Part shown: positions 1 through 64,000 of the stretch, piece by piece
Numbering within the stretch: the first letter of the stretch is position 1
How the letters are laid out: each line of letters begins with the position of its first letter
IMG/VR virus record: IMGVR_UViG_3300025418_000011
From: a virus
Length of the DNA stretch: 64,000 nucleotides
Reading direction: 5' to 3' (one strand)
The notes under the pieces: model-generated
The model's input: the letters and a program-made list of their open reading frames with translations, nothing else
Told to the model about the DNA's origin: nothing
The model's database searches: none
Program-made: the position numbers and the translations under genes

Positions 1-10
1 GCCCCTCCCC

Positions 11-58
11 TACCCCCCTGGGGTGTTATGGCATAGATACTGGTATAGTATTATGAAG
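11..58 (+). promoter_or_regulatory. Putative phage-specific bipartite early promoter, copy 1 (TACCCCCC ... GGTATAGTATTATGAAG)
   Basis: The same two boxes occur at 30-31 nt spacing at 13478-13522 and 21698-21744. Each copy lies upstream of a + strand cassette and contains a TATAGT/TATAAT -10-like hexamer. Confidence 0.7.
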
Positions 59-140
59 CAGAGAAAGTATGCCCTTCTGATAAGAACGGGAATTACATAT
101 TTTATCTGTTTCAAACCCTAAAACCAAACAAACTCAGAAA

Positions 141-332
141 ATGAACAAGATCGTAATCGCAGGAATCGGATTCGGAGCCACCGTTGTTGGATACGCTGTG
201 GGAAGCATCTTCGGAAAGAAGGTGAACACCAAGGTGTCTAACACGGCAAAGCATGGCGCAGAGAAGATCAAGAACGTCTTCAAGCGCAAGGGTGAAAACC
301 CTGGCACAGAAGAGGCTACTGCAGCTGCCTAA
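141..332 (+). CDS. Small membrane-anchored protein (N-terminal hydrophobic helix, basic tail; YtxH-like layout)
   Basis: 63 aa; IVIAGIGFGATVVGYAVGSIFG hydrophobic stretch; sits between a promoter motif and a terminator. Confidence 0.7.
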   Translation: MNKIVIAGIGFGATVVGYAVGSIFGKKVNTKVSNTAKHGAEKIKNVFKRKGENPGTEEATAAA

Positions 333-348
333 TATTGGTACAGGGAAT

Positions 349-388
349 GCTCCTACTTCCTCCGGGAAGTAGGAGCTACCCTTTTATT
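349..388 (+). terminator. Intrinsic terminator
   Basis: Perfect 12-bp stem GCTCCTACTTCC/GGAAGTAGGAGC with a c(UCCG)g tetraloop, followed by a T-rich tract. Confidence 0.8.
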
Positions 389-398
389 TATCTATCGT

Positions 399-638
399 AT
401 GAAAAATCCATGTTCTAGATGCGGTAAAGAAATGACGCTGAGGGTAAAGAAGTATGTTTGCAACTTCAAATGTGAGGCGGTAAAAAGCCAAATCAAGAAA
501 TCAGAAGAAGAACATACTCAAATACGATTAGGAAGTAGGAGTAGGTTCTTTATTGATCCCAGAATAGAATTCCAAGAAATCTATATGGTTAAAGCCGTTG
601 CGGAGAAGTATTGGGACTCTGCCTGGAATGGAAGATAA
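399..638 (+). CDS. Hypothetical protein, possible Zn-ribbon
   Basis: 79 aa with CSRC ... CNFKC. Confidence 0.6.
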   Translation: MKNPCSRCGKEMTLRVKKYVCNFKCEAVKSQIKKSEEEHTQIRLGSRSRFFIDPRIEFQEIYMVKAVAEKYWDSAWNGR

Positions 639-643
639 AAGAG

Positions 644-691
644 AGCTGGAGCTAACCCCTCCAGCTTTTCTTCTTTTTTTTAGCTATCTGC
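644..691 (+). terminator. Intrinsic terminator with GCTAAC loop and TTTTTTTAGCTATCTGC tail
   Basis: Stem AGCTGGAG/CTCCAGCT, T-run 674-681; the 17-nt tail is identical to 14300-14316. Confidence 0.8.
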
Positions 692-712
692 TCACATATA
701 ATCTAATTACTT

Positions 713-3331
713 ATGGACGTAGAAGCCTTTCCAAGATACAACAATCTAGAGTCTGCAACAGGTTATACTTTTTTTAAACCTGGAAAAGCAGAACCAAGCT
801 GGCTTAAAAGAGTAATCAGTCCAGAGAACTTGAATTTAACCGTAGATAATGCAATCAGAACACTGTTTCCCAATATGCCGCTTGATCAGAATTATATAAA
901 AGAACATGGAATATATGACACAATGGAAAATGTTGGCAGGGGAATGCGTGCAGGTGCAACATTAGACATTGGAAATCTTGAGAGAGGAAGACCTATGATA
1001 CTTAACTCAGCCACAATAGGAATGGAAGATCCACACAGATTTAATAAAAATGACTTCTTGGAAAGAATGCTCAAAAGTGGTTCTGAAGAGTCTGATAGGT
1101 TAAAAGATGAAATTAAAAGGTTAATAAATAAGAAAGCTGAACAAAACAGCCATAAAATGTCTATGTTATCTGATGAATTTAAAAAAACAGCCGTAAAAAA
1201 TAAAAATATTAAGCAGGCTTTTCTTAGTCCCGCCCTAATGAACACAGCTATGGGAGCTGGTGGTCTTGTTGATTTAGGAGAAATAGGAGGGGGATTATAC
1301 AACAGAAACATTGGACAAGCTTTTCATGGTGTGGGTAGTCTTGCCAATACACTTGGAAATACTCCATTTGTGGCTAGCTCTTTAGCTAAAACTCCTGGTG
1401 CTTTGGGTAAATTAAATGCATTCGGTGCTCCTTTTGCTGCTTATGATGCTTTAGGTAATATTAAAAATTTTGGTAAAGACTGGACAGAAGGTAATCTTGG
1501 TGGAGTTGTTGGAGACACAGCTATGGGAGGCATTAACACGGCTATGGCTATTAATGGTGCCAGACAAGGTATGAATACATACAGAAGTATTGCTCAAAAT
1601 CCTGTTGTACAGAATGGATTAAGGTCAGGATTTAATATAGCCAGAAATGGTTTAAATGCTGTGGGTAGAGATGCCGGCACTATATTTAATACACTAGCCG
1701 AACAATCTGCCCCTAGGTATAACCAACTCATTCAAAATGCTCCTAATGTTATTAACAATATCAGAGAAGGTGCTGGAAATTTACTTAGAAGTGGCCAAAA
1801 CATAGCAAACAGAGCGATGGCAAACGCTCCTCAGATTGCAGGCAGAGTTTCAGAAAACATAGGAAACATATCCAGAGCAACTAGCCCTACTCTTCAAAGA
1901 TTAGCTCCAGCGGCATTCAAGGGTTTAAGTTTAGGTGTTAAAGCTCTCCCGTTAGCAGGAGATATAATGCAGGGATACAGAGCTGGATATACAGACGGAA
2001 ATCATTCTTTTGGTAGGGCCATAGCTGGTGGTATTGGTTCATTAACAGGAAGAATAGGCGGCGGAGCTGCTGGTACATTTGTGGCTCCAGGTGTGGGTAC
2101 TGCTATTGGTGAAATAGCGGGAAGTGAGGCCGGTGAAAGAGGAGGAGCGGCATTATACGATAAAGTATTCGGGGGGAATAAACAGGCTCCTGCCGCAGCT
2201 CCTGGTCAACCTGTTCAGGCCAATAACAACCCTGTGAATATAAAACCTCAAGCACAAGGACCTGAAATTCCTGAAGTAGGAGCAACAACAGCCACCTCTC
2301 CAGCTATGAGTGAATATGCCGCAGGAACTAATCCAGAAAGTGTTGCAGCTAACAAGGGAATAGCTGATAACCGAAATAGGATGTTGAATGATCCTGAGTA
2401 TAAGGCAGATATGGCCAAGGGGGGATTACGGGCAGATATGGCTAGAGATAGATGGGAAACCAAAGATATAGGAAGACAGTTAAACCCTACAGGAGCACCA
2501 GGAACATATTCAGGAACCATAGAAAACGGTAAGTTAATTAATACCACAGAGCAAAATAACTCTATACCTCCTTTAGGTCAGCCTAATAATAATCCGGCTA
2601 CCCCTCCAACTCCTCAACCACAACAGCCTAAAACAGAAGCTTTAGACTCTGATGCGTTACTAAAGACAAGTGGTGAACCTGTGACTGTTCCTCCAGCTAT
2701 AGAAGCTGTGAAGCCTATGGAGCATATTCCTCGCCCAGAGAACAACGAGGGATTAAAAACATTAAATTCTTTTGATAACCTTGCGATGAAGAAAGAAACG
2801 GCAGACAATAACAGAGCTTATCTTCAAAGAGTCACAGAAGACAGAAAGGCTAGTGGTTTAGGGGCTAACCCGTTCATAGGTAGAATCACCGGAGTAGAGC
2901 AGAGGTCTGGAGATACTGTGGCAAAATATACACCTAGTCCCGAGGCTGTGGTAACAGATCAAAATGAAATATTAGAAAGAGCTAACCCGTTAAATCAGTC
3001 CAAGTTAGATCAAGTTAATATGTTAAACGATGGTGGAGGTTCTGGATATAATGTAAAACAAACAGGATCTAACTCCACAGTATTAACAGGTCCAGATGGT
3101 AAAGTACACGGCACAATGACAGTTAATCCTGTTAAAGCAACTAACTCTTTAGGTAAGGCGAGTAGTTTAAAAAGAAGAAATACAGGGTTAGGAGATTGGG
3201 TTAACCCTAAAGATTTTGAATATCTAACCAAGAGTGCTCTTTTTATAGGATTAACTCCTGAGGAATATGTTGCACTCCCGCTAAGCTCTAATGTGGAAAC
3301 TATAAATCAATTTTTCTTTCCACAGGGCTAG
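713..3331 (+). CDS. Large Gly/Ala-rich putative virion-internal/ejection protein
   Basis: 872 aa; GxxxG-rich hydrophobic segments, Pro/Gln-rich linkers, K-x-A motifs (FKKTAV, LTKSAL). Function is inferred. Confidence 0.55.
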   Translation: MDVEAFPRYNNLESATGYTFFKPGKAEPSWLKRVISPENLNLTVDNAIRTLFPNMPLDQNYIKEHGIYDTMENVGRGMRAGATLDIGNLERGRPMILNSATIGMEDPHRFNKNDFLERMLKSGSEESDRLKDEIKRLINKKAEQNSHKMSMLSDEFKKTAVKNKNIKQAFLSPALMNTAMGAGGLVDLGEIGGGLYNRNIGQAFHGVGSLANTLGNTPFVASSLAKTPGALGKLNAFGAPFAAYDALGNIKNFGKDWTEGNLGGVVGDTAMGGINTAMAINGARQGMNTYRSIAQNPVVQNGLRSGFNIARNGLNAVGRDAGTIFNTLAEQSAPRYNQLIQNAPNVINNIREGAGNLLRSGQNIANRAMANAPQIAGRVSENIGNISRATSPTLQRLAPAAFKGLSLGVKALPLAGDIMQGYRAGYTDGNHSFGRAIAGGIGSLTGRIGGGAAGTFVAPGVGTAIGEIAGSEAGERGGAALYDKVFGGNKQAPAAAPGQPVQANNNPVNIKPQAQGPEIPEVGATTATSPAMSEYAAGTNPESVAANKGIADNRNRMLNDPEYKADMAKGGLRADMARDRWETKDIGRQLNPTGAPGTYSGTIENGKLINTTEQNNSIPPLGQPNNNPATPPTPQPQQPKTEALDSDALLKTSGEPVTVPPAIEAVKPMEHIPRPENNEGLKTLNSFDNLAMKKETADNNRAYLQRVTEDRKASGLGANPFIGRITGVEQRSGDTVAKYTPSPEAVVTDQNEILERANPLNQSKLDQVNMLNDGGGSGYNVKQTGSNSTVLTGPDGKVHGTMTVNPVKATNSLGKASSLKRRNTGLGDWVNPKDFEYLTKSALFIGLTPEEYVALPLSSNVETINQFFFPQG

Positions 3332-3334
3332 TAT

Positions 3335-3889
3335 ATGTTTGGCCAAGACGAAAGAGTAAAAGTTGACATCGCCCATGCAGAATTAGTGGGCGCATTGGTC
3401 AAAAGCTTGAAACCAGAAAATATTTTAGAGTTCGGTATAGGTGGAGGAAGAACAACCGACGAAATAATTTCAGCAATAAATTATAATAAAAACAATCCTA
3501 GATATACATTAGTAGATAATTGGCTGGATTTTGGTTTTAAAATACCTAAAGAAGTGTTAGATAAATATTCTGGAAAAATTAATATAATATCCGCCAACGA
3601 AAGAGATTTTGTATTTTCTACACAAGATAAATTTGATTTTATATTTTCTGACGCAGATCATAACAGCACAGATCAATGGTTTGAGTATGTTTACGACAAT
3701 CTTTTGAATGACCAAGGGGTACTTATTTATCACGATATAAATATATTTCCAGAACTTAACCAAGAATTTCCAAATTTAGTAAGTATTTTAGAAAAAGCAA
3801 AAACTAGAAATTTAAAATATAGATTATTTAATAAATCTAGTTTAGCCGAGGAAAGATGTTATAGAGGGTTACTAGTAATATTTAAATAA
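3335..3889 (+). CDS. Class I SAM-dependent methyltransferase (Methyltransf_24-like)
   Basis: Motif I ILEFGIGGG; FDFIFSDADH; LIYHD. Confidence 0.8.
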   Translation: MFGQDERVKVDIAHAELVGALVKSLKPENILEFGIGGGRTTDEIISAINYNKNNPRYTLVDNWLDFGFKIPKEVLDKYSGKINIISANERDFVFSTQDKFDFIFSDADHNSTDQWFEYVYDNLLNDQGVLIYHDINIFPELNQEFPNLVSILEKAKTRNLKYRLFNKSSLAEERCYRGLLVIFK

Positions 3890-3946
3890 GATCAAAGTTT
3901 AATCAATTTTTCTTTCCAGAGGGTTAAAAAAAGGATATAAACAACT

Positions 3947-5353
3947 ATGGCTAACGTTATTTCAGGATTATACAGCAACATTCCTAGCCCTGCGGCTAAC
4001 ACAGGAATATATTACTATGCCACGGATACAGGTGTTTATTGGTTAGCTGATGGTGATAAATGGATTCAAAGTACCCCTGATCTAGACACCTCCGGTACTC
4101 CTGTTAGTTATGATGGAGGATTGGCTGTACACGTAGTAAACGCTAATACCATACCTGTGGGGTATCCCCCTACTCAATTAGATGCTTTTGGTAGATTGAG
4201 AATCTCTACTCCGTACACAATGTTTGATTCTTCTTACAGATACAAAGACAATGGTTTATGGAGCACACTAACTGCCTCTAATGGTGCGGCTACCTTTAAT
4301 GCTAACCAAGGGCTTGTGGATCTAACTGTGGATAGTTCTTCGGGCTCTTCTGTTATCAGAGAAACAACAAAGGTCTTTTCCTATCAGCCTGGTAAATCAT
4401 TGTTGGTTTTAAATACATTTGTAATGGCTCCTAAAGCCACAAACCTGAGACAAAGAGTAGGTTATTTTGGTGCAAATAACGGGTATTACTTTCAGCAAGA
4501 CGACAGCACGGTAAGCTTTGTAGAGAGAACCTCTGTATCTGGTTCTTTGGTTGAAAATATAATAACACAGGCTCAGTGGAACGGAGATAAGTTAGACGGC
4601 ACAGGAGCTTCTGGGTTAATTTTAGATACCACAAAAGCCCAGATCATGTGGATGGATTTAGAGTGGTTGGGTGTTGGTACGGTCAGAGTTGGCTTTGTGA
4701 TTAATGGAAAATTCATAGTTTGCCATAGTTTTAACCATGCCAACCTGATAGCCACCACATATATAACCACAGCTAGCTTGCCTTTGAGATACGAAATCAC
4801 TAACAAAGCCGCCACATCAGGGTCTAGCACACTGAAGCAAATATGCTCTACAGTGAGCTCTGAGGGCGGCTATGAATTAAGAGGGCTACAGCAGTCTATT
4901 TGCACCCCTATCACAACCGCTAAAACATTAACCACAGCGGGAACATATTATCCCGCGGTATCTATACGCCTCAAATCGACTTTTCCTGACGCTATTGCTA
5001 TTATTTCAGCAATAAGCATTATAGGAAAAACATCAGCTTACTATAATTGGCAGTTGGTAGCCTCAGGAACTACCACAGGGGGAACTTGGACAAGTGCAGG
5101 CACTAACTCGTGTGTAGAGTATAATTTAGGAGGAACCTCTTTTACCGGGGGTAGGATATTGGGTAGTGGTTATTTTGGAACTACCACACAATCAAGAATA
5201 TCTGTGGATATATTAAAAGATGCATTATTTTCTAACCAATTAGAAAGAGATGGTTTGAATGGTGTTTATTATGAAATAACATTAATCATAGCCGCAGACA
5301 CAAATTCTAGTAATGTTTATGGCTCTTTAGATTGGGAAGAAATTAGCAGATAG
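3947..5353 (+). CDS. Putative tail/virion structural protein
   Basis: 468 aa, Thr/Ser/Gly-rich beta-type composition. DAFGRLRISTP motif recalled from phage structural proteins. N-terminal module is shared with 5418..5894. Confidence 0.6.
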   Translation: MANVISGLYSNIPSPAANTGIYYYATDTGVYWLADGDKWIQSTPDLDTSGTPVSYDGGLAVHVVNANTIPVGYPPTQLDAFGRLRISTPYTMFDSSYRYKDNGLWSTLTASNGAATFNANQGLVDLTVDSSSGSSVIRETTKVFSYQPGKSLLVLNTFVMAPKATNLRQRVGYFGANNGYYFQQDDSTVSFVERTSVSGSLVENIITQAQWNGDKLDGTGASGLILDTTKAQIMWMDLEWLGVGTVRVGFVINGKFIVCHSFNHANLIATTYITTASLPLRYEITNKAATSGSSTLKQICSTVSSEGGYELRGLQQSICTPITTAKTLTTAGTYYPAVSIRLKSTFPDAIAIISAISIIGKTSAYYNWQLVASGTTTGGTWTSAGTNSCVEYNLGGTSFTGGRILGSGYFGTTTQSRISVDILKDALFSNQLERDGLNGVYYEITLIIAADTNSSNVYGSLDWEEISR

Positions 5354-5366
5354 TTTTAACGTTGGC

Positions 5367-5395
5367 TTGCGATAGTTTCTGTTAACAGTTATTAT
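5367..5395 (+). promoter_or_regulatory. sigma70-like promoter
   Basis: TTGCGA-17 nt-TATTAT upstream of 5418. Confidence 0.5.
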
Positions 5396-5417
5396 TGGAT
5401 AATACTGTTTAAAAGCT

Positions 5418-5894
5418 ATGGCAAAAATTATTCAAGATATCTATTCAAATATAGGCAATTACAACCCTATCTCCAACACAGGAAACTATTTCTACGGTAC
5501 AGACACCAAGAACTATTATATTGCTGATGGTGCTCAATGGTTACTGAGCACTCCTTCTCCAGAGGATCTTGCGGTTCTATACTTTGCCACTAGTGGAAGT
5601 GGTGGTGGCTCTGGTGGCGGATCTCTCCCGGCATTAGGTAGTTCCTTATATTCGGGACAAATAACTGCAGGGACCACTGCGCAGGCCCTTCCATCACAAG
5701 CACTTACAAATGGAGCTGTTGTGACTAATTTAACAAATAATCCTTTATACGTAGGGGGATCTGGAGTCACCACAAGTACAGGTTTTCAGCTCGCTGCGAA
5801 TTCTTCCGTTAGCTTAGCTGTGAGTAATGCAAGCGTGATAAACTTTATCAGTCCTTCAGGTACAACAGGCAAAATAGCCTACATTGCATACTAA
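5418..5894 (+). CDS. Putative tail fibre accessory protein
   Basis: N-terminal G-x-Y-[FY]-Y-x-TDT-x-x-Y-x-x-ADG-x-x-W module, a Gly linker, and a small beta-sandwich-like C-terminal domain. Confidence 0.6.
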   Translation: MAKIIQDIYSNIGNYNPISNTGNYFYGTDTKNYYIADGAQWLLSTPSPEDLAVLYFATSGSGGGSGGGSLPALGSSLYSGQITAGTTAQALPSQALTNGAVVTNLTNNPLYVGGSGVTTSTGFQLAANSSVSLAVSNASVINFISPSGTTGKIAYIAY

Positions 5895-5895
5895 T

Positions 5896-6804
5896 ATGGG
5901 AGCACCACAAGTATCTGGACAAACATTTGACCAATCACTCAATAAGAGTGATCAGGTGTTATTTACATCTATTGCTTTACAGGACCATGTACAGATAAAC
6001 GCAGTAAGATTATCTTTCGGTGACGGATACAAAGGAATTCAGGGATTACTTCTTGAAGAATCTAACTATGATCTTTGTGACGTAGGCTTGAGTACAAACA
6101 CAGGGATAACCTATAGTCTCAGATTAGAAAACAGAGAACAATATACTTACGCACAAGCTAATTTAGGTACAGGCGAGTTTCAAATAACCTATCTTCCTAA
6201 TGCTAACACAGCTCTGCCTATTGCTGTATTTGGAAATAATAGAATAGGTTTAGGTTATAGCGGACAAGATGTAACTTTTGGACTTAACACAGTGTCCAGA
6301 ATTAACATGGATGGATCTGCTTCTTTTGCTCAAGGAGCCGCGGGATTTGACTCGTCAGGAAATATATTTGCAAATAACTTTAATGGAACTTATGTAGGGT
6401 TATTTCAAAGTCTGGCTTATGATGGTGGAAACGGATCAGGTACACAGATAGATAATTATGGAAACTTTCAATTTGGTTCTGGTTTTTCTTCCGGAAATGA
6501 ATGGGATGTTTATGGCGCTACTTGGACGGGCTTTAGAATATCTGGATTTCGTTCCACGGCAGATCAATCTGCGGCTCTTGTGGTAAATCCATTTATAGGT
6601 AATGGGGCTGCGTTTACATCTAATAATGTATTAGACGACGGAAGTGGAAATGCTACTCTCGCCGGATCTGCTTCTTTTGCAGGAGGAGCCGCTGGTTTTG
6701 ACTCTTTGGGTAATTTACATGCCACAAACTTCACAGGAGGTGGAGGAGGCGGTAACTCTGTTACATTATCTAAATCAATCGCATTATCTATTGCACTGAG
6801 CTAA
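5896..6804 (+). CDS. Putative tail fibre protein
   Basis: ATG at 5896 preferred over TTG at 5884. Internal repeat ASFA[QG]GAAGFDS[SL]GN occurs twice. C-terminal SKSIALSIALS motif is typical of phage fibre ends. Confidence 0.6.
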   Translation: MGAPQVSGQTFDQSLNKSDQVLFTSIALQDHVQINAVRLSFGDGYKGIQGLLLEESNYDLCDVGLSTNTGITYSLRLENREQYTYAQANLGTGEFQITYLPNANTALPIAVFGNNRIGLGYSGQDVTFGLNTVSRINMDGSASFAQGAAGFDSSGNIFANNFNGTYVGLFQSLAYDGGNGSGTQIDNYGNFQFGSGFSSGNEWDVYGATWTGFRISGFRSTADQSAALVVNPFIGNGAAFTSNNVLDDGSGNATLAGSASFAGGAAGFDSLGNLHATNFTGGGGGGNSVTLSKSIALSIALS

Positions 6805-6826
6805 TCAAAAATATATTATACAAAAA

Positions 6827-7363
6827 ATGAAAACTTTAGTACCTAATTACACACTTTCTGGAAATACTGTTACTCTCGGCGGAGTAAACACCCCGCAAGA
6901 TCATTTACTTTTTATCAGCGACGCAACCACGGGGCAGCTCTTATATAGCCCCGCCGGACCCACGCTTGCAGGTTATTCTACAGTTAGTGGAGGAAACTCA
7001 GTAGCCACACTTTCTTCTACTCCTAATAGCGGAGATTTATTAACTATTTATTATGACAATGGATCTAGCCAATCCACAGTAAACATAGGAGCTTCCACAC
7101 AGTCTAGTACTTCTACATTTACATCTACATCTAGCGCATCTATTCTTTCTTCTAACGCAGCTAGAAAAGGCGCTATTCTTTCCTCTCCGGCAACTAACAC
7201 AGGTATCTGTTATGTCACAGTAGGAACCTCAACAACATCTAGCACAGCATTCTCATTTTTTATAAACCCAGGAGATGTTATTTCTTTGAATAGTATAAAT
7301 AATGCACTCACAGGAATTTGGAGCTCTTCTGGAAACACACTTTATGTAACAGAGCTATCTTGA
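6827..7363 (+). CDS. Putative tail-associated protein
   Basis: 178 aa, Ser/Thr-rich; two small beta domains; in the fibre operon. Confidence 0.55.
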   Translation: MKTLVPNYTLSGNTVTLGGVNTPQDHLLFISDATTGQLLYSPAGPTLAGYSTVSGGNSVATLSSTPNSGDLLTIYYDNGSSQSTVNIGASTQSSTSTFTSTSSASILSSNAARKGAILSSPATNTGICYVTVGTSTTSSTAFSFFINPGDVISLNSINNALTGIWSSSGNTLYVTELS

Positions 7364-7364
7364 T

Positions 7365-8618
7365 ATGGCAAATACTTCTTCTATTATCTCTGCTGGAGGA
7401 GCTCCAGCTATACGTAAGTTTAACTCCAATAGCAACACCAACTCATGGGTAAGACCTGCAGATTGGTTAAGCTTACCTGTTTTACAGAGCACAGATAATA
7501 AATTTGTAGGACTATTTGCAGTAACAAACGATGCGTCTAACCTCGTTGCTTTAACTTGCACGGTTAGTTCTGGAAGCTACACAGTAGACTGGGGCGATGG
7601 ATCCTCTCCTCAGACATATACTTCAGGAACAAATGCGTCGTACCAATATACTTATTCTAGTGTTAATAGCTCCGTTACTTCTACCGGATGGAAACAAGTT
7701 ATCGTTAAAGTATATCCAACAACCTCAGGAAGCACACTAAATACATTTTCTCTGCAAGTATTACCCAGCGGCTATGTAGGTAGTTCAACTTCAGTAAATT
7801 GGGTAGATATTGCTATTGCGGGACAGTCTTTAACTTCTGTTTTATTCGCCACAACCGCCGCAGGATCTTCTAGTTTTAATGTTTCCTTGAGTTTACTAAG
7901 GCAAATAACTATTTATTCTTTATCTTCGACTTACGCAAGCCTTTCGTATTTTTGCTATGGACTAAGTACATTAAAATCTTTCATATTCTATAGCCCATCG
8001 AGTAGTTGTACAGACTTTAGCTACATGTTTTATAATTGCTTTGAATTAGTAAATTTGAATAAATTTGATACCTCGGCTGGAATTAATTTATCATATATGT
8101 TTACCAGCTGTTATTTACTAAATTCTATTCCTCTATTCAATACGGCAAGTGCGACAAATATGACTTATATGTTTTATACTTGCTATAGTTTAACATCACT
8201 ACCTTTATTAAACACTGCAAATGTAACTAATTTTGTAAACTTTTTAGGTAGTTGTTATTCATTAACTACTATCCCTTCTTTAAATACATCTAGTGGAACA
8301 AGCTTTAGCAGTATGTTTATTAATTGTCGCTCATTGACTTCTGCCCCTTCTTTAAATACAGCTAACGGAACAGGTTTTGGTAGTACTTTTTATGGTTGTG
8401 GCTCGTTGAGTTCTGCGGCGCTATCTGGAACACGCTATTCAATAGGTTATAACACAGCTCCTAAGTTGGCGAGAAACGAATTAGTTGCTATTTTTAATGG
8501 CCTAGGCACAGCTGCAGGCGCACAAACAATAAATATCACAAATTGCTATGGAGCATCTTCTCTTTCTTCAGGAGACAGGGCAATTGCAACAGGTAAGGGT
8601 TGGACTATAACTGGTTAA
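7365..8618 (+). CDS. BspA/DUF285-like leucine-rich-repeat receptor-binding protein
   Basis: N-terminal WVRPADWLSLP, then about five 22-aa repeats of the type NT...xxxxxMFxxCxSLxxxPx[LF]. Confidence 0.75.
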   Translation: MANTSSIISAGGAPAIRKFNSNSNTNSWVRPADWLSLPVLQSTDNKFVGLFAVTNDASNLVALTCTVSSGSYTVDWGDGSSPQTYTSGTNASYQYTYSSVNSSVTSTGWKQVIVKVYPTTSGSTLNTFSLQVLPSGYVGSSTSVNWVDIAIAGQSLTSVLFATTAAGSSSFNVSLSLLRQITIYSLSSTYASLSYFCYGLSTLKSFIFYSPSSSCTDFSYMFYNCFELVNLNKFDTSAGINLSYMFTSCYLLNSIPLFNTASATNMTYMFYTCYSLTSLPLLNTANVTNFVNFLGSCYSLTTIPSLNTSSGTSFSSMFINCRSLTSAPSLNTANGTGFGSTFYGCGSLSSAALSGTRYSIGYNTAPKLARNELVAIFNGLGTAAGAQTINITNCYGASSLSSGDRAIATGKGWTITG

Positions 8619-8621
8619 ACT

Positions 8622-8816
8622 ATGAGCGACGAAAATACACAAATAACAGGAGCTGGGTTTTATAATTCAGATGGAGTATATGCTCCAAATTTTGTATATG
8701 GTCCTGATTTTGAATTATTAAAAGAATTAAAAGATACATATACATATCCCATAAATGGTTGGATATGGGCAGAAAGCTCAACAGATGCTGAAAAATATTT
8801 CACCCAACCTAGCTAA
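8622..8816 (+). CDS. Small fibre-associated (chaperone-like) protein
   Basis: 64 aa, GFY...APNFVYGPDFEL...YPINGWIW; directly follows the LRR gene. Confidence 0.55.
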   Translation: MSDENTQITGAGFYNSDGVYAPNFVYGPDFELLKELKDTYTYPINGWIWAESSTDAEKYFTQPS

Positions 8817-8827
8817 AATTAATTTGA

Positions 8828-8856
8828 TTGTAAGAACCTCTCTAATATTTTAAGAT
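8828..8856 (+). promoter_or_regulatory. sigma70-like promoter
   Basis: TTGTAA-17 nt-TAAGAT upstream of 8887. Confidence 0.45.
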
Positions 8857-8886
8857 AACATATAATATCAATCCTAAATTAAACCT

Positions 8887-9147
8887 ATGTCCGCAACACC
8901 AGTAACATTAAATCCTATTCAAGCTCCTATTCAGGCGCGTACCCAACTCACTATAGAGCAGGTGGCTGCGTTTCAATCACTTCTTGAATCTTCCGGATTA
9001 ATCAACTTTCCTGCAGGGTATACTGCTCAAAATGTTGCTCAGTTCTTTGTGACTGTAACTCCTTCTGGGCTAGGTAGTCTTGCTGTTACATTAGTCAATA
9101 CCCCTGCCACTGGAGCAACAGGATCTACTGGAGCAACCGGAAACTGA
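8887..9147 (+). CDS. Hypothetical protein, paralog of 16138..16389
   Basis: QLTIEQVAAFQSLLESSGLINFPAG aligns with NLTKDQLQLLIEAIKESNIITLPEG. Confidence 0.65.
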   Translation: MSATPVTLNPIQAPIQARTQLTIEQVAAFQSLLESSGLINFPAGYTAQNVAQFFVTVTPSGLGSLAVTLVNTPATGATGSTGATGN

Positions 9148-9203
9148 TATTTTAGATTTAATCAGGGAATACATATTCCCACAAAATATACTTAAGGCTA
9201 AAT

Positions 9204-10712
9204 ATGGATACATTAAAAAATATATTAAAAAAAGCCATAGAGCTCGCCGGGTCTCAGAATGACCTAACAGGAAATTTAAATCCTGCTGGTGTTGGTACCT
9301 CTCTTCGCCCTAATCTTCCCGTAGACAGAGAAGATCCTAATAGCGTTAAGAGTGCGGATATAAAGATAAAGCCTTCGCATAAAGGACTTCTTCATCAGAG
9401 TATGGGGGTACCCGAGGGTGAAAAAATCCCTGCATCTAAATTAGAATCATTAAAAGCTCATGGAACACCGGCAGAACGTCGTAGAGCTAACTTTGCTTTG
9501 AACGCCCGTAAGTGGCACCACAAGAAAGGGGCAGATGCAGCACATCCTGGTCTTTGGGCCAATATCAGAGCAAAGAGAGCTCGTGGTGGAAAGCCGGCTA
9601 AGCCAGGAGATGAGGGGTATCCCGACAGAAAAAACTGGAAAAAATTAACACATCAAAAGAAAGCAAATTTAAATGAAGCTGCTCCTATTGTAGACTCTGA
9701 GGCTCAAAGGAAAAAAGATGCCATTTGGTCTGCTATTGGTAATGGTACTGGTGGAGCCGTTGGGGGAGCGGTGCTTGGAGGATATATAAGCATGCTTCAC
9801 CCAGAAGTACAAAAAGCGTATTTAAACAAATTGATGGGTAATGTAAAAGATTCGTTTGATGGTATGAGAGATGAGTTTGGTGAAGGATGGAAAAAGCTAG
9901 ATACACCCGTTTCTTTTGGTAGTGGATCTTTTGGTCCTGAAGAAAGAGCCGCACGAGCAGAAGCAATACAGAGAGCTTTGGCTAAAAAAAGAATTCTTAA
10001 ATTGGTAGGAAGAAACGCCGCAATAGGTGCAGGCGCACTGGGAGCAATAACTGGATTAGCGGGTTATGCTAATGCCAGGGCGGGACATGGAGCTCATCAC
10101 GAGCAATTAAAAGAAGCGGGTGAAGGAAGCATCCCTGATGTGGGAGCTCCTCACACTCTTCCACACCCAATGGACCCCGATCAGGCTATTATGGGATTAA
10201 CTAGTACTTTTGGTAATGAGCCTAAAGCAACTCCTGCTCCTACACCTATCCCTACACCAACTCCTTTGCCACACTATCCTGCTAGTCAGAGTGCTGAAGG
10301 ATTTGGAGCTCCTGCGGATACTAATTTCTTAAATCAGATGCAGCAACTGCAAAAAGAGCATGACAAGACTCTTCCGCTTGCGCATCCCCATACTCAGCAA
10401 CCCGCAGCCGTTGGGCAGAAGCTTGGAATGTATTTAGCGGCGTTGAAGAAGTTAGCTGCTGCAAATGTGGTTATGCACAAGGAAGATAAAAGCCCTTCTG
10501 GTGGTTTAACGCAACACGGCAGAGATAAATATAACAGAGCCACAGGCAGCCATTTAAAGGCTCCTGTTACTCAGAAGAATCCCACAGGAAAAGCAAAAGC
10601 AAGAAGAGCCTCTTTCTGTGCGCGTATGCGTGGAGTAAAGGGACCTATGAAAGATGAGCACGGCAGACCCACACGTAAAGCTTTAGCTCTTAGAAAATGG
10701 AACTGCCATTAA
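9204..10712 (+). CDS. Mosaic putative head-internal protein made of small basic domains (C-terminal DUF6321-like)
   Basis: Modules: KPSHKGLLH...RRRANFALNARKW; HPGLWANIRAKRARG; Gly zipper; KSPSGGLT...RRASFCARM...RKALALRKWNC. They are separated by K-x-A motifs. Confidence 0.7.
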   Translation: MDTLKNILKKAIELAGSQNDLTGNLNPAGVGTSLRPNLPVDREDPNSVKSADIKIKPSHKGLLHQSMGVPEGEKIPASKLESLKAHGTPAERRRANFALNARKWHHKKGADAAHPGLWANIRAKRARGGKPAKPGDEGYPDRKNWKKLTHQKKANLNEAAPIVDSEAQRKKDAIWSAIGNGTGGAVGGAVLGGYISMLHPEVQKAYLNKLMGNVKDSFDGMRDEFGEGWKKLDTPVSFGSGSFGPEERAARAEAIQRALAKKRILKLVGRNAAIGAGALGAITGLAGYANARAGHGAHHEQLKEAGEGSIPDVGAPHTLPHPMDPDQAIMGLTSTFGNEPKATPAPTPIPTPTPLPHYPASQSAEGFGAPADTNFLNQMQQLQKEHDKTLPLAHPHTQQPAAVGQKLGMYLAALKKLAAANVVMHKEDKSPSGGLTQHGRDKYNRATGSHLKAPVTQKNPTGKAKARRASFCARMRGVKGPMKDEHGRPTRKALALRKWNCH

Positions 10713-10730
10713 AATATAATAAATAAACCT

Positions 10731-10817
10731 ATGAACTCTGAAATATTTGCTTTATTTAACTTTTTACTTCTTCCTTTAACTGCCATTTCTCTGGTTTATT
10801 GGCAGGGAATCAAGTAA
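10731..10817 (+). CDS. Small membrane peptide (28 aa)
   Basis: Own translation: MNSEIFALFNFLLLPLTAISLVYWQGIK; fills the intergenic gap. Confidence 0.4.
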   Translation: MNSEIFALFNFLLLPLTAISLVYWQGIK

Positions 10818-10822
10818 GTTAA

Positions 10823-11773
10823 ATGAAAGACGGAGGCATGAGTTACTTGCTTAAATTAGCAGGTTTAAAACCTAGGGCCTCCAAGGATGTGGTATTTGTT
10901 CACGGAATGCATGGCGATGAGCCTGCTGGATCTATTGCGTTAGAAGAAACAGCTACCCCTGGAGTTGATGCCGGCAATCACACAGGAGAGAGAAAACTAG
11001 ATGGCAAGGATCTTAATAGGCATGTAGATGGGGATAGCTCTATATTAAAAAAGGTACTAGAGAAGAAACCTAAACTTGTGGTAGACCTTCACGAGGATAG
11101 GGACAGTGAAGGTGTTTATGCCTATAGCTCTCCTGATAAGAAAGAACTAGTTAAGAGGCTATTAAAATCGGTAGGCGGTCTAGAGGTAGCTAAAAGTGGA
11201 GATGGTGAAAAGACAGACCAGGGAGTTATATCAAATGGTAGAGAACCATATAGTGGAACTCTAGAAAAGGCATTAGCTAAAAAAAAGATACCTTATGTAA
11301 CTCTAGAGACTCCTGGTAAAAAAAAGTTAAAAGACAGAGTGAATTATCAGAAAGAATTTATTAACAAGATAAAAAAAGCAGATATACATGGCGAGTTCCA
11401 ACCTGATTATACGCCAAACCAATTGAAAGAGATGGGTGCGTATGGTGAAGTGTATGGGCCTAAAACTGCCCCTAGATTAGCTAGTCTTCCTGAGTGGCCT
11501 CAACATTGGTATCATCCTGCAGACCCTCATGGCTGGCTCCAATGGTATAAGAGGTATAGCGAAGGCAGAAGAATGGAAGATGATGAGAGGCAGATAAAAA
11601 GATGGAAGGCTTTTAAAGCTCGCCATGGTGGAAATGCATTTAGATCTAATCCAACTCCTCGTAGAGCATATGCGCTGCGTAATTGGGCGATAGATCCTAC
11701 AAAACTTGTTAAAAATCCGGAAGCTTTAAAGAAATTGATGGATGAATACAGGGCACGTAAGTATAATAATTAA
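10823..11773 (+). CDS. M14-family (AstE/AspA/MpaA-like) zinc peptidase fused to a conserved domain of unknown function
   Basis: HGMHGDE, DLNR, DLHE and TLETP motifs. After KKA comes a domain with DPHGWLQWY..Y..GRR..DDERQIKRW. Start could be 10838. Confidence 0.75.
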   Translation: MKDGGMSYLLKLAGLKPRASKDVVFVHGMHGDEPAGSIALEETATPGVDAGNHTGERKLDGKDLNRHVDGDSSILKKVLEKKPKLVVDLHEDRDSEGVYAYSSPDKKELVKRLLKSVGGLEVAKSGDGEKTDQGVISNGREPYSGTLEKALAKKKIPYVTLETPGKKKLKDRVNYQKEFINKIKKADIHGEFQPDYTPNQLKEMGAYGEVYGPKTAPRLASLPEWPQHWYHPADPHGWLQWYKRYSEGRRMEDDERQIKRWKAFKARHGGNAFRSNPTPRRAYALRNWAIDPTKLVKNPEALKKLMDEYRARKYNN

Positions 11774-11775
11774 TT

Positions 11776-12486
11776 ATGCCATATAAATCTAAAGCCCAAG
11801 CCGCATACTTTAATATCCATCGCAAAGAATTAGAGCGCCAGGGTGTTGATGTGGATGAATGGAATGAATCCTCTAGAGGTAAAAAGCTTCCCTATCATGT
11901 TAAAAAAGAAAAGAAAGCTGGCTGGTTTAATGGTAGACAGATTCCTGATAAAGTTTTGCAAGCTATTAGGGATGGAGATTATTCTCTTTTGTCATCTATG
12001 GGTAAAAATGGAAATAGAGTTAAAGCCCGTCAGAATGCCTTCACTAAAATTAATCCGTTACCTGCGGATATTCCTAATCCTAGCGCGATCACCACAGAGC
12101 AGCTGATCTTAGGCTTACCTGTGCGTAGACCTTCTGGACCATATAATCGTAACAATTATATTCATAATGATTCACATGGAGCCATGATAGTTCCTTCTGC
12201 AGCTGAAATCGCCTTATGGAAAAAGTTAAATTTAAATAATAATGTAAAGCTTGCTAAATCCTTAGAACTCAGGGAGCTGATAAAGGCTAAAAAAATGAGT
12301 GACAACAAAGACTACATTAACAAGAATGAAGTCCTTAAAAAGTTATTAGCTAAAAACCCAGGGGCGTTCAAAGTAGACAGCCATCTCAATAGTGGCTATG
12401 TAGGAATCACCCACAAGAAGTCTGGATTTAGAATACATGTACCTAAAAGGTTGGTACCGTCTAAATTAATACATCCAGAAGTTTAA
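11776..12486 (+). CDS. Mosaic putative head-internal protein
   Basis: N-terminal MPYKSKAQ...KKLP module, then KKAG, a middle domain, VKLAK, and a basic C-terminal domain. Confidence 0.6.
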   Translation: MPYKSKAQAAYFNIHRKELERQGVDVDEWNESSRGKKLPYHVKKEKKAGWFNGRQIPDKVLQAIRDGDYSLLSSMGKNGNRVKARQNAFTKINPLPADIPNPSAITTEQLILGLPVRRPSGPYNRNNYIHNDSHGAMIVPSAAEIALWKKLNLNNNVKLAKSLELRELIKAKKMSDNKDYINKNEVLKKLLAKNPGAFKVDSHLNSGYVGITHKKSGFRIHVPKRLVPSKLIHPEV

Positions 12487-12632
12487 TACTTCTTGTTGTA
12501 CTCGGCTTGGAGTATTTTCCAGTCCCTGCTCTTATATTTAGTTTTACCTGGACCTCCGGGATATGGGTATGTGCAGCTTGTTATTGTTAAAAGCAATAAA
12601 CCCAACAAAGATTTATTCTTCCAAGAGGTCAT
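12483..12632 (-). CDS. Small lipoprotein (49 aa)
   Basis: Own translation: MTSWKNKSLLGLLLLTITSCTYPYPGGPGKTKYKSRDWKILQAEYNKKY; signal peptide with lipobox ITS-C. Confidence 0.6.
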   Translation of the reverse strand: MTSWKNKSLLGLLLLTITSCTYPYPGGPGKTKYKSRDWKILQAEYNKKY

Positions 12633-13008
12633 TTTTTAAAATATCTGGATCTTCCAGTAGAGAACCTACTACAACAGAGTCATCCACATATTCATACAGT
12701 GGAGAATAGTTCCCATCTTCTACACAAACACAGTACATACCCTTGTAGAACTTAACTAGATATTTCTCCAAATCGTCTGTGGAGAATATCACATCTCCCT
12801 CGTATATTTCTTTTCCTGCTTTGTCTTTAAGACCGGTGTATTCCTCTATTACCACATCTTGTTTCTTAAACCACCTATACTCTGTTTTTCCATTCTTGCC
12901 TGTGGTTAAAGTCCAGCTGTAGTCATAATCCAGAGAAAGATTAGACAATGGAATGTATTTTTTCCATTCTGGATGCCAAGCTCTGAATTTATAACCACCC
13001 TCTCTCAT
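12613..13008 (-). CDS. yopX: YopX family protein
   Basis: KFRAW ... EEYTGLKDKAGKEIYEGDVI signature; ATG at 13008 preferred. Confidence 0.9.
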   Translation of the reverse strand: MREGGYKFRAWHPEWKKYIPLSNLSLDYDYSWTLTTGKNGKTEYRWFKKQDVVIEEYTGLKDKAGKEIYEGDVIFSTDDLEKYLVKFYKGMYCVCVEDGNYSPLYEYVDDSVVVGSLLEDPDILKNDLLEE

Positions 13009-13010
13009 AT

Positions 13011-13211
13011 TCAAAGTTTTACGTTCTTACCCTTCTCTATAGCCTTTAACTCTTTGTTAATCTCTTTTTTAGTCTTTAGTCTATATCTATCTCCTTCTTG
13101 TACAACCATACCCTCAGCGATCAGATATTGCAGAGAAGCAACTATTTGACGCTTAAGCTCATCCTCATCGAGATCCTCTTCGTCTTCTTCATCTTCGCCC
13201 CAGTTTCTCAT
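13011..13211 (-). CDS. Hypothetical acidic protein
   Basis: 66-aa ORF in the - strand operon. Confidence 0.6.
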   Translation of the reverse strand: MRNWGEDEEDEEDLDEDELKRQIVASLQYLIAEGMVVQEGDRYRLKTKKEINKELKAIEKGKNVKL

Positions 13212-13426
13212 AAATCACCTATTTCTAGTATTTCCTCTGTTCTAGCAACAATTCTGGCCTCTAGGTCGGGAACGCTTAATTTCCAGTTTCTTAATTTTTG
13301 AATAGCGCCATATAAAACAACCCCACTATTAGTTTCATTAAATGGAAATTGCCCATCTTGGCTGTCTAACCATTCGGCATCTGCGTCATCAAAGATTTGT
13401 ATAACGTATTTTTTATATTCTTCCAT
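13208..13426 (-). CDS. Hypothetical protein
   Basis: 72-aa ORF, ATGA-type overlap with the next gene; TTGCTT-17-TAGCTT upstream. Confidence 0.6.
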   Translation of the reverse strand: MEEYKKYVIQIFDDADAEWLDSQDGQFPFNETNSGVVLYGAIQKLRNWKLSVPDLEARIVARTEEILEIGDL

Positions 13427-13477
13427 GTGTGTAAGCTATACCTATTTTTTATGCTAAGCAAGTAAATTTATTTTATA

Positions 13478-13522
13478 TACCCCCCCAGTAAAAATTAACT
13501 TTTTTTAGGGTATAGTATTATG
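13478..13522 (+). promoter_or_regulatory. Putative phage-specific bipartite early promoter, copy 2
   Basis: TACCCCCCC at 13478 and GGTATAGTATTATG at 13509 (31-nt offset, same as copy 1). Confidence 0.7.
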
Positions 13523-13585
13523 TGAGCAACCCAGTTTTGGGACCTGCCCGCACTTTGTTAACCATTAAAAAACTATAAGAAACAT

Positions 13586-14251
13586 ATGGATAAGCAGTTC
13601 TACGCTATGGGCATGATGCTCAAGATGTACGAGATGATGGATGAAATCAAGAGTGACCTGGAGAAACTGAGCAAGCAGTTTTCTACACCAACTTTATCCG
13701 GAGTTGAGCTCCTCATACAGAAAAAGAAGATGGCGAGGGAGGCCTATCTGCATAAAGCCCAAGAAGTCGCACAGAAAATGAAGATGGAAAGAGACGCCTA
13801 TGTGCGCAGGGCACAAGAACCTGCCCCAGTTATGAAAACCCAGGGAAAAGTAATTGGTAAAATTCTGGGAAACTGGCGCAGGGCTAGGAATCTAACAGCT
13901 GAACAGTTGAGGGAAAAACTTGTAGATTTTCCTCAATACACCAGCTCATCAGGAAGGAAGATTCGTTCTGTTACATCAATAAGCATTATCCGCAACGTTG
14001 AAAATGGAAATAACTGGCCAAATGCCAAATTTCTAGAACAGCTTGTGGGTATCTTGAATATTCCTTCAGAAAGTATCGACAAAATTGTTCGATTACTTCC
14101 TAGTCATGTATTGAGGGATATCGAAGATATGAATATTGATCTATACAGAGAAGCTGGAAACACTGCAGGAGTTATTAAAGCTCCCTCTGTGGAAAGTAAG
14201 CTAAAGATCAAGCTGGACGAGCTCTCTGATAAGCTCGCTAACGCAATCTAA
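13586..14251 (+). CDS. XRE/Cro-C1-type HTH protein with N-terminal coiled coil
   Basis: LGNWRRARNLTAEQLREKL ... IRNVENGNNWPNAKFLEQLVGIL; short tandem repeat M[AE]R[ED]AY...AQE. Confidence 0.7.
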   Translation: MDKQFYAMGMMLKMYEMMDEIKSDLEKLSKQFSTPTLSGVELLIQKKKMAREAYLHKAQEVAQKMKMERDAYVRRAQEPAPVMKTQGKVIGKILGNWRRARNLTAEQLREKLVDFPQYTSSSGRKIRSVTSISIIRNVENGNNWPNAKFLEQLVGILNIPSESIDKIVRLLPSHVLRDIEDMNIDLYREAGNTAGVIKAPSVESKLKIKLDELSDKLANAI

Positions 14252-14272
14252 CCGAAAGGTTGGTTAACAAGA

Positions 14273-14316
14273 AAAGGGGAGTGGCTAACGCTGCTCCTCT
14301 TTTTTTAGCTATCTGC
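14273..14316 (+). terminator. Intrinsic terminator with GCTAAC loop and TTTTTTTAGCTATCTGC tail
   Basis: Stem GGGGAGTG/TGCTCCTC with G-U pairs, T-run 14300-14306; preceded by an AACC-GAAA-GGTT GNRA hairpin. Confidence 0.75.
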
Positions 14317-14344
14317 GCTATAGTTAATAATATATAATATAACC

Positions 14345-14506
14345 ATGAGTAAATCAGAAGTTATATTCTGGTGGGTTATGCTCGCTTGGGCGTTATTCTA
14401 TTATTCTCAAAGTGCAGATATTTCTGTTGGGTTTTTTACATATGGTGGAGCTGATGATATATTTGTTACCGTAAAAAGTTGGGTTGAGTTTATTTTTAAA
14501 AAGTAG
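14345..14506 (+). CDS. Small membrane protein (53 aa)
   Basis: Own translation: MSKSEVIFWWVMLAWALFYYSQ... Confidence 0.45.
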   Translation: MSKSEVIFWWVMLAWALFYYSQSADISVGFFTYGGADDIFVTVKSWVEFIFKK

Positions 14507-14559
14507 TTGAATATATTTCATCATTGCTCTATTTTTAAAAAAATAGAATTAATGAGCTC

Positions 14560-16107
14560 ATGGGATATAATAACTTTCAAGCTAATCTTATAGATGACTT
14601 AGATTGTTATATTAAAAAAACAAATCAAGCCGGAAGGTTGTTTAAGCATTGGGACGGCATGACATACGGGCCTAGTGGATTTCCTTCTGAATCTTCGACG
14701 GAAGATATTGATGTTGTTGGTCCGTTTACAAAATATTGTATGAGGTTGGTTGATAGAGATCAACTTCATTCATTATATAATAATGTTATAAACGCAGTAT
14801 TGGCCCAAGCCACATGTGGCGGAACAATCCAAATAAAATGTTCCGCCAACTCTGCAGGCCAGGGTTGCGCCTCTTACTCAGAAGGACCATTCAGGTGTAT
14901 AGATGCTTTTACTGGTGGGTATTATAACGAATATTCATACATTTATGACGGAGGATCTGTCGAGTCTAGTGTAGACTTTGAATCTAGCTGTCCTGCAGCG
15001 TATCAAATAAGAGCGAGATGCATATATTATCCTATATGTTTAGATGATGGTGCGGAATATTTTTATCAAATTTGTGACATGGCTCAATTATACCAAGGAC
15101 CCTACAGAGCAGAAGATTGCGTCAACATATTTAGCCTTAATACGTATGTTCAATCAGGAAAAAATGGTAATTTCACATTAGAGAGCTCTACGCCTTTAAA
15201 TTCTTTAAATTTTAGTGCATCTAGTCTTGGTTTGCTGGTGGCAGGATCTAATTTTATAGGCATACCTGTAAATGTAAAACCTTACCCAGAGGGACCGCCT
15301 AATAGATATAGTTTTTTACAAAGCAGCCTTGGCGGAGTCTTAGCGTATGTATATAAAGAACCTTGTGGAGGAGATGGGGCGGGAAGTTATGAAGAAATTC
15401 CAGGAGATAAATCTTGGTATGCTGTGGGTGTTTTTGCTAACGATCAATCCTCAGAACACCATGCGGATCAGTGTGGGTCGATCGTATATGCAGGTACACA
15501 TGTAGACAATTTTATAACAAATGCAGGATCTGACGAGGGCTACGCTGCAGCAGGAGCTCAAGGATCAGGAACAAGTTCAAACGTATTTATACTTACTTAT
15601 ATACCAAGTATTCCAAGGCTAGGTTTTAATGTTGCCCAGGTGGGCACAGATCCCGAAACTGCAGAATTTTGGTGGGATCCAGGAATTATTGTAAATGCTT
15701 CTCTTATAGCTTATGCCGCCGCCCAGGGATCTGGAAGTACTGTTGGACAAGATGAGGGGGACAAAAGCGATCCTAGGTGTCCTAACTATCTGTTCCAGTG
15801 TAATGGACCTAGTGATAGTTGTAATTCATTTGTAAATTTTGATTTCTTGGCGAGTACTTTGGGAGGCCTGCCTAAGCCAAATTGGATGGACAGTATAAAT
15901 ATTTTATATTATTTTGAAGACCAAATTATTCAGGGATATAGAGCCTGCCAAATGCATACACCAACCGGAGCCCCGACTGGAAGATTTTACGCTGATAGCT
16001 ATGGTGGCAATACTCCTGCTTATTCACACGCTAGCCTTGAATGGGATGTAACTGGAATGCATAATTTTACAGTAAAAGTAAACACTCAATCCTTGCGTGA
16101 TTTATGA
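14560..16107 (+). CDS. Cys-rich putative virion/extracellular protein
   Basis: 515 aa, about 17 Cys, Gly/Ser/Tyr-rich; no family recognised. Confidence 0.5.
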   Translation: MGYNNFQANLIDDLDCYIKKTNQAGRLFKHWDGMTYGPSGFPSESSTEDIDVVGPFTKYCMRLVDRDQLHSLYNNVINAVLAQATCGGTIQIKCSANSAGQGCASYSEGPFRCIDAFTGGYYNEYSYIYDGGSVESSVDFESSCPAAYQIRARCIYYPICLDDGAEYFYQICDMAQLYQGPYRAEDCVNIFSLNTYVQSGKNGNFTLESSTPLNSLNFSASSLGLLVAGSNFIGIPVNVKPYPEGPPNRYSFLQSSLGGVLAYVYKEPCGGDGAGSYEEIPGDKSWYAVGVFANDQSSEHHADQCGSIVYAGTHVDNFITNAGSDEGYAAAGAQGSGTSSNVFILTYIPSIPRLGFNVAQVGTDPETAEFWWDPGIIVNASLIAYAAAQGSGSTVGQDEGDKSDPRCPNYLFQCNGPSDSCNSFVNFDFLASTLGGLPKPNWMDSINILYYFEDQIIQGYRACQMHTPTGAPTGRFYADSYGGNTPAYSHASLEWDVTGMHNFTVKVNTQSLRDL

Positions 16108-16137
16108 TTTTGGTATAATTTAAAAAAAATAAAATAT

Positions 16138-16389
16138 ATGCCTGACCCTACAAATAATCCTCCTATACTAGTTTCTCCTGCGGTTCCAACAAACGTTAGT
16201 GTGCGAACCTCCTCTTCTGGAAACTTAACAAAAGATCAATTACAGCTACTTATAGAAGCAATAAAAGAGTCTAATATAATTACTCTTCCTGAAGGCCAAG
16301 ATTTTTCAAATGCCGTTAATATCAGTATTTTTAAAATTGCTACAGGTAATGGTAGATTTAGTGTTACGATAGAAAACTCCCCCCTTTAA
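16138..16389 (+). CDS. Hypothetical protein, paralog of 8887..9147
   Basis: See 8887..9147. Confidence 0.65.
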   Translation: MPDPTNNPPILVSPAVPTNVSVRTSSSGNLTKDQLQLLIEAIKESNIITLPEGQDFSNAVNISIFKIATGNGRFSVTIENSPL

Positions 16390-16421
16390 ATTTTTCCTTT
16401 TTTTAAGGTATAATATTTTGT

Positions 16422-16439
16422 ATAGGCGCTAACGCCTAT
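16422..16439 (+). promoter_or_regulatory. Hairpin ATAGGCG-CTAA-CGCCTAT just downstream of a GGTATAAT -10 box
   Basis: Perfect 7-bp stem; the GCTAAC core matches the loops at 651 and 14284. Confidence 0.5.
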
Positions 16440-16467
16440 TAGATATTAACCAATAGCTAAAAAAGAA

Positions 16468-16737
16468 ATGGGCGGAATGGTAGAAACACACATGCGGAAA
16501 ATTCCTGACGGCATGAGCAGATTTCAGGCTTTTAGGGAGATAGATAATTGGCTCTCTAATATGAGTGATGACTCTGATTTCAGGATCACGTCGTCTGATT
16601 TAAAGATATTGAAAGAAAGTGAGTTTGAAGAAGCTTGGGAAGCTCAGGAGAATCTGAAGAAAACTCCAGAGATAAAAGAAAAATATAAAAACCTTACAAA
16701 AGAAGAAAAAGTCATATACATTGAAATAGTCTGGTAA
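16468..16737 (+). CDS. Hypothetical protein
   Basis: 89-aa ORF. Confidence 0.6.
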   Translation: MGGMVETHMRKIPDGMSRFQAFREIDNWLSNMSDDSDFRITSSDLKILKESEFEEAWEAQENLKKTPEIKEKYKNLTKEEKVIYIEIVW

Positions 16738-16739
16738 TT

Positions 16740-16841
16740 ATGAAAAAAACAAAAACAACACGCAGGGTATCCACAGTGAAGAAGGGGAATGTAACTCTCC
16801 GTAAAACAGTTACACTCACTAAAACAGTTAAGAGTAGGTAA
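16740..16841 (+). CDS. Very basic 33-aa peptide
   Basis: Own translation: MKKTKTTRRVSTVKKGNVTLRKTVTLTKTVKSR. Confidence 0.45.
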   Translation: MKKTKTTRRVSTVKKGNVTLRKTVTLTKTVKSR

Positions 16842-16850
16842 TTTTTAGCT

Positions 16851-17468
16851 ATGAGAACAAAGGTAACTCAGAATGTAAAAAATTTTTTGGGGGACCTTGT
16901 GGCTACCTGTTACAGCAATAACGTTACGCTAAAGCTCCTGTATCAAAAGCAGATTAATTTGGGTAAAATAAAGTGCAGTGGAATGTTTGATCAGAAGAGC
17001 TTGCAGGTAGCCATAAACAACGATCTAGAAATCTGGTTGGGAGTATTGGTGCATGAGAGTTGCCATATGGACCAGTACATAGAGGACATACCTATATGGA
17101 GAGAAATAGATCCTTACCTCCGGCGTGTGGATAGATGGCTGGCAGATCCACAATATAAGATATTAAAAAAAGCAGAGTCTTTTGAAAAAGTCATAGAGCT
17201 AGAGCTAGACTGTGAGAAGCGGGCAGTTAAAAAAATAAAGGATTATAAACTTCCTTTAGACTTAGAGGAATATGTCAAAGGGGCTAACAGCTACCTGTTT
17301 GCTTATGGGGCCACAATGATCCATAGAAAGTGGTTCAAGCACCCATACAAAAAAGAAAAGATAAGAAAGAAAATGCCCAAGCGCTTCTTGAGCCTGGGTG
17401 ACTACACAAACCAAAACCACCCTGTATTAGAATTATACGGGCAGGTATACAGAAACACAAAAAATTAA
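16851..17468 (+). CDS. Putative zincin-like metallopeptidase (HExxH)
   Basis: VLVHESCHMDQ plus a downstream ELELDCE. Confidence 0.65.
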   Translation: MRTKVTQNVKNFLGDLVATCYSNNVTLKLLYQKQINLGKIKCSGMFDQKSLQVAINNDLEIWLGVLVHESCHMDQYIEDIPIWREIDPYLRRVDRWLADPQYKILKKAESFEKVIELELDCEKRAVKKIKDYKLPLDLEEYVKGANSYLFAYGATMIHRKWFKHPYKKEKIRKKMPKRFLSLGDYTNQNHPVLELYGQVYRNTKN

Positions 17469-17590
17469 ATGTATAAGGAAGCTTACATAATTAACAGATA
17501 TGTCTGAGGAAGCTGACAAACTCGAAGGTATAACAATGGAAGAATGGTATAGTGGGTTTGCCAAAATAGAAAGCACAGACCCAGCAGTTA
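17459..17590 (+). repeat. 132-bp direct repeat, copy 1
   Basis: Matches 19800..19931 with 3 mismatches by eye. Confidence 0.95.
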
Positions 17591-17682
17591 ATCATGGCTT
17601 GGGTAGATATGTTTGTAATGACAGGCGTCCCGCTGTTAAGTTTTATTGGGACGCTCCAGAAGTAATTGTGAACGGTAGATAA
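17500..17682 (+). CDS. Hypothetical protein; first ~30 aa nearly identical to 19841..20161
   Basis: MSEEADKLEGITMEEWY[SG]GFAKIESTDPAV. Confidence 0.6.
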   Translation: MSEEADKLEGITMEEWYSGFAKIESTDPAVNHGLGRYVCNDRRPAVKFYWDAPEVIVNGR

Positions 17683-17710
17683 TGTTCCCGCTATTGATTG
17701 GGATAAATCT

Positions 17711-17827
17711 ATGAAGAAAAAGACTCCTGAAACTATCAAGCAATTGATAAAAGCTTCTAAGAAATCTCCACCCTTAGAAACTCTATTAAAAGCCACAGGG
17801 TGGATAAAACAAAAACTTAAAAAATAA
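17711..17827 (+). CDS. Small basic protein (38 aa)
   Basis: Own translation: MKKKTPETIKQLIKASKKSPPLETLLKATGWIKQKLKK; TAATG overlap with the next ORF. Confidence 0.45.
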   Translation: MKKKTPETIKQLIKASKKSPPLETLLKATGWIKQKLKK

Positions 17828-17955
17828 TGAGTATTCCTAATATTTCAGCACAAAACGGAATAGCTGATTGGTTTGCCGCAATGGTGAGTTTGTTAATGTG
17901 GGTGCAGGGCATTTACTTGGGGTGGATTCTTAATAACCTTATTAATAGAAAATGA
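17827..17955 (+). CDS. Small membrane protein (42 aa)
   Basis: Own translation; hydrophobic WFAAMVSLLMWVQGIYLGWIL. Confidence 0.45.
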   Translation: MSIPNISAQNGIADWFAAMVSLLMWVQGIYLGWILNNLINRK

Positions 17956-18137
17956 TGTCATCTCAAGAAACCTCTGCATTCCTTGTTGGAATCACCACGG
18001 GCTTTTTTCTAACAGGATTTTGTATGACTCTGTTCGTCGTGAATCCTCTAGAAAGAGAAGCGATTAAAAGGGGATATGCAGAATGGAAAAACACAGATCC
18101 TACAAAACAAACAGAAACAGTATTCACATGGAAATGA
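17952..18137 (+). CDS. Small membrane protein
   Basis: 61 aa, one TM helix (AFLVGITTGFFLTGFCMTLFVV). Confidence 0.6.
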   Translation: MMSSQETSAFLVGITTGFFLTGFCMTLFVVNPLEREAIKRGYAEWKNTDPTKQTETVFTWK

Positions 18138-18436
18138 ACACAGACAAACAAAAGATTAAGGATACACTATCTGAATTGGCAGAAATAACTTCGGAGTTAA
18201 AGGAGCACAAAGAGAATCAAAATACCTTTGTAATGGCCCTTTTAGAGAAGCCAGAAAAAGAGATTGAAAAGCTTAAAAATCAACGAGACCGTGCAATTGA
18301 GATTGTTGAAGAACTGCTGTCGTGGGGACATAAAGAACCATGTTATGCAGATGAAAGCAAACCTCAAATCAGATGCCGTTGTTCTTGGAGAGAGTGCGAT
18401 AAAGAACTAAAACAATTAAAATCTGAAATACAATGA
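18134..18436 (+). CDS. Coiled-coil hypothetical protein
   Basis: ATG at 18134 (ATGA overlap) preferred; RDRAIEIVEE module and CxC motif. Confidence 0.6.
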   Translation: MNTDKQKIKDTLSELAEITSELKEHKENQNTFVMALLEKPEKEIEKLKNQRDRAIEIVEELLSWGHKEPCYADESKPQIRCRCSWRECDKELKQLKSEIQ

Positions 18437-18756
18437 GCCCATACGAAAATAGCAAAGAAGAAACACAGTCAGATTATTTTTCTGATACACCGATTACTAA
18501 TGCACTAATTGAAGAACTCAAAAAGCCTTGTGATGGAGATAGAAAAGATCTCATAACCCTTTGCCGAGAGTTTGAGAGAGAAATAACAAGGCTTAAAAAT
18601 GGCTCACAGGGTAGCTGCTATTGCTGTGAGCCTGTGGGTATTCTCAATCAGAAGCTCCGCGAAATTGTGGAGAGATATAGGGTATGGGCAACCAGCGAAA
18701 ATCCAACACAAATAGAACTACAAAGATTAAAACAGAAATACGATGAACTCAACTGA
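18433..18756 (+). CDS. Hypothetical protein
   Basis: 107 aa; DTPIT...LCREFERE, CYCCE. Confidence 0.6.
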   Translation: MSPYENSKEETQSDYFSDTPITNALIEELKKPCDGDRKDLITLCREFEREITRLKNGSQGSCYCCEPVGILNQKLREIVERYRVWATSENPTQIELQRLKQKYDELN

Positions 18757-19033
18757 TCTGATCAACCCCGACACAACTAACTGCCCACATTGCGGAGCTA
18801 AACCAATGATTCATAGCTATGTTTGCGGAACTACTTTTCCCAATATAGCAGGGAATTGCAGTATCTCAGAAATATGTAAATTAAATAACGAGGTCGCAAG
18901 GCTCAGGGAGGAAATCGCCAAGCTCCACACAGAAAACATCTGCCTTCAAGAACTCATCCAAGAGTTTTACGAGTGGTCACGCCGAGACTACCCGAAGATA
19001 GTAAAGCCTAATTACCACTCACAGCTAGTATGA
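18743..19033 (+). CDS. Zn-ribbon/coiled-coil hypothetical protein
   Basis: NPDTT-CPHCG...CG...C then EVARLREE; paralogous to the N-terminus of 19030..19785. Confidence 0.6.
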   Translation: MNSTDLINPDTTNCPHCGAKPMIHSYVCGTTFPNIAGNCSISEICKLNNEVARLREEIAKLHTENICLQELIQEFYEWSRRDYPKIVKPNYHSQLV

Positions 19034-19785
19034 ACCCCGACACCACACCAACGCCGAGGACGGATGCCTGCCCTCACTGCGGGTCTTATCCAATCGACCC
19101 TGTGAGATGGGAATGCGGTGCATTACTGCATGACCTTGGTTATGGAGAAATCGTAGTAGGTCAATCCGACCGCTGTAAGCTGACCGAGAAAATCAACGAG
19201 GTCGCAAGGCTCCGTGAGGAAGCAAACACTTGGCATCAGCATTACCGCGACGAGGCTTCAAAAGCACAGAAGTGCAAACAAGCCTACATTGAACAAGAGA
19301 AAGAAGTCGCAAGGCTCAGGGAGCTTCTGAACCGAGCGATTGAGATTGCGGAAGACTTTCAAAGCAATGGTCACGATACCGCCTGTTACTATGAGGTGAA
19401 CAAGTATCGTTGCCGATGCGGTTTCATAGATGCTTCTGACGAGCTTGATAAAATCAAAGCAGAAGCCCGAATCGCCCCCGCGCCAGAGGAATCCATGAGC
19501 GAGGGAACTCGCATCGCCGCCGAAGCGAGGGCCGCTTGCAACAACCTGACCGAAGCGGAGAGGGAAAATGCCCTAGAGAAAGCCAACGAGGTCATGGGAT
19601 GGCGAGAGCTTGGCCAAGACGAGGTGATCAAAGAAGGGGATGAGTATTATACTGGCAAGTGGACTAAAATAACTGGGTGGATAGGCTACCCAGCGTCAAA
19701 CTTTGCCAAGGTTCGCACCCGCCGCCCTGGAAATCAAGAAACTGGAGGAGGAGATATACTTAAACTTCATAAGCCAGATAAATAG
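19030..19785 (+). CDS. Modular hypothetical protein
   Basis: CPHCG module, two EVARLRE modules, RAIEIAE module; GC-richer than flanks. Confidence 0.6.
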   Translation: MNPDTTPTPRTDACPHCGSYPIDPVRWECGALLHDLGYGEIVVGQSDRCKLTEKINEVARLREEANTWHQHYRDEASKAQKCKQAYIEQEKEVARLRELLNRAIEIAEDFQSNGHDTACYYEVNKYRCRCGFIDASDELDKIKAEARIAPAPEESMSEGTRIAAEARAACNNLTEAERENALEKANEVMGWRELGQDEVIKEGDEYYTGKWTKITGWIGYPASNFAKVRTRRPGNQETGGGDILKLHKPDK

Positions 19786-19799
19786 CCTATCGTATACAA

Positions 19800-19931
19800 A
19801 AAAAATTAAATGTATAAGGAAGCTTACATAATTAACAGATATGTCTGAGGAAGCTGACAAACTCGAAGGTATAACAATGGAAGAATGGTATGGTGGATTT
19901 GCTAAAATAGAAAGCACAGACCCAGCAGTTA
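19800..19931 (+). repeat. 132-bp direct repeat, copy 2
   Basis: Matches 17459..17590. Confidence 0.95.
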
Positions 19932-20161
19932 GAAGAGCACTAAACACTCCGATAAAAGATATGGAAAATAATGAAGTTGAGCAATTAAAGCTGCAATTAA
20001 AAGTAAGTTTAGAAAATCAATTAAACGCAGCTAAAGAGATAGTAGAACTGCAAAATAAAAATAGAGAGTTAGAGCAAATGATAGAGAGAGTCTTGCCAGA
20101 CCTTTCCTCATATCATTTAGTTCCTTCTTGGTATAGAGAGTTCAAAGAACGAAAATACTAA
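19841..20161 (+). CDS. Hypothetical protein (shared N-terminus with 17500..17682, coiled-coil C-terminus)
   Basis: 106-aa ORF. Confidence 0.65.
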   Translation: MSEEADKLEGITMEEWYGGFAKIESTDPAVRRALNTPIKDMENNEVEQLKLQLKVSLENQLNAAKEIVELQNKNRELEQMIERVLPDLSSYHLVPSWYREFKERKY

Positions 20162-20163
20162 AA

Positions 20164-20379
20164 ATGAAAATAACACGCACATCCACACTAACAGGAATCA
20201 CTAGAACAAAAGACTTAGATATCACAGAGAAACAGCTGGCTAGTTATAACAATGGAGCGTTATTGCAAGAGGCGTTTCCCCATTTGGATATGGATGACAG
20301 GGAATTCATAAAGAACGGAATCACTGGAGAAGAATGGGATCAACTATTTGGAGCCGCGGAACAAGCTGCAAATTATTAA
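20164..20379 (+). CDS. Conserved phage hypothetical protein
   Basis: ITRTS.LTG...DLDIT..QL....G.L.Q.AFP.L..DDREFI..GIT.EEW pattern recalled from many phages. Confidence 0.7.
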   Translation: MKITRTSTLTGITRTKDLDITEKQLASYNNGALLQEAFPHLDMDDREFIKNGITGEEWDQLFGAAEQAANY

Positions 20380-20383
20380 TATA

Positions 20384-21520
20384 ATGAGTGAACCGTTACC
20401 CACACTATATAAACGTACAGTCACAGGAGCAGTTCAAAGCTGGACCATTCATGTAGAAGGATCTAAGTATTGGACTGTATCAGGCAAAGACGGAGGCAAG
20501 ATGGTTGTGAATGATAGAGTACAATGCGAAGCTAAAAACATAGGGCGCAGCAATCAAACCACTCCAGAAGCGCAAGCAAGACTAGAGGCAGAGGCTAAGT
20601 GGCAGTTGAAGAAAGAGGCCGGCTATACAGAAAACATAGGGGAGGTCGATAGCGTGGTAGCTGATATAATCAAGCCCACTCTGGCTAAAGACTTCAAGGA
20701 CTACCAGGATAGTTTAAACTGGCCTGTGTATAGTCAACCTAAGTTTGACGGTCTGAGATGTATTGTAACCAGAGACGGAGCATATAGCCGTAACTGGAAG
20801 CCATTCATGACGCTTCAACATATCAGAGATGCCCTAGCTTCATTGTTCAATAAATATCCAAATATCGTGGCGTTTGACGGGGAGGTTTATAACCACCTGT
20901 ACAAGGATGACTTCAATGAGATAGTTAGTCTTGTAAAACAGCCAAAAGCCACAAGAGAGGATATTTCCAGAGCAAAAGATAAGATCGAATATCATGTATA
21001 TGATTATGTAGATAAAAACAAAGAATCGTATGCGGATAGGTCTAAAAAGTTAATCAGCTATCTGGCAGAAGCCGAAGATATCTGCATTCAACGAGTGGAC
21101 ACTAGTCTGGCTGCAGATAGAGAGCAATTAGATGAATTGTATGATCTTTATCTAGAGGGCGGATACGAGGGTCAAATGATCAGGGATGGTTCTGCGATAT
21201 ATCAGCACAAGAGAACAAACTATCTGCTAAAGAGAAAAGAGTTCGTGGATAGTGAATATCCTATTGTGGGATATAGAGAAGGCAAGGGTAACAGACAGGG
21301 CTGTATCATACTTCGCTGCAAGAATGATAATGGTCAAGAGTTTGATTGCTCTGTGAAGGGTTCTGTAGAGTACACAAGAAAGCTCTACAATATCGGAGAT
21401 AGCCTCGTAGGAATGAACGCCACAGTTAAATATCAAAGATTAACTCCAGACGGTATTCCGAAGTTCTTAACCTGCATTAAGTTTAGGGACAAAACCGGAG
21501 AAGAGTTAGTTGTTGATTAA
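20384..21520 (+). CDS. lig: ATP-dependent DNA ligase with N-terminal WGR-like domain
   Basis: Motif I QPKFDGLR (KxDG), FDGEVY, EGQMIR, LLKRKEF, OB domain. ATG at 20384 preferred. Confidence 0.95.
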   Translation: MSEPLPTLYKRTVTGAVQSWTIHVEGSKYWTVSGKDGGKMVVNDRVQCEAKNIGRSNQTTPEAQARLEAEAKWQLKKEAGYTENIGEVDSVVADIIKPTLAKDFKDYQDSLNWPVYSQPKFDGLRCIVTRDGAYSRNWKPFMTLQHIRDALASLFNKYPNIVAFDGEVYNHLYKDDFNEIVSLVKQPKATREDISRAKDKIEYHVYDYVDKNKESYADRSKKLISYLAEAEDICIQRVDTSLAADREQLDELYDLYLEGGYEGQMIRDGSAIYQHKRTNYLLKRKEFVDSEYPIVGYREGKGNRQGCIILRCKNDNGQEFDCSVKGSVEYTRKLYNIGDSLVGMNATVKYQRLTPDGIPKFLTCIKFRDKTGEELVVD

Positions 21521-21657
21521 TAAGTATTTATATAACCGGAAACTCCCGATTATATAACAAGTTGATTAATAAGCACTTAGGATTTTGGGCTTTTCCAACG
21601 TCCTAAGTGCTTAATCAACAAATACATATGCATATCTAATAATAAAACTAGATGCAT
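21512..21657. other. Structured AT-rich intergenic element (three tandem hairpins, GTTGATTAA x3)
   Basis: GTTGATTAATAAG at 21512 and 21561; 19-bp stem 21561-21582/21601-21619 with a 3-nt bulge; further hairpins at 21527-21555 and 21628-21657. Confidence 0.6.
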
Positions 21658-21673
21658 AACTAATAAAAATATC

Positions 21674-21744
21674 TTTTTTTTAGCTAGGGGTTACCCCTAC
21701 CCCCTTAGGTTATTTAACCTTTATATAGGTATAATACCATGAAG
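21674..21744 (+). promoter_or_regulatory. T-run+AGCTA followed by bipartite early promoter, copy 3
   Basis: TTTTTTTTAGCTA-GGGGTTACCCC-TACCCCC (21698) ... GGTATAATACCATGAAG (21728). CCCCTACCCCC is also present in copy 1. Confidence 0.7.
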
Positions 21745-21778
21745 TAGTAGCCACTATTTCATAACCCTTAACCAAACA

Positions 21779-22171
21779 ATGAAAAAAATAATAATGTTAG
21801 CAGTATTGGTCTGCGGTAGTGTTTACGGTGATGACTTGTTTAGAACAAGTAGTTGCGGCGTAAATAGGGTAGAGCCTAGCTATAGACTTTCTCCTGCTCC
21901 CGCCTTGGGTAGTGCGCCATTGAATGGGTGTGGTGGGAGAGTCCAAACCCCCATATTACCAGGAGGAATGGTTCCATTGTGTCCCACCTGCCCATTAAGG
22001 GCAGGCGAGGTGAGTTATGCTCCATTGAGTATAAACATACCCAATCTTGAATATATGGTTCACCAGATAGAGATGATACCTAATTATCAGTATTATCCTT
22101 GTTTAGCTGAAGCTGTATATGGGTTGAAGTGCACAATTATTAGAGCTAAAGCCAACTCCAGAGTGCAATGA
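21779..22171 (+). CDS. Secreted Cys/Pro-rich hypothetical protein
   Basis: Signal peptide MKKIIMLAVLVCGSVYG. Confidence 0.6.
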   Translation: MKKIIMLAVLVCGSVYGDDLFRTSSCGVNRVEPSYRLSPAPALGSAPLNGCGGRVQTPILPGGMVPLCPTCPLRAGEVSYAPLSINIPNLEYMVHQIEMIPNYQYYPCLAEAVYGLKCTIIRAKANSRVQ

Positions 22172-22329
22172 AAGACATACTTATTTATGTCTGGATCACT
22201 CTACCTCTGTTAGTTTTAGGGGCAGGAGAATATCTTATAATCCAAAACATAGACTATACACTGGGAGGAATCCTATTCACAGTAGGTGCAGTATCAGAAG
22301 TGATAGTTCTAGAGGTTATAAATAAATAA
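22168..22329 (+). CDS. Small two-TM membrane protein (53 aa)
   Basis: Own translation: MKDILIYVWITLPLLVLGAGEYLIIQNIDYTLGGILFTVGAVSEVIVLEVINK. Confidence 0.5.
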   Translation: MKDILIYVWITLPLLVLGAGEYLIIQNIDYTLGGILFTVGAVSEVIVLEVINK

Positions 22330-22336
22330 ATAACAT

Positions 22337-22372
22337 AAAAAAAGAGCCTTAGCGGGCTCTTTTTTTTAGCTA
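22337..22372. terminator. Bidirectional intrinsic terminator with AGCTA tail
   Basis: AAAAAAAGAGCC-TTAGCG-GGCTCTTTTTTTT-AGCTA; the loop reads CGCTAA on the - strand. Confidence 0.85.
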
Positions 22373-22401
22373 CTGACTCCTTTATTAATTCTTGATATAC
22401 T
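22373..22401 (+). promoter_or_regulatory. sigma70-like promoter
   Basis: CTGACT-17 nt-TATACT. Confidence 0.5.
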
Positions 22402-22419
22402 TTATTCCTAGAGTACAGT

Positions 22420-22611
22420 ATGAATATACAAGAAACACTACTGTATAAGTATTACGTTAAATATAAAGAATTAACTCCAGAAGCGCGTGAAGCTCTGTAC
22501 AAGGAACTAATGGAATATGCAAAAAGCCAAAAAGAAGAAGACTCCCCAGGAGAAAAAGCCAGACACGAGCCCTCAAGTATATCAGAGAGACAAAATAGGC
22601 TGGACTCTTAA
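22420..22611 (+). CDS. Hypothetical protein overlapping the start of phoH
   Basis: 63 aa, first ORF after the promoter; the 95-nt overlap makes it uncertain. Confidence 0.35.
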   Translation: MNIQETLLYKYYVKYKELTPEAREALYKELMEYAKSQKEEDSPGEKARHEPSSISERQNRLDS

Positions 22612-23293
22612 TATCAGAGAACTTCCATGGACAGAGAAGCAGAAAGCATTTATTACATTAGCCACCCATAAGGATACCAGAGTAATATTTCTCACTGGTC
22701 CAGCCGGCACTAGTAAAACCACAGTAGCGGTTAGAGCAGCGCTACAGCTCATGAACGAGAAGAAGATAGGAGAGATTATCTTTATCCGTGCTGCAGTAGA
22801 GAGTGGTGACAGTAAGCTGGGCATGCTTCCTGGAGATATTGATGATAAGCTCGGAGCGTATATGACTCCATTCGGAGATAAATTAGAAGAGCTCTTGTGT
22901 GCAGGAGATAGAACTAAGCTAGGTGCAGAAGAAAGGCTTGTGTATAAGCCTGTTAACTTCTGTCGTGGTTCTAGCTGGACAGCCAAATGCGTTATTGTGG
23001 ACGAAGCACAGAATTTAACATTTAACGAACTTCAAACTATTCTTACTCGTATAGGTAAATTCAGTAAAGTTATTGTGTGTGCTGACCCAGACCAGAGCGA
23101 TCTTCCTCATAATAAACAGGGAGGATTTTCTACATGCGCCCAAATATTTGATACAGATGCTGCCCAGAGTATGGGTATTTTCTCTGCTAAATTTACCAAA
23201 GATGACATTGTACGTTCTGAGCTGTGTAAGTTTGTTGTAGAGACATTTGATACCTACAAGCAGGCGCACCCTCCTGTACATCCAAAACACTGA
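22517..23293 (+). CDS. phoH: PhoH-like ATPase
   Basis: Walker A GPAGTSKT, RAAVE, RGSSW, Walker B IVDEAQN, TRIG, DQSD. Confidence 0.95.
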   Translation: MQKAKKKKTPQEKKPDTSPQVYQRDKIGWTLNIRELPWTEKQKAFITLATHKDTRVIFLTGPAGTSKTTVAVRAALQLMNEKKIGEIIFIRAAVESGDSKLGMLPGDIDDKLGAYMTPFGDKLEELLCAGDRTKLGAEERLVYKPVNFCRGSSWTAKCVIVDEAQNLTFNELQTILTRIGKFSKVIVCADPDQSDLPHNKQGGFSTCAQIFDTDAAQSMGIFSAKFTKDDIVRSELCKFVVETFDTYKQAHPPVHPKH

Positions 23294-23426
23294 GACATCC
23301 ATTCAAGATGTCCAGTTAAAGGTAGATAAATACTAATTTTATCTATTCACTGAGGGTATGTTCCCGAAACAAATTTCGGGAAAATCGTGTCAAGAAATAT
23401 AGTTTCAAATTTAACGCTCAGCTTAA

Positions 23427-23455
23427 TTGACTATAGCCTTTTTATAGGGGATACT
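23427..23455 (+). promoter_or_regulatory. sigma70-like promoter for nrdB-nrdA
   Basis: TTGACT-17 nt-GATACT, 27 nt upstream of the ATG at 23483. Confidence 0.6.
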
Positions 23456-23482
23456 AAAAAGTCACAACCGCGCCTTTATACT

Positions 23483-24466
23483 ATGGAAAACATAAAAATA
23501 TTCGAAGAACAGATCGCCCGTAAACCTAATCGTTATCCTTGGACAGATGATTTCATTAAAGTAATGCATGACGGATTCTGGACGGATAAAGAATTTAGTT
23601 TTAAATCAGATATTCAACAATTTAAAGTTAAGCTTACTCAGCAGGAAAGAGACATTATTGTAAGGACCCTCTCCGCTATTGGCCAGATAGAGGTGGCTGT
23701 TAAGACTTTCTGGGCTAAGCTTGGAGAGAATCTCCCTCATCCTGCTCTTTCTGATCTTGGGTATGTTATGGCTAACGTGGAAGTGATTCACAACAACGCC
23801 TACGAGCGTCTTATTACTGCTCTGGGCTTAGAAGATGTATTCGAGGAGAATCTCAAGTTGGAATGGATTCAGGGTAGGGTTAAGTATCTTAAGAAGTACA
23901 CGCATAGGTTCTACAAAGATTCTAAGAAGCAGTATTTATATGCCTTGATCCTGTTTACATTGTTTGTAGAGAACGTTTCATTATTTAGCCAGTTCTATGT
24001 AATTAACTGGTTTGCAAGATTTAAGAATGTATTGAAAGATACTGATCAGCAGGTAAAGTACACCAGGAATGAGGAAAATATCCACGCCCTGGTAGGCACA
24101 AGAATTATTAATACAATCAGAGAAGAGTATCCTGAGCTTTTTGACGATGAGTTAGAAGAGAGAATCAGTGCAGAGGCAAGAGAGGCATATAATGCCGAAG
24201 CCAAGATTGTTGATTGGATGATTAACGGTATTAAAGAGCCTGGCCTTTCTGCACCACACTTAAAAGAGTTCATCAAAAATAGAATCAATGAGTCCCTGAA
24301 ACAAATTGGATTTAAACCAGTATTCGATATTGACTCAGCTTTATTAAAAGATACATTATGGTTTGAAGAAGAATTACTGGGAGAAAACCACACAGACTTC
24401 TTTCATAGCCGCCCCACCGGTTATGCAAAAAAGAACCAGTCTTTTGGGGAAGACGATTTATTTTAA
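23483..24466 (+). CDS. nrdB: Ribonucleotide reductase class I beta subunit (class Id/NrdBi-like)
   Basis: QIEVAVKTFW, EVIHNNAY, ENVSLFSQF, EENIH; C-terminal DFF..RP.GY...DDLF. ATG at 23483. Confidence 0.95.
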   Translation: MENIKIFEEQIARKPNRYPWTDDFIKVMHDGFWTDKEFSFKSDIQQFKVKLTQQERDIIVRTLSAIGQIEVAVKTFWAKLGENLPHPALSDLGYVMANVEVIHNNAYERLITALGLEDVFEENLKLEWIQGRVKYLKKYTHRFYKDSKKQYLYALILFTLFVENVSLFSQFYVINWFARFKNVLKDTDQQVKYTRNEENIHALVGTRIINTIREEYPELFDDELEERISAEAREAYNAEAKIVDWMINGIKEPGLSAPHLKEFIKNRINESLKQIGFKPVFDIDSALLKDTLWFEEELLGENHTDFFHSRPTGYAKKNQSFGEDDLF

Positions 24467-24478
24467 AACACATACAAG

Positions 24479-26125
24479 ATGAGCGACATATACTGGCTAA
24501 ACAAAGATTCTAGGAAGTTTTTAGAGCGGGGTTATCTGGTAGAAGGAGAAACCCCTGAGGAGCGTATTTGGAATATCTCACAAAGGGCCGAAGAAATCTT
24601 AGGCATAGAGGGATTTGGAGTAAAGTTTCAAAACTATATGCACAAGGGTTACTTTAGCTTGAGCTCTCCTATCTGGAGTAATTTTGGGAGAGCCAGAGGG
24701 CTACCTATTAGTTGTTTTGGAAGTTTCATAGACGACAATATAGAAGCTATTCTTTATAAGCATTCTGAAGTAGGTATGATGACAAAGGCCGGCGGCGGCA
24801 CCAGTGCTTATTTTGGTGCTGTTAGACCTAGGGGTGCAGCAATTTCCTCTGGCGGAGAATCCACAGGATCTGTGCATTTCATGGAGATGTTTGATAAGCT
24901 CATGAATGTGATTTCTCAGGGTAATGTTCGTAGAGGTTCTTTTGCGGCGTATCTTCCTATAGACCACGAGGACATAGAGGAGTTCTTGAGCATTCGTAGT
25001 GAGGGTAATGAAATTCAAGAGATGAGTTTTGGTGTTACTGTGTCTGATGCATGGATGAAGAGCATGATTGATGGAGATAAGGATAAACGTAAGCTTTGGG
25101 GAAAGGTAATCCAAAAGCGTTTCGAGAGCGGATATCCATATATCTTCTTTAGCGATACCGTGAATAATAACGCCCCTCAGGTCTATAAAGATAAGGGAAA
25201 GACTATCTGGGCAAGTAACCTCTGCACAGAGATCATGCTCTCCACAGATAAGGATGAGAGCTTTGTGTGTAATCTATCTTCTATCAATTTAGAACACTGG
25301 GACGAAATAAAAGAAACAGATGCAGTTAAAACATTGGTTTATTTCCTGGACGCCGTAATGTCTGAGTTTATTGAAAAAACAGAAGGACTGGCATTTATGG
25401 AGGCCCCTAGAAAGTTCGCTATTAGTCAGCGAGCATTAGGTGTGGGTGTGTTGGGCTGGCATTCATATCTTCAGAGCAAATTGATTAGCTTTGAGTCTAT
25501 GGAGGCTAAGCTACACAATAATACTATTTGGAAAGCTATTCGGAGGGAAGCGGACGAAGCAACCCAGGAGTTGGCCAAATTATTCGGTGAGCCAGAGCTG
25601 TTAGAGGGTTATGGTCGCAGGAATAGTACAACTCTTGCGGTTGCTCCCACCACCTCCAGCTCCTTTATCCTTGGGCAGGTTTCTCAGAGCGTAGAGCCTA
25701 TGGTTAGTAACTTCTATGTGAAGGATCTGGCCAAAGGTAAATTTACATATAAAAATCCTTATCTTAAAAAGCTTCTCAAGGAAAAGGGCGAAGACACAGA
25801 AGAAACCTGGAAGAAGATTCTTGTGGACGGTGGAAGTGTGCAGAACCTTGATTTCTTAACAGACCACGAGAAAGATGTATTCAAGACCTTCGAAGAAATC
25901 AGCCAACGAGAAATTGTTATTCAGGCTGCAAATAGGCAGAAGTATATAGATCAAGGTCAGAGCTTAAATCTTATGATTCCTCTGTCCGCCAAGCCTAAAG
26001 AAGTTAATGAGCTTCTTATCTTTGGCTGGGAGCAGGGAATCAAGACATTCTATTATCAGCGTAGTTCTAACCCTAGCCAGAAACTTGCCAGGTCTATTAT
26101 GAGCTGCAAGAGCTGCGAGGCATAA
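24479..26125 (+). CDS. nrdA: Ribonucleotide reductase class I alpha subunit (no ATP-cone)
   Basis: LPISCF, SNLCTEI, CNLSSINL, APTTSSS, TFYY, C-terminal CKSC. Confidence 0.95.
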   Translation: MSDIYWLNKDSRKFLERGYLVEGETPEERIWNISQRAEEILGIEGFGVKFQNYMHKGYFSLSSPIWSNFGRARGLPISCFGSFIDDNIEAILYKHSEVGMMTKAGGGTSAYFGAVRPRGAAISSGGESTGSVHFMEMFDKLMNVISQGNVRRGSFAAYLPIDHEDIEEFLSIRSEGNEIQEMSFGVTVSDAWMKSMIDGDKDKRKLWGKVIQKRFESGYPYIFFSDTVNNNAPQVYKDKGKTIWASNLCTEIMLSTDKDESFVCNLSSINLEHWDEIKETDAVKTLVYFLDAVMSEFIEKTEGLAFMEAPRKFAISQRALGVGVLGWHSYLQSKLISFESMEAKLHNNTIWKAIRREADEATQELAKLFGEPELLEGYGRRNSTTLAVAPTTSSSFILGQVSQSVEPMVSNFYVKDLAKGKFTYKNPYLKKLLKEKGEDTEETWKKILVDGGSVQNLDFLTDHEKDVFKTFEEISQREIVIQAANRQKYIDQGQSLNLMIPLSAKPKEVNELLIFGWEQGIKTFYYQRSSNPSQKLARSIMSCKSCEA

Positions 26126-26129
26126 GATT

Positions 26130-26384
26130 ATGGCGAAGAATAAATGGAAAGAAGCAATTGTAGATGAGCTGGAGGTTCTCTGGCTCTATACAGAAGAACT
26201 AGATAAAGACCCGAAGAAAGCGCTCAGCGCTATAATCAAATGGCATATAGATGATGAGCGCTTTCTTGAAAAACAAAACCGCTGGTACAATAGAGCTAGA
26301 ACTAGGTTGGAATCCTTATACTATAGAACATTCATTCCTTATCTCTACTGGAAAATAACAGGTAAAGATCAGCCCCCATTTTAG
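26130..26384 (+). CDS. Hypothetical protein
   Basis: 84-aa ORF ending in PPF. Confidence 0.6.
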   Translation: MAKNKWKEAIVDELEVLWLYTEELDKDPKKALSAIIKWHIDDERFLEKQNRWYNRARTRLESLYYRTFIPYLYWKITGKDQPPF

Positions 26385-26406
26385 TCGCAAGCTATTAATT
26401 TATAGA

Positions 26407-27021
26407 ATGACTACTGAAGAAAAAATAAAGTTAATAGTTTGCAGCTTAACCACCAAAAATTTTCAGTGGGTGTCGAATTTCACTTTTGAAAGAAATAAAA
26501 GATATGCTGAACAGCACAACTTAATATTTCAAACAGAAATTTTAGAAAATTTGGAAAGGCCCCCCTCTTGGTATAAAATAAAAAGCATTAAAAAAGCTTT
26601 TGAACTGCCTTGTGAATGGGTTATGTGGATTGATGCAGATGCGGTTTTTTACAATTTTAAAAAATCAATATTAGATTTTATTCATGAAAATAAAGATATA
26701 GTTTTATCTAGAGATGATAACGGATTTAATTGTGGGGTTATGCTTTGGCGTAATTGTAATGAAAATAAAATATTGCTAGATGCAATGTGGGAGCAAAGAG
26801 AATTTATAGATCACTGCTGGTGGGAGCAAGCAGCGTTTATGAAACTAGAAAAAGAAAATTTTATGGATTTGCAAAACAGGATAGGTGTTGCACCAAAGTC
26901 ACTTTTCAATGCTTACGAATCTGACTTCTGCGCTTCTTCAGCTGTGGTGCATGTGCCCGGCAACGGTGAGCATAAGATGACGGTATTGGCTAAAATATTA
27001 TCTAATCAACCCACGCTTTAA
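26407..27021 (+). CDS. Glycosyltransferase, GT34 (GMA12/MNN10)-like
   Basis: WYKIK, WVMWIDADAVF (DxD), FNCGVML, WWEQAAF, VVHVPG. Confidence 0.85.
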   Translation: MTTEEKIKLIVCSLTTKNFQWVSNFTFERNKRYAEQHNLIFQTEILENLERPPSWYKIKSIKKAFELPCEWVMWIDADAVFYNFKKSILDFIHENKDIVLSRDDNGFNCGVMLWRNCNENKILLDAMWEQREFIDHCWWEQAAFMKLEKENFMDLQNRIGVAPKSLFNAYESDFCASSAVVHVPGNGEHKMTVLAKILSNQPTL

Positions 27022-27023
27022 TC

Positions 27024-27434
27024 ATGTTAAAATTAGACATAATTATAAATAACGATGATGCTCCAAACACAAAAGTAAAAGCGTCATTCACAGAAGGCTA
27101 CGGCTTATTCGCGGCGAAAGACTTTGAGATAGGTGAGATTATTGTAAACTATAATCTGTTTCCAGCTAGCTGGTATCACCTCAAGTACTCCGATCTTTGC
27201 GAAGATAAAAAGCGTAAAAATCTATATGTTATGATAGACAGCGAAAACTGCATAACTAGCGATAGCTGGAGTAAGTTTTCATATATAAATCATAGTCGAA
27301 ATCCTAACTGCTTATGGAAGCTAGAGGAGAGATTGGTGGTGGCTCAAAAGAATATAACTGTGGGTGATGAGTTATTTATAGACTATCGACTAGAACCTAA
27401 ACCAAAAGGAATGACATATGCTTCCTGGATTTAA
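27024..27434 (+). CDS. SET-domain protein (putative protein-lysine methyltransferase)
   Basis: GYGLFA, YINHSRNPN, GDELFIDY. Confidence 0.9.
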   Translation: MLKLDIIINNDDAPNTKVKASFTEGYGLFAAKDFEIGEIIVNYNLFPASWYHLKYSDLCEDKKRKNLYVMIDSENCITSDSWSKFSYINHSRNPNCLWKLEERLVVAQKNITVGDELFIDYRLEPKPKGMTYASWI

Positions 27435-27436
27435 GT

Positions 27437-27649
27437 ATGAGCGACAAGATGAAATTAATAGAAGAGGATTTAGACTGGATATATTCCAGGCTAGAGGACT
27501 TAAAAAATAAAGTTAAAGTATTGTCTGATACCGCAAAACGTCCGTTTAGTAAAAAAAATAAAGCTTTAATCGAGAGCTATAAAAAAGAACTGAACGAGCT
27601 TAAACTTAGAGCGGAAAGAGACGTTAAAGACCTTGAGAAACTTACATAA
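27437..27649 (+). CDS. Coiled-coil hypothetical protein
   Basis: 70 aa, heptad pattern. Confidence 0.6.
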   Translation: MSDKMKLIEEDLDWIYSRLEDLKNKVKVLSDTAKRPFSKKNKALIESYKKELNELKLRAERDVKDLEKLT

Positions 27650-27655
27650 TAGCCG

Positions 27656-28321
27656 TTACAACTCGCTTTGAGGATAGGCTATGAGTATCTCCAACTTATC
27701 TCTGTATATTCCTTTATAGTCGTTTTTCAGGGCTTCCCAAACTTCTAATCTTTGAGATAAATCCATCTTTGATAGGTTGGACATATATCCAGAAAGAATA
27801 AACTCCTTGTATTTTTCTTCTGGTAATTTAAATCTTAGAGTTATTGTGTATATCTCTGTAGCATAGCCTAATCTGTTAAATTTTATTCTATTTTGATTAG
27901 TGTCTTCTAAAGGATTTGCAGAGCCGTGAATTTCCTCAAAAGGCATCTGCATAATCACTATGGTAGCTTTCGGATATTTTTCAGCTATGTGGAAAGGAGA
28001 AGAGATTAAATGAAAAACTTGTTTATATATAACTACATTAGGGGCTATGCCTTTATATTTCTCTACACCTACTTTCTGAAATTTAAATGTTTTTAATACT
28101 CTGTAATCTTCTATATCAATACCTATTACATTATGAGTATAGTTCTTGAGCGAGTCTAAAAACTCGCCGGTACCCGTTCCTACATCTAAAACTAACCCTG
28201 TAGGAAGAACTCCTTCTTGGGTGAGTAATCTCCCTATTTTTGCACCCCAAAGCTTCTCTCTGCCTGTTATGGCGCAAAACAATTTCCAACTATTCCAAGT
28301 GATTTCGCCCGGATTGTTCAT
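27656..28321 (-). CDS. Class I SAM-dependent methyltransferase
   Basis: VLDVGTGTGEF, IGID, QVFHLI; ATG at 28321 preferred. Confidence 0.8.
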   Translation of the reverse strand: MNNPGEITWNSWKLFCAITGREKLWGAKIGRLLTQEGVLPTGLVLDVGTGTGEFLDSLKNYTHNVIGIDIEDYRVLKTFKFQKVGVEKYKGIAPNVVIYKQVFHLISSPFHIAEKYPKATIVIMQMPFEEIHGSANPLEDTNQNRIKFNRLGYATEIYTITLRFKLPEEKYKEFILSGYMSNLSKMDLSQRLEVWEALKNDYKGIYRDKLEILIAYPQSEL

Positions 28322-28383
28322 TACCAATTATACTAAACATAGGCATATATAAACAAGGCTGTTATATTTAAGGCAATATTCTA

Positions 28384-29763
28384 TTAATTTAAATTATAGT
28401 TATCTAATATATTAAAATCAATTTTACCGTTAGCAGGATAATATGCTCCTGGGTAATTTATTTGGCTATTAGGGTGTTCTTCGAAAACTTCTTGCAGTAA
28501 AGGTTTAAATAACCCCATAGCAATCCAACAAGCACTAGATTGATTTCCTACAAAAAAGTCTGCTCCCGCTATTGCCCTGGCTACATGATAGCAATCTTTT
28601 GTTATATAATATTCTATATTGCCATAAGCTTCACAAAATTCAGAGTGCTCTGCTTCTGTGCCAACGAATAATGCCTTATCTCCAAAATAATTAAATACCT
28701 CAACCCATTTAAAATTATCATTTCTATACCTAGTAGTTCTATTGAATATCACTCTACCTTTTGTATTTGGATCTTTTGGTACATTTAACCAAGGCTCATT
28801 AACTATAAATTTACCTGATGCTCTACAGACTACGTTTAAGTATCTGGCTTGCGCATCTATTAAAGTAATTCCTGGCTGGTAGCATTCTCTCCATGGATGT
28901 ACATCATAGTCTACAGCTAGCTCATTCTCACCGAAATAAACTTCAATATCTTGAGACTCTAGCAATGGCTTTATAGAGTCATATTTATTGCCAGCCATCG
29001 GTTCAAACCCCGAAGGACCATCTTTTATTTGTATGGTGGTTCCTTCTAAATTTTTAAAAATGGGCAGAAAAGCAATTATGTCACCTATATATCCGGTGTG
29101 TGAAAATACTTTACGGTTTAAGATATTGTTTTTTTTAAGCTTTCCTAAATATTCGTCTCTAGGAAAAATATCTATATAGTGATTTTTATTTGAGGAGTAT
29201 AAATTTAATGGTGTGTTAAAAGAAGTATCAAGCAACCAAAACTCACAATAGAGCCTGTCACGATAATTTTCTATTTTGGGTAATTTTCTAATGTGGCTGG
29301 CGTTTGCCCACCACATATTTCCAGAGTAGTGCTTTTTTGGATCTTCTTGTAAATTAACTCCAACGGTGTCGTTTTTTTGCAAACCATCTAAACAATCTTT
29401 AAAATTTTCTATGACAAAGTATTCCATATACTCTCTCCAGTGATTAACAGGATTATGCAAGGGGTGTGTAACTCCCTTACTGTGTAGATATAGAATTTTG
29501 CCTTCGTTAAATTTACAGAAGTCTGATATAAAATTTAAAGTATTAAACTCTCCGTGATAGTTATAATTGAATTCTATTACGTTAATTTTTGAATCATGTA
29601 TGTTTAAAGCCTGGCGATATAGCTCTGTATTGGGGCCGTTTAAACTTAAGTAAATTTGATCTAGTTCGTCGTATAAGCCACTGCTTTTAATTTTTTTTAA
29701 AGTTTGATTAAACAAATCAATTGCATTATTCACGCAAAACATATGATAAAAAACAGTAATCAT
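28384..29763 (-). CDS. Two-domain glycosyltransferase-like protein (N-terminal GT-like; C-terminal GT9/heptosyltransferase-like)
   Basis: N: LYLHSKGVT, HYSGNMWWAN. C: GYIGDII, FVGTEAE, IAGADFFVGNQS. Confidence 0.7.
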   Translation of the reverse strand: MITVFYHMFCVNNAIDLFNQTLKKIKSSGLYDELDQIYLSLNGPNTELYRQALNIHDSKINVIEFNYNYHGEFNTLNFISDFCKFNEGKILYLHSKGVTHPLHNPVNHWREYMEYFVIENFKDCLDGLQKNDTVGVNLQEDPKKHYSGNMWWANASHIRKLPKIENYRDRLYCEFWLLDTSFNTPLNLYSSNKNHYIDIFPRDEYLGKLKKNNILNRKVFSHTGYIGDIIAFLPIFKNLEGTTIQIKDGPSGFEPMAGNKYDSIKPLLESQDIEVYFGENELAVDYDVHPWRECYQPGITLIDAQARYLNVVCRASGKFIVNEPWLNVPKDPNTKGRVIFNRTTRYRNDNFKWVEVFNYFGDKALFVGTEAEHSEFCEAYGNIEYYITKDCYHVARAIAGADFFVGNQSSACWIAMGLFKPLLQEVFEEHPNSQINYPGAYYPANGKIDFNILDNYNLN

Positions 29764-29780
29764 ATTTCTGCAGTTAAAAA

Positions 29781-30551
29781 TTAATCCAGCAAGCTTATAT
29801 TTTTCGGCAAATAATCGCCGTTCTCAATAAACTCGTATTTCTGCTCGTCTCTAAAAAATAAATCTTTTCCTTCTTTGATTAACTTTTTAATTGTTTCTGG
29901 ATCTGTATATTTAGAGTTGTTGTATTCCTGATGTGAGAAGTTCTTTATTTTATCTATTATATAATTCTCATCTCCAAAATACGAGAAATGCCAACCTCCT
30001 GACTTGTAATCTCCAGGTTGTCCTATTTTAGATATAGACCATCTGCTATTTCTAACAATCTCAAAGTTATTATTAAAATGGGTATTGAAGGTATTTATGC
30101 TGGTTATGACTGTACCTGCCCATTTATTAATATTTCTACATTTATAATTATAATAATAAAAATTATGATAAAAGGCCAAAGCTCCTACCATGCCTGAAGA
30201 TTTAATCTGCTTTAATACTGTTGTGTCAGGTATTTCATCAACATCAGACAGCATTACCAAGTCTGCTTTATTTGGTGTTAATTGATTTAAACCGCTAGCT
30301 AAATATGTTCGCTGCTTTGCTTCATTTTCCCAGGCGTTAGAGGTAGGAGGGAACGTGTAAGGCCTATAAATTATTTTTTCTTCAAAAGACTTAAAGTTAT
30401 CTATATTGAACCTAATTGGCTTTTTGCTTCCAGAAAACCCAGTGTCTGCCTCTACAATTACAAAGTAATCCACTACTTCGTTTAACTCATGCAACCTAAA
30501 GGTTAACATTTTTTCTTCCCCGTTATATAGAAAGCAATCGAATAGTCGCAT
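29781..30551 (-). CDS. Glycosyltransferase GT17 (MGAT3-like)
   Basis: FDCFLYNGE..ML..RL.EL..VVDYFVIVEA, SDVDEIP, GWHFSYFG. Confidence 0.9.
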   Translation of the reverse strand: MRLFDCFLYNGEEKMLTFRLHELNEVVDYFVIVEADTGFSGSKKPIRFNIDNFKSFEEKIIYRPYTFPPTSNAWENEAKQRTYLASGLNQLTPNKADLVMLSDVDEIPDTTVLKQIKSSGMVGALAFYHNFYYYNYKCRNINKWAGTVITSINTFNTHFNNNFEIVRNSRWSISKIGQPGDYKSGGWHFSYFGDENYIIDKIKNFSHQEYNNSKYTDPETIKKLIKEGKDLFFRDEQKYEFIENGDYLPKNISLLD

Positions 30552-30560
30552 ATTAAAAAT

Positions 30561-30644
30561 TGGAGCCTGAGGTGAGATTCGAACTCACGAAGCTTGCGCG
30601 TCGGTTTACAAAACCGATCCTATTGGCCACTAAGGGACTCAGGC
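30561..30644 (-). tRNA. trnT: tRNA with Thr(UGU) anticodon on a class II (Tyr-like) scaffold; encoded CCA
   Basis: GCCTGAG-TC-CCT-TAGTGGCCAAT-AGG-A-TCGGT-TTTGTAA-ACCGA-CGCGCAAGCTTC-GTGAG-TTCGAAT-CTCAC-CTCAGGC-T-CCA; all four stems pair. Confidence 0.9.
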
Positions 30645-30645
30645 G

Positions 30646-31659
30646 TTATTTAATAGTTATAATCGAATTATTTTTTCCTACAAGTATTTTCTGCGGTGTG
30701 TGTTCATTTAATTGAATGGTTTCCGGGATTTCTGAAACTTCTGGACTCACGACGGGTTGGAGAGCTGGCTCTTCAACTTTTGGAGACTGAGTAGCTTCAG
30801 GTTCTACTGGAGCTGTATGGATTTCTTCCATAACAACATCTTCATTTAGATCTTCACTTTTTTCTACCTCTCTCTCTATAGGCTCTCTGTAGCAAACATT
30901 TTCACTTTTTTTGATTTTCTCCCTTTCTTCTACCAATTGATTAAGGGCCAAAATTAGAGAAACCGCCAGTGGATCAAACACAAAAACCAGTGAGAGAATA
31001 AACCATTTTACCGCTGTATCTACATCAGTATTCAACGCCTTTGCTACAAATGTAAAGGTGCCAACATCTGTCTTTGTATTTATTGCAGAAGATGTTTCTG
31101 TTTTTTTAATTTCTAGCTCTCCTATCTTTTTGCGTAATTCAGAAGTCTTGGTTTCTTTTTCTGCTATTTCTTTATCTGCATCTGCTATGGCTTTATATGC
31201 CTGCTCTCTAGGGGCCTTGTATTTACCTGCAGCAGTTACACGGGCCTCCTGGTCCTTTCTAAGGGCGTTTAAGCTTTCTATTCTGATCTGCCCGGCAGAA
31301 AGCTCGTCTTGCAATATTTTTACCTGAACATCGTAGCCCTTTAGCTCATTTTCGTAACCAACGGCCACACCTCTATGCTCCTCATAGGCCCTGGTTAAAA
31401 AACCAAATATTCCCAGAGATGTAATCATCATCAGTATACTCACAGCCAAGCAAAGATATATTTTTAGAGATAGAGAGATCTTGCTCCATTGCCTATGTAG
31501 AAAACTCGCGGCAACAAGTTTGCCTATCTCTAAGGACGAGGCCATTACACCCACAGATAGTGCACTGCCAGCAAAAAGAAGAGTTATTCCTTTAATGGAA
31601 AAGAAGGCTGCACAGCCAGCAATAAAAAGGGCGGACAGGGTTACTATAAAAATAAACAT
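30646..31659 (-). CDS. Membrane protein with coiled coil (conserved phage family)
   Basis: AAFFSIKGITLLF, LEIGKLVAAS, long coiled coil, WFILSLVFVFDPLAV. Confidence 0.7.
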   Translation of the reverse strand: MFIFIVTLSALFIAGCAAFFSIKGITLLFAGSALSVGVMASSLEIGKLVAASFLHRQWSKISLSLKIYLCLAVSILMMITSLGIFGFLTRAYEEHRGVAVGYENELKGYDVQVKILQDELSAGQIRIESLNALRKDQEARVTAAGKYKAPREQAYKAIADADKEIAEKETKTSELRKKIGELEIKKTETSSAINTKTDVGTFTFVAKALNTDVDTAVKWFILSLVFVFDPLAVSLILALNQLVEEREKIKKSENVCYREPIEREVEKSEDLNEDVVMEEIHTAPVEPEATQSPKVEEPALQPVVSPEVSEIPETIQLNEHTPQKILVGKNNSIITIK

Positions 31660-31717
31660 TAATTATCTATGGTTAGGGGTTCATTAAAGTTTAAAAGCTT
31701 TTAGTTCATTATTAAAC

Positions 31718-31759
31718 AAAAAAATTATAGGCCGGGGCTACGATTGCCCCGACCTATAA
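31718..31759 (-). terminator. Intrinsic terminator
   Basis: - strand TTATAGGTCGGGGC-AATCGTA-GCCCCGGCCTATAA followed by a T-run. Confidence 0.8.
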
Positions 31760-31782
31760 CTTCTAACCACCAACCCCGAATT

Positions 31783-31863
31783 TTATTTATCGAATATTTT
31801 CCAGACTTTGTAGCACATGACTATCAGGAATCCTGCTAGCCCAAATGCAAACAGTTCTGACAT
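31783..31863 (-). CDS. Small membrane peptide (26 aa)
   Basis: Own translation: MSELFAFGLAGFLIVMCYKVWKIFDK. Confidence 0.4.
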   Translation of the reverse strand: MSELFAFGLAGFLIVMCYKVWKIFDK

Positions 31864-31878
31864 ATCGTGACTGTTTAT

Positions 31879-32424
31879 TCAAACTTTCAGGACTTTAAAG
31901 ATAGGGCCAAAGATCTCCTTAAACTCCTGAATAAGATTTTGGTCTACTTCCTGATTAGAAATGATAAAGGCATCTCCAATATTAATTGGAATTCTTCCGG
32001 TGGTTGCCTTTGTGATTTCATTGGGACTTCCAACGTGTTCAATATAATTATTTTCTTGCCCCTCGCGGCATTGATTACGTCCGCAAATGCATTTTTGGGT
32101 TTTGTTCTTTTCTGCTTCAATCTCTGAGGCTCTGGTCTTCCAAACAAGATACTTAACACGCTCTGTGATATACGCAAAAGGAGCTCCTTCATTCTTGAGG
32201 TTTTCGACTTCATTCTTGATAAATTGATAGTTCGCTCCTTCGGGAATGATCAATTCCAGATTTGCTTGCTCTACCGCGGTATCAGCAGAAATCTGCTCTT
32301 TCTGCTTTGCCATCACTTCCTTGGCCTCTTTAATATTTTTGAATCCCGCTTCTTTCACTGCACGAGATACCAGCTTTTGGTTTTTTGCTTTTACTCTAGG
32401 TTTGTTATTTGTTGGTTTCTTCAT
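31879..32424 (-). CDS. Hypothetical protein
   Basis: 181 aa, basic N-terminus. Confidence 0.6.
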   Translation of the reverse strand: MKKPTNNKPRVKAKNQKLVSRAVKEAGFKNIKEAKEVMAKQKEQISADTAVEQANLELIIPEGANYQFIKNEVENLKNEGAPFAYITERVKYLVWKTRASEIEAEKNKTQKCICGRNQCREGQENNYIEHVGSPNEITKATTGRIPINIGDAFIISNQEVDQNLIQEFKEIFGPIFKVLKV

Positions 32425-32432
32425 ATATGTGT

Positions 32433-32660
32433 TTATTGCTTAGGGATAAATTCTCCGCACCATTCGTGGTCCACAATCATGGGGAATCCTGTATAAGTAG
32501 TATCATCCTTTTGTACAAAAAGGGGAGGATTTCTTTTGCACCTTCCAAAAATTAAAGCACCTTCTGTCTCAGCTGCTTCATTTTGAACTTTAAACCAGTA
32601 CTTGCAATTTTTACAAGTATCAGTCTCTTGTGTCGTCTCTGTGTTCGTAGTATTCGTCAT
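32433..32660 (-). CDS. Small Cys-cluster protein
   Basis: CKNCKYW...GRCKRNPP...FP......WCGEF pattern recalled from phages. Confidence 0.7.
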   Translation of the reverse strand: MTNTTNTETTQETDTCKNCKYWFKVQNEAAETEGALIFGRCKRNPPLFVQKDDTTYTGFPMIVDHEWCGEFIPKQ

Positions 32661-32790
32661 ATTCGTCAGGTTCTATAGATTTTTGATATTTTCTTATTTT
32701 TTTAACAAACTCACTTTTTTTATTCCCCCCATCATTTTCTTTTTTGTGAGAGGGGTTATAAAACTCATCATCACTATCTTTCGGCTTCAT
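32620..32790 (-). CDS. Hypothetical charged protein (56 aa)
   Basis: Own translation: MKPKDSDDEFYNPSHKKENDGG...; fills the gap and overlaps the next gene. Confidence 0.45.
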   Translation of the reverse strand: MKPKDSDDEFYNPSHKKENDGGNKKSEFVKKIRKYQKSIEPDEYDEYYEHRDDTRD

Positions 32791-32807
32791 AGTATTGTCA
32801 ACAAGAT

Positions 32808-33251
32808 TTAAAAAATTATTTGTGGGTTAAATGGAAAGTGTTGTATAGCTATACCAAATACATCAGCAATTTCAAAGCAAGATTTATCTCTGTCGTAAAT
32901 TTCTGAGAAGAAAATTCTTTTAATACCGAATGCTCCTATTGTTTTAATACAGTCTGAGCAAGGGGACAGTGTGGTGTAGATAGTATGTACTTCTGAAGGC
33001 TTTGTGTATCTTAAACAATTCAATTCTGCGTGACACACATATTTTCTGCGCTCTTCTCTATCTTCCCAGGAAATATCCACCCCTTTCGGTACTCCATTAT
33101 AACCAGTACCTGCAACACTATAATCATTGCGCAGGGCAGCTGCTCCTACCTTTTTGTATGGATCTTCTGATCTGAGGGCTGCCGCGTATGCGAGAAGCAT
33201 ACCATACTCATCCCAAGATAATCTATTCTGTGTGTTAGTGCTTTTAGCCAT
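32808..33251 (-). CDS. dCMP deaminase
   Basis: TGYNG, HAELN, SPCSDC zinc motifs. Confidence 0.9.
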   Translation of the reverse strand: MAKSTNTQNRLSWDEYGMLLAYAAALRSEDPYKKVGAAALRNDYSVAGTGYNGVPKGVDISWEDREERRKYVCHAELNCLRYTKPSEVHTIYTTLSPCSDCIKTIGAFGIKRIFFSEIYDRDKSCFEIADVFGIAIQHFPFNPQIIF

Positions 33252-33255
33252 TAGA

Positions 33256-33444
33256 CTAAGTAAGCAGACTGTATGTGTTTTTGCAAACGTTTTTTAAAAG
33301 GTCTTCTATGTCCGGGTCGTCTACTCTATCAAAGTTAACAAAAATTATTTTACCGTTTTGTTGGTATGCCCTGAGGGTTATCGAATTGTCATAAGTGATA
33401 GATATCTCCTCTGACTCAGGGTCGTAGTTGAATTCAAAATTCAT
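33256..33444 (-). CDS. Hypothetical protein
   Basis: 62-aa acidic ORF. Confidence 0.55.
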   Translation of the reverse strand: MNFEFNYDPESEEISITYDNSITLRAYQQNGKIIFVNFDRVDDPDIEDLLKNVCKNTYSLLT

Positions 33445-33559
33445 ATAGTTTTATTTAGCACACTAATAATATATTAATACATATTTTACGTTCGTCAAAG
33501 AATATCTTTACTTAGCAATTCTGATTGTAGGTTTTAATTTACAAGATATAATAATTCAG

Positions 33560-34252
33560 ATGAATACGATGACTAAGGCCGAGAAGGCACAAAAAATAAA
33601 AGAATACTTTGGAAACATTCGACTAGACGTGGGTGTTATGGGGAAAACCCTTGGTATGTCTGTTAACCACATAAATCCCGCGGTATTACTGCAGACAACG
33701 AGTAAGCTTTTAAAGGTTTATAGCAGAGAAGTACATCCCGATGATAGAGATAACCTGGCGTATTCAAAATTTTTAGGTGCGGAGGATTATGTCAAAGAGC
33801 ACATAGAGCACGATGCGGGTAAGATACAAATGAAAGCAAAGATGAAGCTCAGACAAAAAAGAAATCTATCCTGGCTGCATAGCGGCTTTTTTACTCCTCA
33901 AATAAAGAGTGTTTTTGTGGGTAACGCCCTGAGCCAAAACATCGAGGGTGTAAATCCTATGGAGCAATATATGCTTGCCCACAAAGTCAGCAAGATGGGT
34001 GAGGGCGGCATAGGAAGCACAGAGAGCATTCCTGATAGCTCCAGAAGTGTTAATGAGAGTCAGTTTGGACTAATGGACCCTATTCAAACAGTAGAAGCCG
34101 AAACAATAGGCGTGGTAAACTTTTTTGTTAAAAACTGCAGAAAAGGAGAAGACGGTAAGCTCTATAGATTAGTAGAGGACTCTTCTGGTAAAAAAATTTG
34201 GATAGATCATCAGACTTTCTTGAACTCTGTTGTTGAGGTTCCAGAAAGCTGA
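33560..34252 (+). CDS. rpoB: RNA polymerase beta subunit, middle fragment (fork/rifampicin-pocket region)
   Basis: DDRDNL = DDIDHL; LSQNIEGVNPM = LSQFMDQNNPL; KVSKMGEGG = RISALGPGG; RSVNESQFGLMDPIQTVE = RDVHPTHYGRVCPIETPE. Confidence 0.9.
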   Translation: MNTMTKAEKAQKIKEYFGNIRLDVGVMGKTLGMSVNHINPAVLLQTTSKLLKVYSREVHPDDRDNLAYSKFLGAEDYVKEHIEHDAGKIQMKAKMKLRQKRNLSWLHSGFFTPQIKSVFVGNALSQNIEGVNPMEQYMLAHKVSKMGEGGIGSTESIPDSSRSVNESQFGLMDPIQTVEAETIGVVNFFVKNCRKGEDGKLYRLVEDSSGKKIWIDHQTFLNSVVEVPES

Positions 34253-34256
34253 AAAT

Positions 34257-35834
34257 TTACGCAGGAGCATACCCGTTATACCAGCCACTATATATTTCGA
34301 TAGGACTACGACCGTCGTTTGGATTAGATGGCAGTAAGCAGCAAGTGGGGCCTGGGCATCGTTTATCTCCGCGGTATCCAACCACCCAAACATAAATATC
34401 CCTTGTTACTCCGAGAACGCAAACAGATATAGGTAACCAACAGCCACTAAGAACAGATGACAACTTATCTCCTAGCTTAAAGTCTGCTTTTAGTTGATAG
34501 TGAGGAGGAGTATGCGTAGCACCTGCCGCGCTTGGTACTCGCAGAACATCAACACTCCAAGGTAACCCGTGAGTCTGTACGTCGCTATCAAATAGAATTT
34601 CTGGTACCTCTATATTACCATCTAATATAAGCTGGCATTGCCCTTTATTCCCAGAGGAGGACAGTTTTACGTTTCCTTGTGCCATCCCTGATGTGGTAAC
34701 TGTTCCAAATACTTTGTAAGCTTCACAAAAGTTAGTCACAAGATCCAGTTTTAAATCCACCGAACAATTTTCTTCTTGTTGTTGAGCGTAACTAGCAGAA
34801 GATATAGAAGCTGTTGGGCCTGTGGAGCTCGTTGGACCTGTTATGGCTTTTGGTTTAACCAGGAAAGTGGATCCCGAGAAAGCCGAGGGAGGGTTGAATA
34901 TAGGATTTATTTTAATTGCTTCACAGGCATTAACATGAAGGTCTAAATCATAGCTTATTGTGCATGGAGGACCACCGCCTCCGCCTGTAGGCCCTGTTGT
35001 TGCCGTGAGTGACTGTTTGTTGTAAATATTAAACGCAGATCCCGCCATATTAGGGGGAAAATTAATATTTCCTTTTTCGACAAAAATAACCTCGCAAGCC
35101 TGAGGAACGAATATATTCCCTGTAAGCTGGGCTCCGCAGTCAGGAGCGCTAGAAACACTTCCGAATGTTAAACTTCCTTGCGCACTGCCTGTGAGCTTTA
35201 CATTAGAATCAATTTTAAAATTTTCACACGCAGTAACGTGAATATTTCCTCCCAATAAAATACCGCAATCAGGGGCGTTGCCAGAGCTAGTAACAGTTAT
35301 TTGCCCGTCTGCTGCCCCAGTCTGCACTATGTTTCCTTTTACCTGAACTGTTTGACAGGCGAGAGCAGCAATATTCGGAGCGTTATAAACAGGCGTTACA
35401 AGATTTACGTTTGGAAATGCAAAACTGCAGGCCCTATCCATAGGTGTGATAGGGCTGCCTAAGTCTAATAGAGGAGCGCTAAGTGCGGGTAATGCGCAGT
35501 TATCTGGCGGGGTTATTGTGCCCAATATAAGACTAGTGCCACTAGAAATATTATGTGTGAGATGCGCGCTAAGAGTTATGGTATTTCCATAGATCTGAGT
35601 TATTGTTGTATTGGGCTGAATGCCATAAGCCTCTACAATCTGACCAACACTTAATAAACTTGGGCTGTTTACAACTAAGTCTAATGCATTTGTTAATGCT
35701 AACTGAGTAACTACAACAGACTCATTAGAAATACTAAAATATCCTGGCTGATATTGCGCCGTGTATTGAGGAACTCCTAAAGTATCTGGTGAGCCTAGTA
35801 TTACACTAGATGTATTTATTTCTAATCCGGCCAT
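34257..35834 (-). CDS. Cys-rich repeat tail fibre/spike-like protein
   Basis: 525 aa; N-terminal VGQIVEAYGIQPNTTITQI module; about five repeats each bounded by C...ACE. Confidence 0.55.
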   Translation of the reverse strand: MAGLEINTSSVILGSPDTLGVPQYTAQYQPGYFSISNESVVVTQLALTNALDLVVNSPSLLSVGQIVEAYGIQPNTTITQIYGNTITLSAHLTHNISSGTSLILGTITPPDNCALPALSAPLLDLGSPITPMDRACSFAFPNVNLVTPVYNAPNIAALACQTVQVKGNIVQTGAADGQITVTSSGNAPDCGILLGGNIHVTACENFKIDSNVKLTGSAQGSLTFGSVSSAPDCGAQLTGNIFVPQACEVIFVEKGNINFPPNMAGSAFNIYNKQSLTATTGPTGGGGGPPCTISYDLDLHVNACEAIKINPIFNPPSAFSGSTFLVKPKAITGPTSSTGPTASISSASYAQQQEENCSVDLKLDLVTNFCEAYKVFGTVTTSGMAQGNVKLSSSGNKGQCQLILDGNIEVPEILFDSDVQTHGLPWSVDVLRVPSAAGATHTPPHYQLKADFKLGDKLSSVLSGCWLPISVCVLGVTRDIYVWVVGYRGDKRCPGPTCCLLPSNPNDGRSPIEIYSGWYNGYAPA

Positions 35835-35835
35835 A

Positions 35836-36189
35836 TCAAATAATTCTATTTAAACAGCCATATAAAAACAAGCCTATAGGTATAACTAAAAAGTTAATAT
35901 TAAATACCAAAGCAATATCTAAACCTAACCAAAATCCAAAACAAATAGGACATGTAACTAAACGAACCAGGAAAGAGTCGTGATAATATTCCTTTAAAAA
36001 TTGAACGTATCCATCCGGATAGCCGTTTTCTACCAATTCATAATATTTGCCTACTTTAAAATATTTAGAAAGCTTGAAAAGATTTATATACTCGGCAAAC
36101 GCATTTGTTCTAAACCAAACCAATAGAATATAAGCCAACCATGCAGAGGCTCCTAACAATATAATAAAATTATTAGGAGCCTCTGACAT
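35836..36189 (-). CDS. DUF1360-like membrane protein with CxxC
   Basis: Two hydrophobic segments and LVTCPICFGFW. Confidence 0.65.
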   Translation of the reverse strand: MSEAPNNFIILLGASAWLAYILLVWFRTNAFAEYINLFKLSKYFKVGKYYELVENGYPDGYVQFLKEYYHDSFLVRLVTCPICFGFWLGLDIALVFNINFLVIPIGLFLYGCLNRII

Positions 36190-36197
36190 ATAGTTAT

Positions 36198-36479
36198 TTA
36201 CTGAGCAGCCGACAACTCAGTAATCTTTTTCTGCAATTCGAATAATAGGTTTTTTTGGGCCGTAGCTGCGATCTTTCGGCTTTGTAGCATATTCATTCTT
36301 TCTGTTAGCTGCTTATTTGCTTCTGTGACTTCGGCAATTCCTGATTCTAGCCCATTGAGCTGATCTTCAACTTGAGCTAGACCGTCCTCTATCAGGAGCA
36401 TAGAGATATGCTTGTCTGTTTCTGTACTTACCACTGCGGGAAGTTCTACTGTGCCTCTTTGTTCATCTTGTGCGCTCAT
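36198..36479 (-). CDS. Coiled-coil hypothetical protein
   Basis: 93 aa with heptads. Confidence 0.6.
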   Translation of the reverse strand: MSAQDEQRGTVELPAVVSTETDKHISMLLIEDGLAQVEDQLNGLESGIAEVTEANKQLTERMNMLQSRKIAATAQKNLLFELQKKITELSAAQ

Positions 36480-36480
36480 A

Positions 36481-36627
36481 TTATTCCTTGGTTAATAATT
36501 CTTTTATCTCGGCGTTGATTCTTTTGATGTCTTCGTTATAAGCCTGCATCTCGGCTTTTTTATTTTTCCTGGTTTGTTCAAGCTCTTGAACAAGACGAAA
36601 TACTTGGGATTCTTTTGATTCTTCCAT
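36481..36627 (-). CDS. Small coiled-coil protein (48 aa)
   Basis: Own translation: MEESKESQVFRLVQELEQTRKNKKAEMQAYNEDIKRINAEIKELLTKE. Confidence 0.55.
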   Translation of the reverse strand: MEESKESQVFRLVQELEQTRKNKKAEMQAYNEDIKRINAEIKELLTKE

Positions 36628-36702
36628 GTGTTTATTATTTGTTTAAGTGTTACTGACGAGAATTAATATATACGATCTCTAGCTACGCGCAAGTGCTTTT
36701 TA

Positions 36703-36735
36703 TAAAAAAATAAGGGTGTGGATTTCTCCACACCC
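36703..36735 (-). terminator. Intrinsic terminator
   Basis: - strand GGGTGTGGA-GAAA-TCCACACCC followed by TTATTTTTTT. Confidence 0.85.
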
Positions 36736-36761
36736 CCATTCTTTTTTAACTGGTCTAAAGA

Positions 36762-37277
36762 TTAGACAGTAGGGCCTGTTTCTGTGTTAGAAACAGAATC
36801 CTTGGTAACAATTGCACTAGCGGACACGGTGACCTGAAGGAGATCACCAGCAGAACCACCAACGTTAGGATTCGTGGATCCGGCTGAACCTTGGGTGCCG
36901 TTACCGCGGATGTAATAAATTACATAGCTGAGCAAAGGACCAGGGTTGTTGTTGGAATAAGTTCCCGTTCCGCCTGTACCAGCGCCCGTGGCTCCTGTAC
37001 CAATGTTGAGCGCGAGAGGACCTGCGGTGAGATCCGTTCCAGGAACAACATCAAGAGCGATCACACCGCCACCGAGGTGGGCCGTGACGTGAGCCTCAAC
37101 GATATAACGGCTGTCAACATCATCAAAGCTGATGGTGTCGCCGCAATTGTAGCTTCCGGCAGGAATAGTGCCGAAGGCCATGCTAGCCTTCTCGTAGCGA
37201 GAAGTGATGAGTCCACCGATCTGATTGTCGGCTGTAACGCCAGAAGCGTTTTTACGAACTGAATATGTGGTAGCCAT
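36762..37277 (-). CDS. Putative abundant virion structural protein
   Basis: 171 aa, Gly/Thr/Ala-rich; C-ending codon bias like the scaffold genes; own promoter (TTGCAA-17-GATAGT) and terminator. Confidence 0.55.
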   Translation of the reverse strand: MATTYSVRKNASGVTADNQIGGLITSRYEKASMAFGTIPAGSYNCGDTISFDDVDSRYIVEAHVTAHLGGGVIALDVVPGTDLTAGPLALNIGTGATGAGTGGTGTYSNNNPGPLLSYVIYYIRGNGTQGSAGSTNPNVGGSAGDLLQVTVSASAIVTKDSVSNTETGPTV

Positions 37278-37423
37278 AATTTTTAATTGTTGTTTGTTTT
37301 TGGTTGAACTATCAACAATGGATTATGCCCTTGCAACAGACTAGGATTACTAATCCAGAGAAACATAAGGTTTCTCCATTGCTGATAGTTATTATTACTT
37401 ATTGTTTGTTAGTATGCAATATT

Positions 37424-37645
37424 TTATTTGTGGCTGCCTCCCACAAACTCATAAAACATTTCTGCAGTGCTGATGATTTCCTTTTTTGATGGATATAGCT
37501 TTTCAATTGCTTCTGGTGAAACAACCTTATTGTCTTTCTCAGCTGCCGCCATAAACGCAGAGGCTTTGTGCTGAAATAATTCAGTACAATACCTGTGAGC
37601 GTCCATAAGAATGTCTAATCTGATTTCGTATGCGTTTTTATTCAT
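37424..37645 (-). CDS. Conserved phage hypothetical protein
   Basis: NAYEIRLDIL...YPSKKEII..AE.FY.FV; strong SD GAGGAGGTG upstream of the ATG at 37645. Confidence 0.7.
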   Translation of the reverse strand: MNKNAYEIRLDILMDAHRYCTELFQHKASAFMAAAEKDNKVVSPEAIEKLYPSKKEIISTAEMFYEFVGGSHK

Positions 37646-37699
37646 GTGTGTGTTCACCTCCTCTTAATATATACCTCTGACACGGTAGGGTTGCAAATT

Positions 37700-38353
37700 T
37701 TAACTTAAAAATATTTTATTGTACAACTTGTCTATTTCGTCGCCTGTGTACATTTTCTTATTGGCTAAATAAATCTCATTTCCCCAGGCGGCTTGCATTT
37801 GGCTATCAGACACGCCGAGATCTCTCATCACACCATAAAGCTTTATTTGCGTGTTCTGAAGCATCAAAACAAAAAGTTGTTTGTCTGGATAAAATAATAT
37901 TCTTCCGCCCATTCCTGTTCTAGGGGCCGGATTGATGTGAGCTTCTGCTTCTCCGCTTTGGCGAATCCTGGAGTAAACCCCAGGAAGCAATCTCTGCTGA
38001 TGAATAGGCTCATACTCACTGCCGTTATACACAACCGTATTCCTGTCTGTGACAAAAGGAATATTCGCAATGGTAATATGTTTGGATTCTACCCGCTGAC
38101 CTGTGCGTTTATCCACCAAGTGCACATCTCCCTTTATTGGGTAAGTAAGATCACGCTTTTCTAAGATAGCCTTTTTCTGGTCCTCTATAGAGAATGGCTT
38201 TGGGTGTATCTCTATGTTCTCTACCTCTAACTTGTGGTCGTTTGTTTCTATCTGCCCTAACTTAGACTTAAAACCTTCTAGCACATGTTTCTGAATAAGC
38301 TTATTCAGTGCATGCGGATCAAAAAAATCTCTGGTATTTTTAGGAAACTCCAT
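37700..38353 (-). CDS. rpoB: RNA polymerase beta subunit, N-terminal fragment
   Basis: KRDLTYPIKGDVHL = RGVTYSAPLRVKL; IANIPFVTDRNTVVYNGSE = MGEIPLMTDNGTFVINGTE; QQRLLPGVY = QLHRSPGVF. Confidence 0.88.
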   Translation of the reverse strand: MEFPKNTRDFFDPHALNKLIQKHVLEGFKSKLGQIETNDHKLEVENIEIHPKPFSIEDQKKAILEKRDLTYPIKGDVHLVDKRTGQRVESKHITIANIPFVTDRNTVVYNGSEYEPIHQQRLLPGVYSRIRQSGEAEAHINPAPRTGMGGRILFYPDKQLFVLMLQNTQIKLYGVMRDLGVSDSQMQAAWGNEIYLANKKMYTGDEIDKLYNKIFLS

Positions 38354-38552
38354 TTGAAAGCTTTTTTTGCACTGCTCTTGTTATTATTATCCAGGCACTG
38401 TGATAATCTTCTTCTGATAAGAAATCTTCTGCTGTTAACTCTACCTCTATAGGCTTACCAGGGTAGGTCACTTTTTCTTTTTCTCCGCCGATTTCTTCTA
38501 GGTATGTTCCTTTTATTTTTAAAGACGGAATATAGATTTGTTTAGCTTGCAT
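38340..38552 (-). CDS. Hypothetical protein
   Basis: 70-aa ORF in the operon. Confidence 0.55.
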   Translation of the reverse strand: MQAKQIYIPSLKIKGTYLEEIGGEKEKVTYPGKPIEVELTAEDFLSEEDYHSAWIIITRAVQKKLSNGVS

Positions 38553-39030
38553 TGTTCAAATCCTCTGTGAGTAAGGATTCAAGATATGCTTTAGTCTTCT
38601 CATCTTCAAGAAGTTTTTTCATTTCAGGATATTTAGTTTCTAAAATAACCTTTTTTTCAGGTACCTCAGAAGTTTCTGGTGCGTCTGGACCCGCAATGGT
38701 ATTTACCGCACCTTTAACGGCTTTTGCTGTTAATACACTTCTAAGCACATGAGGATCTATGAGTCCTGCTAACTTTTCTTGCCCTTTAACAGGAGAGCCT
38801 ATGCTGTGCACTTCGTTAGCTGGAGTATTAAAAATGGTTTTTTCAGGGCCTAAGTTTAAATTCAACTTTCCCTGCATTTGTGGAAGCAGTGGAGCTATTC
38901 CTGGATTAGGTCTGGGTGCAATATTATCTAATATTTTACTCACACGGGAGGTTAAGAGGTTGGTTAAAAAACCTCCCTCTTTTTCCATATCGGAAAATCC
39001 TCTTTCAAATTCGCTCCAGTCTATTTTCAT
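38542..39030 (-). CDS. Putative head-associated protein (K-x-A family)
   Basis: EFERGFSDMEKEGG, QEKLAG. Confidence 0.55.
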   Translation of the reverse strand: MKIDWSEFERGFSDMEKEGGFLTNLLTSRVSKILDNIAPRPNPGIAPLLPQMQGKLNLNLGPEKTIFNTPANEVHSIGSPVKGQEKLAGLIDPHVLRSVLTAKAVKGAVNTIAGPDAPETSEVPEKKVILETKYPEMKKLLEDEKTKAYLESLLTEDLNNAS

Positions 39031-39761
39031 CCTATGTTGTAAGGTTCTAATTCTACTCTGGTAGGAATGTTAGAGATATAATCCTCAGCGTGATTTTTCT
39101 CTCTAAGCTTCTTCTTAATAACATAAGTAAGATAAGCACTACCTGCGCCTGTACCTATTAATCCTGTGGCACCTAAATCAATAACAGGGTCAACAGGCTT
39201 TTTCAAGATACCTAGGCCTTTACCAAGAAGTCTCTTTAGGCTGTGATCGCTTATTTCTACATCTTCTGCAGTATTACCTGCAGTTTTAGGAAGAATTTCA
39301 CTGATGGTCGCTTCTGCAGCCAATCCATTGCAGAATGCATCCACGTTAGGGGTTTCTAATTCACCCTGCTTAATCTTTTGAAGTGTTTGGAGATATTCTT
39401 TTTGCGCATCCTGAAGTTCACGCTGTATCTGCATCTTCTGTTGCTGAAAGTATTCTCTCCTGGCTTCGTGAAAGCCTGCCTCACCACCAAACACAGAGCG
39501 AATTGGGTTTCTGTTGAATCTGATTGCTCTTCCTATCAACCCAGGAGAAGCCTCGCCCTCTTCACTGGTTTTGTGCAAAGTATTTACAGGAATAGGAATT
39601 CTCAAGGTGTCTCCTCCACCAAGACCTTCCATTCTGCGGGTGGCCTCTTCCTGTTCTTTTGCAAGTTGTATAGCACTGAACAAGCTTCTGCCAAAAAGCT
39701 TAGAAGCAAGATAAGCCTCTTCTGGAGATAGAGGTATTTTTGTTTGGTTGTTATTATTCAT
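39027..39761 (-). CDS. Putative head-associated protein (K-x-A family, C-terminal hydrophobic segment)
   Basis: LHKTSE, LPKTAG, GATGLIGTGAGSAYLTYVI. Confidence 0.55.
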   Translation of the reverse strand: MNNNNQTKIPLSPEEAYLASKLFGRSLFSAIQLAKEQEEATRRMEGLGGGDTLRIPIPVNTLHKTSEEGEASPGLIGRAIRFNRNPIRSVFGGEAGFHEARREYFQQQKMQIQRELQDAQKEYLQTLQKIKQGELETPNVDAFCNGLAAEATISEILPKTAGNTAEDVEISDHSLKRLLGKGLGILKKPVDPVIDLGATGLIGTGAGSAYLTYVIKKKLREKNHAEDYISNIPTRVELEPYNIG

Positions 39762-40122
39762 TAGAGGTTTCCTTCTTTTTTCCGTAAATCACAAAGACTC
39801 TATAACTTCCTTGAGGAGTCCAATTATCCTTGTAGTAGCTGATCACATATTTCTCGTCGTTCAAGAGCCTGGACAGCATTTCACCATCATGCTGCTTTTC
39901 TGGGTCTAATACGATGTTGTGAAACTCATATATAGAGAGATCCATCTTTGGCTTTTTAGCCCAGCCCTTGGCCTGCTCAAAGGCATCTACTGTTTTTTGC
40001 TGATCTAGGATCTCTCCTTTTAATTCTCTCTGGATGCTGCGCTTGGGCTGAGGCCTGAAGTCAGGACTAGCTGTTCCAAAGTCAAAATGTTCTGTTGCTT
40101 TTTCTGTGTTAGTGTAGGCCAT
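39754..40122 (-). CDS. Hypothetical protein
   Basis: 122-aa ORF in the operon. Confidence 0.6.
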   Translation of the reverse strand: MAYTNTEKATEHFDFGTASPDFRPQPKRSIQRELKGEILDQQKTVDAFEQAKGWAKKPKMDLSIYEFHNIVLDPEKQHDGEMLSRLLNDEKYVISYYKDNWTPQGSYRVFVIYGKKKETSNE

Positions 40123-40480
40123 GTTCTTGTTTTAGTTTGTGGGTTAAATTTCTAATCATATGTACCTTCTGCCTCTCTCTGGCTAGGGCTTGATTTAATT
40201 CTGAAACATTATTTTCCATCTCGTCAAAAGCCATGCCGCCAGCAGCTCCTGCTGCGGCGCTTGTGTTCATGGCCCAATGAGGAAGACCTCCTGCAATACC
40301 TGCAGCAGGACGAATGAGAAAGTCATTCATTACATTAAGATCAGACGCAACCTTCATGGCTCCTTCTGCCGTATTGATATTAGCCAGGGCATGCTCGAAT
40401 TCCTCCAACGAGCTTCCGATCTTCTGAAGATCATCGGCTAATACTTCTTTTATTGTTTTTGCGTAAGATGTTAAGTTCAT
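40109..40480 (-). CDS. Putative head-associated protein (K-x-A family, Gly zipper)
   Basis: LQKIGS, AMKVAS, AAGIAGG...AAAGAAGG. Confidence 0.55.
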   Translation of the reverse strand: MNLTSYAKTIKEVLADDLQKIGSSLEEFEHALANINTAEGAMKVASDLNVMNDFLIRPAAGIAGGLPHWAMNTSAAAGAAGGMAFDEMENNVSELNQALARERQKVHMIRNLTHKLKQEHGLH

Positions 40481-40860
40481 AGTACTGTGACTGTTCCTGT
40501 ATCAGGGTCCCAACGTGTAAATTTCGAGGGACCCATCAATTTGTTTAATATTATATTTCCTAATCCAAAACCTGCCAAGCTCATAAGTACCTGGCTAGTG
40601 CCGCTCATCTTTTTCCACCTAGCCACAGCCAGAGCCAAGGCTGCCCCTGCTGTTCCGGCGAGCAAATGACTGGCTACATCTGGTGAGTTGAGCATTCTCA
40701 ATATGTGGGTCTTTTGATCCTGAGAAAGAGCATGGTCTGCTTTTATATATTTTGCAAGATCCGCAGGAAGCATTGTTTCTCCTGGACCTATCAAACTAGA
40801 GAAATCCAGCGCACCTCCTAGCTCCAACCCTTCCATGCCTGTTGAGATAGCTTCGTTCAT
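40477..40860 (-). CDS. Putative membrane-interacting protein (two hydrophobic Gly-rich helices)
   Basis: LLAGTAGAALALAVARW; LMSLAGFGLGNIIL. Confidence 0.55.
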   Translation of the reverse strand: MNEAISTGMEGLELGGALDFSSLIGPGETMLPADLAKYIKADHALSQDQKTHILRMLNSPDVASHLLAGTAGAALALAVARWKKMSGTSQVLMSLAGFGLGNIILNKLMGPSKFTRWDPDTGTVTVL

Positions 40861-41657
40861 TTTAAAGCCCCTCCTAACCCCACAAGAGCTCCACCAGCGA
40901 GCAATGGAAGTCCAACAGATCTATTGAACTCTTGCCCTGGGTTTGCCTGCATTTGCTGATTATATTCAGGGCTAAGTTTCTTTCTAAGATGATTCAAGAG
41001 CAACCCTCCAAGAATTGTTCCACCTATGGTGAGTAGAGGGTGTGAAGCCATTGCGCCCATAGCTCCTCTCACATTGTTGATTCCTCCGAACATGAGATGA
41101 GCCGCATTTTCAGGAGAGCCTAGAAGTCCGTTGAATTCTGCAGTTTTAATTTCTTCTTCTCCTCCTCTCAAGAGTGCTTCTGGATCAACTTTAGGAATGA
41201 CTTGCGATTCTTGATTTTTAATAGCCTCTAACCTCTTCATCATCTTTTTAGATGGCAGATATTTCCAGTTTCTGCCTTCACTGTGCTCTAACACAAATGT
41301 AGGATTTTCTCTGCCTGTGGCTAGGGTCATATAGATGCTGTGCGGGCTACTTCTGTGGATTTGGGCCGTGCCTCCGTGCAGTTTGTCTTTCTCAAAGTCT
41401 AATATATTTATATCTTTGAGTTTTTCAACAGGTTTGAGTTCTCCTCCGAACTCACTCAATCCAAAGCCGTAAACATGGTTACCATCAGATAGCCTCAACC
41501 CTTCAGGAGTAACCACATATTTCCAGTTCTTCTGCCCTGAGAAAGATGGAAGTATATTCTCGTTAGCCAGGTGGTCTACATAGCTATTGAAATCTCCCTT
41601 CTTCTCGTTGAGGAGGTCATTAAAGCCCAAGCTAAAAGCCGTGAGGTCTAAATCCAT
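40857..41657 (-). CDS. Putative head-associated protein (K-x-A family, Gly zipper C-terminus)
   Basis: ATG at 41657 preferred; EIKTAE, then IGGTILGGLLL and LLAGGALVGLGG. Confidence 0.55.
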   Translation of the reverse strand: MDLDLTAFSLGFNDLLNEKKGDFNSYVDHLANENILPSFSGQKNWKYVVTPEGLRLSDGNHVYGFGLSEFGGELKPVEKLKDINILDFEKDKLHGGTAQIHRSSPHSIYMTLATGRENPTFVLEHSEGRNWKYLPSKKMMKRLEAIKNQESQVIPKVDPEALLRGGEEEIKTAEFNGLLGSPENAAHLMFGGINNVRGAMGAMASHPLLTIGGTILGGLLLNHLRKKLSPEYNQQMQANPGQEFNRSVGLPLLAGGALVGLGGALK

Positions 41658-41659
41658 AT

Positions 41660-42760
41660 TTATCTGATAGAGGAAGGCATCGCGTCTCTGCTCCAACCAT
41701 AACCATAGCTAGCTAACGGGTTGCCCCCTCCCATAGCAGAGTTCATCATGCCTGGTAAGAACTTATGGCCTAGAAACCCGCCTAAAAGTAAAGGAGTCAC
41801 TGTGCCTAGAGGAAGCCCCAATTCTTTGCTGAGCATCAATGCACCTAATGCGCCTCCTGCCGTACCAGCCAGCTCGTTAGAAATTCCTGGAATCATTTGG
41901 TGTTGGTTCCAGGGCGGCTGACCATATTTGAAGTCTCCCCCATCTCCTGAGATAGACCTACCCAGTAAAGCTCCTCCTCCTAATGCACCGGCACCAACGC
42001 CAGCAACTCCTGCTCTACCTAATAGTCCGGCAGCCCCTCCTAGCGCGGCTCCTCCTAAAGCTCCTGGTAAACCTCCCAGTGCACCTATTCCACCGCCGTA
42101 GAGGGCCCCCTTGCCTGCTTTGTTCCATCTACGTGCCCAGAATCCTGGACCCATGAATCCAGGGTCTCCTGACTGTGGAGTTGCTTGAGGGGTGGAAGTT
42201 GTGGGTTCTGCTGCAGGTGTAATAGGCTCCGCAGCTGGATGCGCTGCTTCTGATGCAGGAACTCCTCCAGCCCCTTCTGAAGCACTGAAGCCAGGACGAA
42301 TCTTATTTGCCTCTTCTCCGACACCCATAAATGTATTTTTCAATCCTTGCAGCATACCCTCACCCTTTCCTGCTTCTCTCCAGGTGTCTCCTACTCCCTT
42401 GAAAACTCTACCCAAGCCCTCACCTATACCACCTAGTCCCCTGAGGAGTGAAGCTTCTCCTCCTGCGGTCTTCTCGTTGAACTCTCCTGCAATCTTCTCT
42501 AGTTCAACCTCGCTCTCTTTGAAGAATCCCTCTATGAATGCTTCGTCCTTTCCTTCTTCTAGCAAAGCCTCTTTCACGCCCTTTCTGAACTCTAGACTCT
42601 CTTCTCTCACTTGATTCAACAGAGCTGAAGTCTTCTCCAGGAACTCCATAGTCTCTTTGTTCGAGAGTATTGTATCCACTATTCCCAGCGAGGCTTCTTT
42701 GGATATTCCCTCCTGAGATAATACTTCTAACATTCCTGACTTCAGTGCTTCTGGATTCAT
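41660..42760 (-). CDS. Putative head-associated/ejection protein (multiple K-x-A, long Gly zipper)
   Basis: ISKEAS, LEKTSA, LEKIAG, NEKTAG; GGIGALGGLPGALGGAALGGAAGLLG. Confidence 0.6.
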   Translation of the reverse strand: MNPEALKSGMLEVLSQEGISKEASLGIVDTILSNKETMEFLEKTSALLNQVREESLEFRKGVKEALLEEGKDEAFIEGFFKESEVELEKIAGEFNEKTAGGEASLLRGLGGIGEGLGRVFKGVGDTWREAGKGEGMLQGLKNTFMGVGEEANKIRPGFSASEGAGGVPASEAAHPAAEPITPAAEPTTSTPQATPQSGDPGFMGPGFWARRWNKAGKGALYGGGIGALGGLPGALGGAALGGAAGLLGRAGVAGVGAGALGGGALLGRSISGDGGDFKYGQPPWNQHQMIPGISNELAGTAGGALGALMLSKELGLPLGTVTPLLLGGFLGHKFLPGMMNSAMGGGNPLASYGYGWSRDAMPSSIR

Positions 42761-43871
42761 ATTCTGGGTTTGCGCAAGATTTAGTTCTATCGATTTTATC
42801 TTTAGAATGCTTTTTTTGCAAGTCAGGATTCTTCTCTAATCCTCCGCACCCTGTTTTGTGTGTATGTAGGAAGAAATAAGCCACAGAGTATGCCATCTCA
42901 CGAGCATTTCTAACCAGCTCGGCACCATCATCAGGATTCCACTCAGTGGACAGTCTATCACTCCAATCATACACACCAGTTATGTATCCTAGATAGTTCT
43001 CAAACTCAGAGGTTCTGCTCTTCCAGGTTATATATTTGTTATCTCCAGCCATTCCCATAGAAATAGCTTTGTCTAACTTAAGTTTAGATCTCATATCCTC
43101 TTCTGACCAACCTTTATCCGCCCAGAACACCACATGAGTATGAGGATGAATCACACGGCTAGAGATAGAAGTAGCACTGCACTCATGACTGTAGAAGTAG
43201 TCAGAGATAACGCCAGAGCGCTTCAATGCCATCAACCTACCTCTGGTTTTCTTGAAGTCACCGTCCAAACTAGATATCCATTCTTCACCGTGATCTGGAA
43301 TGTGAACATCATCTTCATGAATAACAAAGGTCATAGCACGTTTACCAGACCTGAAGAGATCAGAGATAGAGAGCGAACGCTGATTCAACCACTTTGTACT
43401 ATCATTCCTAGTAGTATATGGGTTGAGAGTCTTGCTTTTGAGATTCTTACCACAAACTCCTTTCTTATATGAGAGCATACTGTTTAAGAGAGAACCAGAG
43501 CTCAACAGGCTATCACCAGTAAGAGCAACAAATGAGCACCAACGAGTAAATTGGTTCTTACGCTTCATACCCCATGCAGGATAGTAAATGATTCCATGAT
43601 TACCAGATCTACCTTCACCCTGAACTTCTTTCTCTAGTATTCTAAGTATGTTCCAACTTTCACCAGGAGTGAGATAATCCCAACCAGCAATTATAGAGCG
43701 CATATTTGTAGGGTCTACTTCAGCTCTAGAGGTGGGAGAATAGTCTAGGGGTTTGTTCATACACCTGTTCGCCCCTAAAGCCAACCATTCGTTAATTACC
43801 CTATCCCTTGGGCGGTTAGGTTTCATGTCCACCCCACACAATTGTCCGGCTAACTCTTCTTCTGAAAGCAT
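42504..43871 (-). CDS. Rolling-circle Rep-like HUH endonuclease (Rep_1/pC194-like, divergent)
   Basis: AMTFV (motif 1), YFYSHECS...IHPHTHVVFW (E + HUH motif 2; cf. RALEVT...YHPHFHVL), ENYLGYIT (motif 3 Tyr). C-terminal ~85 codons overlap 41660..42760. Confidence 0.65.
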   Translation of the reverse strand: MLSEEELAGQLCGVDMKPNRPRDRVINEWLALGANRCMNKPLDYSPTSRAEVDPTNMRSIIAGWDYLTPGESWNILRILEKEVQGEGRSGNHGIIYYPAWGMKRKNQFTRWCSFVALTGDSLLSSGSLLNSMLSYKKGVCGKNLKSKTLNPYTTRNDSTKWLNQRSLSISDLFRSGKRAMTFVIHEDDVHIPDHGEEWISSLDGDFKKTRGRLMALKRSGVISDYFYSHECSATSISSRVIHPHTHVVFWADKGWSEEDMRSKLKLDKAISMGMAGDNKYITWKSRTSEFENYLGYITGVYDWSDRLSTEWNPDDGAELVRNAREMAYSVAYFFLHTHKTGCGGLEKNPDLQKKHSKDKIDRTKSCANPEYESRSTEVRNVRSIISGGNIQRSLAGNSGYNTLEQRDYGVPGEDFSSVESSERRESRVQKGRERGFARRRKGRSIHRGILQRERG

Positions 43872-43877
43872 GGGCTC

Positions 43878-43906
43878 AAATTATCCACAGAAAGCACGGT
43901 TGTCAA
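43878..43906 (-). promoter_or_regulatory. sigma70 promoter giving a probably leaderless mRNA for the HUH gene
   Basis: TTGACA-17 nt-TAATTT; the ATG is 6 nt after the -10 box. Confidence 0.6.
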
Positions 43907-44051
43907 ATTCTCTGTACTGGAATCTTTTGGATGATGGAATGTGTAGGAGAGAGATGTTAAAAAGAGGGATCTATCTAATAGACTAGGTGGCCCTTGAAAT
44001 CCTCGCTTCCAATATAGGGGTTTATAGAGTATCCTAGTCTGCAAATACATT

Positions 44052-44363
44052 ATGAAACAGCTAGAGAATATTCATTCTATCACAGTAAGAGGCAGAAGGT
44101 ATAAATTCCTATTGCTACCTAATCTGATTAATGAAACCAAGAACAGAGGGCGCACGGATAACCCAGAAGCCAAAGGTAAAACTGTGGTTGTAGATCCAGA
44201 TCAATCACCTAAGGAGATGCTGGCTACTCTTTTGGATGAGTTGATACATTGTGCTGTTTGGGAATTAGACAATGACATCGTGGATGAAATCAGTGATGAC
44301 ATAGCGCATGTACTCTGGAGATGCGGATTAAGATTTGTGGATAACCCAGAAGAGGTGGACTAA
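44052..44363 (+). CDS. Small zincin-like phage protein (degenerate HExxH: DELIH)
   Basis: TLLDELIHCA, IAHVL. Confidence 0.55.
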   Translation: MKQLENIHSITVRGRRYKFLLLPNLINETKNRGRTDNPEAKGKTVVVDPDQSPKEMLATLLDELIHCAVWELDNDIVDEISDDIAHVLWRCGLRFVDNPEEVD

Positions 44364-44413
44364 CTTCTTTAAAAAGGTTAAAATATTCTAGTATAACCAA
44401 CATATCTAATATT

Positions 44414-45205
44414 ATGAGCATAACCGGAAAAACATTTCAGGGAGGAAGGCAGCCAAGAAGTCATAATCCCAAGATTCCCTTCATGCGCACACTGCTGGCG
44501 GGCAAACCAATTCCCGCTTTTCCGGAAGAAGTTGATTATACCGTAGGAATGCCCAGCAATCTGGGAGTGATGATGAATGACCAACTGGGCGACTGTACCT
44601 GCGCGGCGTTCTATCACGCACTACAGGTTTGGAGTTATAATACAACAGGGCAGTTATTAACAGAAGACGACGCTGAAGTTGAAATCCTGTATGAGCGCGC
44701 TTGCGGATATATACCAGGTAATCCTGCCACAGATAACGGTGGTAATGAGCAGCAAGTTCTCACCTATCTTCTCAATGAGGGGGCACCTGTAGGGTCGGGA
44801 GACGCAGAGAGACATAAGTTGACTGCTTTTTATGAAATTCATGTTAATCACATTGACGCCATAAAATCTGCTATCAATGCATGTGGTGTGTTGTATATGG
44901 GTATAGACGTTCCTCAATATATTACTCCTCCAGAAGGCAACCCTCCCGCTGTTTGGACACTCGAACCTTCAGCAGACAATACTATAGTAGGAGGGCATGC
45001 CATTATTGCTGCCGGATATAATAATGTTGGATTAAAAGTTATTTCATGGGGGCAATATTACACAATGACTTGGGATTTCTTTAGTAAGTTTACAGATGAG
45101 GCATATGCTCTTGTGGACGTTGAATGGGTTAAATCTAACAATTCTACTCCTGCGGGTTTAACCCTAGACCAGTTAGAGCAGGCAATGGCAGAGCTCAGGA
45201 ATTAA
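44414..45205 (+). CDS. Papain-like cysteine peptidase (C1 family)
   Basis: NDQLGDCTCAA (Gln, Cys), VGGHAIIAAGY (His), ISWG. Confidence 0.85.
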   Translation: MSITGKTFQGGRQPRSHNPKIPFMRTLLAGKPIPAFPEEVDYTVGMPSNLGVMMNDQLGDCTCAAFYHALQVWSYNTTGQLLTEDDAEVEILYERACGYIPGNPATDNGGNEQQVLTYLLNEGAPVGSGDAERHKLTAFYEIHVNHIDAIKSAINACGVLYMGIDVPQYITPPEGNPPAVWTLEPSADNTIVGGHAIIAAGYNNVGLKVISWGQYYTMTWDFFSKFTDEAYALVDVEWVKSNNSTPAGLTLDQLEQAMAELRN

Positions 45206-45268
45206 CTACATAACGCGGCTATTAACAAATCAGTAGCCTTTTAAACAGGCTGTTGATAGAATGTTTGG

Positions 45269-48256
45269 ATGAAAGAGTACAAATTCGTGTTGGACCACGG
45301 AAAACTCAAAAAAGTCCCAAGATCAACTAAAGTAGATTATAAGATTCCGAGCACCACGGATTTCTTCTCTCCTGTTACAAATCTCATACCTAGCCTGAGC
45401 AGCGTTTCCGGTGCTCGTGTGCTTATCGGAGACAAGAGTTCGCTGCAGGCCATGACTCTGGTTAACAGAGAAGCCCCGTTGGTTCAATCTAGCGAAAGTC
45501 AGGAACACAAGAGCTTTGTTGAACAGTTTGGACACAAGCTTGTTAGTATACGCAGCAATATTTCAGGAAAAGTCACTTCAGTAGACAACGACAAGATTGT
45601 TATAAAAGACAACTCTGGTAAAGAGCACGAACATCCGCTTTATCAAAATTATTTAGTAGGTAGAGAAAGTTATATGCACCATACACCTACTGTTAAAGTA
45701 GGTGATTCTGTTAAACCTGAAAGTTTATTAGCTACCTCTAACTACTCAGACAGTCATGGCAATATGGCCTTGGGTATGAATCTCAAAACGGCCGTGATGC
45801 CGTATAGATCGTATAACTTTGAGGACGCACTTGTTATTAGCGAAGATGCTGCAAAAAAATTAGAAGCAGAGCAACTTGTTCCAGTTAGATTGGAGATAGC
45901 TAGAGGTATAGAAACAGAAAAAGATAAATATGTTTCTCTGTTTCCTAATAAATACTTTAATGACCAGTTAGGTAAATTAGATAGCTCTGGTGTTGTGAAA
46001 AGGGGAAGTGTAGTAAAGCACGGAGATCCATTGATTCTTGCCTATCAGCCTAAAACATTAAAGTCATTAGAGATTCAATTAGGTAAACTTTCCAGAGCAT
46101 TAAAAAACGCGTATTCAGATATCACAGAGACCTGGACTTACGAGCACGATGGTGAAGTTGTGGATGTTAGCAACACAGGTAAATTAATCACAGTAACTAT
46201 AAAGACTCGTAGGCCTATGGCCACAGCTGACAAACTATCTAATCCTTTCGGAGCAAAGGGGGTGGTTAGAATTGTTAGCAATAGTGAAATGCCTCAAGGA
46301 GAAGACGGTAAACCTATAGATGTATTGCTCAATTCGATGAGTGTTACTAGCCGTGTTGCTCCGGGGCTCATCACGACCATGGCAATGGGCAAGGTTGCTC
46401 AAAAATTAGGACATAGTCTAAAAATCACACCATTCTCTGATGGTAGCGTTGTTGAAAAAACAATAAAAGAATTAGAGAAACACGGCATAAAAGACACAGA
46501 GAAATTATACGATCCTGTTTCTGGTAAACACATAGAAGTATTCACCGGACCATCTTACTACACTCGACTCCATCATATAGCTGAAGATAAAATTTCGTCC
46601 AGATCGTCAGGAACTACCTACGATATCAATATGCAACCCTCTAAGGCGGGCACAGAAGAAAAGAGTAAGCGTTTGGGAAATCTTGCAACCACGGTGGCAC
46701 TTTCTAACGACGCTAAAGAAGTTTTAAAAGATGTTGCCGTTGTTAGAGGAACAAAAAACGACGAGTTCTGGAATGCAATAAAATTAGGTTATGCTCCACC
46801 TCCACCAAAAGTTCCATTTATATTTAACAAGTTTATCTCTCACCTAGAAGGTTCTGGTGTGCACGTTAATCAAGAGGGAACTAAGTTTAATATTCTTCCC
46901 CAAACAGATAAGGATATAGAAAAAATTAGTCACGGTGAAATTCATGAACCTCTAACCTACAAATTAAAAAATGGTGAATTAGTCGCTGAGAATAACGGAC
47001 TTTTTGACCCTGTAAATGTAGGTATTTATGGAGATAACTATAATCATATCAATCTTTCATTTAAAGTCCCCAATCCTGTTAGTGAAGAACCACTTCGTAA
47101 ACTTTTAGGAGTTACTAAAAATAAGTTTGAAGAGATGCTTGCTGATGGATCGTTAGAGAAAGCTTTAAATGGTATAAAGCTAGACGATAAAATAAACGAG
47201 CTGAAGGGTTACATTAAGTCTAACAGAAAAACAGAGAGAGACTCAGCTGTTAAAGTTTTGTCTTTCTTAACCATGTTGAAGAGGCAGGATTTACATCCTA
47301 AAGATTTATTAATTTCTAAAATTCCGGTTATCCCTGCCCAATATAGACCTATTACTGCTCAAGGTAATCAAATCATGAGCGCTGATGTTAACGAGCTATA
47401 TAAAGATTTGATGCTGGTTAATAAATCTTTTAATGGTATAGACGAGCATACTCCAGTGGAATTAAAAGGAGAGGCTCGCAAAAAATTATACGAGGGCGTT
47501 AGAGCTGTGTATGGTTTAGGCGAACCAATCAGCACCAGGAGCAAAGAAAAAAACTTTAAAGGTTTGTTAGCCACAACACTGGGCACACAAGGAGGTAGTG
47601 CAAAAAGCTCAATGTTCCAGGCAAAGGTTGTGAATAAACCAATAGACCTCGTGGGTAGAGGGGTACTTGTGCCGGATGGAAATCTTCAATTGAACGAAGC
47701 GGCAATTCCTCAGGCTATTTTGTGGAATATATACACTCCTTTTGTTATTCGGAGATTAGTAAGGCAGGGAGTACCAGCCACAAAGGCAAGAGACTATGTT
47801 AAGTCTAAACACCCTTTAGCCTCCTTGGCTTTACAAGAAGAACTCAAGGATCGCCCAGGAATTGTTACCAGAGACCCGCAGTTATCCAAATATAACTTTC
47901 AAGGATTCTACCTTAGGCCTAACCCGGATCCTAAAGACTTCTCTATAAAGCTCAACCCCTTGGTGTTTAAAGGTTATGGTGCTGATTCTGACGGAGACCA
48001 ATTGAATGTGCAAGTTCCGGCAGGAGACGCAGCTAAAGAAGAAGTTAAAGAAAAGTTATTCCCTGAGAAAAACTTAATTTATCATAGAACTTTTAGCCCT
48101 ATATATACCCCATCAAATGAGGCGGCTGTGGGATTATTTGCGGCTAGCTACGAGAATAAACATAATAAACCTATGCACTACTCTAGCGAAGCCCAGGTAG
48201 TTGCCGATTTTATGGCCGGAAAGCTAGACATAGGAGATAATATTGACTTATCTTAA
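45269..48256 (+). CDS. rpoB-rpoC: RNA polymerase beta C-terminal / beta' N-terminal fusion (catalytic DxDGD)
   Basis: beta: YNFEDA, DKLSNPFGAKGVV, DVLLN, YYTRLHHIAEDKISSR, KRLGN. beta': GLFD, HINL, IPVIPAQYRP, DVNELY, IDLVGRGV, RDPQL, YGADSDGDQ. Confidence 0.95.
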   Translation: MKEYKFVLDHGKLKKVPRSTKVDYKIPSTTDFFSPVTNLIPSLSSVSGARVLIGDKSSLQAMTLVNREAPLVQSSESQEHKSFVEQFGHKLVSIRSNISGKVTSVDNDKIVIKDNSGKEHEHPLYQNYLVGRESYMHHTPTVKVGDSVKPESLLATSNYSDSHGNMALGMNLKTAVMPYRSYNFEDALVISEDAAKKLEAEQLVPVRLEIARGIETEKDKYVSLFPNKYFNDQLGKLDSSGVVKRGSVVKHGDPLILAYQPKTLKSLEIQLGKLSRALKNAYSDITETWTYEHDGEVVDVSNTGKLITVTIKTRRPMATADKLSNPFGAKGVVRIVSNSEMPQGEDGKPIDVLLNSMSVTSRVAPGLITTMAMGKVAQKLGHSLKITPFSDGSVVEKTIKELEKHGIKDTEKLYDPVSGKHIEVFTGPSYYTRLHHIAEDKISSRSSGTTYDINMQPSKAGTEEKSKRLGNLATTVALSNDAKEVLKDVAVVRGTKNDEFWNAIKLGYAPPPPKVPFIFNKFISHLEGSGVHVNQEGTKFNILPQTDKDIEKISHGEIHEPLTYKLKNGELVAENNGLFDPVNVGIYGDNYNHINLSFKVPNPVSEEPLRKLLGVTKNKFEEMLADGSLEKALNGIKLDDKINELKGYIKSNRKTERDSAVKVLSFLTMLKRQDLHPKDLLISKIPVIPAQYRPITAQGNQIMSADVNELYKDLMLVNKSFNGIDEHTPVELKGEARKKLYEGVRAVYGLGEPISTRSKEKNFKGLLATTLGTQGGSAKSSMFQAKVVNKPIDLVGRGVLVPDGNLQLNEAAIPQAILWNIYTPFVIRRLVRQGVPATKARDYVKSKHPLASLALQEELKDRPGIVTRDPQLSKYNFQGFYLRPNPDPKDFSIKLNPLVFKGYGADSDGDQLNVQVPAGDAAKEEVKEKLFPEKNLIYHRTFSPIYTPSNEAAVGLFAASYENKHNKPMHYSSEAQVVADFMAGKLDIGDNIDLS

Positions 48257-48286
48257 AGCTTTATTAAACTTTAAGTATCACATACA

Positions 48287-48487
48287 ATGATAGATGAAGA
48301 AATTTGGTTTAAGCTAACTGATGAAGAAAAGTTGGCGGAGCTAGAACACTATCTAGATGAACTCCGCAGGCTTGATTCCGGAGAGCATGAACTAAGGGGT
48401 ACCCATCAACAGGGTAAAATTAAGACTTTAAAAAAAGAAATAAAGAAGAAAATAAATAAAATAATAGACCTGGAGTATATCAAATGA
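48287..48487 (+). CDS. Hypothetical protein
   Basis: 66-aa ORF. Confidence 0.55.
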   Translation: MIDEEIWFKLTDEEKLAELEHYLDELRRLDSGEHELRGTHQQGKIKTLKKEIKKKINKIIDLEYIK

Positions 48488-49080
48488 ATATTCAATCCCT
48501 TATAGAATCTTATGATGGCCTAGTTAAAGAGGCGTTCATCCCAAATCCCCAGGCGCAACAAGATCAGGGACAGTTGCAACAAGCTCAGCAACAGCTTATG
48601 GGTATGATCTCTCAACTCCCTCCCGAACTTCAGCAGCAGATTTCCCCGGCGTTGCAGCAACTTCAACAGCTTCCGCCCGACCAGCAGCTCCAGGCCATGC
48701 AACAGCTTGCCCAGCAGATCCAGCAGGTAGGTCAACAACAAGCGCAGCCTCAGCAACCACAGGAAGGCCAACCGGCAGAACAAGCCGAGCAGGAACCTCA
48801 GCAAGCCGCAGGAAATGTTAATGCGGAGAACAGCCTCGATAACACAAAGGTAACACTTTCTGTCAGAGAACTCTTAGATCTTTCGAGTGGCGGCAAGGCT
48901 ACCCATAGCTTGCTTAAGGTTAAACAACTTGCGGACACCCATAATAAAAAAATGGAAGCTATGCAGAAGCAGCAGCAGCAAGCAGAAGATCAGGCTCAGC
49001 AAGAGCAAGCCCAGCAATCCGCTATGGGGCAAGGTGGTATTTATACAGCTCCCATGGGATCAGGAAAACCACAACAATGA
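48484..49080 (+). CDS. Gln-rich putative head-associated protein (K-x-A family)
   Basis: SYDGLVKEAF, then Q/P-rich repeats. Confidence 0.6.
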   Translation: MNIQSLIESYDGLVKEAFIPNPQAQQDQGQLQQAQQQLMGMISQLPPELQQQISPALQQLQQLPPDQQLQAMQQLAQQIQQVGQQQAQPQQPQEGQPAEQAEQEPQQAAGNVNAENSLDNTKVTLSVRELLDLSSGGKATHSLLKVKQLADTHNKKMEAMQKQQQQAEDQAQQEQAQQSAMGQGGIYTAPMGSGKPQQ

Positions 49081-49403
49081 GCTCCTTAGAAAAAGTTAGC
49101 AATTATTTGGACAGCTTCACTCCAGAAGATGCAAATTTTGACTATGCTTGTTATATTCGAGAAAAACTTGCGGATATGCAGGCAGTGCAATCAGCAGGAG
49201 TCATTAACTCAGAAGAAAGTACGGACGAGCATACTGGAGATTTAGATACATCAGAACAAGATAAGGCCCATGATAATTTAGAGGGAAAATTAATGCATGG
49301 AGCTTTTCAGGACTTAGAGGCATTAAATCAAATAGATAAGGATAAATTAAAAGTAGCCTCTCCTGTAAAAGATTTGTTAGATAAAATAACCAGCAAAAAA
49401 TAA
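49077..49403 (+). CDS. Acidic putative head-associated protein
   Basis: LEKVSN, KLKVAS. Confidence 0.55.
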   Translation: MSSLEKVSNYLDSFTPEDANFDYACYIREKLADMQAVQSAGVINSEESTDEHTGDLDTSEQDKAHDNLEGKLMHGAFQDLEALNQIDKDKLKVASPVKDLLDKITSKK

Positions 49404-49404
49404 T

Positions 49405-51267
49405 ATGCCTGTTACCACGGTAGGGAGAATACTTTTAAAGGAGTATACTCCTAGACACTTACACCACATGATAGATGGGCAGATTCTCGATAAAAAGGGA
49501 ATCTCTAACCTTTTTAGTGAGCTGGTAAAGCAGGAGCCGGAGAATTATAGTAAAATTGCTTCAGATCTTACTAGGCTTGGATTTGAAGTAGCCACTAGGC
49601 AAGGAACATCCATCACTCTTAAAGATCTTGTTTCTCCTGTTAATACTAAAGAAATTTATGATAAGTTCGATGAGTTCCAGGAAAAGGTAAAAAGCTCTAA
49701 AGACCCAGAGCACATCAAGAATCAAAGAATTTTTGATAAATATAATTCTTTGATGGAAGAAACCAACAAAACTATTCTTGATGAGGGACTTAAGAATAAT
49801 AAGTCTTTGGCTAAGATTATTTTAGCAGGGTCTAGAGGATCTCCTGCACAATATAGATCAACTATCGCAACTCAGGGAATTGTAGTGGATGCGGAAGGTA
49901 ACCCTAAGATGGATATCCCCGTTAAGAGCTCTTTTGCCGAAGGATTATCTCTTCCAGAATATTTAGTCACATCTTTTGGTACTCGTTCTGGTGAGGTTGT
50001 TAAAAAGATTGGTGTGGCTCAGGGTGGATACAGCTCTAAGCAGTTCTCCAGAGCCCTGATGAATCTACAAGTTACAGAACATGATTGCGGAACCACAAGC
50101 GGAATAAGTGTACCTACCTCAGATAAAGATTCTGTTGGTGCTTATCTTGCACAACCCGCAGGAGAGTATAAGCGTAATAATGAAGTTACTGCTAAGATGT
50201 TAAATGACTTGAAAAGTCATGGAATTGATAAAATTTTGATACGCTCGCCCATGACTTGCAAGGCAAGTAACAACAGTCACTTTGGAGCCGTTTGCCAATT
50301 ATGTGTAGGCAGAAGAGAAAAGGGGCTGGCGGCCCCTGATAGTTATATTGGTTTAGTGGCGGGTACCGCAGTCAGCGAACCCTTGACCGAGTACGCGATG
50401 AAACTGAGACACGGAGGAGGAGCCGCCACATCTTTAGGTGGGGTCACAGGGTTCAAGATGATTAATCAGCTAGCCAATATTCCAAAGACATTTTTAAACA
50501 AGGCTCCACTCGCTCAAGAAGATGGAATTGTTACAAATGTTCAACATGCTGCCGCCGGTGGATATTTTATAAAAATAAATGATACAGAGTATTATATAGG
50601 TGTAGGGCAAGAGCCTTATGTTAAGGTTGGAGATAAAGTTGAACAAGGGGATGTGCTAAGTTCGGGACTAGTTGATCCTAGCGAGGTTGTAAGATACAAA
50701 GGTATAGGTGAGGGAAGAAGCTATTATGCTCAAGCAATGAAAAAGGCTTTTGATGAGGGTAACCTGGGAGTAAATAGAAGAAACTTTGAATTGATCGCCA
50801 GGTCCGCCATAGATCACGTAAAAATAAATGATAATGACGGGCTTGGTGACTTTCTACCCGATCAAATTGTTTCATACGCCGCACTTGAGAAGAATTATGT
50901 ACCTAGACCTAACAGTAAAATTTTAAGATCAGACTTAGCCTACGGTAAATATTTGGAAAAGCCTGCTTTACATTATACAATAGGTACAAGAATATCTTCG
51001 TCGGTTATTAAAAATTTAACAGAGCATGGAATAGAATCTGTTGAGGTTAATGACGATCCCCCCAATTTTGAACCTCACATGGTTAGACTATTAGACGTAC
51101 CTGAGCACGTAGATGACTTTATGCATGTGCTCTATAGTACAAATCTAGCAAAGCGTTTTAGTAATGCCGTGAACGAAGGAGCTTCTTCTGACATTAGAGG
51201 ACCTAGCCCTATTCCTGGCATTGCTCATGGTGTAGGATTTGGCGAACACACAAATTTCAAAGAGTAG
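49405..51267 (+). CDS. rpoC: RNA polymerase beta' subunit, C-terminal part
   Basis: GSRGS, SFAEGL..PEY (bridge helix), EHDCGT, RSPMTC, CQLCVG (Zn), SEPLTEYAMKLRHGGG (trigger loop). Confidence 0.95.
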   Translation: MPVTTVGRILLKEYTPRHLHHMIDGQILDKKGISNLFSELVKQEPENYSKIASDLTRLGFEVATRQGTSITLKDLVSPVNTKEIYDKFDEFQEKVKSSKDPEHIKNQRIFDKYNSLMEETNKTILDEGLKNNKSLAKIILAGSRGSPAQYRSTIATQGIVVDAEGNPKMDIPVKSSFAEGLSLPEYLVTSFGTRSGEVVKKIGVAQGGYSSKQFSRALMNLQVTEHDCGTTSGISVPTSDKDSVGAYLAQPAGEYKRNNEVTAKMLNDLKSHGIDKILIRSPMTCKASNNSHFGAVCQLCVGRREKGLAAPDSYIGLVAGTAVSEPLTEYAMKLRHGGGAATSLGGVTGFKMINQLANIPKTFLNKAPLAQEDGIVTNVQHAAAGGYFIKINDTEYYIGVGQEPYVKVGDKVEQGDVLSSGLVDPSEVVRYKGIGEGRSYYAQAMKKAFDEGNLGVNRRNFELIARSAIDHVKINDNDGLGDFLPDQIVSYAALEKNYVPRPNSKILRSDLAYGKYLEKPALHYTIGTRISSSVIKNLTEHGIESVEVNDDPPNFEPHMVRLLDVPEHVDDFMHVLYSTNLAKRFSNAVNEGASSDIRGPSPIPGIAHGVGFGEHTNFKE

Positions 51268-51284
51268 TTAAGCTATTTAGAAGC

Positions 51285-51313
51285 TTGCATGTAGGTTAAA
51301 AAATACGTAATAT
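51285..51313 (+). promoter_or_regulatory. sigma70-like promoter for the head module
   Basis: TTGCAT-17 nt-TAATAT. Confidence 0.6.
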
Positions 51314-51341
51314 TGTTTATAAATTCTGGGATTATATAATT

Positions 51342-53633
51342 ATGGCAAATTTTTCTAAAACAAAAAAGGCGGGCGACGATTCATTAGAGCAGTCATTTTT
51401 TCAGCTTGCCTATAACAAGCTTCAGGACAGTTTGAAGAATCTTCTTCCGTTTTTAATAGGCTTTGAGATCGTAAAAAAGAACGAGGACAACACCAAGGCT
51501 CTTGGTGTTTTTGGATTTCGCTCTCATGGAGGACAAATCCTTTATGTACCTGCTTTCTTCGTGGACGGTAAAGTAAAGAATCTCGATCTTCTTTATTCTA
51601 AAAATAACGAGCAGTTTTATCCTCTGGATGAAGACTTTGCTGAGTTATTCTTAAAAGACGAAACCACTAATTTGGGTGCCGTAGCAAAAGAACCAAGACA
51701 GAAGGTTCTACAGGATATGACTCAAGGCGACTATCGCCAGATGACTATTCCTCCTCGTACAGGTAAGTACACCATAGCCTCTTGCATAGATTACGTAAAG
51801 GATTCTGATAATAAAACAAAGAGAGCATTCACAGAGCTTTTAGAGAAGGACGCAGACTTTTGCGAGTCTGTACTACGCTTCTATCCTATAGAGAAAGTTG
51901 CAGAAGCTGTTGTAGAAACAGAAGATGGTGACAAATATAGAGAGGGAAATGATGTTAAGGTGGTGATGAAAGACCAAAAACCTGAGGTCTTGAAGCTTGA
52001 TGAAAAGCAAAGAAAAGACGTTATGACTCAGGGATTTATAATAATTGACAAACGTCCTGTAGATAAAAAATCTAAGTTTGGCGCTGTTGATTATGTAAAG
52101 ACATTCCAAAATCCTGTAGAGTCTGGCTTTTATCCATATATCACAACAACAGGAAATATTAACTACGGTTTAATCCTTGTTCGTCCTAAGCAGCTTCAAC
52201 AAGATTTTGCCACGGATGATGCGATAATTATCAACCTTGATGCTGAAGACAAAGGAACCGCTTATGTGGCAGACACTAAGATGGTTTTTGTTAAAGATCA
52301 ACTCAAAGTCGCAGACTATTCTTTAGTCCACAAGATGATGGTGGATCCCGCTGAAGCTCGTCCTAGCTATACTTCGGTTTATGTTCTTATTAACGAGCAA
52401 ATGCAGGCTACTCAGCCATTTAGAATTAATGCTAACTTTAAAGATGCGCAAGGGATCAGAAGAATTAGTGTAGAGCCGTTTTCTATTCACGAGGATCCTA
52501 AGACCGGTTATGAGTATCAAGATCATAATCATGGAATGACAGATAGGCCCGGCAGTGTTCATAATCTTCCTCGTGGAAACTATTATAGACATCCCAGAAA
52601 AGCCAAAGAGATATTGCTCGTAATGACCAAGAAACCTAATGGTGGGCTTGATTATCATGGGCACACGGTATATGTACCTTCAGGTTATAAGCTTTTAGAG
52701 GTGAAGTTCCACCCAATGAATGAATATGGTTATTGTGGTGTTGAAGCTCCATATGTTTCTTTAGATGCCTCAAATAAAGATAAAAGTGAAGCAGATAAAG
52801 CTCAAGCCGAGAGAGCCAAAGCTCACGAAAAGTATTTAGAGAATAGGCCGGGCGGTGTATGGGCATTAAATTCGTTTCTTACTAGGAATAATATTTTCCC
52901 GATGACTGTAAGAACAAACGGCAGTGAGTACTTTAGCGATATTGCCGGAGCGAAGAAAAAGTATGACAATCCAATGAAGGCCAAGATTGCCATGGTTACT
53001 GAAGTTGGATTAGACTTCAAGCAGGCTTGTGAAGTTATTGATAATCTCACTCCCTCCAAGGCAATTTCAGGACATGTAAAAATTGCTTATACAGGAGACT
53101 ATTATCCCATCCCTTACGAGGAAGCGCCGTACACCAACCAGGTGGGACAGCCGACATATGTTGGAGTTGGTCAAGAGAGTCGACTCCCTGCAGACATTCG
53201 CTACACAGGAGATCCTACAGCCTTAGGTTTAACGGTGATGCCGGAAGTTGAAGGAGTGGACCCGTCCAGCCCTAAGAACAAGATTGATCCTAAATATGTA
53301 AACCAGGCCGCCCAGATGGCTCAGAACGGACAGAAAGAAATATTCGACGTTCAGACCATGGCCACATTGGCTAAATATGTAGGTGTCAGCGACAAGATCA
53401 CAGAATACATTCCGTCGTTAATAGAAGGTATGGATAGACTGGGCAGAATTATTTTCCTTCTTAACTGGGATACTGATAAATTTGTGGAGATGTACGGAAG
53501 AAATGACCTCCCCCAGCTCTCAGAGTTGGTCACTAATGTATTTAAAAATCTTGGAGAATTAGTCATCTTCCTTAAGCGTAAATCCCCAGAATTAAACATC
53601 AACATGGGTAAGGAAGATGCCCTCGAATTCTAA
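51342..53633 (+). CDS. Large putative head morphogenesis protein (K-x-A family)
   Basis: 763 aa; TKKAG, IEKVAE, HVKIAY; first gene of the head operon. No family recognised. Confidence 0.55.
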   Translation: MANFSKTKKAGDDSLEQSFFQLAYNKLQDSLKNLLPFLIGFEIVKKNEDNTKALGVFGFRSHGGQILYVPAFFVDGKVKNLDLLYSKNNEQFYPLDEDFAELFLKDETTNLGAVAKEPRQKVLQDMTQGDYRQMTIPPRTGKYTIASCIDYVKDSDNKTKRAFTELLEKDADFCESVLRFYPIEKVAEAVVETEDGDKYREGNDVKVVMKDQKPEVLKLDEKQRKDVMTQGFIIIDKRPVDKKSKFGAVDYVKTFQNPVESGFYPYITTTGNINYGLILVRPKQLQQDFATDDAIIINLDAEDKGTAYVADTKMVFVKDQLKVADYSLVHKMMVDPAEARPSYTSVYVLINEQMQATQPFRINANFKDAQGIRRISVEPFSIHEDPKTGYEYQDHNHGMTDRPGSVHNLPRGNYYRHPRKAKEILLVMTKKPNGGLDYHGHTVYVPSGYKLLEVKFHPMNEYGYCGVEAPYVSLDASNKDKSEADKAQAERAKAHEKYLENRPGGVWALNSFLTRNNIFPMTVRTNGSEYFSDIAGAKKKYDNPMKAKIAMVTEVGLDFKQACEVIDNLTPSKAISGHVKIAYTGDYYPIPYEEAPYTNQVGQPTYVGVGQESRLPADIRYTGDPTALGLTVMPEVEGVDPSSPKNKIDPKYVNQAAQMAQNGQKEIFDVQTMATLAKYVGVSDKITEYIPSLIEGMDRLGRIIFLLNWDTDKFVEMYGRNDLPQLSELVTNVFKNLGELVIFLKRKSPELNINMGKEDALEF

Positions 53634-54585
53634 TACATCCCCTGAAAAGGATAGTCTGCTTAAAAAATATTTAGCCCTAAAAGTACTTAGGGATAATATT
53701 TATTATCAGCAGCCTGGTAAATATAGCTTTACTGATGTGGCAGAGGATCTTCCCTCAAGTATGCAGGGAGCTGTGCCTTACTTAAAAGAGCTAGCTCCTA
53801 GTTTAGCTACAATCTCTCCTGACCCTAATACCAGAGCGAATCAAATATCTGCTGCGGTTGAAAGAATAAAACATTCGCAGGGAAATAAGAAAAACGTAGC
53901 TAGGCAGGCAGTTGAAAATGCGCTTAAGTTAGGTTTGGTGGGTCTTCCTGCAGGTTTTTTAGTTGGGGCAGGTGCTAGAATATTGGGACCTAGACTACCT
54001 ATCAATAGATGGGGAGAATTACGCAGTCCCTTTCAATTAGGTAGAAATTTAGATAGAGCTATAAATAATCCAGCCTACCGTAATAGACTTGTTTCGCATG
54101 CCTGGGGAGATGCAAAAACCAATGCATTACTGGCAGGAGCTGCAGGAGCAGCTACACCAATAATTTCTAGTGAATCTAAGCCAAACGATATGGAGCTGTC
54201 TTCTGCTTCAGCTATTTTACAAAACCATCCTTACGCTACCGCACTGCCCGGAGGAGAACTATCTGCACTAGTAAGTTCAAATAGTAATAACAATTATGCT
54301 GGACCGGCATTAGCTGGTGTTGTGGGAGCGGGAGCCGGAGGAGCTGCAACATTCTTAGGGCCTGCAAGAGAGGCAATAAAAAGAATATTAGGTACTAGGA
54401 TACAGCAGGTAGAACCTGGACTTGTTGGAATAAATTACCCTAACTGGCGAAAGCTTTCATATCCTTTTATCCGTGCAGCTAGAACAGGGCTTTTAAGAAA
54501 CAGTTTAATTGGTACTGGTATTGGTTTAGGTGCAGGCTATCTATCTTCACGAAATAACGATTCACAGTCAACACAGCCATCTTGA
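53617..54585 (+). CDS. Gly-zipper putative internal/ejection protein
   Basis: Several GxxxG hydrophobic segments. Confidence 0.55.
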   Translation: MPSNSNTSPEKDSLLKKYLALKVLRDNIYYQQPGKYSFTDVAEDLPSSMQGAVPYLKELAPSLATISPDPNTRANQISAAVERIKHSQGNKKNVARQAVENALKLGLVGLPAGFLVGAGARILGPRLPINRWGELRSPFQLGRNLDRAINNPAYRNRLVSHAWGDAKTNALLAGAAGAATPIISSESKPNDMELSSASAILQNHPYATALPGGELSALVSSNSNNNYAGPALAGVVGAGAGGAATFLGPAREAIKRILGTRIQQVEPGLVGINYPNWRKLSYPFIRAARTGLLRNSLIGTGIGLGAGYLSSRNNDSQSTQPS

Positions 54586-54598
54586 GATCCCACACAAC

Positions 54599-55684
54599 AT
54601 GAAGCGTAAAGGAATTATTCCAATAAATAGAATAGGTTCTTTTTATAACTTTCCCAACTGGAGGTATCAAATATACTTAAATCCAGGAAAGGCGAATCTT
54701 ATATGGTGCTGTCGCAAACCTGCGGATGGAGCTAACGCACTGAGAAGATATGCGAATTATCCCGGAGTTAAAGATAATGTAGAAGTTAATTATTCTTTTC
54801 CTACACGTTTTCAAAATGTAATAAACAAATTAAGTTGGAAAAATAGAGAAACATTTTATAAACTTTTTAACTCTAAATTAAAAAAGGGAGGAGATAAAAA
54901 GATTTTTTGCAGGACTTACGAGGGCAAAAATCCAATATGGAACATTAAGTACGTAGACAGCATTTCTGATGTTTTTTTAAAAAAGCTATTGTATCACATA
55001 TCAAATATTAAATTTGATCACTATATTCAGTTTGCGGTGGGCTTAAAAATGTCCCCAGAGCATGAACATATTTTTAGGGCCATAGGGTATCATATTTTTG
55101 CTAATATTTCAGATCACGAAATCGCCAAAAGATTTAAAATGTATCCTAAGCAAATAGAAGCAATAAGGAACTTATTTTTCGATTTTACTTCGGCACCTAG
55201 AGAGGTAACAGCGCAATCAGCTTATTTTACCCAACTGGTTGACAATGACATTATTTCTGATTTAGATAAAAGATATTATAAACTTATATCTGAGTTAGGA
55301 GAGGTAGGCTTAAAGGCTCAGGCAAATTATCATACTCTTGACGAGGAACAAAAACGTAAGGTTGAAAATTATTTGGGTGATTCTATGCTAGAGAACGTAT
55401 TAAACCTTAATTTTGCTGTTACTGATATGAAAGATGCCATTAATTTCAATGGAGTTATTAATAACTTAGCTTCATTCTATATAAAGAAAGAAGAAGTCAA
55501 TTACTACAGAGCTAAGGTTAGAAATCTGGATGCTAGTACTGTTAGAATTGTTAATGATAATAGCCAAGATGCAGGAATGATTGACTCTACAGACCAAGAA
55601 GCGTTAAAGTTAATAGGTACTTTGGCGTTAAAGGAAAATTCACTTCCAGAATATAAGCCAATTACGGAATTGAATTCTTTTTAA
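54599..55684 (+). CDS. Hypothetical protein with possible HTH
   Basis: ATG at 54599 preferred; ISDHEIAKRFKMYPKQIEAIRNLF looks HTH-like. Confidence 0.55.
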   Translation: MKRKGIIPINRIGSFYNFPNWRYQIYLNPGKANLIWCCRKPADGANALRRYANYPGVKDNVEVNYSFPTRFQNVINKLSWKNRETFYKLFNSKLKKGGDKKIFCRTYEGKNPIWNIKYVDSISDVFLKKLLYHISNIKFDHYIQFAVGLKMSPEHEHIFRAIGYHIFANISDHEIAKRFKMYPKQIEAIRNLFFDFTSAPREVTAQSAYFTQLVDNDIISDLDKRYYKLISELGEVGLKAQANYHTLDEEQKRKVENYLGDSMLENVLNLNFAVTDMKDAINFNGVINNLASFYIKKEEVNYYRAKVRNLDASTVRIVNDNSQDAGMIDSTDQEALKLIGTLALKENSLPEYKPITELNSF

Positions 55685-55698
55685 AAACCTGTTATAAA
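55670..55698 (+). promoter_or_regulatory. sigma70-like promoter
   Basis: TTGAAT-17 nt-TATAAA with a TG just upstream of the -10 box. Confidence 0.5.
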
Positions 55699-55712
55699 TT
55701 AAGGATAAAGCT

Positions 55713-57143
55713 ATGGAACAACCCAACTCTCTCGTAAAAATTGCATTAGCCGAAGTGGTACAACAAGTAAACACTGGCGTAAATCCTACACAAGCCCTTA
55801 AGAAGGTGGCTACTGACTTGGATTTAAATCCAAACTATATTCATAGAGTAGGAGAGGCTCTTAATGTGGCATTGCACTACAATCATTTCAAAAAGGCTTC
55901 CGACAGGTCTTCTCAATTTCCTATTGCGGACATTCCAGGCACGATTAAAGAAATTTTTTCTACATCAGAAAAAACGGCAAACGAATATATTTCCGAACAT
56001 TTTCCTGCTTCTGAAACTAACGAAGAAGTGTTTAATTTCAACAGAGCTTTAAACAATCCAAGGTATAAACAAGCATATCTTGAAATTGTTAATGCCGAGG
56101 CCTCTAACGAGCCCTACAGCCTGACCATGCGCGGAGCTTTTCAGAAAGCTGCAAATCTTTTGAAGGACTTAGAACAAGACCTCGATAATCAAAAAACAGA
56201 AAAAGTAGGGGCAGAGATTTCACTCAACCAGCAATTTTCGAAGCTGGCAGATCATTTCCGTAAGGATAGCGGGTACAGATTACCTTTTGAGGAATTTGAA
56301 TCTCAGGTATTTAGTAAGCATGGAGAAAATGCGTTACCTTACCTAGATTTGATCTACAAGACCGCAGGAATTTCAGAGGAAAGAGGTGTGCATGATGCAA
56401 AATATCAAATGTTTGAGCCTTCTCGTGAATTAGGCATGTTTGATTCTTTTATGAAGGCTGCCACTTATTTAGGAGAGGTGGAGCAAAACCTCAAGACAGC
56501 TGAAGAGAATTATAGTTTTGAAAAAGAATATTATTCTGAGATAGGCAAGCTTGTGGCGGGTAATGGAACTCTCGCAAAACAAAGCGAAGAGTCTCCTGAA
56601 GTTAAAGTTAAAAAAAAAAATAAGCCGACTTCAGAAGATAAGAAGGATGAGGAGAGAGATCCTGTTTTAGATAGAATTAAAAAACAGGCTGAACTTAAAA
56701 AGGAAGCCTTTACCGGTGGACTTAATCTTTTTTCTTTAGCTAATTTAGTGGGTGGTGCGAAGGCCTTAGAAGAGCACAACCTTCATCATGAATTGGCTGG
56801 GCATGTAAATAAAAGACGCTCTTCTGTAGGTAATGCTGGAAATGTTACTCTTGAAAATATGGAGAGGCAGCTTATTTTCCAGGAATTGCTATTAACTGAT
56901 CCCATATTGTCCAGAGCAAATCCACAAAAAGTGGCAAGAGCCTATGAACAGATTTTAAGGCTTTCTCCGCAAGTCTCCAAAGAGAAAGAAGTTTTACGTG
57001 CAATGCTAAGGCAGGCGGTGGCTTCTCAGGCGATCGCTCCCCATGATGCAGACCAGTTAACAAAACTGGACATGGATCTCATGAAAAGAAAAATCGTGTC
57101 TGAGAACTATTTACGTGGTAATCTAGATAGCACAAAGTTTTAA
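55713..57143 (+). CDS. Putative head core protein (many K-x-A)
   Basis: LVKIAL, FKKAS, FQKAA, FMKAA, LKTAE, IKKQAE, LKKEAF. Confidence 0.6.
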   Translation: MEQPNSLVKIALAEVVQQVNTGVNPTQALKKVATDLDLNPNYIHRVGEALNVALHYNHFKKASDRSSQFPIADIPGTIKEIFSTSEKTANEYISEHFPASETNEEVFNFNRALNNPRYKQAYLEIVNAEASNEPYSLTMRGAFQKAANLLKDLEQDLDNQKTEKVGAEISLNQQFSKLADHFRKDSGYRLPFEEFESQVFSKHGENALPYLDLIYKTAGISEERGVHDAKYQMFEPSRELGMFDSFMKAATYLGEVEQNLKTAEENYSFEKEYYSEIGKLVAGNGTLAKQSEESPEVKVKKKNKPTSEDKKDEERDPVLDRIKKQAELKKEAFTGGLNLFSLANLVGGAKALEEHNLHHELAGHVNKRRSSVGNAGNVTLENMERQLIFQELLLTDPILSRANPQKVARAYEQILRLSPQVSKEKEVLRAMLRQAVASQAIAPHDADQLTKLDMDLMKRKIVSENYLRGNLDSTKF

Positions 57144-57155
57144 AATATAAATCAT

Positions 57156-57527
57156 ATGAGCTTAATTCTTCAAGTTACCAGGGCTATCGAGAACGACGTT
57201 TGGAGTCTCACATTTTCTGTGGACAAGTCAAAAATATCTCAAAGCGATCTAGACTTAATTTCTAAATTTGGCGAACCCACAATAAACGTAGGCGGAACTT
57301 TCGGAACTTCACCGGATCAATATACCCTACCCAATCAGTATATCGGCATTATCTCTGGTTTACCTTACACTCAAACATTTGACTCTACCTCTGCTCCATT
57401 TAATACTGACACCCAGATTAAGGCCGTGGCATATCAAACTGCGATTGTTGCTAATTATACAGCTGCATTAAGCTCACTAAGAAGCAACACAGACAATTTT
57501 ACCGGAGAATATCTTTTTAATTTATGA
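57156..57527 (+). CDS. Putative virion structural protein
   Basis: 123 aa, beta-rich composition, in the head operon. Confidence 0.5.
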   Translation: MSLILQVTRAIENDVWSLTFSVDKSKISQSDLDLISKFGEPTINVGGTFGTSPDQYTLPNQYIGIISGLPYTQTFDSTSAPFNTDTQIKAVAYQTAIVANYTAALSSLRSNTDNFTGEYLFNL

Positions 57528-58003
57528 ATTTAGAAGATCCTAGAATTAAGGCGGCCTTTGCTCGCGGTTATATGAATAAACGCGCTGAATATGATTTAGA
57601 GAAAGGCGCATTTTTATTGCCATTGCTTGGAACCCTCTATGGAGGTTTAAGGGGTGCAACACTGGCAGGTAAATATCTAGCTCCAGCCATAGGTTCTTGG
57701 GCCGAAAGAGCACTGGCTAAAAGGTTAGCCGCTAGGGCAATAGTACCCGGAGAATTAGGCACAATTCCAAAACCTCCAGGTTGGGCAACGAACAAAATAG
57801 ACTCTGTATTACGTTCTTTATCCACAAAAGTAAATCCCGCTGAACTAGCAGGCCACCAGTATTATTATCCTGTTGCCCCCGCCGGTGAGCTAGCCTCTCA
57901 ATTAGGACAACTTGGTGGTAGCGTACTGGGTGGAGGTATAGGTGCTGGAGTAGAGGGTCTTCTAACTCCGCAACAAACACAGCAGCCCAGCATTAACCAA
58001 TAA
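57524..58003 (+). CDS. Putative internal head protein (K-x-A, Gly zipper)
   Basis: AFARGYMNKRAE, LEKGAF, GGSVLGGGIGAG. Confidence 0.55.
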   Translation: MNLEDPRIKAAFARGYMNKRAEYDLEKGAFLLPLLGTLYGGLRGATLAGKYLAPAIGSWAERALAKRLAARAIVPGELGTIPKPPGWATNKIDSVLRSLSTKVNPAELAGHQYYYPVAPAGELASQLGQLGGSVLGGGIGAGVEGLLTPQQTQQPSINQ

Positions 58004-58010
58004 GGATATA

Positions 58011-58571
58011 ATGAATACCAATAGCTTTATCTCTGGATTTATAAAGGCAGCAAATTCTTCAGGACTTCCCGAAGAAAATATAGTCGATTTTATTAAGTCT
58101 GCTTATGCAGATAACTTAAGTGAGCAAGATTTAGCCAAGATAAGAATTGCCCTCAGAAGGGCGGGTTACTCTCCTGGGTACAATGATCCTTCTGGATTCA
58201 CTTCATCAAATTACAACCAAGCAATTTTAAATGCTAGAGACGCGAGCCTTGGGCAAGAGCCCCACAACCAGGGGATATTGTCGGGAATTTCTCACTCCAT
58301 ACCCGGAGCACTTCTCGGTGGCACAGCAGGACATTTAACGGGCGGTTTTTTAAACCGCCCAGGTAAATCCACAATTTTAAATGCACTACGTAGAAAATTA
58401 CCGGTATCTTTAGGATTGGGTGGAGCTATCGCAGGGGGGCTTCTCACAGGCTTACCCGCCTACGAGGCAAAAAAACAAAACGTTTCCAGCTTTCAAAAAT
58501 TGAACGACCCAGAGAATATAGAAAGAATCTCAAGAGCATTACAAGCAGATAAAACCCTTTTAGCCAGCTAA
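58011..58571 (+). CDS. Putative internal head protein (K-x-A, Gly zipper)
   Basis: FISGFIKAANSSG, FIKSAY, GALLGGTAG, GLGGAIAGGLL. Confidence 0.55.
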   Translation: MNTNSFISGFIKAANSSGLPEENIVDFIKSAYADNLSEQDLAKIRIALRRAGYSPGYNDPSGFTSSNYNQAILNARDASLGQEPHNQGILSGISHSIPGALLGGTAGHLTGGFLNRPGKSTILNALRRKLPVSLGLGGAIAGGLLTGLPAYEAKKQNVSSFQKLNDPENIERISRALQADKTLLAS

Positions 58572-58575
58572 AACC

Positions 58576-59772
58576 ATGCCCAACGAACTCACAAATTTTC
58601 AACAAGAATTAAATAATCCCGCTACTGACGGAAATTCGGAGCTATATAGGGCGGTATCCCCTCTTTTAAATTTACAGAATATTCCAGAAGCTAAGAATAA
58701 GTTTGATGCCGAAAGAATCAACAAGTTAAAAGATGATGTGCGTAGAGGCATGGTAGGCCTTGAGTACCTCACAGGACTTAAAAGCAATAAGGCAGAGACT
58801 TTTTATGACAAACATCCAGCGCAGGCAACTATTTCTGATTTATTAGCTAGTTCTGGAGCATTAGGTACTGCCACCGCTTTAGGCGTACCGGCAGCAAATG
58901 GGATTAACCAGGCCCGCCAGCTTAAAAAATTAATCAGCGCGTATGACAGCCGTCGCTCTGACCCCGCGCAGAGCATGCTTAACAAACTTAGCCCGATGGA
59001 AGGAAAGCATCCGGGTAGAGTTACGGACCCTCACGTTTTGCAGATGTTTGGTTCGTTAAATCCAGAAGATGTGATCTCTGCAGGAGCCGGAGAACATGAT
59101 CCTATAACAAAAAGACTTAAGTTTATGGACATGGTTTCTGGAGGAAAGTCAGGTTATGAGGCGCAATACAATGCATTAACCTCTCCTGAAGAAAAAAAGA
59201 ACTTTTTAAAAAACTTAGTAGGTACAAAAGAGCACAATATTTTGGGAGAGTACGCCGAAATTCATAAAGGGCTCAGGGATGGAGGAAAAAATCTCAAAGC
59301 CCCTATCTTTTCTGGAGTTGGTGATAAGCTTAGAGAGAGGGTACTCACATCAGAACTAGCAAACAAGAATAAGCATGTTTACAATTTTTTAAATGAGTTA
59401 TTGCCCTCAAAACACCAACCTATTAGAGATTTTGTTAATTCCGTGATTGGCAATCTTCCCGAAGAACACAAAAGCCCGGCACTTATAAACGCCATATTTG
59501 AGGATGCCTTGAATAAACAGCAAGGTGAGGCAGGTTTACTTGGAGAGGACTTAGTTAGGAATCAATTCGGACGCTCCAGAGCAGCTAAATTAATCCGTAG
59601 ACTTGGTCCCGGTGCTGTTGTTGGAGGTGGAATAGCTGCTGGCGGTCTTGGTTTACATGCCGCACTTAAAGGTCTACAGAACCAAGTTTACGGTAAAGAG
59701 AAAATCAAAGAGTGGAAAAGGAACCTGCTTCGCTCTAAGGGACAATTCGAAGAGGCTAACCGCATAAAATAA
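58576..59772 (+). CDS. Putative internal head/ejection protein
   Basis: 398 aa; two Gly-rich hydrophobic segments. Confidence 0.5.
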   Translation: MPNELTNFQQELNNPATDGNSELYRAVSPLLNLQNIPEAKNKFDAERINKLKDDVRRGMVGLEYLTGLKSNKAETFYDKHPAQATISDLLASSGALGTATALGVPAANGINQARQLKKLISAYDSRRSDPAQSMLNKLSPMEGKHPGRVTDPHVLQMFGSLNPEDVISAGAGEHDPITKRLKFMDMVSGGKSGYEAQYNALTSPEEKKNFLKNLVGTKEHNILGEYAEIHKGLRDGGKNLKAPIFSGVGDKLRERVLTSELANKNKHVYNFLNELLPSKHQPIRDFVNSVIGNLPEEHKSPALINAIFEDALNKQQGEAGLLGEDLVRNQFGRSRAAKLIRRLGPGAVVGGGIAAGGLGLHAALKGLQNQVYGKEKIKEWKRNLLRSKGQFEEANRIK

Positions 59773-61202
59773 TGATTAAATTTAATTCTACTTCTGATTG
59801 GAACTTTGATGTTCCTCCTGTAAATATTGTTAATGAATCTGCTGATTTAAAAAAATTAGCAGCTGTTCAGGATGAACTTAAAGTTGAAAAAACGGCCAAT
59901 CAGACAGATGTGCATGTTATTGCTCTGGGAGCTTATGAAGGCATAGGGCAAAACAGAAATGGAGATCTTTTTAAAGAGGCTGAGTGCTTAAAGCATTATA
60001 GAACATTTATTAAATCCGGCAGTAAGGATAAGGATGGTAAATATGACGGAAGGGCTATAAATCGCCACCATAAAAATAAGCCCCACGATCCTAAATACGG
60101 AAATATAAAAGCCGCAGCATATAATCCTGACATGAAAAGGATTGAGCTTATTGTGGGGCTGGACAACGATAAGTGCGCTGAAGAAATTCAAAAACTTTCA
60201 GAGGGGCAGCAAATCAATGTGTCTATGGCGGCTAAAGTAGCTAGTGATATTTGCACTTGGTGCGGACATGAAGCCAAAGATGATCGTGGGCGTTGTGAGC
60301 ATATCCCTAGACAAATAGGCGAGCTTAACAAACGTGGTGAAATGTGCGGAATGGACAACGTTAATCCCCATTGGTTTGAATTATCCATTGTAGGGAGACC
60401 CGCGGACAGAATAGGTATGTCTCTTAAATTAGCCTCTGAGTATGCTCCTAAGCTTACCGCAGATTATTTAAAGATATATACAGATTTTTCAATACCTTCT
60501 GACGCTCAAGATTTCCTTATATCTAAAAAGGCAAGTGATAAACGTCATCTTGTTGGTAAGTTAGCCGAGATGGAGAAACATATAGAAGGAATTGCCACAA
60601 AGGGCCCAAAGGATTCTTCTGAAAAATACATTGCTCATGAGGCGTCAAAAATAAATCATGCTGATGGAATTTCTGACGAAACGATAGATGAGCTTCGTAA
60701 GCAAGAACCAGGTAAACTACTAAAGGTACTCGCAGAGCACGGGATAATTTTTTCGCCCACTGACTTTGTAAAGTATCTTTTTGGAGATCATCTTAAAGAC
60801 AGCAAAATCATAGATAAGATGAAAAAGCGTCTTCCTTCTGGTTTTTCTGCTATGGAGAAAGATGACGATGTTGAAAACAAGATAGTTAATAATGAAAAAT
60901 TTGACCCCCAGGAAATGGGGATTATTCCAAGAGAAATAAAAGATCTTGTCAGCGGTCTTTTCAACGGGCATTCTTTATTCGATCAGCCTGCACACGGAAG
61001 AGTGATGCGCATCACAATCATCAAGAGAATTCCTGGTGATTTAAAGCCCTCGCCTCATTCTGAAGAGGTTGAAAAAAATGCAGCTGCTGACGAATTAGCT
61101 CATCAATACTTGAGCTATAAATTAGCGGCATTGCGTTATATGGATGAGTGCGGTAAATTAGACGATCAAACGATTTTAAATGCACTCATTCAAAATCGTT
61201 AA
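59772..61202 (+). CDS. Prohead (capsid maturation) protease, HK97/assemblin-fold-like, with Zn-ribbon insert
   Basis: NRNGDLF, RHH, VSMA (Ser nucleophile candidate), CTWCGH...CEH, FELSIVGRPAD; directly upstream of scaffold-like genes. Confidence 0.75.
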   Translation: MIKFNSTSDWNFDVPPVNIVNESADLKKLAAVQDELKVEKTANQTDVHVIALGAYEGIGQNRNGDLFKEAECLKHYRTFIKSGSKDKDGKYDGRAINRHHKNKPHDPKYGNIKAAAYNPDMKRIELIVGLDNDKCAEEIQKLSEGQQINVSMAAKVASDICTWCGHEAKDDRGRCEHIPRQIGELNKRGEMCGMDNVNPHWFELSIVGRPADRIGMSLKLASEYAPKLTADYLKIYTDFSIPSDAQDFLISKKASDKRHLVGKLAEMEKHIEGIATKGPKDSSEKYIAHEASKINHADGISDETIDELRKQEPGKLLKVLAEHGIIFSPTDFVKYLFGDHLKDSKIIDKMKKRLPSGFSAMEKDDDVENKIVNNEKFDPQEMGIIPREIKDLVSGLFNGHSLFDQPAHGRVMRITIIKRIPGDLKPSPHSEEVEKNAAADELAHQYLSYKLAALRYMDECGKLDDQTILNALIQNR

Positions 61203-61209
61203 AAAAAAC

Positions 61210-61238
61210 TTGGAACATAAATAAATATCAGATAGTAT
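61210..61238 (+). promoter_or_regulatory. sigma70-like promoter
   Basis: TTGGAA-17 nt-TAGTAT. Confidence 0.5.
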
Positions 61239-61264
61239 ATAAAACAATCCTTACAGAAAAACAT

Positions 61265-62269
61265 ATGAACGAAAATTTTTTAATTGGCTTTGTTAAGGCC
61301 GCTAAAGACGCAGGAATGGACGACGCTAAAATTCAAGAATTGCTTGCTCAGCATGGCGGAGAAGAGGCGCATGAAGCTGCTCCCCATCATGAAGGTGGAA
61401 TTCCTCACGAGGAAGAACTTGAAGAGATGCTTTCCCAACTCTCTCCTGAAGAGTTAGAACATCTCCTTGCTGAAGTCGCGCAAGAACAGCAGGGCACTGG
61501 TCATTCTGAAGAGGCCGAACAAATTCCTAATGTTGCTGCAGGGATCGAACAGCAGCTTTCTCAGCACCCAGAAGTTGCTGAGCAATTAGCCCCGCATCCA
61601 GGAGCTGATGAAGCCACGCTCGGCAAGCAGAGCGCTATTAATTTTATCAAGTCCGCCAGCTACGTTGAGGGATTTTTAACACAAGCCGTTGGTCGTGGTA
61701 TTGGGCTGAAGGAAGCTGTAGAGCTCTATGACTCAGCTTTCACCACCACATTCAATCAACTGAAGCAAAGTGAGCTCGTCGGCGGTCAGAAGAAGCTTGA
61801 CGTAAATCATAATGGTAAGATTGATGCAGAGGACCTCAAAAAGCTCCGCGAGCACAAGGCTTCTCCCGCGGGTGAAAATAAGTCTATGGATTCGGAAGAA
61901 AAGAAGGCCGAAAAAGAGTGTGAATGTGGCGGAACTTGCGATGAATGCAAATCCAAGAAGGAAAAAGAAAAGCAAGAAGAAAAGACCGCCGCTTATTATG
62001 AAGGAGTTTTAGAACGTGCTCGCGAATACGGTTTATCCGACGCCGAGGCACTTCAGGTTGTAAAAGAAGCTATGGAAAAAGAGAGCGGTTTAGCTGAGAC
62101 CGCGGGTTCGGCTGTTACAAATACCCTGAGACGCGGAGCCACTGCTCTCAAAGATGTATACAGCGATACTAAAGACCTTGTGAAGAAACACCCCAAGAAA
62201 GCTATCGGCTTAGGTGCTGCTAGTGTTGGCGGGGCGGGAATCGTTGCAGGTAGAGAAAGTAAGGAATAA
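61265..62269 (+). CDS. Prohead core/scaffold-like protein
   Basis: Acidic, His/Glu-rich; KKLDVNHNGKIDAEDLKKLR module recalled from T4-like core proteins; FVKAA, FIKSA, EKKAE, EKTAA. Confidence 0.65.
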   Translation: MNENFLIGFVKAAKDAGMDDAKIQELLAQHGGEEAHEAAPHHEGGIPHEEELEEMLSQLSPEELEHLLAEVAQEQQGTGHSEEAEQIPNVAAGIEQQLSQHPEVAEQLAPHPGADEATLGKQSAINFIKSASYVEGFLTQAVGRGIGLKEAVELYDSAFTTTFNQLKQSELVGGQKKLDVNHNGKIDAEDLKKLREHKASPAGENKSMDSEEKKAEKECECGGTCDECKSKKEKEKQEEKTAAYYEGVLERAREYGLSDAEALQVVKEAMEKESGLAETAGSAVTNTLRRGATALKDVYSDTKDLVKKHPKKAIGLGAASVGGAGIVAGRESKE

Positions 62270-62332
62270 TTAGCTATTTACAAACAACTAAAACTAAACT
62301 AAAATAAAAAAACAATAGGAGAACATAACATT

Positions 62333-63238
62333 ATGGGCAAATTAACAAAACACGCCGAAGTATTAACCCAGCTCCACTCGCTGGTTAAGAAGCAAGCCGA
62401 GGAAGCACAGAAGTCTGTTACTGGCGAACCCGCCTCCCAGAATCCTCATTCCGTTAAAGAAGAGCACGAGACCGTTAACAAAAACAACGTGGGTCCCGAA
62501 AATCTTCCTCAGAGCTATCATCAGGCTCCTAGCCAAGACGAGTCCAAGCCCACCGCCAAGACCGCTGAAACTCTCGGCACTGAAATTTTAAATCTCATCC
62601 GTAAGCATGCTGATGCTCAGGACACCGTTGTTGGTGAGCCGGGCAAGGACACGCATCCTGAGTCCGTTGAGGAGAAGCACGAGACAGAGAACAAGAACGA
62701 AGTGGGAGCAGACAAGCTCGAGCAGACCACTGCCAAGCAGGAGGAAAGCTCCGATAAGGCCGAGCCCGCTGCTGAAGTCAAGAAGGCCTCTGAAGAGGTC
62801 GAGACCCTTGCTAGCAAGGTAGCTTCTTATGAACTCGGTCGCCAGTTCTGCGCCGCTCTTCTTAAAACAGCCTCCACCACCGTAAAGGCTGATGGTGAGC
62901 TCATGAAAGAAGCTGGTCGCAGAGATTTTGATCTTCTTATCGCTCAGGCTGCGCAGGAACTCGAGACCGAGACTGCCGCAGATAGCGAGAAGCAGGCTGA
63001 GGCTGCTGGTGCCGCTTATTTTGAAGAAATCTTAAAGCAGGCTGCTCTCGAAGAGGCCACCAAGGAGAACGAGGCCCTCAAGGCCAAGGTCGCTGAGCTT
63101 TCTCAGTTTGCCGAGACTGTTCTCAGCAAGGAAGCCCAAGAGAAGCAAGCCGCTGAGTCTATCGAATTCCAGACCAAGCTCGCTGAGACGGTTGCTAACA
63201 TCGTTCTCGAGCGTCTTAAGTCTGAGGCCGCTAAGTAA
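62333..63238 (+). CDS. Capsid scaffolding protein
   Basis: Ala/Glu/Lys-rich coiled coil; more than a dozen K-x-A; two ~36-aa internal repeats; strong C-ending codon bias. Confidence 0.7.
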   Translation: MGKLTKHAEVLTQLHSLVKKQAEEAQKSVTGEPASQNPHSVKEEHETVNKNNVGPENLPQSYHQAPSQDESKPTAKTAETLGTEILNLIRKHADAQDTVVGEPGKDTHPESVEEKHETENKNEVGADKLEQTTAKQEESSDKAEPAAEVKKASEEVETLASKVASYELGRQFCAALLKTASTTVKADGELMKEAGRRDFDLLIAQAAQELETETAADSEKQAEAAGAAYFEEILKQAALEEATKENEALKAKVAELSQFAETVLSKEAQEKQAAESIEFQTKLAETVANIVLERLKSEAAK

Positions 63239-63249
63239 TTAATCCTTTA

Positions 63250-63417
63250 ATGGAAAGCTCTACAGGAGTTCAATCCCCCTTAGAGCTAGAGGCCTTAAAA
63301 GCCTTGACTAAAATTACCGACGCAGACAAAAGAAAAGTTTTAGAATATATTGAAAGTTTAATCCTCCTAGAGAGAACTACCAAAAACAATGGACAAGGAA
63401 ACGCTCAACAAAATTGA
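63250..63417 (+). CDS. Hypothetical protein (55 aa)
   Basis: Own translation: MESSTGVQSPLELEALKALTKITDADKRKVLEYIESLILLERTTKNNGQGNAQQN. Confidence 0.45.
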   Translation: MESSTGVQSPLELEALKALTKITDADKRKVLEYIESLILLERTTKNNGQGNAQQN

Positions 63418-63781
63418 AGAATTTGTTAAAATAGCGCAAGCCGAAATTAGTGAGCTTAAGGCAGAGCTGTCCAAGGTAAACGAAAAAATCGCTTCTGAGA
63501 CCACGCAGTGTGATGAAGAGTTTAATCACGCCCTCAAACTTGCAGCTAATGCTCTTTATGAGTCTGACTTTATCAACGACGAATATGATAAGCGTCGTTT
63601 TGTTAAGAAGGCCAAAGAAGATCATAAGTATCTCGCCACGATCATTCAAAAGATTTGTGAAGCTTCTGATGTCTCCTCGTTTGGAGAAGTAGCTTCTGTT
63701 AAAACCGCAGGAGATAGCGTTGACCCTGTGATGCGTAAAGCTTTCGGTTATGATTCAAATTATAACCTTCTTGATGAGTAA
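63389..63781 (+). CDS. Putative head-associated protein (K-x-A family)
   Basis: FVKIAQ, NEKIAS, LKLAA, VKTAG. Confidence 0.6.
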   Translation: MDKETLNKIEEFVKIAQAEISELKAELSKVNEKIASETTQCDEEFNHALKLAANALYESDFINDEYDKRRFVKKAKEDHKYLATIIQKICEASDVSSFGEVASVKTAGDSVDPVMRKAFGYDSNYNLLDE

Positions 63782-63929
63782 AAATATATTTGACTCTGTA
63801 ATAAAATTTTGTAATAATTAAATATACAAAACTTCGGCAATGCGACTTGTGATACCCTGATCGGTACCAGTATGAGGTAGCAGAAGCGAAAACCAAAATT
63901 AAACAACAACAAACCAAAATCAAAAAATT

Positions 63930-64000
63930 ATGGCTATTAACTTCAAAAAAGGACCAGCTCTTAGCTTGGGACAAGCCGACAAGGTTGTCACGCTCGGAAC
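63930..64000 (+). CDS. 5' end of a truncated ORF (possibly capsid/decoration protein)
   Basis: MAINFKKGPALSLGQADKVVTLG..., open at the window edge after an A/C-rich leader; identity is positional only. Confidence 0.4.
   Translation, partial: MAINFKKGPALSLGQADKVVTLG

What the first reader, a model, noticed from the sequence alone, without database searches (positions are those of the whole stretch)
30561..30644. tRNA-Thr(UGU) built on a tRNA-Tyr-like class II body: an apparent one-base anticodon register shift
Seen in sequence: a 3-bp D stem with loop TAGTGGCCAAT, a 12-nt variable arm CGCGCAAGCTTC, and T-loop TTCGAAT. These parallel E. coli tRNA-Tyr (GAGCGGCCAAA; CGTCATCGACTTC). The anticodon loop TTTGTAA, however, centres TGT (Tyr is CTGTAAA), and the acceptor has Thr-type G1-C72, C2-G71 with U73. 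Established: bacterial tRNA-Thr is normally class I. Inference: an identity-switched tRNA that could serve ACA codons while evading host anticodon nucleases, or be charged by a non-Thr synthetase. It lies 1 nt from the upstream stop codon inside the GT operon. Long-arm Thr tRNAs may have precedent; I could not check.
Basis: partly seen in the sequence, partly recalled or inferred. Interest (0 to 1): 0.75.

Follow-up and report, generated by a model that had tools for sequence, protein, structure and literature searches.

The report
Phage threonine tRNA with extra arm
This uncultured 182-kb phage carries an intact threonine tRNA (anticodon UGU) with the long extra arm that textbooks reserve for Leu, Ser and Tyr tRNAs. 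It belongs to a widespread phage family, it replaces an ordinary threonine tRNA found at the same spot in the sister phage, and it most likely still inserts threonine.

Summary
An 84-nt tRNA with encoded CCA lies on the minus strand at 30561-30644. It has anticodon UGU, a 3-bp D stem, a 12-nt variable region (a 2-bp stem capped by GCAA), G1-C72, C2-G71 and U73.

It is not a one-off or a sequencing error. One restrictive pattern found 58 IMG/VR phage contigs with 81-90-nt tRNA-Thr(UGU) genes, and their stems covary strongly. Cultured phages carry them too, including coliphage HildyBeyeler/Bas33. This scan has met the same family before on other DNA.

New here: the closest sister phage has an ordinary 75-nt tRNA-Thr(UGU) at the same locus. 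Its acceptor stem, U73, CCA and anticodon loop are almost identical to the window's; only the D, variable and T parts differ. T5 (75 nt) and Bas33 (87 nt) show the same swap.

ACA is the phage's commonest Thr codon (43%). It aligns to Thr in relatives as often as the other three Thr codons do.

The "Tyr body with a one-base register shift" and "identity switch" readings are not supported. A73 and U35 (Tyr), G2-C71 and G73 (Ser) and A73 (Leu) are all missing.

Best reading: a ThrRS-charged ACA decoder. Why it has the arm is unknown; escape from nucleases that cut the anticodon stem (PARIS AriB, P2 OLD) is plausible but untested. I found no paper describing the design.

The parts
30561..30644 (-). 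tRNA-Thr(UGU), 84 nt including encoded CCA; 7/5 cloverleaf with a long variable region
   Evidence: ARAGORN; Rfam RF00005 at 52.9 bits; fold; family covariation
30608..30610 (-). Anticodon UGU (positions 34-36) inside loop UUUGUAA. It is followed by A37 A38 A39 C40 C41.
   Evidence: Sequence; the loop is YUUGUAA in all 49 distinct family members
30589..30600 (-). Variable region CGCGCAAGCUUC: C, a 2-bp stem GC/GC closed by a GCAA tetraloop, then UUC
   Evidence: L046 has the compensatory variant GA(GCAA)UC; L012 and L006 keep GC/GC with other four-base loops (GAAA, GAUA).
30619..30635 (-). D arm: 3-bp stem CCU/AGG with the 11-nt loop UAGUGGCCAAU (class II-type, 13:22 unpaired)
   Evidence: all three D-stem pairs covary in the family
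30646..31659 (-). Upstream ORF of 337 aa with no Pfam or PHROG match. Its stop codon is 1 nt from the tRNA 5' end.
   Evidence: The sister phage G001 has a homologue at 66.6% identity, directly upstream of its class I tRNA-Thr.
29781..30551 (-). Downstream glycosyltransferase family 17 gene (256 aa), starting 9 nt after the CCA. It belongs to a cassette absent from the relatives.
   Evidence: Pfam PF04724, E = 4e-31; no match in G001-G005
28384..29763 (-). 459-aa ORF with no family match; second gene of the stretch that G001 lacks at this locus
27656..28327 (-). Methyltransferase-like ORF (223 aa). Synteny with the sister phage resumes here.
   Evidence: Pfam, below cut-off; 57.9% identity to L095:5836-6477
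31720..31764 (-). Terminator-like hairpin (19 pairs plus a T run) upstream of the 337-aa ORF. It probably marks the start of the transcription unit that contains the tRNA.
   Evidence: consensus scan only

Best explanation
This is a functional phage tRNA-Thr(UGU). ThrRS charges it with threonine, and it decodes ACA, the phage's commonest Thr codon. It is built on a class II-like body: a 3-bp D stem plus a 12-nt variable region that forms a mini-hairpin. It belongs to a widespread, mostly phage-borne family of long-arm tRNA-Thr(UGU) genes. In this phage lineage it has replaced the ancestral 75-nt class I tRNA-Thr(UGU) at the same locus. The identity-bearing modules (acceptor stem, U73, anticodon stem-loop) were kept, and the D, variable and T body was exchanged. 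The gene is probably co-transcribed with the flanking ORFs and cut out by RNase P and 3' processing.

Shown: the gene, its structure, the family, covariation, the orthologous replacement, codon usage and codon meaning.

Inferred: charging by ThrRS, expression, and any benefit of the arm. My favoured guess for the arm, at about 30%, is that it hinders host defence nucleases that cut the anticodon stem of tRNA-Thr(UGU), or that it marks the tRNA as phage-own.
For: 1. Intact tRNA: ARAGORN and Rfam agree, and all universal tertiary nucleotides are present.

2. A family under selection. The pattern scan found 58 IMG/VR contigs, each with an 81-90-nt Thr(tgt) gene. Across 47 distinct sequences, 98.7% of cells pair and 15 of 20 pairs show compensatory change; 0 of 500 shuffles reach this, and slid controls pair only about 40%.

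3. Thr determinants are conserved: G1-C72 in 43 of 47, C2-G71 in 44 of 47, and G35 U36 A37 in all. The review PMC9976931 states that Thr identity rests on acceptor pairs plus the anticodon, with position 73 weak.

4. Orthologous replacement. The sister phage G001 (92% aa identity in the RNAP-like gene) has a 75-nt class I tRNA-Thr(UGU) right after the homologue of the same upstream ORF. Its acceptor is GCCUGUG/CUCAGGC with U73 and CCA, and it shares the GGUUUUGUAAACC segment. G004 and G005 carry the same class I gene.

5. The same swap occurs in cultured coliphages: T5 tRNAT is 75 nt, while HildyBeyeler/Bas33 has an annotated 87-nt tRNA-Thr at the syntenic site.

6. Codon use and meaning. ACA makes up 43% of Thr codons, this is the genome's only Thr tRNA, and the tRNA set consists mostly of NNA decoders (10 of 13). 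ACA aligns to Thr at 65% of 220 sites in G001, against 65%, 69% and 60% for ACT, ACC and ACG. In more distant relatives it is 51% of 1001 sites, against 52% for ACT, with no Tyr, Ser or Leu excess.

7. Determinants of the other class II synthetases are absent.

8. Background for the arm hypothesis. Host tRNA-Thr(UGU) is a prime target of PARIS AriB, which cuts between positions 40 and 41 (preprint 10.1101/2025.02.04.636281), and of P2 OLD (PMC12445682). In both papers phage tRNA-Thr(UGU) rescues. The window tRNA reads U36-A-A-A-C-C41, which lacks the UAAUC|A site.
Against: - No expression or charging data exist for this gene.
- ThrRS is a class II synthetase that faces the variable-loop side of tRNA, so an arm there could affect charging. 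This rests on general knowledge and was not tested.
- The variable hairpin here has only 2 bp, and about 7 family members have unstructured 11-12-nt loops, so the 'arm' may be a tolerated insertion with no function.
- The arm is not needed for nuclease escape: the T5 tRNA-Thr that neutralises PARIS is class I.
- The window tRNA still has a paired CGG/CCG (CNG-type) motif in its anticodon stem, the motif reported for P2 OLD.
- Long arms also occur in Glu, Gln, Pro, Gly, Met and Ile tRNAs of some phages, so they are not confined to known nuclease targets.
- The host is unknown.
- The family set was selected with a fixed T arm and D-loop motif, so its breadth is underestimated and T-stem covariation cannot be judged.
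Confidence: 0.8

Rival explanations
1. Identity-switched tRNA. The class II body makes TyrRS, SerRS or LeuRS charge it, so ACA is read partly as Tyr, Ser or Leu. This would resemble the nematode nev-tRNAs, which are V-arm tRNAs with Gly or Ile anticodons that LeuRS charges with Leu.
For: It has a class II-like D arm and a variable region with the same format as tRNA-Tyr. There is precedent for V-arm tRNAs with class I anticodons being mischarged (nev-tRNAs, PMC3333845). SerRS and LeuRS ignore the anticodon.
Against: U73 and G35 replace the two critical Tyr determinants, A73 and U35. C2-G71 is a reported antideterminant for E. coli SerRS, G73 is missing, and the arm has only 2 bp. A73, needed for Leu, is missing. 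The acceptor and anticodon modules equal those of the orthologous class I tRNA-Thr. ACA is 43% of Thr codons and aligns to Thr as often as the other Thr codons do, so mischarging would damage the whole proteome.
Confidence: 0.04
2. The gene's main role is not decoding. It might act as a decoy or competitive inhibitor of tRNA-targeting defence nucleases. Alternatively it might serve as a recombination or attachment site at the edge of a mobile gene cassette.
For: The AriB preprint raises the possibility that over-expressed viral tRNAs inhibit AriB by competition. Synteny with the sister phage breaks exactly at the tRNA 3' end, where a GT17 plus 459-aa cassette is present only in this phage. A near-identical tRNA sits in unrelated gene contexts in L023, L050 and L009.
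Against: Thr identity pairs, the full anticodon loop with U33 and A37, the encoded CCA and strong covariation in all testable stems are what a translated tRNA needs, not merely a decoy or an att site. It is the genome's only Thr tRNA, and it serves the most-used Thr codon.
Confidence: 0.08
3. It is an artefact or a decaying gene: a tRNA-Tyr with a sequencing error in the T-run, or a pseudogene.
For: None beyond the T-run itself.
Against: The genome has its own separate tRNA-Tyr(GUA). The same loop and stem occur in four independent metagenome contigs and in the sister's class I allele. The family covaries.
Confidence: 0.01

Closest known systems
Canonical class I tRNA-Thr(UGU), here the orthologous 75-nt gene of sister phage G001 (L095:5098-5172); also phage T5 tRNAT and E. 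coli thrU
   Same: It has the same anticodon loop UUUGUAA, the same inner anticodon stem, an almost identical acceptor stem, U73 and an encoded CCA. It sits at the same genomic position after the same upstream gene.
   Different: The window tRNA has a 3-bp D stem with an 11-nt loop instead of 4 bp, a 12-nt variable region instead of 5 nt, and a different T arm.
Long-arm tRNA-Thr(UGU) of other phages: 87-nt tRNA-Thr of Escherichia phage HildyBeyeler/Bas33 (MZ501074:78774-78860), Aeromonas phage phiA047, Pseudomonas phages vB_PpS_SYP and HPP-Temi, and 58 IMG/VR contigs
   Same: They share the anticodon, G1-C72 and C2-G71, the 3-bp D stem, an extended variable region and the 7/5 architecture. vB_PpS_SYP, phiA047 and the 58 IMG/VR contigs also share the D-loop AGUGG motif and the T arm GUGAG-UUCGAAU-CUCAC. 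L023 and L050 differ from the window tRNA by 1 nt in 84.
   Different: The window's arm is among the shortest (2 bp). Bas33 has a different D loop and T arm, a 3-bp arm and A73. GenBank annotates these genes simply as tRNA-Thr, or not at all. I found no paper that discusses the arm.
Bacterial class II tRNA-Tyr (E. coli tyrT/tyrU; the phage's own 85-nt tRNA-Tyr)
   Same: It shares the 3-bp D stem, a D loop of the same length containing GGCCAA, and a variable region with the format N-stem-loop-stem-UUC.
   Different: It has U73 rather than A73, G35 rather than U35, and no GUA anticodon. The acceptor, anticodon stem and T arm are unrelated. Its D arm is no closer to phage Tyr genes than to other isotypes.
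Phage tRNAs that neutralise tRNA-cutting defences: T5 tRNA-Lys, -Thr and -Asn against PARIS AriB; phage tRNA-Thr(UGU) against P2 OLD
   Same: It is the same isoacceptor, Thr(UGU), which is a prime target of both nucleases. It differs from the E. coli cleavage-site sequence at positions 39-41.
   Different: The tested T5 tRNA-Thr is class I, and its resistance is ascribed to anticodon-stem substitutions rather than to an arm. Neither paper mentions a variable arm. The host and its defences are unknown for this phage.
Nematode nev-tRNAs (PMC3333845) and allo-tRNAs (PMC5389517)
   Same: All are V-arm-bearing tRNAs that carry anticodons of class I amino acids.
   Different: nev-tRNAs have Leu identity and allo-tRNAs have Ser identity, and allo-tRNAs have 8/4 or 9/3 acceptor branches. 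The window tRNA is 7/5 and keeps Thr determinants.

Membership tests
tRNA (Rfam RF00005) | Cloverleaf with conserved tertiary nucleotides, scoring above the gathering threshold | tested here: met
   52.9 bits against a cut-off of 29; ARAGORN agrees
tRNA-Thr (ThrRS substrate) | Anticodon G35 U36 (NGU) | tested here: met
   UGU at positions 34-36; invariant in the family
tRNA-Thr (ThrRS substrate) | Acceptor pairs G1-C72 and C2-G71 | tested here: met
   Present here; 43 of 47 and 44 of 47 in the family. Rule taken from PMC9976931 and from general knowledge of the E. coli identity set.
tRNA-Thr (ThrRS substrate) | Class I body (4-5-nt variable loop, 4-bp D stem) | tested here: not met
   12-nt variable region and 3-bp D stem. 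This feature is typical of the isotype but is not a known ThrRS determinant.
tRNA-Thr (ThrRS substrate) | Aminoacylation with threonine | not testable with these tools
   Indirect support only: orthologous replacement and ACA meaning Thr
Bacterial tRNA-Tyr | A73 discriminator and U35 (GUA anticodon) | tested here: not met
   U73 and G35; rule from PMC9976931
Bacterial tRNA-Tyr | Long variable arm with a 3-bp D stem | tested here: met
   Same format as the phage's own tRNA-Tyr, but the stem has only 2 bp
Bacterial tRNA-Ser | G2-C71, G73 and a long variable helix | tested here: not met
   C2-G71, U73 and a 2-bp stem; rules
Bacterial tRNA-Leu | A73 discriminator | tested here: not met
   U73
allo-tRNA / tRNA-Sec-like | 8/4 or 9/3 acceptor/T branch | tested here: not met
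   7-bp acceptor and 5-bp T stem; definition from PMC5389517
Phage long-arm tRNA-Thr(UGU) family (operational) | UGU anticodon, Thr-type acceptor, 3-bp D stem with AGUGG loop, variable region of at least 10 nt, 7/5 branch | tested here: met
   Aligns throughout with 46 other distinct members. Rare in bacterial genomes: 6 hits, all on contigs of 26 kb or less from metagenome-assembled genomes, and three of them inside phage-like tRNA islands.

The most novel reading that the evidence does not exclude
The extra arm is an anti-defence (or self-marking) adaptation. By projecting next to the 3' strand of the anticodon stem, it keeps phage tRNA-Thr(UGU) from being cut by anticodon-arm nucleases of the PARIS-AriB or OLD type, or by a phage nuclease that destroys host tRNA. 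ThrRS and the ribosome still accept the tRNA. Phages would therefore swap class I and long-arm alleles at the same locus as host defences change.
Probability: 0.3. Interest if true: 0.75.

Novelty: new variant of a known kind. Interest (0 to 1): 0.45.

Why it matters
Textbooks and identity reviews restrict long variable arms in bacteria to tRNA-Leu, -Ser, -Tyr and -Sec. A conserved phage family of long-arm tRNA-Thr shows that the class I/class II boundary is not fixed by isotype.

This window adds a natural matched pair: the same locus, acceptor and anticodon arm, with and without the arm. T5 and Bas33 form a parallel pair that can be handled in E. coli. With these pairs one can test directly whether the arm affects ThrRS charging, ribosome use, or resistance to nucleases known to attack tRNA-Thr(UGU). 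If the arm has no effect, the gene is just an ordinary codon-supplementing phage tRNA with an odd shape.

Tried and rejected
1. Sequencing error or shifted Tyr anticodon: rejected by independent copies and by the sister's class I loop.

2. Recent chimera with the phage's own tRNA-Tyr: its D arm matches at 12 of 20 and its T arm at 11 of 17 positions by eye, and the anticodon stem is unrelated. Relatives G004 and G005 do have Tyr and class I Thr 1 nt apart, but neither resembles the long-arm body.

3. 'Tyr-like D arm' tested against 10 phage tRNA-Tyr genes: mean similarity 0.38, which is mid-table. A comparison of the 5' halves was uninformative.

4. T4-like cyanophage origin: only one ORF matches S-RIM12, so the phage is not a cyanomyovirus.

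5. Synteny of the near-identical copies L023, L050 and L009: no shared flanking proteins.

6. Relatives found through the GT17 gene: two short contigs, neither with a tRNA.

7. Literature: eight full-text searches and reading of the PARIS, AriB, OLD, Schlafen, allo-tRNA, FaRel2 and van den Berg papers found no mention of a long-arm tRNA-Thr.

9. The host could not be identified.

Full report
**What is there.** ARAGORN finds one tRNA in the window, on the minus strand at 30561-30644. It is Thr(tgt), 84 nt including an encoded CCA. Rfam's tRNA model scores it 52.9 bits against a gathering score of 29. Read 5' to 3' it has:
- acceptor GCCUGAG/CUCAGGC (G1-C72, C2-G71, C3-G70)
- U8 and C9
- a 3-bp D stem CCU/AGG around an 11-nt loop UAGUGGCCAAU
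- A26
- anticodon stem UCGGU/ACCGA with loop UUUGUAA
- a 12-nt variable region CGCGCAAGCUUC
- T arm GUGAG-UUCGAAU-CUCAC
- discriminator U73 and CCA

The variable region can form only a 2-bp GC stem closed by a GCAA tetraloop. The MFE fold predicts that hairpin. The upstream ORF (30646-31659) stops 1 nt before G1. The downstream glycosyltransferase-17 gene (29781-30551; Pfam PF04724, E = 4e-31) starts 9 nt after the CCA.

**The genome.** The window lies in a single 182,120-bp virus record at 39.9% G+C. The record has 13 tRNAs and a tmRNA and phiKZ/Arash-type split RNA-polymerase genes. It is not a T4-like cyanophage: only one ORF matches cyanophage S-RIM12. This tRNA is the only Thr tRNA. The set consists mostly of NNA decoders, 10 of 13 (UGU, UAU, UAA, UCU, UUU, UUC, UUG, UAC, UGG, UGA). 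It matches a genome in which ACA is 43% of Thr codons, AUA 43% of Ile and AGA 53% of Arg.

**Not a one-off.**
- BLAST of the tRNA against cultured phages hit unannotated 83-84-nt Thr(tgt) genes in Pseudomonas phage vB_PpS_SYP and Aeromonas phage phiA047. It also hit an 85-nt tRNA-Cys(GCA) in PG7-like Karamvirus phages with the same D-loop motif and T arm.
- One restrictive pattern (AGTGG, gap, TTGTAA, a gap long enough to force a variable region of at least 10 nt, then CGTGAGTTCGA) hit 58 IMG/VR contigs. Every one has an ARAGORN Thr(tgt) of 81-90 nt.
- The same pattern hit only six contigs among the genomes of 185,579 prokaryotic species. All six come from metagenome-assembled genomes and are 26 kb or shorter. 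Three of them sit in phage-like tRNA islands.
- In an alignment of 47 distinct members, 98.7% of cells in the acceptor, D, anticodon and T stems form standard pairs. Fifteen of 20 pairs have compensatory changes. No shuffle out of 500 reaches this, and slid controls pair about 40%. The T stem was fixed by the pattern, so it says nothing.
- Most variable regions consist of 1 nt, a 3-5-bp stem, a GNRA-type or three-base loop, and 2-4 nt. About seven are unstructured 11-12-nt loops.
- In the window's subgroup the 2-bp stem is GC/GC. L046 has the compensatory GA/UC.
- L023 and L050 differ from the window tRNA by one base. L009 and L046 are close. Their flanks share no genes with the window, so the gene moves between phages.

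**Identity.**
- G1-C72 occurs in 43 of 47 members and C2-G71 in 44 of 47. The loop YUUGUAA occurs in all. The discriminator is U in 38 of 49 and A in 10.
- According to the identity review PMC9976931, Thr identity rests on acceptor pairs plus the anticodon, and position 73 matters little. Tyr identity critically needs A73 and U35. Bacterial Ser identity uses G1-C72, G2-C71, G73 and the long arm, and C2-G71 is a listed antideterminant for E. coli SerRS. Leu needs A73.
- The window tRNA has U73, G35, C2-G71 and a 2-bp arm. It therefore carries the Thr set and lacks the key determinants of all three class II synthetases.
- The 'register shift' is an illusion. Any UGU anticodon followed by A37 and A38 reads GUA one base on. 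The class I Thr(UGU) genes of the sister phages have the identical loop. The anticodon stem bears no resemblance to that of the phage's own tRNA-Tyr.
- The Tyr resemblance is real only as a format: D-loop length, GGCCAA, and the N-stem-loop-stem-UUC layout. Against 10 phage tRNA-Tyr genes the D arm is no closer than to other isotypes.

**The new and most informative result is orthologous replacement.**
- Relatives were found through the 995-aa RNAP-like ORF. None holds the long tRNA.
- All three relatives where a Thr tRNA was found (G001, G004, G005) hold a 75-nt class I Thr(UGU).
- In the closest relative, G001 (92% aa identity), that gene lies 10 nt after the stop of the homologue of the same 337-aa upstream ORF (66.6% identity). 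It is about 15 kb from the RNAP gene, as in the window.
- The two alleles share the upstream flank and the acceptor (GCCUGUG against GCCUGAG, over an identical 3' strand CUCAGGC). They also share U73, CCA and the GGUUUUGUAAACC segment. The D arm, variable region and T arm are unrelated.
- G004 and G005 carry the same class I body, so class I is the ancestral state of this lineage.
- Downstream, synteny breaks exactly at the tRNA 3' end. The GT17 gene and a 459-aa ORF are present only in the window phage, and homology resumes at the methyltransferase-like ORF.
- I checked the same phenomenon in cultured coliphages. T5 tRNAT(UGU) is 75 nt. Escherichia phage HildyBeyeler/Bas33 has an annotated 87-nt tRNA-Thr(ACA) at the syntenic position.

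**Codon meaning.** ACA codons of the window phage align to Thr in G001 at 65% of 220 sites (ACT 65%, ACC 69%, ACG 60%). In more distant relatives they align to Thr at 51% of 1001 sites (ACT 52%). There is no excess of Tyr, Ser or Leu. A mischarging tRNA that served 43% of Thr codons would be very costly.

**Why the arm?** This is inference.
- Host tRNA-Thr(UGU) is a prime target of PARIS AriB, which cuts between positions 40 and 41 at U36-AAUC|A41, and T5 tRNA-Lys, -Thr and -Asn rescue (preprint 10.1101/2025.02.04.636281).
- It is also a prime target of P2 OLD, which cuts both strands of the anticodon stem at a paired CNG motif, and phage tRNA-Thr(UGU) rescues (PMC12445682).
- The variable arm emerges right beside the 3' strand of that stem, so steric shielding is conceivable.
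- The preprint reports that Bas33, which encodes tRNA-Thr(UGU), needs only T5 tRNA-Lys to escape PARIS. Since Bas33's Thr gene is the 87-nt form, this suggests the long form works in E. coli. That link is mine, not the authors'.
- Against the idea: T5's protective tRNA-Thr is class I. The window tRNA lacks the AriB site but keeps a CGG/CCG motif. Long arms also occur in Glu, Gln, Pro, Gly, Met, Ile, Lys, Asn and Cys tRNAs of some phages. Conversely, several phages, including this one, carry class-I-length tRNA-Leu.
- The arm may be a broader phage tRNA design feature, or neutral.

**Literature and earlier notes.** Eight full-text searches and the papers read found no description of long-arm tRNA-Thr. 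The nearest published analogues are the nematode nev-tRNAs, which LeuRS mischarges with leucine (PMC3333845), and the allo-tRNAs (PMC5389517). Earlier agents of this scan have met the same family repeatedly on other DNA and reached the same main reading. I re-tested the points I use.

**Verdict.** This is a real, intact, conserved phage tRNA-Thr(UGU) with a class II-like body, and almost certainly a threonine-inserting ACA decoder. The Tyr register-shift and identity-switch readings are not supported. The function of the arm is open.

Noticed in passing
Same genome, outside the window: G000:C1:169084-169159 (minus strand): tRNA-Leu(UAA) of only 76 nt, with a 5-nt variable loop and A73: a class-I-length Leu tRNA. 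Similar 76-78-nt Leu tRNAs (UAA, UAG, CAA, GAG, AAG) recur in at least nine of the related phage contigs.
   Followed up: partly
Same genome, outside the window: G000:C1:171984-172076 (minus strand): tRNA-Ile(UAU) of 93 nt with a 7-bp variable arm. Aeromonas phage phiA047 (L003:1742-1831) and L021 have comparable 90-92-nt Ile(UAU) genes.
   Followed up: no
L002:1491-1575 (Enterobacter phage PG7 and about 25 Karamvirus relatives): An annotated 82-85-nt tRNA-Cys(GCA) with U73, a 13-nt variable arm (C-GGG-UAU-CCC-UUC), and the same D-loop motif and T arm as the long-arm Thr family.
   Followed up: partly
L021 (IMG/VR contig of 344 kb): One giant phage carries long-arm versions of Glu, Lys, Ile(UAU), Ile(GAU), Met, Gln and Thr tRNAs (86-92 nt), mostly with GNRA-capped arms.
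   Followed up: no
window 28384-30551 compared with L095:5173-5835: The GT17 gene plus a 459-aa ORF form a cassette that is absent from all five relatives. Its boundary lies exactly at the tRNA 3' end.
   Followed up: partly
window 3947-5353: A virion structural protein (PHROG 1645) is 61% identical to one in Synechococcus cyanomyoviruses, although no other ORF of the phage matches the 41-kb S-RIM12 region fetched around that gene. This looks like a horizontally shared structural gene.
   Followed up: partly
L095:5098-5172 (sister phage G001): The class I tRNA-Thr has a U6-U67 mismatch in an acceptor stem that otherwise equals the window's long-arm acceptor. This may be a trace of recombination between the two allele types.
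   Followed up: no

Follow-up and report, generated by a model that had tools for sequence, protein, structure and literature searches.

The 182-kb environmental phage genome IMGVR_UViG_3300025418_000011 (an uncultured IMG/VR entry, classed as linear and 93% complete) carries a bacterial-type RNA polymerase spread over four separate genes, all of which lie in the 64-kb stretch of DNA that we analysed, hereafter the window. An earlier note, made from the letters of the window, had proposed a multisubunit RNA polymerase in four genes on both strands, and the open reading frames are indeed present, with matches in Pfam or the PDB, at 37700-38353 (minus strand; beta-N), 33560-34252 (plus; beta-middle), 45269-48256 (plus; beta-C joined to beta'-N) and 49405-51267 (plus; beta'-C), dispersed over 18 kb. 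The catalytic barrels of beta and beta' are both found on the single 995-residue fusion chain. The genome holds one polymerase set, with the complete set of catalytic elements retained across the four genes.

Beta-N (217 aa; 37700..38353, minus strand) has no Pfam match and aligns with residues ~70-220 of bacterial beta chains in the PDB (E 3e-7). Its stop codon and the next frame, read directly, show that it is a gene of its own, after which come a ribosome-binding site and another small ORF. Beta-middle (230 aa; 33560..34252, plus strand) matches Rpb2_3, the Rpb2 domain 3 family of Pfam (E 3e-6), and beta residues ~370-590 in the PDB, and contains the second half of the lobe, the remaining protrusion and the fork and rifampicin-pocket region (residues 124-187). 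As had been noticed, it is isolated, the sole plus-strand gene amid minus-strand neighbours, with a dCMP deaminase as its divergent neighbour.

The fusion gene (995 aa; 45269..48256, plus strand) joins beta-C (residues 1-537) directly to beta'-N (538-995). The chain matches Rpb2_6 (E 3e-54), Rpb1_1 and Rpb1_2 in Pfam and, as one query against the PDB, both beta (E 6e-42) and beta' (E 1e-31). AlphaFold2 models it as one compact protein (pLDDT 84.4, pTM 0.71), for which bacterial beta chains are the top Foldseek matches (E 1e-36). At the junction (46856..46942, plus strand) the end of beta, GVHVNQEG (530-537), runs into the beta' N-terminus TKFNILPQTDKDIEKISHGEI (538-558); beta alignments stop at residues 534-553, beta' N-terminal homology starts at 538-546, and residues 546-579 align weakly to beta' 16-47. 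Since pLDDT is 77-92 over residues 530-600, there is predicted to be no disordered linker here, and the proposal of a linker-free fusion holds.

Within the beta half, residues 267-280 (46067..46108, plus strand), read from the sequence, form the region that we take to be the flap-tip helix by comparison with the E. coli flap-tip sequence; pLDDT is low at residues 266-276, as expected of a mobile element. The active-site lysine motif DKLSNPFGAKG follows (46229..46261, plus strand), with D321, K322, G328 and K330 invariant in the family in an alignment of 47 sequences. Within the beta' half, the N-terminal four-Cys zinc-binding domain is absent (46994..47056, plus strand; GLFDP ... NHINL, with no Cys), and past the gap beta' homology restarts at B. 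subtilis beta' residue 149. The clamp helices, a coiled coil (47192..47287, plus strand), are evident from a residue-by-residue alignment to B. subtilis beta' 149-242, and long helices at residues 638-672 of the model match them. Thus the flap-tip helix was rightly reported as kept, and the clamp helices are kept too. In bacteria, sigma region 4 docks on the flap-tip helix and sigma region 2 on the clamp helices. The catalytic Mg-binding motif GADSDGDQL (47978..48004, plus strand) places the expected DxDGD on the fusion chain, where the Asp triad reads GADSDGD (residues 904-910); D906, D908, G909 and D910 are invariant in the family and the Asn of the motif is replaced by Gly. Given Gly for the Asn of NADFDGD and the missing zinc-binding domain, the properties of the enzyme may differ from those of the bacterial one.

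Beta'-C (620 aa; 49405..51267, plus strand) matches Rpb1_5 (E 1e-14) and Rpb1_3 in Pfam and beta' in the PDB (E 2e-37). Read from the sequence, it holds the bridge helix (177-218), the second zinc site (C228, C285, C296 and C299) and the trigger loop including its His (316-339). Mapping of the breakpoints to RpoB/RpoC, as the note had suggested, is possible through Pfam, the PDB and the cultured Salmonella phage Arash, whose two polymerase genes the four pieces tile between them: beta-N, beta-middle and the fusion cover Arash Gp206 colinearly (residues 12-250, 227-469 and 483-1517), and beta'-C aligns with residues 5-603 of Arash Gp216. Between the fusion gene and beta'-C lie two small ORFs (48484..49403, plus strand), one of 198 aa, Gln-rich and of low complexity, and one of 108 aa, acidic. 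Neither has a Pfam or PHROG match, and neither has sequence similarity to its counterparts in L034, Arash and D69; relatives have 2-3 small ORFs at this position. The suggestion that the polymerase genes are interleaved with head-protein genes could be checked in part: past beta'-C come genes homologous to those for Arash virion proteins, with the major capsid gene immediately beyond the end of the window, and the minus-strand cluster at 38.5-43.9 kb has no recognisable protein family.

A search of the whole genome found no alpha or omega gene, in agreement with the note; the note had recognised no sigma either, and here a sigma-70-like ORF (212 aa) is encoded outside the window. It matches Sigma70_r3 (E 8e-11, above the cut-off) and phrog_351 (E 1e-15), has no Sigma70_r2 match, and is homologous to Arash Gp10 (E 2e-13). 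From its co-occurrence with the polymerase and the retained docking surfaces, this protein is most likely the promoter-recognition partner.

The fusion and the break in beta' are the standard layout of a very large, barely studied family of phage polymerases, being found in at least 127 representative clusters and in two cultured phages with records publicly available from 2023 on, Arash (Gp206/Gp216) and Vibrio D69. The combination of fusion and splits that had been put forward as distinct is thus already known as far as the fusion and the beta' break are concerned, and only the two extra cuts within beta are specific to the clade of the window phage, yet this clade itself comprises more than 120 clusters at 90% identity, with genomes of 165-233 kb. 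It is monophyletic (support 100); the root of the family tree (IQ-TREE) was not resolved. As beta is continuous in bacteria and in other phage forms (127 fused-form representatives), the two cuts are derived, and the four-gene form probably arose from a two-gene form (whole beta fused to beta'-N, plus beta'-C) by two more gene fissions and relocations. The four-gene layout recurs in related IMG/VR contigs, with beta-N found wherever the fetched flank reaches its position, and is shared by relatives whose genomes are 100% complete, one of them bearing terminal repeats; in each, the only Rpb2_6 gene has a frame of ~1000 aa. The layout is therefore real and conserved, and the window phage carries a further-split version of the Arash-type polymerase.

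We consider it about 80% probable that the four genes together specify a single working RNA polymerase core of the bacterial type, assembled from four polypeptides. Beta-N and beta-middle would interlock to rebuild the lobe, protrusion and fork of beta; the 995-residue chain would give the hybrid-binding barrel and flap of beta and then, covalently attached, the clamp and Mg-binding barrel of beta'; and beta'-C would contribute the bridge helix, trigger loop and second zinc site. An alpha dimer normally unites beta and beta', and in a phage with no alpha or omega gene the covalent tether between the two may replace it. The sigma-70-like protein would dock on the flap tip and clamp helices for promoter recognition, and enzyme and sigma, carried in the virion, would drive early transcription, by homology to Arash; as the genome has no second set, later transcription would fall to this enzyme too.

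In purified Arash virions Gp206, Gp216 and Gp10 were all detected, Gp206 with the highest spectra count of any protein (PMC10585845), which makes packaging in the window phage plausible. By analogy with this one distant relative (~32% identity), packaging of polymerase and sigma, for use in early transcription, is probable. The case for packaging comes from Arash, whose authors allow that abundant enzymes might co-purify with the particles (PMC10585845), the sigma factors encoded by many large phages work on the host polymerase (PMC7824862), and the sigma-like ORF has no Sigma70_r2 match, all of which would suit a functional four-chain core that is strictly intracellular and unpackaged and assembles or initiates with the alpha dimer and/or sigma of its host, the phage's sigma-like protein then serving to redirect the host polymerase. 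We regard this as possible but rather unlikely, as it sits uneasily with the prominence of Gp206 among the Arash spectra, with the position of the polymerase genes directly upstream of the head module in the window phage, Arash and D69, and with the joint occurrence of sigma-like gene and polymerase in the genomes of 7 of 7 relatives.

Minimal two-barrel phage polymerases exist (YonO and crAss-like gp66; PMC7824862), and the two small genes are displaced and on different strands, so they might be decaying rpoB-like leftovers beside a minimal enzyme of fusion and beta'-C that lacks lobe and protrusion. This is very improbable, however, as both genes are intact and of constant length in all relatives examined, beta-N homologues being stand-alone frames of ~218-225 aa in related contigs (56-88% identical) and beta-middle a stand-alone frame in 21 related loci (69-93% identical, mean column identity 85%). 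Dozens of columns are invariant, fork and rifampicin-pocket motifs among them, and pN of 0.06-0.10 against pS of ~0.8 (beta-N 0.095 and 0.82, compared with L002; beta-middle 0.056 and 0.81) indicates strong purifying selection at the sequence level. The two proteins are also predicted to co-fold, with a score of 0.84 (best of three controls 0.00) that passes a mark which 58 of 80 solved complexes attain, as do 2 of 110 mismatched pairs, though as the structure of intact beta has been solved this pass may reflect likeness to known structures (model memory); at least 97% of contacts are shared between runs, with partner pLDDT of at least 84.

Slightly less credible still is that split inteins rejoin the pieces post-translationally into the mature two-chain Arash layout: inteins are common in the gene family, with LAGLIDADG and intein-splicing domains present in relatives of 1300-2900 aa, but beta-N and beta-middle align end to end with Gp206 and the fusion starts at Gp206 residue 483, with no spare intein halves of ~100 or ~35 aa at the termini and no Pfam match to an intein domain in any of the four ORFs. 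That the scattering arose through faulty assembly or gene calling on a single metagenomic contig is conceivable for an uncultured, linear, 93% complete record, but is refuted by the recurrence of the arrangement in contigs obtained independently from many samples (56-93% identical), complete genomes included.

The closest known systems are Arash (OQ632216; PMC10585845) and Vibrio D69/D148/D181, which likewise link the C-terminal end of beta to the N-terminal end of beta' and break beta' at the boundary seen in the window phage. Identity over nearly the full length is ~32% and 26% for Arash and 29% for D69, and Arash and D69 share with the window phage a Gp10-type sigma-like gene, a polymerase beside the head module and a genome of ~180 kb. 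They differ in keeping the whole of beta inside the fusion chain (Gp206, 1525 aa; 1525-1527 aa), for two genes in total against four, whereas the window phage has two additional cuts in beta, with the two small genes relocated and on other strands. The portal gene, which immediately precedes the polymerase in Arash and D69, is elsewhere in the window phage. The Arash paper labels Gp206 plain 'beta' and does not mention the fusion (PMC10585845).

Phages of the phiKZ/AR9 type likewise encode a two-barrel polymerase with no alpha or omega, with beta and beta' split among several genes and the beta' break after the catalytic barrel, and one of their enzymes is virion-borne (PMC7824862; PMC13282480). 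However, phiKZ-type phages have two paralogous sets, one virion and one non-virion, highly diverged in sequence, with no sigma-family factor and no beta-beta' fusion, in contrast to the single set, sigma-70-like gene and fusion found here. The view that the window polymerase is closer to cellular enzymes than to those of phiKZ is borne out by the matches to bacterial beta in the PDB (E 6e-42), phrog_24349 (E 6e-45) and phrog_25354 (E 1e-33), compared to 1e-17 or weaker for phiKZ-type PHROGs. The mReC phages and the cultured Rhizobium phage RHph_TM30 (Kleczkowskaviridae) are similarly tailed phages whose polymerases can still be aligned to cellular beta and beta' (COG0085 / COG0086 level). The likeness to mReC that had been drawn is not supported beyond this, as mReC phages, selected for NADxDGD, encode beta (1011-1364 aa) and beta' (903-1005 aa) in separate, unsplit genes next to each other (Weinheimer and Aylward 2020, PMC7481178), whereas here the two are fused as well as cut, with GADSDGD as the motif. 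In RHph_TM30 beta' is also unsplit (1127 aa).

The Helicobacter/Wolbachia rpoBC fusion and engineered E. coli beta-beta' tethers join the beta C-terminus head to tail to the beta' N-terminus, and show that this topology is compatible with an active enzyme. There, two full-length subunits are fused in a cell with alpha, omega and sigma, whereas in the window phage only beta-C and beta'-N are joined, the adjoining beta' zinc-binding domain is deleted and alpha and omega are absent. The breaks too have cellular counterparts. The split into gamma (RpoC1) and beta' (RpoC2) of cyanobacteria and plastids lies near the beta' break, with beta'-C residues 26-342 aligning with cyanobacterial RpoC2 residues 13-349 and residue ~14 corresponding to RpoC2 residue 1. 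The two cuts in beta fall in the lobe, where E. coli has an insertion, and, between beta-middle and beta-C, just after the fork domain (Rpb2_3), the point at which, in Pfam architectures, methanogens and halophiles among the archaea have subunit B divided into B'' and B'. The cyanobacterial, plastid and archaeal splits occur in cellular enzymes whose genes lie side by side in one orientation and which have all the small subunits.

The polymerase in the window is spread over four genes, and all four open reading frames lie where the earlier note placed them. Beta-N (37700-38353, minus strand; 217 aa) gave no match in a Pfam search and aligned to bacterial beta in the PDB at about residues 70-220 (E 3e-7), while beta-middle (33560-34252, plus strand; 230 aa) contains Pfam Rpb2 domain 3 and covers beta ~370-590, that is, the fork and rifampicin-pocket region; the beta lobe, protrusion and fork are thereby provided by two separate genes. 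The fusion chain (45269-48256, plus strand; 995 aa) matches Pfam Rpb2_6 (E 3e-54), Rpb1_1 and Rpb1_2 (E 7e-12), and aligned in a single query to beta ~605-1160 and beta' ~150-630. Beta'-C (49405-51267, plus strand; 620 aa) matches Rpb1_5 (E 1e-14) and Rpb1_3, and corresponds to beta' ~570-1190 in the PDB (E 2e-37). Both active-site lysines of the beta double-psi barrel (K322 and K330) are invariant in the family alignment, as are all three Asp of the Mg-binding triad in the beta' barrel (GADSDGD, residues 904-910). Clamp helices and a flap-tip-like segment are also retained in the fusion chain, in agreement with the DxDGD motif and flap tip first noticed there, and motifs read in beta'-C account for the bridge helix, the trigger loop with its His and the second zinc site. 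The four-Cys zinc-binding domain at the beta' N-terminus was not found, there being no Cys from GLFDP to NHINL and homology restarting at B. subtilis beta' 149. The Asn of the bacterial NADFDGD motif touches the ribose of the incoming nucleotide; it is replaced here by Gly (window 47978-47998), as in the family consensus GADxDGD, and the sugar selectivity of the phage enzyme may therefore be altered.

Within the fusion chain the beta C-terminal motif stops at residue 537 and beta' N-terminal homology starts a few residues on. An AlphaFold2 model of the chain, built with 47 relatives, has a mean pLDDT of 84.4 and a pTM of 0.71, and since pLDDT stays at 77-92 over residues 530-600 the junction is predicted to be without a flexible linker; sequence boundary and model agree on the linker-free fusion of beta-C to beta'-N originally described. 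Foldseek placed bacterial beta chains at the top of its matches to this model (E 1e-36). When beta-N and beta-middle were co-folded, the pair scored 0.84 compared to 0.00 for the best of three controls, and passed a mark that is reached by 58 of 80 solved complexes and by 2 of 110 mismatched pairs; contacts agreed between runs at 97% or above, with a partner pLDDT of at least 84. As many structures of the intact beta subunit have been solved, this pass should be read as resemblance to the known beta fold and not as independent proof of binding.

Mapping of the breakpoints, proposed as a check on the first observation, places the first beta cut in the lobe, at the site of the E. coli SI1 insertion. 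Beta-N runs up to E. coli position ~250 and beta-middle picks up at ~380; measured against Thermus beta, only ~30 residues are left uncovered between them. The second beta cut falls directly after the fork domain (E. coli ~616-629), at the place where methanogens and halophiles divide subunit B and where splitting of E. coli beta is tolerated in vitro. In beta', the cut lies near the cyanobacterial gamma/beta' boundary. Split forms in other parts of the family tree start 18-65 residues earlier than the window's chain, which points to independent fissions within the same inter-domain zone, though some of these may be gene-calling artefacts.

A protein search of cultured-phage records identified a single ORF spanning 98% of the fusion chain in the Salmonella phage Arash and in the Vibrio phages D69, D148 and D181. 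Arash Gp206 (1525 aa, annotated "beta") is tiled colinearly by beta-N (residues 12-250), beta-middle (227-469) and the fusion chain (483-1517), so that the chain ends where Gp206 does, at residue 1517 of 1525; residues 5-603 of Gp216 align to beta'-C, and D69 has the equivalent two genes (1527 and 609 aa). Because the three beta-side genes tile Gp206 and beta'-C matches Gp216, the window's enzyme lacks no part relative to Arash and D69, and differs from them by two additional cuts in beta. Split inteins are rejected by the same end-to-end tiling, and a tblastn match running past the beta-N stop is noise, since that stop is followed by another small ORF, preceded by a ribosome-binding site.

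Two other explanations for the small genes are misassembly and the decay of a once longer gene. In 21 IMG/VR loci beta-middle forms a frame of its own, ~232-294 codons from stop to stop, and wherever the fetched flank extends to beta-N this is found as a frame of ~218-225 codons on the opposite strand, 4-8 kb off, with identities among relatives of 56-93% for the two genes. Relatives judged 100% complete, one of them with terminal repeats, each have a single Rpb2_6 gene in a frame of ~1000 codons. Additionally, among the matches listed by a search of 5.8 billion proteins there are more than 120 clusters of ~995 aa (53-92% identity, contigs up to 233 kb), which the databases name solely "hypothetical" or "biotin carboxyl carrier protein". 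Recurrence of the stand-alone frames in the 21 loci and in complete relatives rules out an assembly artefact; pseudogene decay is ruled out by the maintained frames and by a pN far under pS in comparison with the closest relative (0.056/0.81 for beta-middle, 0.095/0.82 for beta-N). We consider the feature real, conserved and almost certainly functional. The view of the earlier note that its combination of fusion and splits is a different one is too strong: the fusion and the beta' cut are present in the Arash/D69 type, and the four-gene form in the more than 120 clusters.

An exhaustive search of 1.84 billion representatives returned 1468 proteins at E <= 1e-30, cellular subunits included, and the best 150 of these share 35-83% identity with the chain, nearly all covering both the beta and the beta' parts. 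When 268 family members are considered, 127 have ~450-470 additional N-terminal residues, corresponding to the entire beta, 135 start where the window's chain starts and 4 include beta-middle only. The listed fused representatives stop where the query stops (for instance, at residue 1447 of 1451, matching query residue 993), and in both of the two relatives examined for context Rpb1_5 is found further downstream in a gene of its own. The analysis covered at least 165 representative clusters of the family, whose genomes measure 150-230 kb. Many members reach 1800-2900 aa, owing to inteins or to extra N-terminal SET, 2H phosphoesterase or DUF5661 domains; the fusion genes of the related proteins P0013, P0037, P0097, P0113, P0122-P0127 and many others, at 1300-2900 aa, often carry 1-3 inteins (LAGLIDADG_3, Intein_splicing). 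The window's enzyme is a further-split variant of this large phage polymerase family, which is public in databases and essentially undescribed.

The window's clade is monophyletic with a support of 100 and a long stem, both with FastTree, where 23 of its 23 rows are split, and with IQ-TREE (9 of 9). In the FastTree tree, for which four concatenated bacterial beta+beta' sequences served as root, the clade falls inside the fused forms and Arash and D69 are the first to branch off, whereas IQ-TREE leaves the base of the family without resolution, and the direction of change is for this reason read from the outgroup and not from the nesting. Beta is continuous in bacteria and in all other major phage branches, and by this character comparison the two cuts inside beta are derived.

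The genome measures 182,120 bp, is 93% complete and has one polymerase set, consisting of one Rpb2_6 locus and one Rpb1_2 locus. As the first reading had it, alpha and omega are absent: PF01000, PF01193 and PF01192 gave no match at E <= 1 in the 93%-complete genome, while controls were positive in 14 of 14 genomes. The absence of sigma, however, does not extend to the whole genome. A sigma-70-like protein of 212 aa is encoded outside the window, ~18 kb past its end (G000:C1:79925-80563, minus strand; G000 is the entire genome of this phage), with a Sigma70_r3 match above cut-off (E 8e-11), weak region-4 signals and no match to Sigma70_r2. It matches phrog_351, "sigma factor", across residues 6-209 (E 1e-15), is homologous to Arash Gp10 (E 2e-13), with one neighbouring gene also conserved with Arash, and is full-length in seven of seven related records. 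Homologues of the second Arash sigma, Gp196, and of the D69 sigma were not detectable in this genome. A weak Sigma70_r4_2 match at G000:C1:163772-163855 belongs to a dual-specificity phosphatase-like ORF and not to a sigma factor; this ORF, of 194 aa and outside the window (G000:C1:163619-164203, minus strand; 1348-1932 of locus L032), matches DSPc at E 2e-6, under the Pfam cut-off, and phrog_32716. Overall, the four genes, the fusion and the lack of alpha and omega stand from the original account, and the uniqueness of the combination and the lack of a sigma gene in the genome do not.

Mass spectrometry of purified Arash virions gave more spectra for Gp206 than for any other protein and also detected Gp216 and Gp10, and the authors allow for co-purification with particles (PMC10585845). 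It is for Arash alone that polymerase chains have been shown in the virion, by this method. In the window the genes after beta'-C are homologues of the Arash virion proteins Gp218, Gp220 and Gp222, with the capsid gene just beyond the window, and together with the Arash detection this makes packaging of the polymerase plausible. Between the fusion gene and beta'-C (48484-49403, plus strand) are two small ORFs, one for a Gln-rich low-complexity protein of 198 aa and the other for an acidic protein of 108 aa. Relatives carry different small ORFs at this gap, and the two were rejected as extra subunits, having neither a family match nor any similarity to the ORFs that the related locus L034, Arash and D69 carry at this position. 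Immediately upstream of the fusion gene (44414-45205, plus strand) lies a 263-aa protein matching phrog_19005 (E 8e-27), the counterpart of which in a relative is DUF7873; its Cys and His motifs, judged by eye, may recall a papain-like peptidase. The divergent neighbour of beta-middle is a dCMP deaminase gene (32808-33251, minus strand; phrog_174, E 1e-38). Neither for the minus-strand cluster between 34.3 and 43.9 kb nor for the genes between 53.6 and 57.1 kb was there a family in Pfam or PHROG, and these include about a dozen conserved-looking ORFs (38542-43871, minus strand, and 53617-57143, plus strand).

Beta-middle has no Shine-Dalgarno and is preceded by a TATAAT/TAATAT hexamer 7-8 nt ahead of its ATG (33500-33562). 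The hexamer is kept in the related loci L002-L020, where the whole intergenic spacer is only ~45 nt, and the mRNA may be leaderless or nearly so. TATAAT-like hexamers occur 0-19 nt upstream of 16 starts, beta-middle among them; when 86 upstream regions were scanned for enriched 8-mers, only A/T-rich words came out. Because other AT-only hexamers are equally enriched at the same places, and the motif is not statistically special genome-wide, it was dropped as a promoter candidate and we make no promoter claim. A Shine-Dalgarno-like motif precedes only 30 of 219 crude gene calls in the genome, and upstream regions are A/T-rich, which suggests that the host relies only weakly on Shine-Dalgarno sequences; our guess would be a Bacteroidota-like one.

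Assembly of bacterial RNA polymerase is thought to require an alpha dimer for joining beta and beta'. The boldest reading compatible with these results, to which we give a probability of roughly 0.4 and thus somewhat less than even odds, would make the family a third major lineage among the multisubunit polymerases of phages, next to those of the phiKZ/AR9 type and to the unsplit enzymes of the mReC/Kleczkowskaviridae type. The covalent beta-to-beta' tether would stand in for the alpha dimer as assembly platform, promoter specificity would come from a phage relative of sigma-70 and the holoenzyme would be carried in the capsid; the gene itself would show unusual plasticity, being split repeatedly at permissive sites and carrying many inteins as well as accessory domains at the N-terminus. 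If so, the four-gene form is a natural experiment in which a bacterial-type core is made from four dispersed pieces without alpha. A widespread enzyme with tethered barrels, three additional cuts and neither alpha nor omega provides a natural test of the minimal needs for assembling such a core. These assembly ideas are directly testable at the bench, since Arash is cultured and has the two-gene form. It is also the first type of phage multisubunit polymerase that we could find in company with a sigma-70 relative; reviews up to 2026 describe sigma as absent (PMC13282480).

Compared to known systems, the phiKZ/AR9 type has two paralogous sets (virion and non-virion), no sigma-family factor and beta and beta' pieces that are always on separate chains, whereas the window's phage has one set, a sigma-like gene and beta-C fused to beta'-N. 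The mReC paper selected for beta and beta' as separate genes of 800 aa or more each, with NADxDGD in beta', lists adjacent genes of 1011-1364 and 903-1005 aa, and mentions fusion for crAss-like phages only (PMC7481178). Here no chain but the fusion chain reaches 800 aa, and the motif is GADSDGD, not NADxDGD; the mReC contig identifiers gave no match to the sample numbers of the relatives. In a comparative study from 2021 (PMC7824862) and the 2026 review (PMC13282480), the multisubunit polymerases of phages are presented as split but not fused and as lacking sigma, and a full-text literature search found no description of the four-gene layout. The closest system is the Arash/D69 type, which like the window has the beta C-terminus and beta' N-terminus in one reading frame and breaks beta' at the same place, with beta'-C as a gene of its own (~610 aa), and Arash also shares the Gp10-type sigma-70-like gene. 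The difference is that the Arash/D69 type keeps a complete beta in its fusion chain (~1450-1530 aa), whereas in the window beta-N and beta-middle are separate and relocated.

Follow-up and report, generated by a model that had tools for sequence, protein, structure and literature searches.

HUH initiators are textbook enzymes of plasmids, single-stranded DNA viruses and transposons. They also occur in tailed double-stranded DNA phages, where the initiator of P2, gpA, is cis-acting and has its origin inside its own gene; to our knowledge, the small P2 group comprises the only tailed phages that use an HUH enzyme. A literature search found no HUH enzyme described in jumbo phages or in large phages with their own RNA polymerase. 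Here, we describe such a gene in a window of 64 kb (the whole stretch of DNA that was analysed), which belongs to a 182-kb phage genome carrying its own PolA-like and DnaB-like genes. A preliminary description of this window had suggested a rolling-circle Rep-like HUH endonuclease, apparently inserted into a structural operon. Our preferred reading, which we hold with somewhat better than even confidence, is that the product of this ORF is an HUH endonuclease of the Rep type, single-tyrosine and catalytically intact, whose family is new and highly divergent, and that the gene is a core gene with a selected overlap. The features of the locus are collected in Table 1.

Table 1. Features of the HUH locus, in coordinates of the window.
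Feature	Position	Strand	Remarks
HUH-endonuclease gene	42504..43871	-	455 aa; from the ORF list, homologues, AF2 model and fold matches
N-terminal helical domain (about aa 20-159)	43395..43814	-	family-specific; pLDDT >90 over most of its length; invariant G101-x-K103
Predicted HUH nuclease domain (about aa 160-350)	42822..43394	-	fold matches, invariant residues, hhalign to pC194 Rep
Overlap	42504..42760	-	last 85 HUH codons, in a frame one base ahead of that used by the next gene over its first 85 codons
Gly/Ala-rich partner gene	41660..42760	-	366 aa; sister-phage orthologue 54% identical, N-terminus included
A7 run (CAA AAA AAG)	42811..42817	-	57 nt ahead of the partner's ATG; unsupported as a slippage site
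Promoter-like site	43878..43906	-	TTGACA 43906-43901, 17-nt spacer, TAATTT 43883-43878, 6 nt, ATG 43871
8-bp inverted repeat	43980-43987 and 44033-44040	.	between the divergent genes; probably without significance

Sequence motifs and predicted fold

The HUH protein contains an MTFV strand (residues 180-183), the motif HPHTHVV (residues 242-248, with HPHTH at nt 43134-43148) and the sequence Y293-L-G-Y296-I. The codons of E230 and Y296 are at 43182-43184 and 42984-42986, all on the minus strand. The order of these motifs had been likened to that of Rep_1/pC194 and the protein called an HUH enzyme, and this call is now backed by the fold, the invariant residues and weak profile links. The spacing given for the glutamate, E-x9, was wrong, the actual arrangement being E230-x11-HPHTH. 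E230, the PHTH sequence at 243-246 and Y296 are all unchanged across 12 syntenic homologues. In the wider family of 47 sequences, E230, H244 and H246 are invariant and Y296 is near-invariant (at least 90%); the family has one conserved catalytic tyrosine position, and a second that is near-conserved.

Searches with the HUH protein as a single query gave no match in Pfam, PHROG or PDB sequences, and none by tblastn against GenBank phages. No Rep family matched the window protein directly, and a search of its own genome was likewise empty even at E <= 10. The family profile returned only low-complexity noise from the PDB sequences, and searches for related loci with P0004, P0005 or the wide alignment as query found none. 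The members of the family nevertheless include some with weak matches to two Pfam families that the window protein itself does not match. PF23343 (REP_ORF2-G2P) is matched weakly by 15 of the 47, below its curated cut-off of 27.8 bits, with no match in the whole genome. PF01446 (Rep_1) is matched weakly by 8 of the 47, in the region of the glutamate and HUH motifs, the relatives reaching only about 16 bits against a cut-off of 33.2, and the whole genome has no match to it at E <= 10. Comparison with pC194 Rep by hhalign gave an E-value of 0.0017, but with a probability of 15% and over 47 columns. It pairs HPHTHVV with NPHFHVL, and E230 with the glutamate of KLEITY, which we take to be the catalytic Glu142 of pC194 RepA. 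In an hmmsearch among 17 reference ORFs, pC194 Rep ranked first (E 0.002-0.006).

The AF2 prediction made from 4 sequences was unusable (pLDDT 35), while that made from 47 sequences had a pLDDT of 79 and a pTM of 0.74, with residues 20-365 being confident. In this model H244-T-H246 lies within a strand (240-251), the middle threonine being polar, as compared with a hydrophobic residue in the His-hydrophobic-His motif, and Y296 is placed in a helix (288-298) C-terminal to the HUH motif. VIA-align against 48,161 chains gave HUH nucleases at all of ranks 1-6, covering model residues 160-350: SIRV1 ORF119 (Z 7.6), Helitron (6.8), B19 NS1 (6.4 and 6.3), AAV5 Rep (6.3) and MVM NS1 (6.1). None of these values reaches 8, and scores of this size are also given by common arrangements, so that the matches are supportive but not conclusive alone. 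Foldseek against BFVD gave matches with E-values of 8e-6 to 1e-3, the named ones being HRPV-1 protein 1 and microvirus replication initiators, followed by CRESS Rep (E 4e-3). The Foldseek list for the PDB consists of weak matches, yet is enriched in HUH enzymes. The structure comparison suggested in the preliminary description supports an HUH fold. The model is predicted to have the His-x-His metal motif, the C-terminal tyrosine helix and the Rep-type α/β fold by which the HUH superfamily is recognised, and we regard the family as having distant links with Rep_1 (pC194), with G2P and with initiators of the microvirus type.

Position in the genome and in related phages

The HUH gene is present as a single copy per genome. 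It is found at the same site and in the same orientation in 11/11 related phage records with enough flank, this site being the first gene of a leftward operon, divergent from the β-C/β'-N RNA polymerase gene. It is a core gene, inherited vertically in single copy within a clade of ~180-kb uncultured phages, whose records span about 75-200 kb and carry a split multisubunit RNA polymerase. No HUH homologue occurs in Salmonella phage Arash, the closest cultured relative by its polymerase (32% identity). The PolA-like and DnaB-like genes are about 90 kb from the HUH gene, which weakens the case for a replication role.

It had been proposed that the gene is a selfish HUH element or a captured replicon, and that relatives might show an empty site between the orthologues of the genes at 41660 and 44052. 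No empty site was found, the gene being present in every relative with usable flank. The selfish-insertion reading fails because the gene is single-copy and occupies the same position in all relatives with flank; as a syntenic core gene, it instead favours what had been offered as the fallback, namely a resident or domesticated nickase. Assignment to a mobile HUH class (IS91, IS200/IS605, Helitron-like or homing-type) was rejected, there being no variable location, empty site or multiple copies. It is worth adding that the statement that Rep HUH enzymes are absent from normal large-phage replication was too strong, given P2 gpA.

Downstream partner and fused forms

The Gly/Ala-rich partner proteins and the neighbouring genes have no match in Pfam, PHROG, the atlas or GenBank phages. 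The hydropathy of the partner proteins is no more than borderline for membrane helices. Lys-x-Ala is mildly enriched in the 366-aa protein (5 against 2.1 expected) and is absent, as conserved sites, from the HUH protein. In L014, P0029 and P0036 the HUH gene and its partner form one in-frame ORF of about 1100 aa. These fused forms do not make up a single clade, and the fused P0036 is 87% identical to the split P0009 up to residue 424. A search for longer homologues found no fused form near the window lineage, which is weak evidence.

Overlap with the downstream gene

The HUH frame had been reported to run 257 nt into the downstream gene. This extension is real and far beyond chance: in synonymous shuffles with genome-wide codon usage 0/20000 stayed open, about 9 stops being expected. 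Local shuffles using the region's own codons are more demanding, and give a probability of finding no stops of 0.04 for the window, falling to <0.0002 in the relatives (nine loci). In nine relatives the HUH frame extends, without a stop, over 85-170 codons of the downstream gene, which is in the +1 frame at 10/10 split loci. Third-position T is depleted in 9/9 overlaps, and the third frame of the same stretches carries 3-15 stops. The downstream start (MNPEAL/MNKQAL) is conserved, and the ORF lengths agree between independent assemblies. In distant relatives the start of the downstream gene was set at the first possible start codon. Every relative with usable flank has either an HUH frame that is open far into the next gene or a fusion, with the exception of L016, in which the overlap is just 44 nt. 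L016 has almost no tail, and the tail is therefore not strictly required. Elsewhere in the window, ORF 48484-49080 also has an open run of 97 codons in the same relative frame.

The tail encoded by the overlap is predicted to be disordered (pLDDT about 34), is Arg-rich, and has a pI of 11.2. Most substitutions in the overlap are silent when read in the downstream frame but change the amino acid when read in that of the tail, and their pattern reveals no amino-acid constraint on the tail. The tail is disordered and mostly basic; its sequence is free and its openness is selected. The two genes would therefore form an overlapping (dual-coding) pair, in which, as judged from the sequences, openness of the second frame is under selection in independent lineages.

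Upstream region

The promoter-like site TTGACA-17-TAATTT is present upstream of the HUH start as previously claimed. Its TAATTT agrees with TATAAT at only 3/6 positions, and for this reason a consensus scanner made no call. TTGAC[AT] is also found about 29-30 nt before the ATG in L002, L007 and L013, and, if small deviations are allowed, near that distance in L009 and L016. This spacing implies a putative leaderless or near-leaderless mRNA; since no gene in the 64-kb window has a Shine-Dalgarno sequence, the leaderless reading is drawn from the promoter geometry only.

The 8-bp inverted repeat noted earlier does exist, with AGACTAGG at 43980 and its complement at 44033, but it does not exceed chance, and it is not kept in the sister phage L002. 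The frequency of the word AGACTAGG in the window is that expected by chance, and the intergenic DNA folds no better than shuffled sequences (z = +0.9). No replication origin or nick site was found in the intergenic folds, the repeats or a scan for CTTGAT. No CTTGAT site is conserved across the loci; where the word occurs, it reflects which codons are used in a Lys-rich block. The genome has no repeated words dispersed along it, its most frequent k-mers stemming from one collagen-like gene and from tRNAs.

Alternative explanations

Of the alternatives, the least credible is the recent arrival of a selfish element (IS91/Helitron-like, homing-like or a captured plasmid replicon) between a putative structural operon and the polymerase gene, and we give it almost no weight. 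HUH enzymes are indeed known to drive such elements, and between the sister phages the HUH gene (49% identity) is far more diverged than the polymerase genes (88-93%). Against this stand the single copy per genome, the identical position and orientation in the related records, the absence at the locus of terminal repeats or hairpins above chance, an unremarkable composition, and the fusion of the gene to its neighbour in three lineages. It is also very improbable that the protein is a domesticated and catalytically dead HUH fold, whose sole use is as a module of the Gly-rich partner, for DNA binding or for structure. Such a module would fit the fusion to a non-enzymatic partner and the distance from the replication genes; the metal ligands and the tyrosine are, however, invariant across lineages sharing only about 20% identity, which favours retained catalysis.

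Two further explanations concern the overlap. It could have arisen from composition or reflect start codons that were called wrongly, with a tail that is unmade or unneeded. The lack of amino-acid constraint, the nearly tailless L016, the similar open run in ORF 48484-49080 and the way in which starts were set in distant relatives all point in this direction, whereas the local shuffles at nine loci, the stops in the third frame, the conserved downstream start and the agreement between independent assemblies point away from it, and we consider it improbable. Somewhat less improbable, though still unlikely, is recoding, by which the split forms, too, would yield the joined HUH-partner protein, through ribosomal frameshifting (+1 or -2) or through slippage of the polymerase. 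The constant +1 frame of the partner and the alternation of fused and split forms among close relatives would be explained in this way, and in the window CAA AAA AAG sits where both frames are open. However, L002 has no A-run, and those of L010, L011 and L013 fall outside the dual-open stretch; no slippery heptamer or A-run in the dual-open stretch is shared across the loci. The stop-codon contexts of the HUH frame vary and permit no re-pairing, the HUH stop has no consistent position relative to the partner's conserved motif, and one shift site cannot account for 85-170 open codons.

Proposed function

For an active HUH endonuclease, E230, H244 and H246 would hold a divalent metal, and Y296 would cut one strand at a specific DNA site and remain joined to the 5' phosphate. 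The predicted chemistry is thus probably a site-specific single-stranded DNA nick with a covalent tyrosine link. As to its role, the leading candidate, at a little under an even chance, is a nick in the DNA of the phage itself, for initiation or for processing; a DNA-end or entry factor working with the Gly-rich partners is possible but clearly less likely, and a host-directed or anti-defence nuclease is doubtful.

Translation would never end at the gene boundary except in L016, continuing into either the overlap tail or an in-frame fusion. By means of the long C-terminal extension the enzyme, once folded, may stay tethered, either to the ribosome in cis or to the partner. More specifically, but with a low probability in our estimation, a Gly-rich protein of the virion or of ejection might have the nickase tethered to it, in some lineages through the in-frame fusion and in others through the tail or occasional recoding, so that the nickase acts as a relaxase-like DNA pilot or anchor in a large tailed phage, or the tail might be a cis-holding device on the ribosome. 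In the tethered reading, the nickase would join covalently to a phage DNA end or nick.

If our preferred reading is correct, a new and very divergent HUH family has become fixed as a core gene in a group of related large phages that encode an RNA polymerase of their own, and, should the enzyme nick phage DNA, it would point to a step so far unrecognised in replication, in the processing of genome ends or in DNA delivery. Across deep divergence, 85-170 codons are kept open over another gene, and in close relatives this arrangement flips to a fusion. The HUH overlap and fusion together provide an unusually clean natural case in which to ask why translation should have to continue past a gene boundary. 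HUH enzymes with new specificities are, moreover, useful as DNA-protein coupling tags (PMC7826260).

Comparison with known systems

The Rep_1 proteins (pC194 RepA, pUB110 RepU; PF01446) share with the window protein the order of a hydrophobic strand, a glutamate, 12-13 residues, H-x-H with hydrophobic residues, and a tyrosine. The window protein differs in having roughly double the length, including an additional N-terminal domain of some 140 aa, and in lacking E-x3-Y, its Y296 being followed instead by an invariant E310. No CTTGATA-type origin was found near the window gene, which lies in a 182-kb phage genome and not in a small plasmid.

The initiators of single-stranded DNA phages and small viruses (microvirus gpA-like, inovirus/plectrovirus G2P and HRPV-1 protein 1) are the best predicted-structure matches. 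There is no sequence match to phiX174 gpA or M13 gpII, and the window genome, by contrast, is that of a large tailed phage with PolA-like and DnaB-like genes. Among solved structures, SIRV1 ORF119 and the parvovirus and AAV Rep domains are the top matches over the entire nuclease domain (Z 7.6 to 6.1), with middling Z values and identities of 8-17%; they lack the N-terminal domain and the overlapping tail of the window protein. P2 gpA provides the precedent for an HUH nickase as the resident initiator of a tailed phage, in a genome of 33 kb and with no such overlap or fusion.

A new family of predicted HUH nucleases

Searched alone, the HUH protein has no match in Pfam, PHROGs, PDB sequences or GenBank phages. 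A word-indexed search gave three close homologues (95% and 48-49% identity); 47 family proteins came out of 1.84 billion representatives in a full profile search. Across the 47-row alignment E230, H244 and H246 never vary, and G101, K103, S228, S232, S235, P243, Y296, E310 and N320 are near-invariant. PF23343 (REP_ORF2-G2P) is matched by 15 members and PF01446 (Rep_1) by eight, all below the curated cut-offs; neither profile matches the window genome even at E <= 10.

The AlphaFold2 model from this alignment (pLDDT 79, pTM 0.74) is confident for residues 20-365 and disordered for 368-455. When the model was compared exhaustively with 48,161 structure chains, HUH nucleases took all of ranks 1 to 6, matching model residues 160-350 with Z 7.6 to 6.1, and circovirus, nanovirus and bocavirus Reps are found below them. 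Foldseek matches among predicted viral structures have E 8e-6 to 1e-3, those with names being HRPV-1 protein 1 and microvirus replication initiators, and CRESS Rep comes next (E 4e-3). The fold matches, the invariant residues and the weak Rep_1 and G2P profile matches thus bear out the HUH assignment. From model and alignment we conclude that residues 160-350 form a predicted HUH nuclease domain with an intact predicted active site, beside an extra conserved N-terminal domain, and that the protein represents a new family, distantly tied to Rep_1 and G2P.

Genomic setting

The window corresponds to the minus strand of G000:C1:98539-162538, part of an IMG/VR virus record of 182,120 bp with an estimated completeness of 93%. 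Genes encoding a split multisubunit RNA polymerase lie around the HUH gene; the nearest cultured relative of this polymerase is that of Salmonella phage Arash (32% identity, 98% query coverage). Elsewhere in the genome, a 901-aa ORF has a weak, below cut-off match to family-A DNA polymerase and a 480-aa ORF a DnaB-like helicase match; no family-B polymerase was found in the genome.

Coordinates of the features discussed (window positions, unless marked G000:C1 for the whole record)
Feature	Position	Strand	Remarks
HUH gene	42504-43871	-	455 aa
Partner gene	41660-42760	-	366 aa, Gly/Ala-rich
Genes after the partner	38542-41696	-	
Inverted repeat, 8 bp	43980-43987 and 44033-44040		
Polymerase ORF	45269-48256		Rpb2 domain 6, Rpb1 domains 1 and 2
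Polymerase ORF	49405-51267		Rpb1 domains 3 and 5
Replication module	G000:C1 28895-29317 and 31610-32122		PolA-like and DnaB-like matches
Peptidase-like gene	44414-45205	+	263 aa, phrog_19005, weak match
Divergent gene	34257-35834	-	36% identity to sister phage
Divergent gene	53617-54585	+	38% identity to sister phage
ORF with long alternative frame	48484-49080	+	198 aa
Collagen-like repeat gene, word cluster	G000:C1 1700-4100		GGACCTACTGG-type words

With the polymerase gene as query, 13 related records were retrieved from IMG/VR (67-92% identity). Every one with an upstream flank (L005-L011, L013-L016), as well as the metagenome loci L003 and L004, has one ORF matching the family profile, just upstream of the polymerase gene and on the opposite strand, followed as in the window by a string of small Gly-rich genes. 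The window's record and four relatives were searched whole, and each of these five carries the gene once; no homologue was detectable in Arash. The preliminary description was right in recognising an HUH enzyme and wrong in favouring a selfish insertion: the conserved position and single copy show that this is a core gene. Between the window phage and its sister (L002) the polymerase genes are 88-93% identical, compared to only 49% for the HUH gene and 54% for its partner, which implies either rapid evolution of the HUH gene or its exchange as an allele; the catalytic residues are fixed despite this divergence.

The variable spot of the neighbourhood is instead the position of the peptidase-like gene, which has no counterpart in the sister phage between a 103-aa gene and the polymerase gene, where other small ORFs are found. 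The two divergent genes in the table, with neighbours at 76-93% identity, are further fast-evolving or exchanged genes. Separately, GGACCTACTGG and its relatives are the most over-represented words of the genome (about 16 copies, one strand), clustering in one collagen-like repeat gene at the start of the record, while one copy is found at its very end, at 182058; the record is probably broken within this repeat.

Start site and upstream DNA

The sequence features first noted are all present, with small corrections; for example, the glutamate is 11 residues ahead of HPHTHVV, not 9. As for the proposed promoter, TTGAC[AT] recurs about 29-30 nt ahead of the start codon in L002, L007 and L013, and in L009 with an alternative start, the L016 version being TTGAGT. 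This recurrence supports a promoter that places the mRNA start at or next to the ATG. The TAATTT -10 element is poor (3/6), and was not called by a consensus scanner. No Shine-Dalgarno-like sequence precedes any of 34 gene starts (window 28000-64000), where the upstream regions are A/T-rich, so its absence at the HUH gene is uninformative; this suggests SD-independent initiation in the host. The inverted repeat exists but does not exceed chance; in the sister phage it is not conserved, and its region folds no better than shuffles.

Overlap and fusion with the partner gene

The HUH frame does run 257 nt into the partner, as first described, and the partner's N-terminus is clearly real, with 54% identity kept from its first residues. 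Nine loci have overlaps of 257-512 nt, L016 alone being short (44 nt), and in every case the downstream gene occupies the +1 frame. For a stop to arise in the HUH frame, a codon ending in T must be followed by AA, AG or GA. Within the window overlap 35 codons start with AA, AG or GA, and T precedes only the real stop, compared to 10 of 51 such codons in the rest of the gene. None of 20000 synonymous shuffles using genome-wide codon usage stays open. A shuffle that exchanges codons only between identical residues inside the overlap still gives P(no stop) of 0.04 to <0.0002 across the nine loci; over these stretches the third frame carries 3-15 stops. L002 and L003 differ at 28 overlap positions, giving 13 synonymous and 10 non-synonymous codons in the downstream frame and 2 and 20 in the HUH frame; the partner sequence is thus constrained, and the tail for openness only. 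The tails are Arg/Ser/Gly-rich and mostly basic (pI 10-12 in 6/9). The open tail is under selection.

Read in the corresponding alternative frame, which takes the third base of each codon with the first two of the following one, the 198-aa ORF in the table stays stop-free for 97 codons, the longest such run among 47 window ORFs. A further overlapping frame or the composition of its Gln-rich repeats may explain this.

The partner overlaps the next gene by 37 nt. The genes after it overlap each other by only 4-14 nt through ATGA-type junctions, as is usual in translational coupling. The partner proteins belong to no recognisable family and are only borderline in membrane character; two operon genes, of 279 and 127 aa, have a pair of Gly-rich hydrophobic segments at the end.

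In L014 the HUH gene and partner form one 1093-aa ORF, an architecture also found in the homologues P0029 (1134 aa) and P0036 (1149 aa), each with a C-terminal part that is homologous to the partner in the window. These three do not group together in a quick maximum-likelihood tree, which needs three changes; fusion is recurrent. Up to residue 424, P0036 (fused) and P0009 (split) align gap-free at 87% identity, and the similarity stops exactly at the partner's own Met in P0036. Split forms of the same length occur in independent assemblies and are therefore not assembly errors. It follows that a small indel toggles between fusion and overlap, and common to both states is that no translation stop lies near the gene boundary. 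The feature is unusual, and well supported.

Mechanism and role

A recoding model, in which a frame change joins the HUH domain to the downstream protein, lacks a conserved shift site. The extension may be a tether that holds the folded enzyme at the ribosome or at the partner, which would explain an open frame free of sequence constraint. The predicted enzyme would nick a specific single-stranded site and bind its 5' end covalently. A role linked to entry or the virion would fit the operon partners, the fusion to one of them, the rapid evolution of the gene and the presence in the virion of the homologous Arash polymerase, whose subunits are among the most abundant proteins by virion mass spectrometry (PMC10585845). 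Replication-type initiation is consistent with all characterised relatives. Against this, some 90 kb separate the gene from those for the PolA-like and DnaB-like proteins, and an origin was not detected.

When searched against 17 ORFs from pC194, phiX174 and M13, both family profiles matched the pC194 Rep ORF best. In a low-probability hhalign alignment its 'KLE' Glu, which we take to be the catalytic Glu142, and its NPHFH motif align with E230 and HPHTH of the HUH protein.
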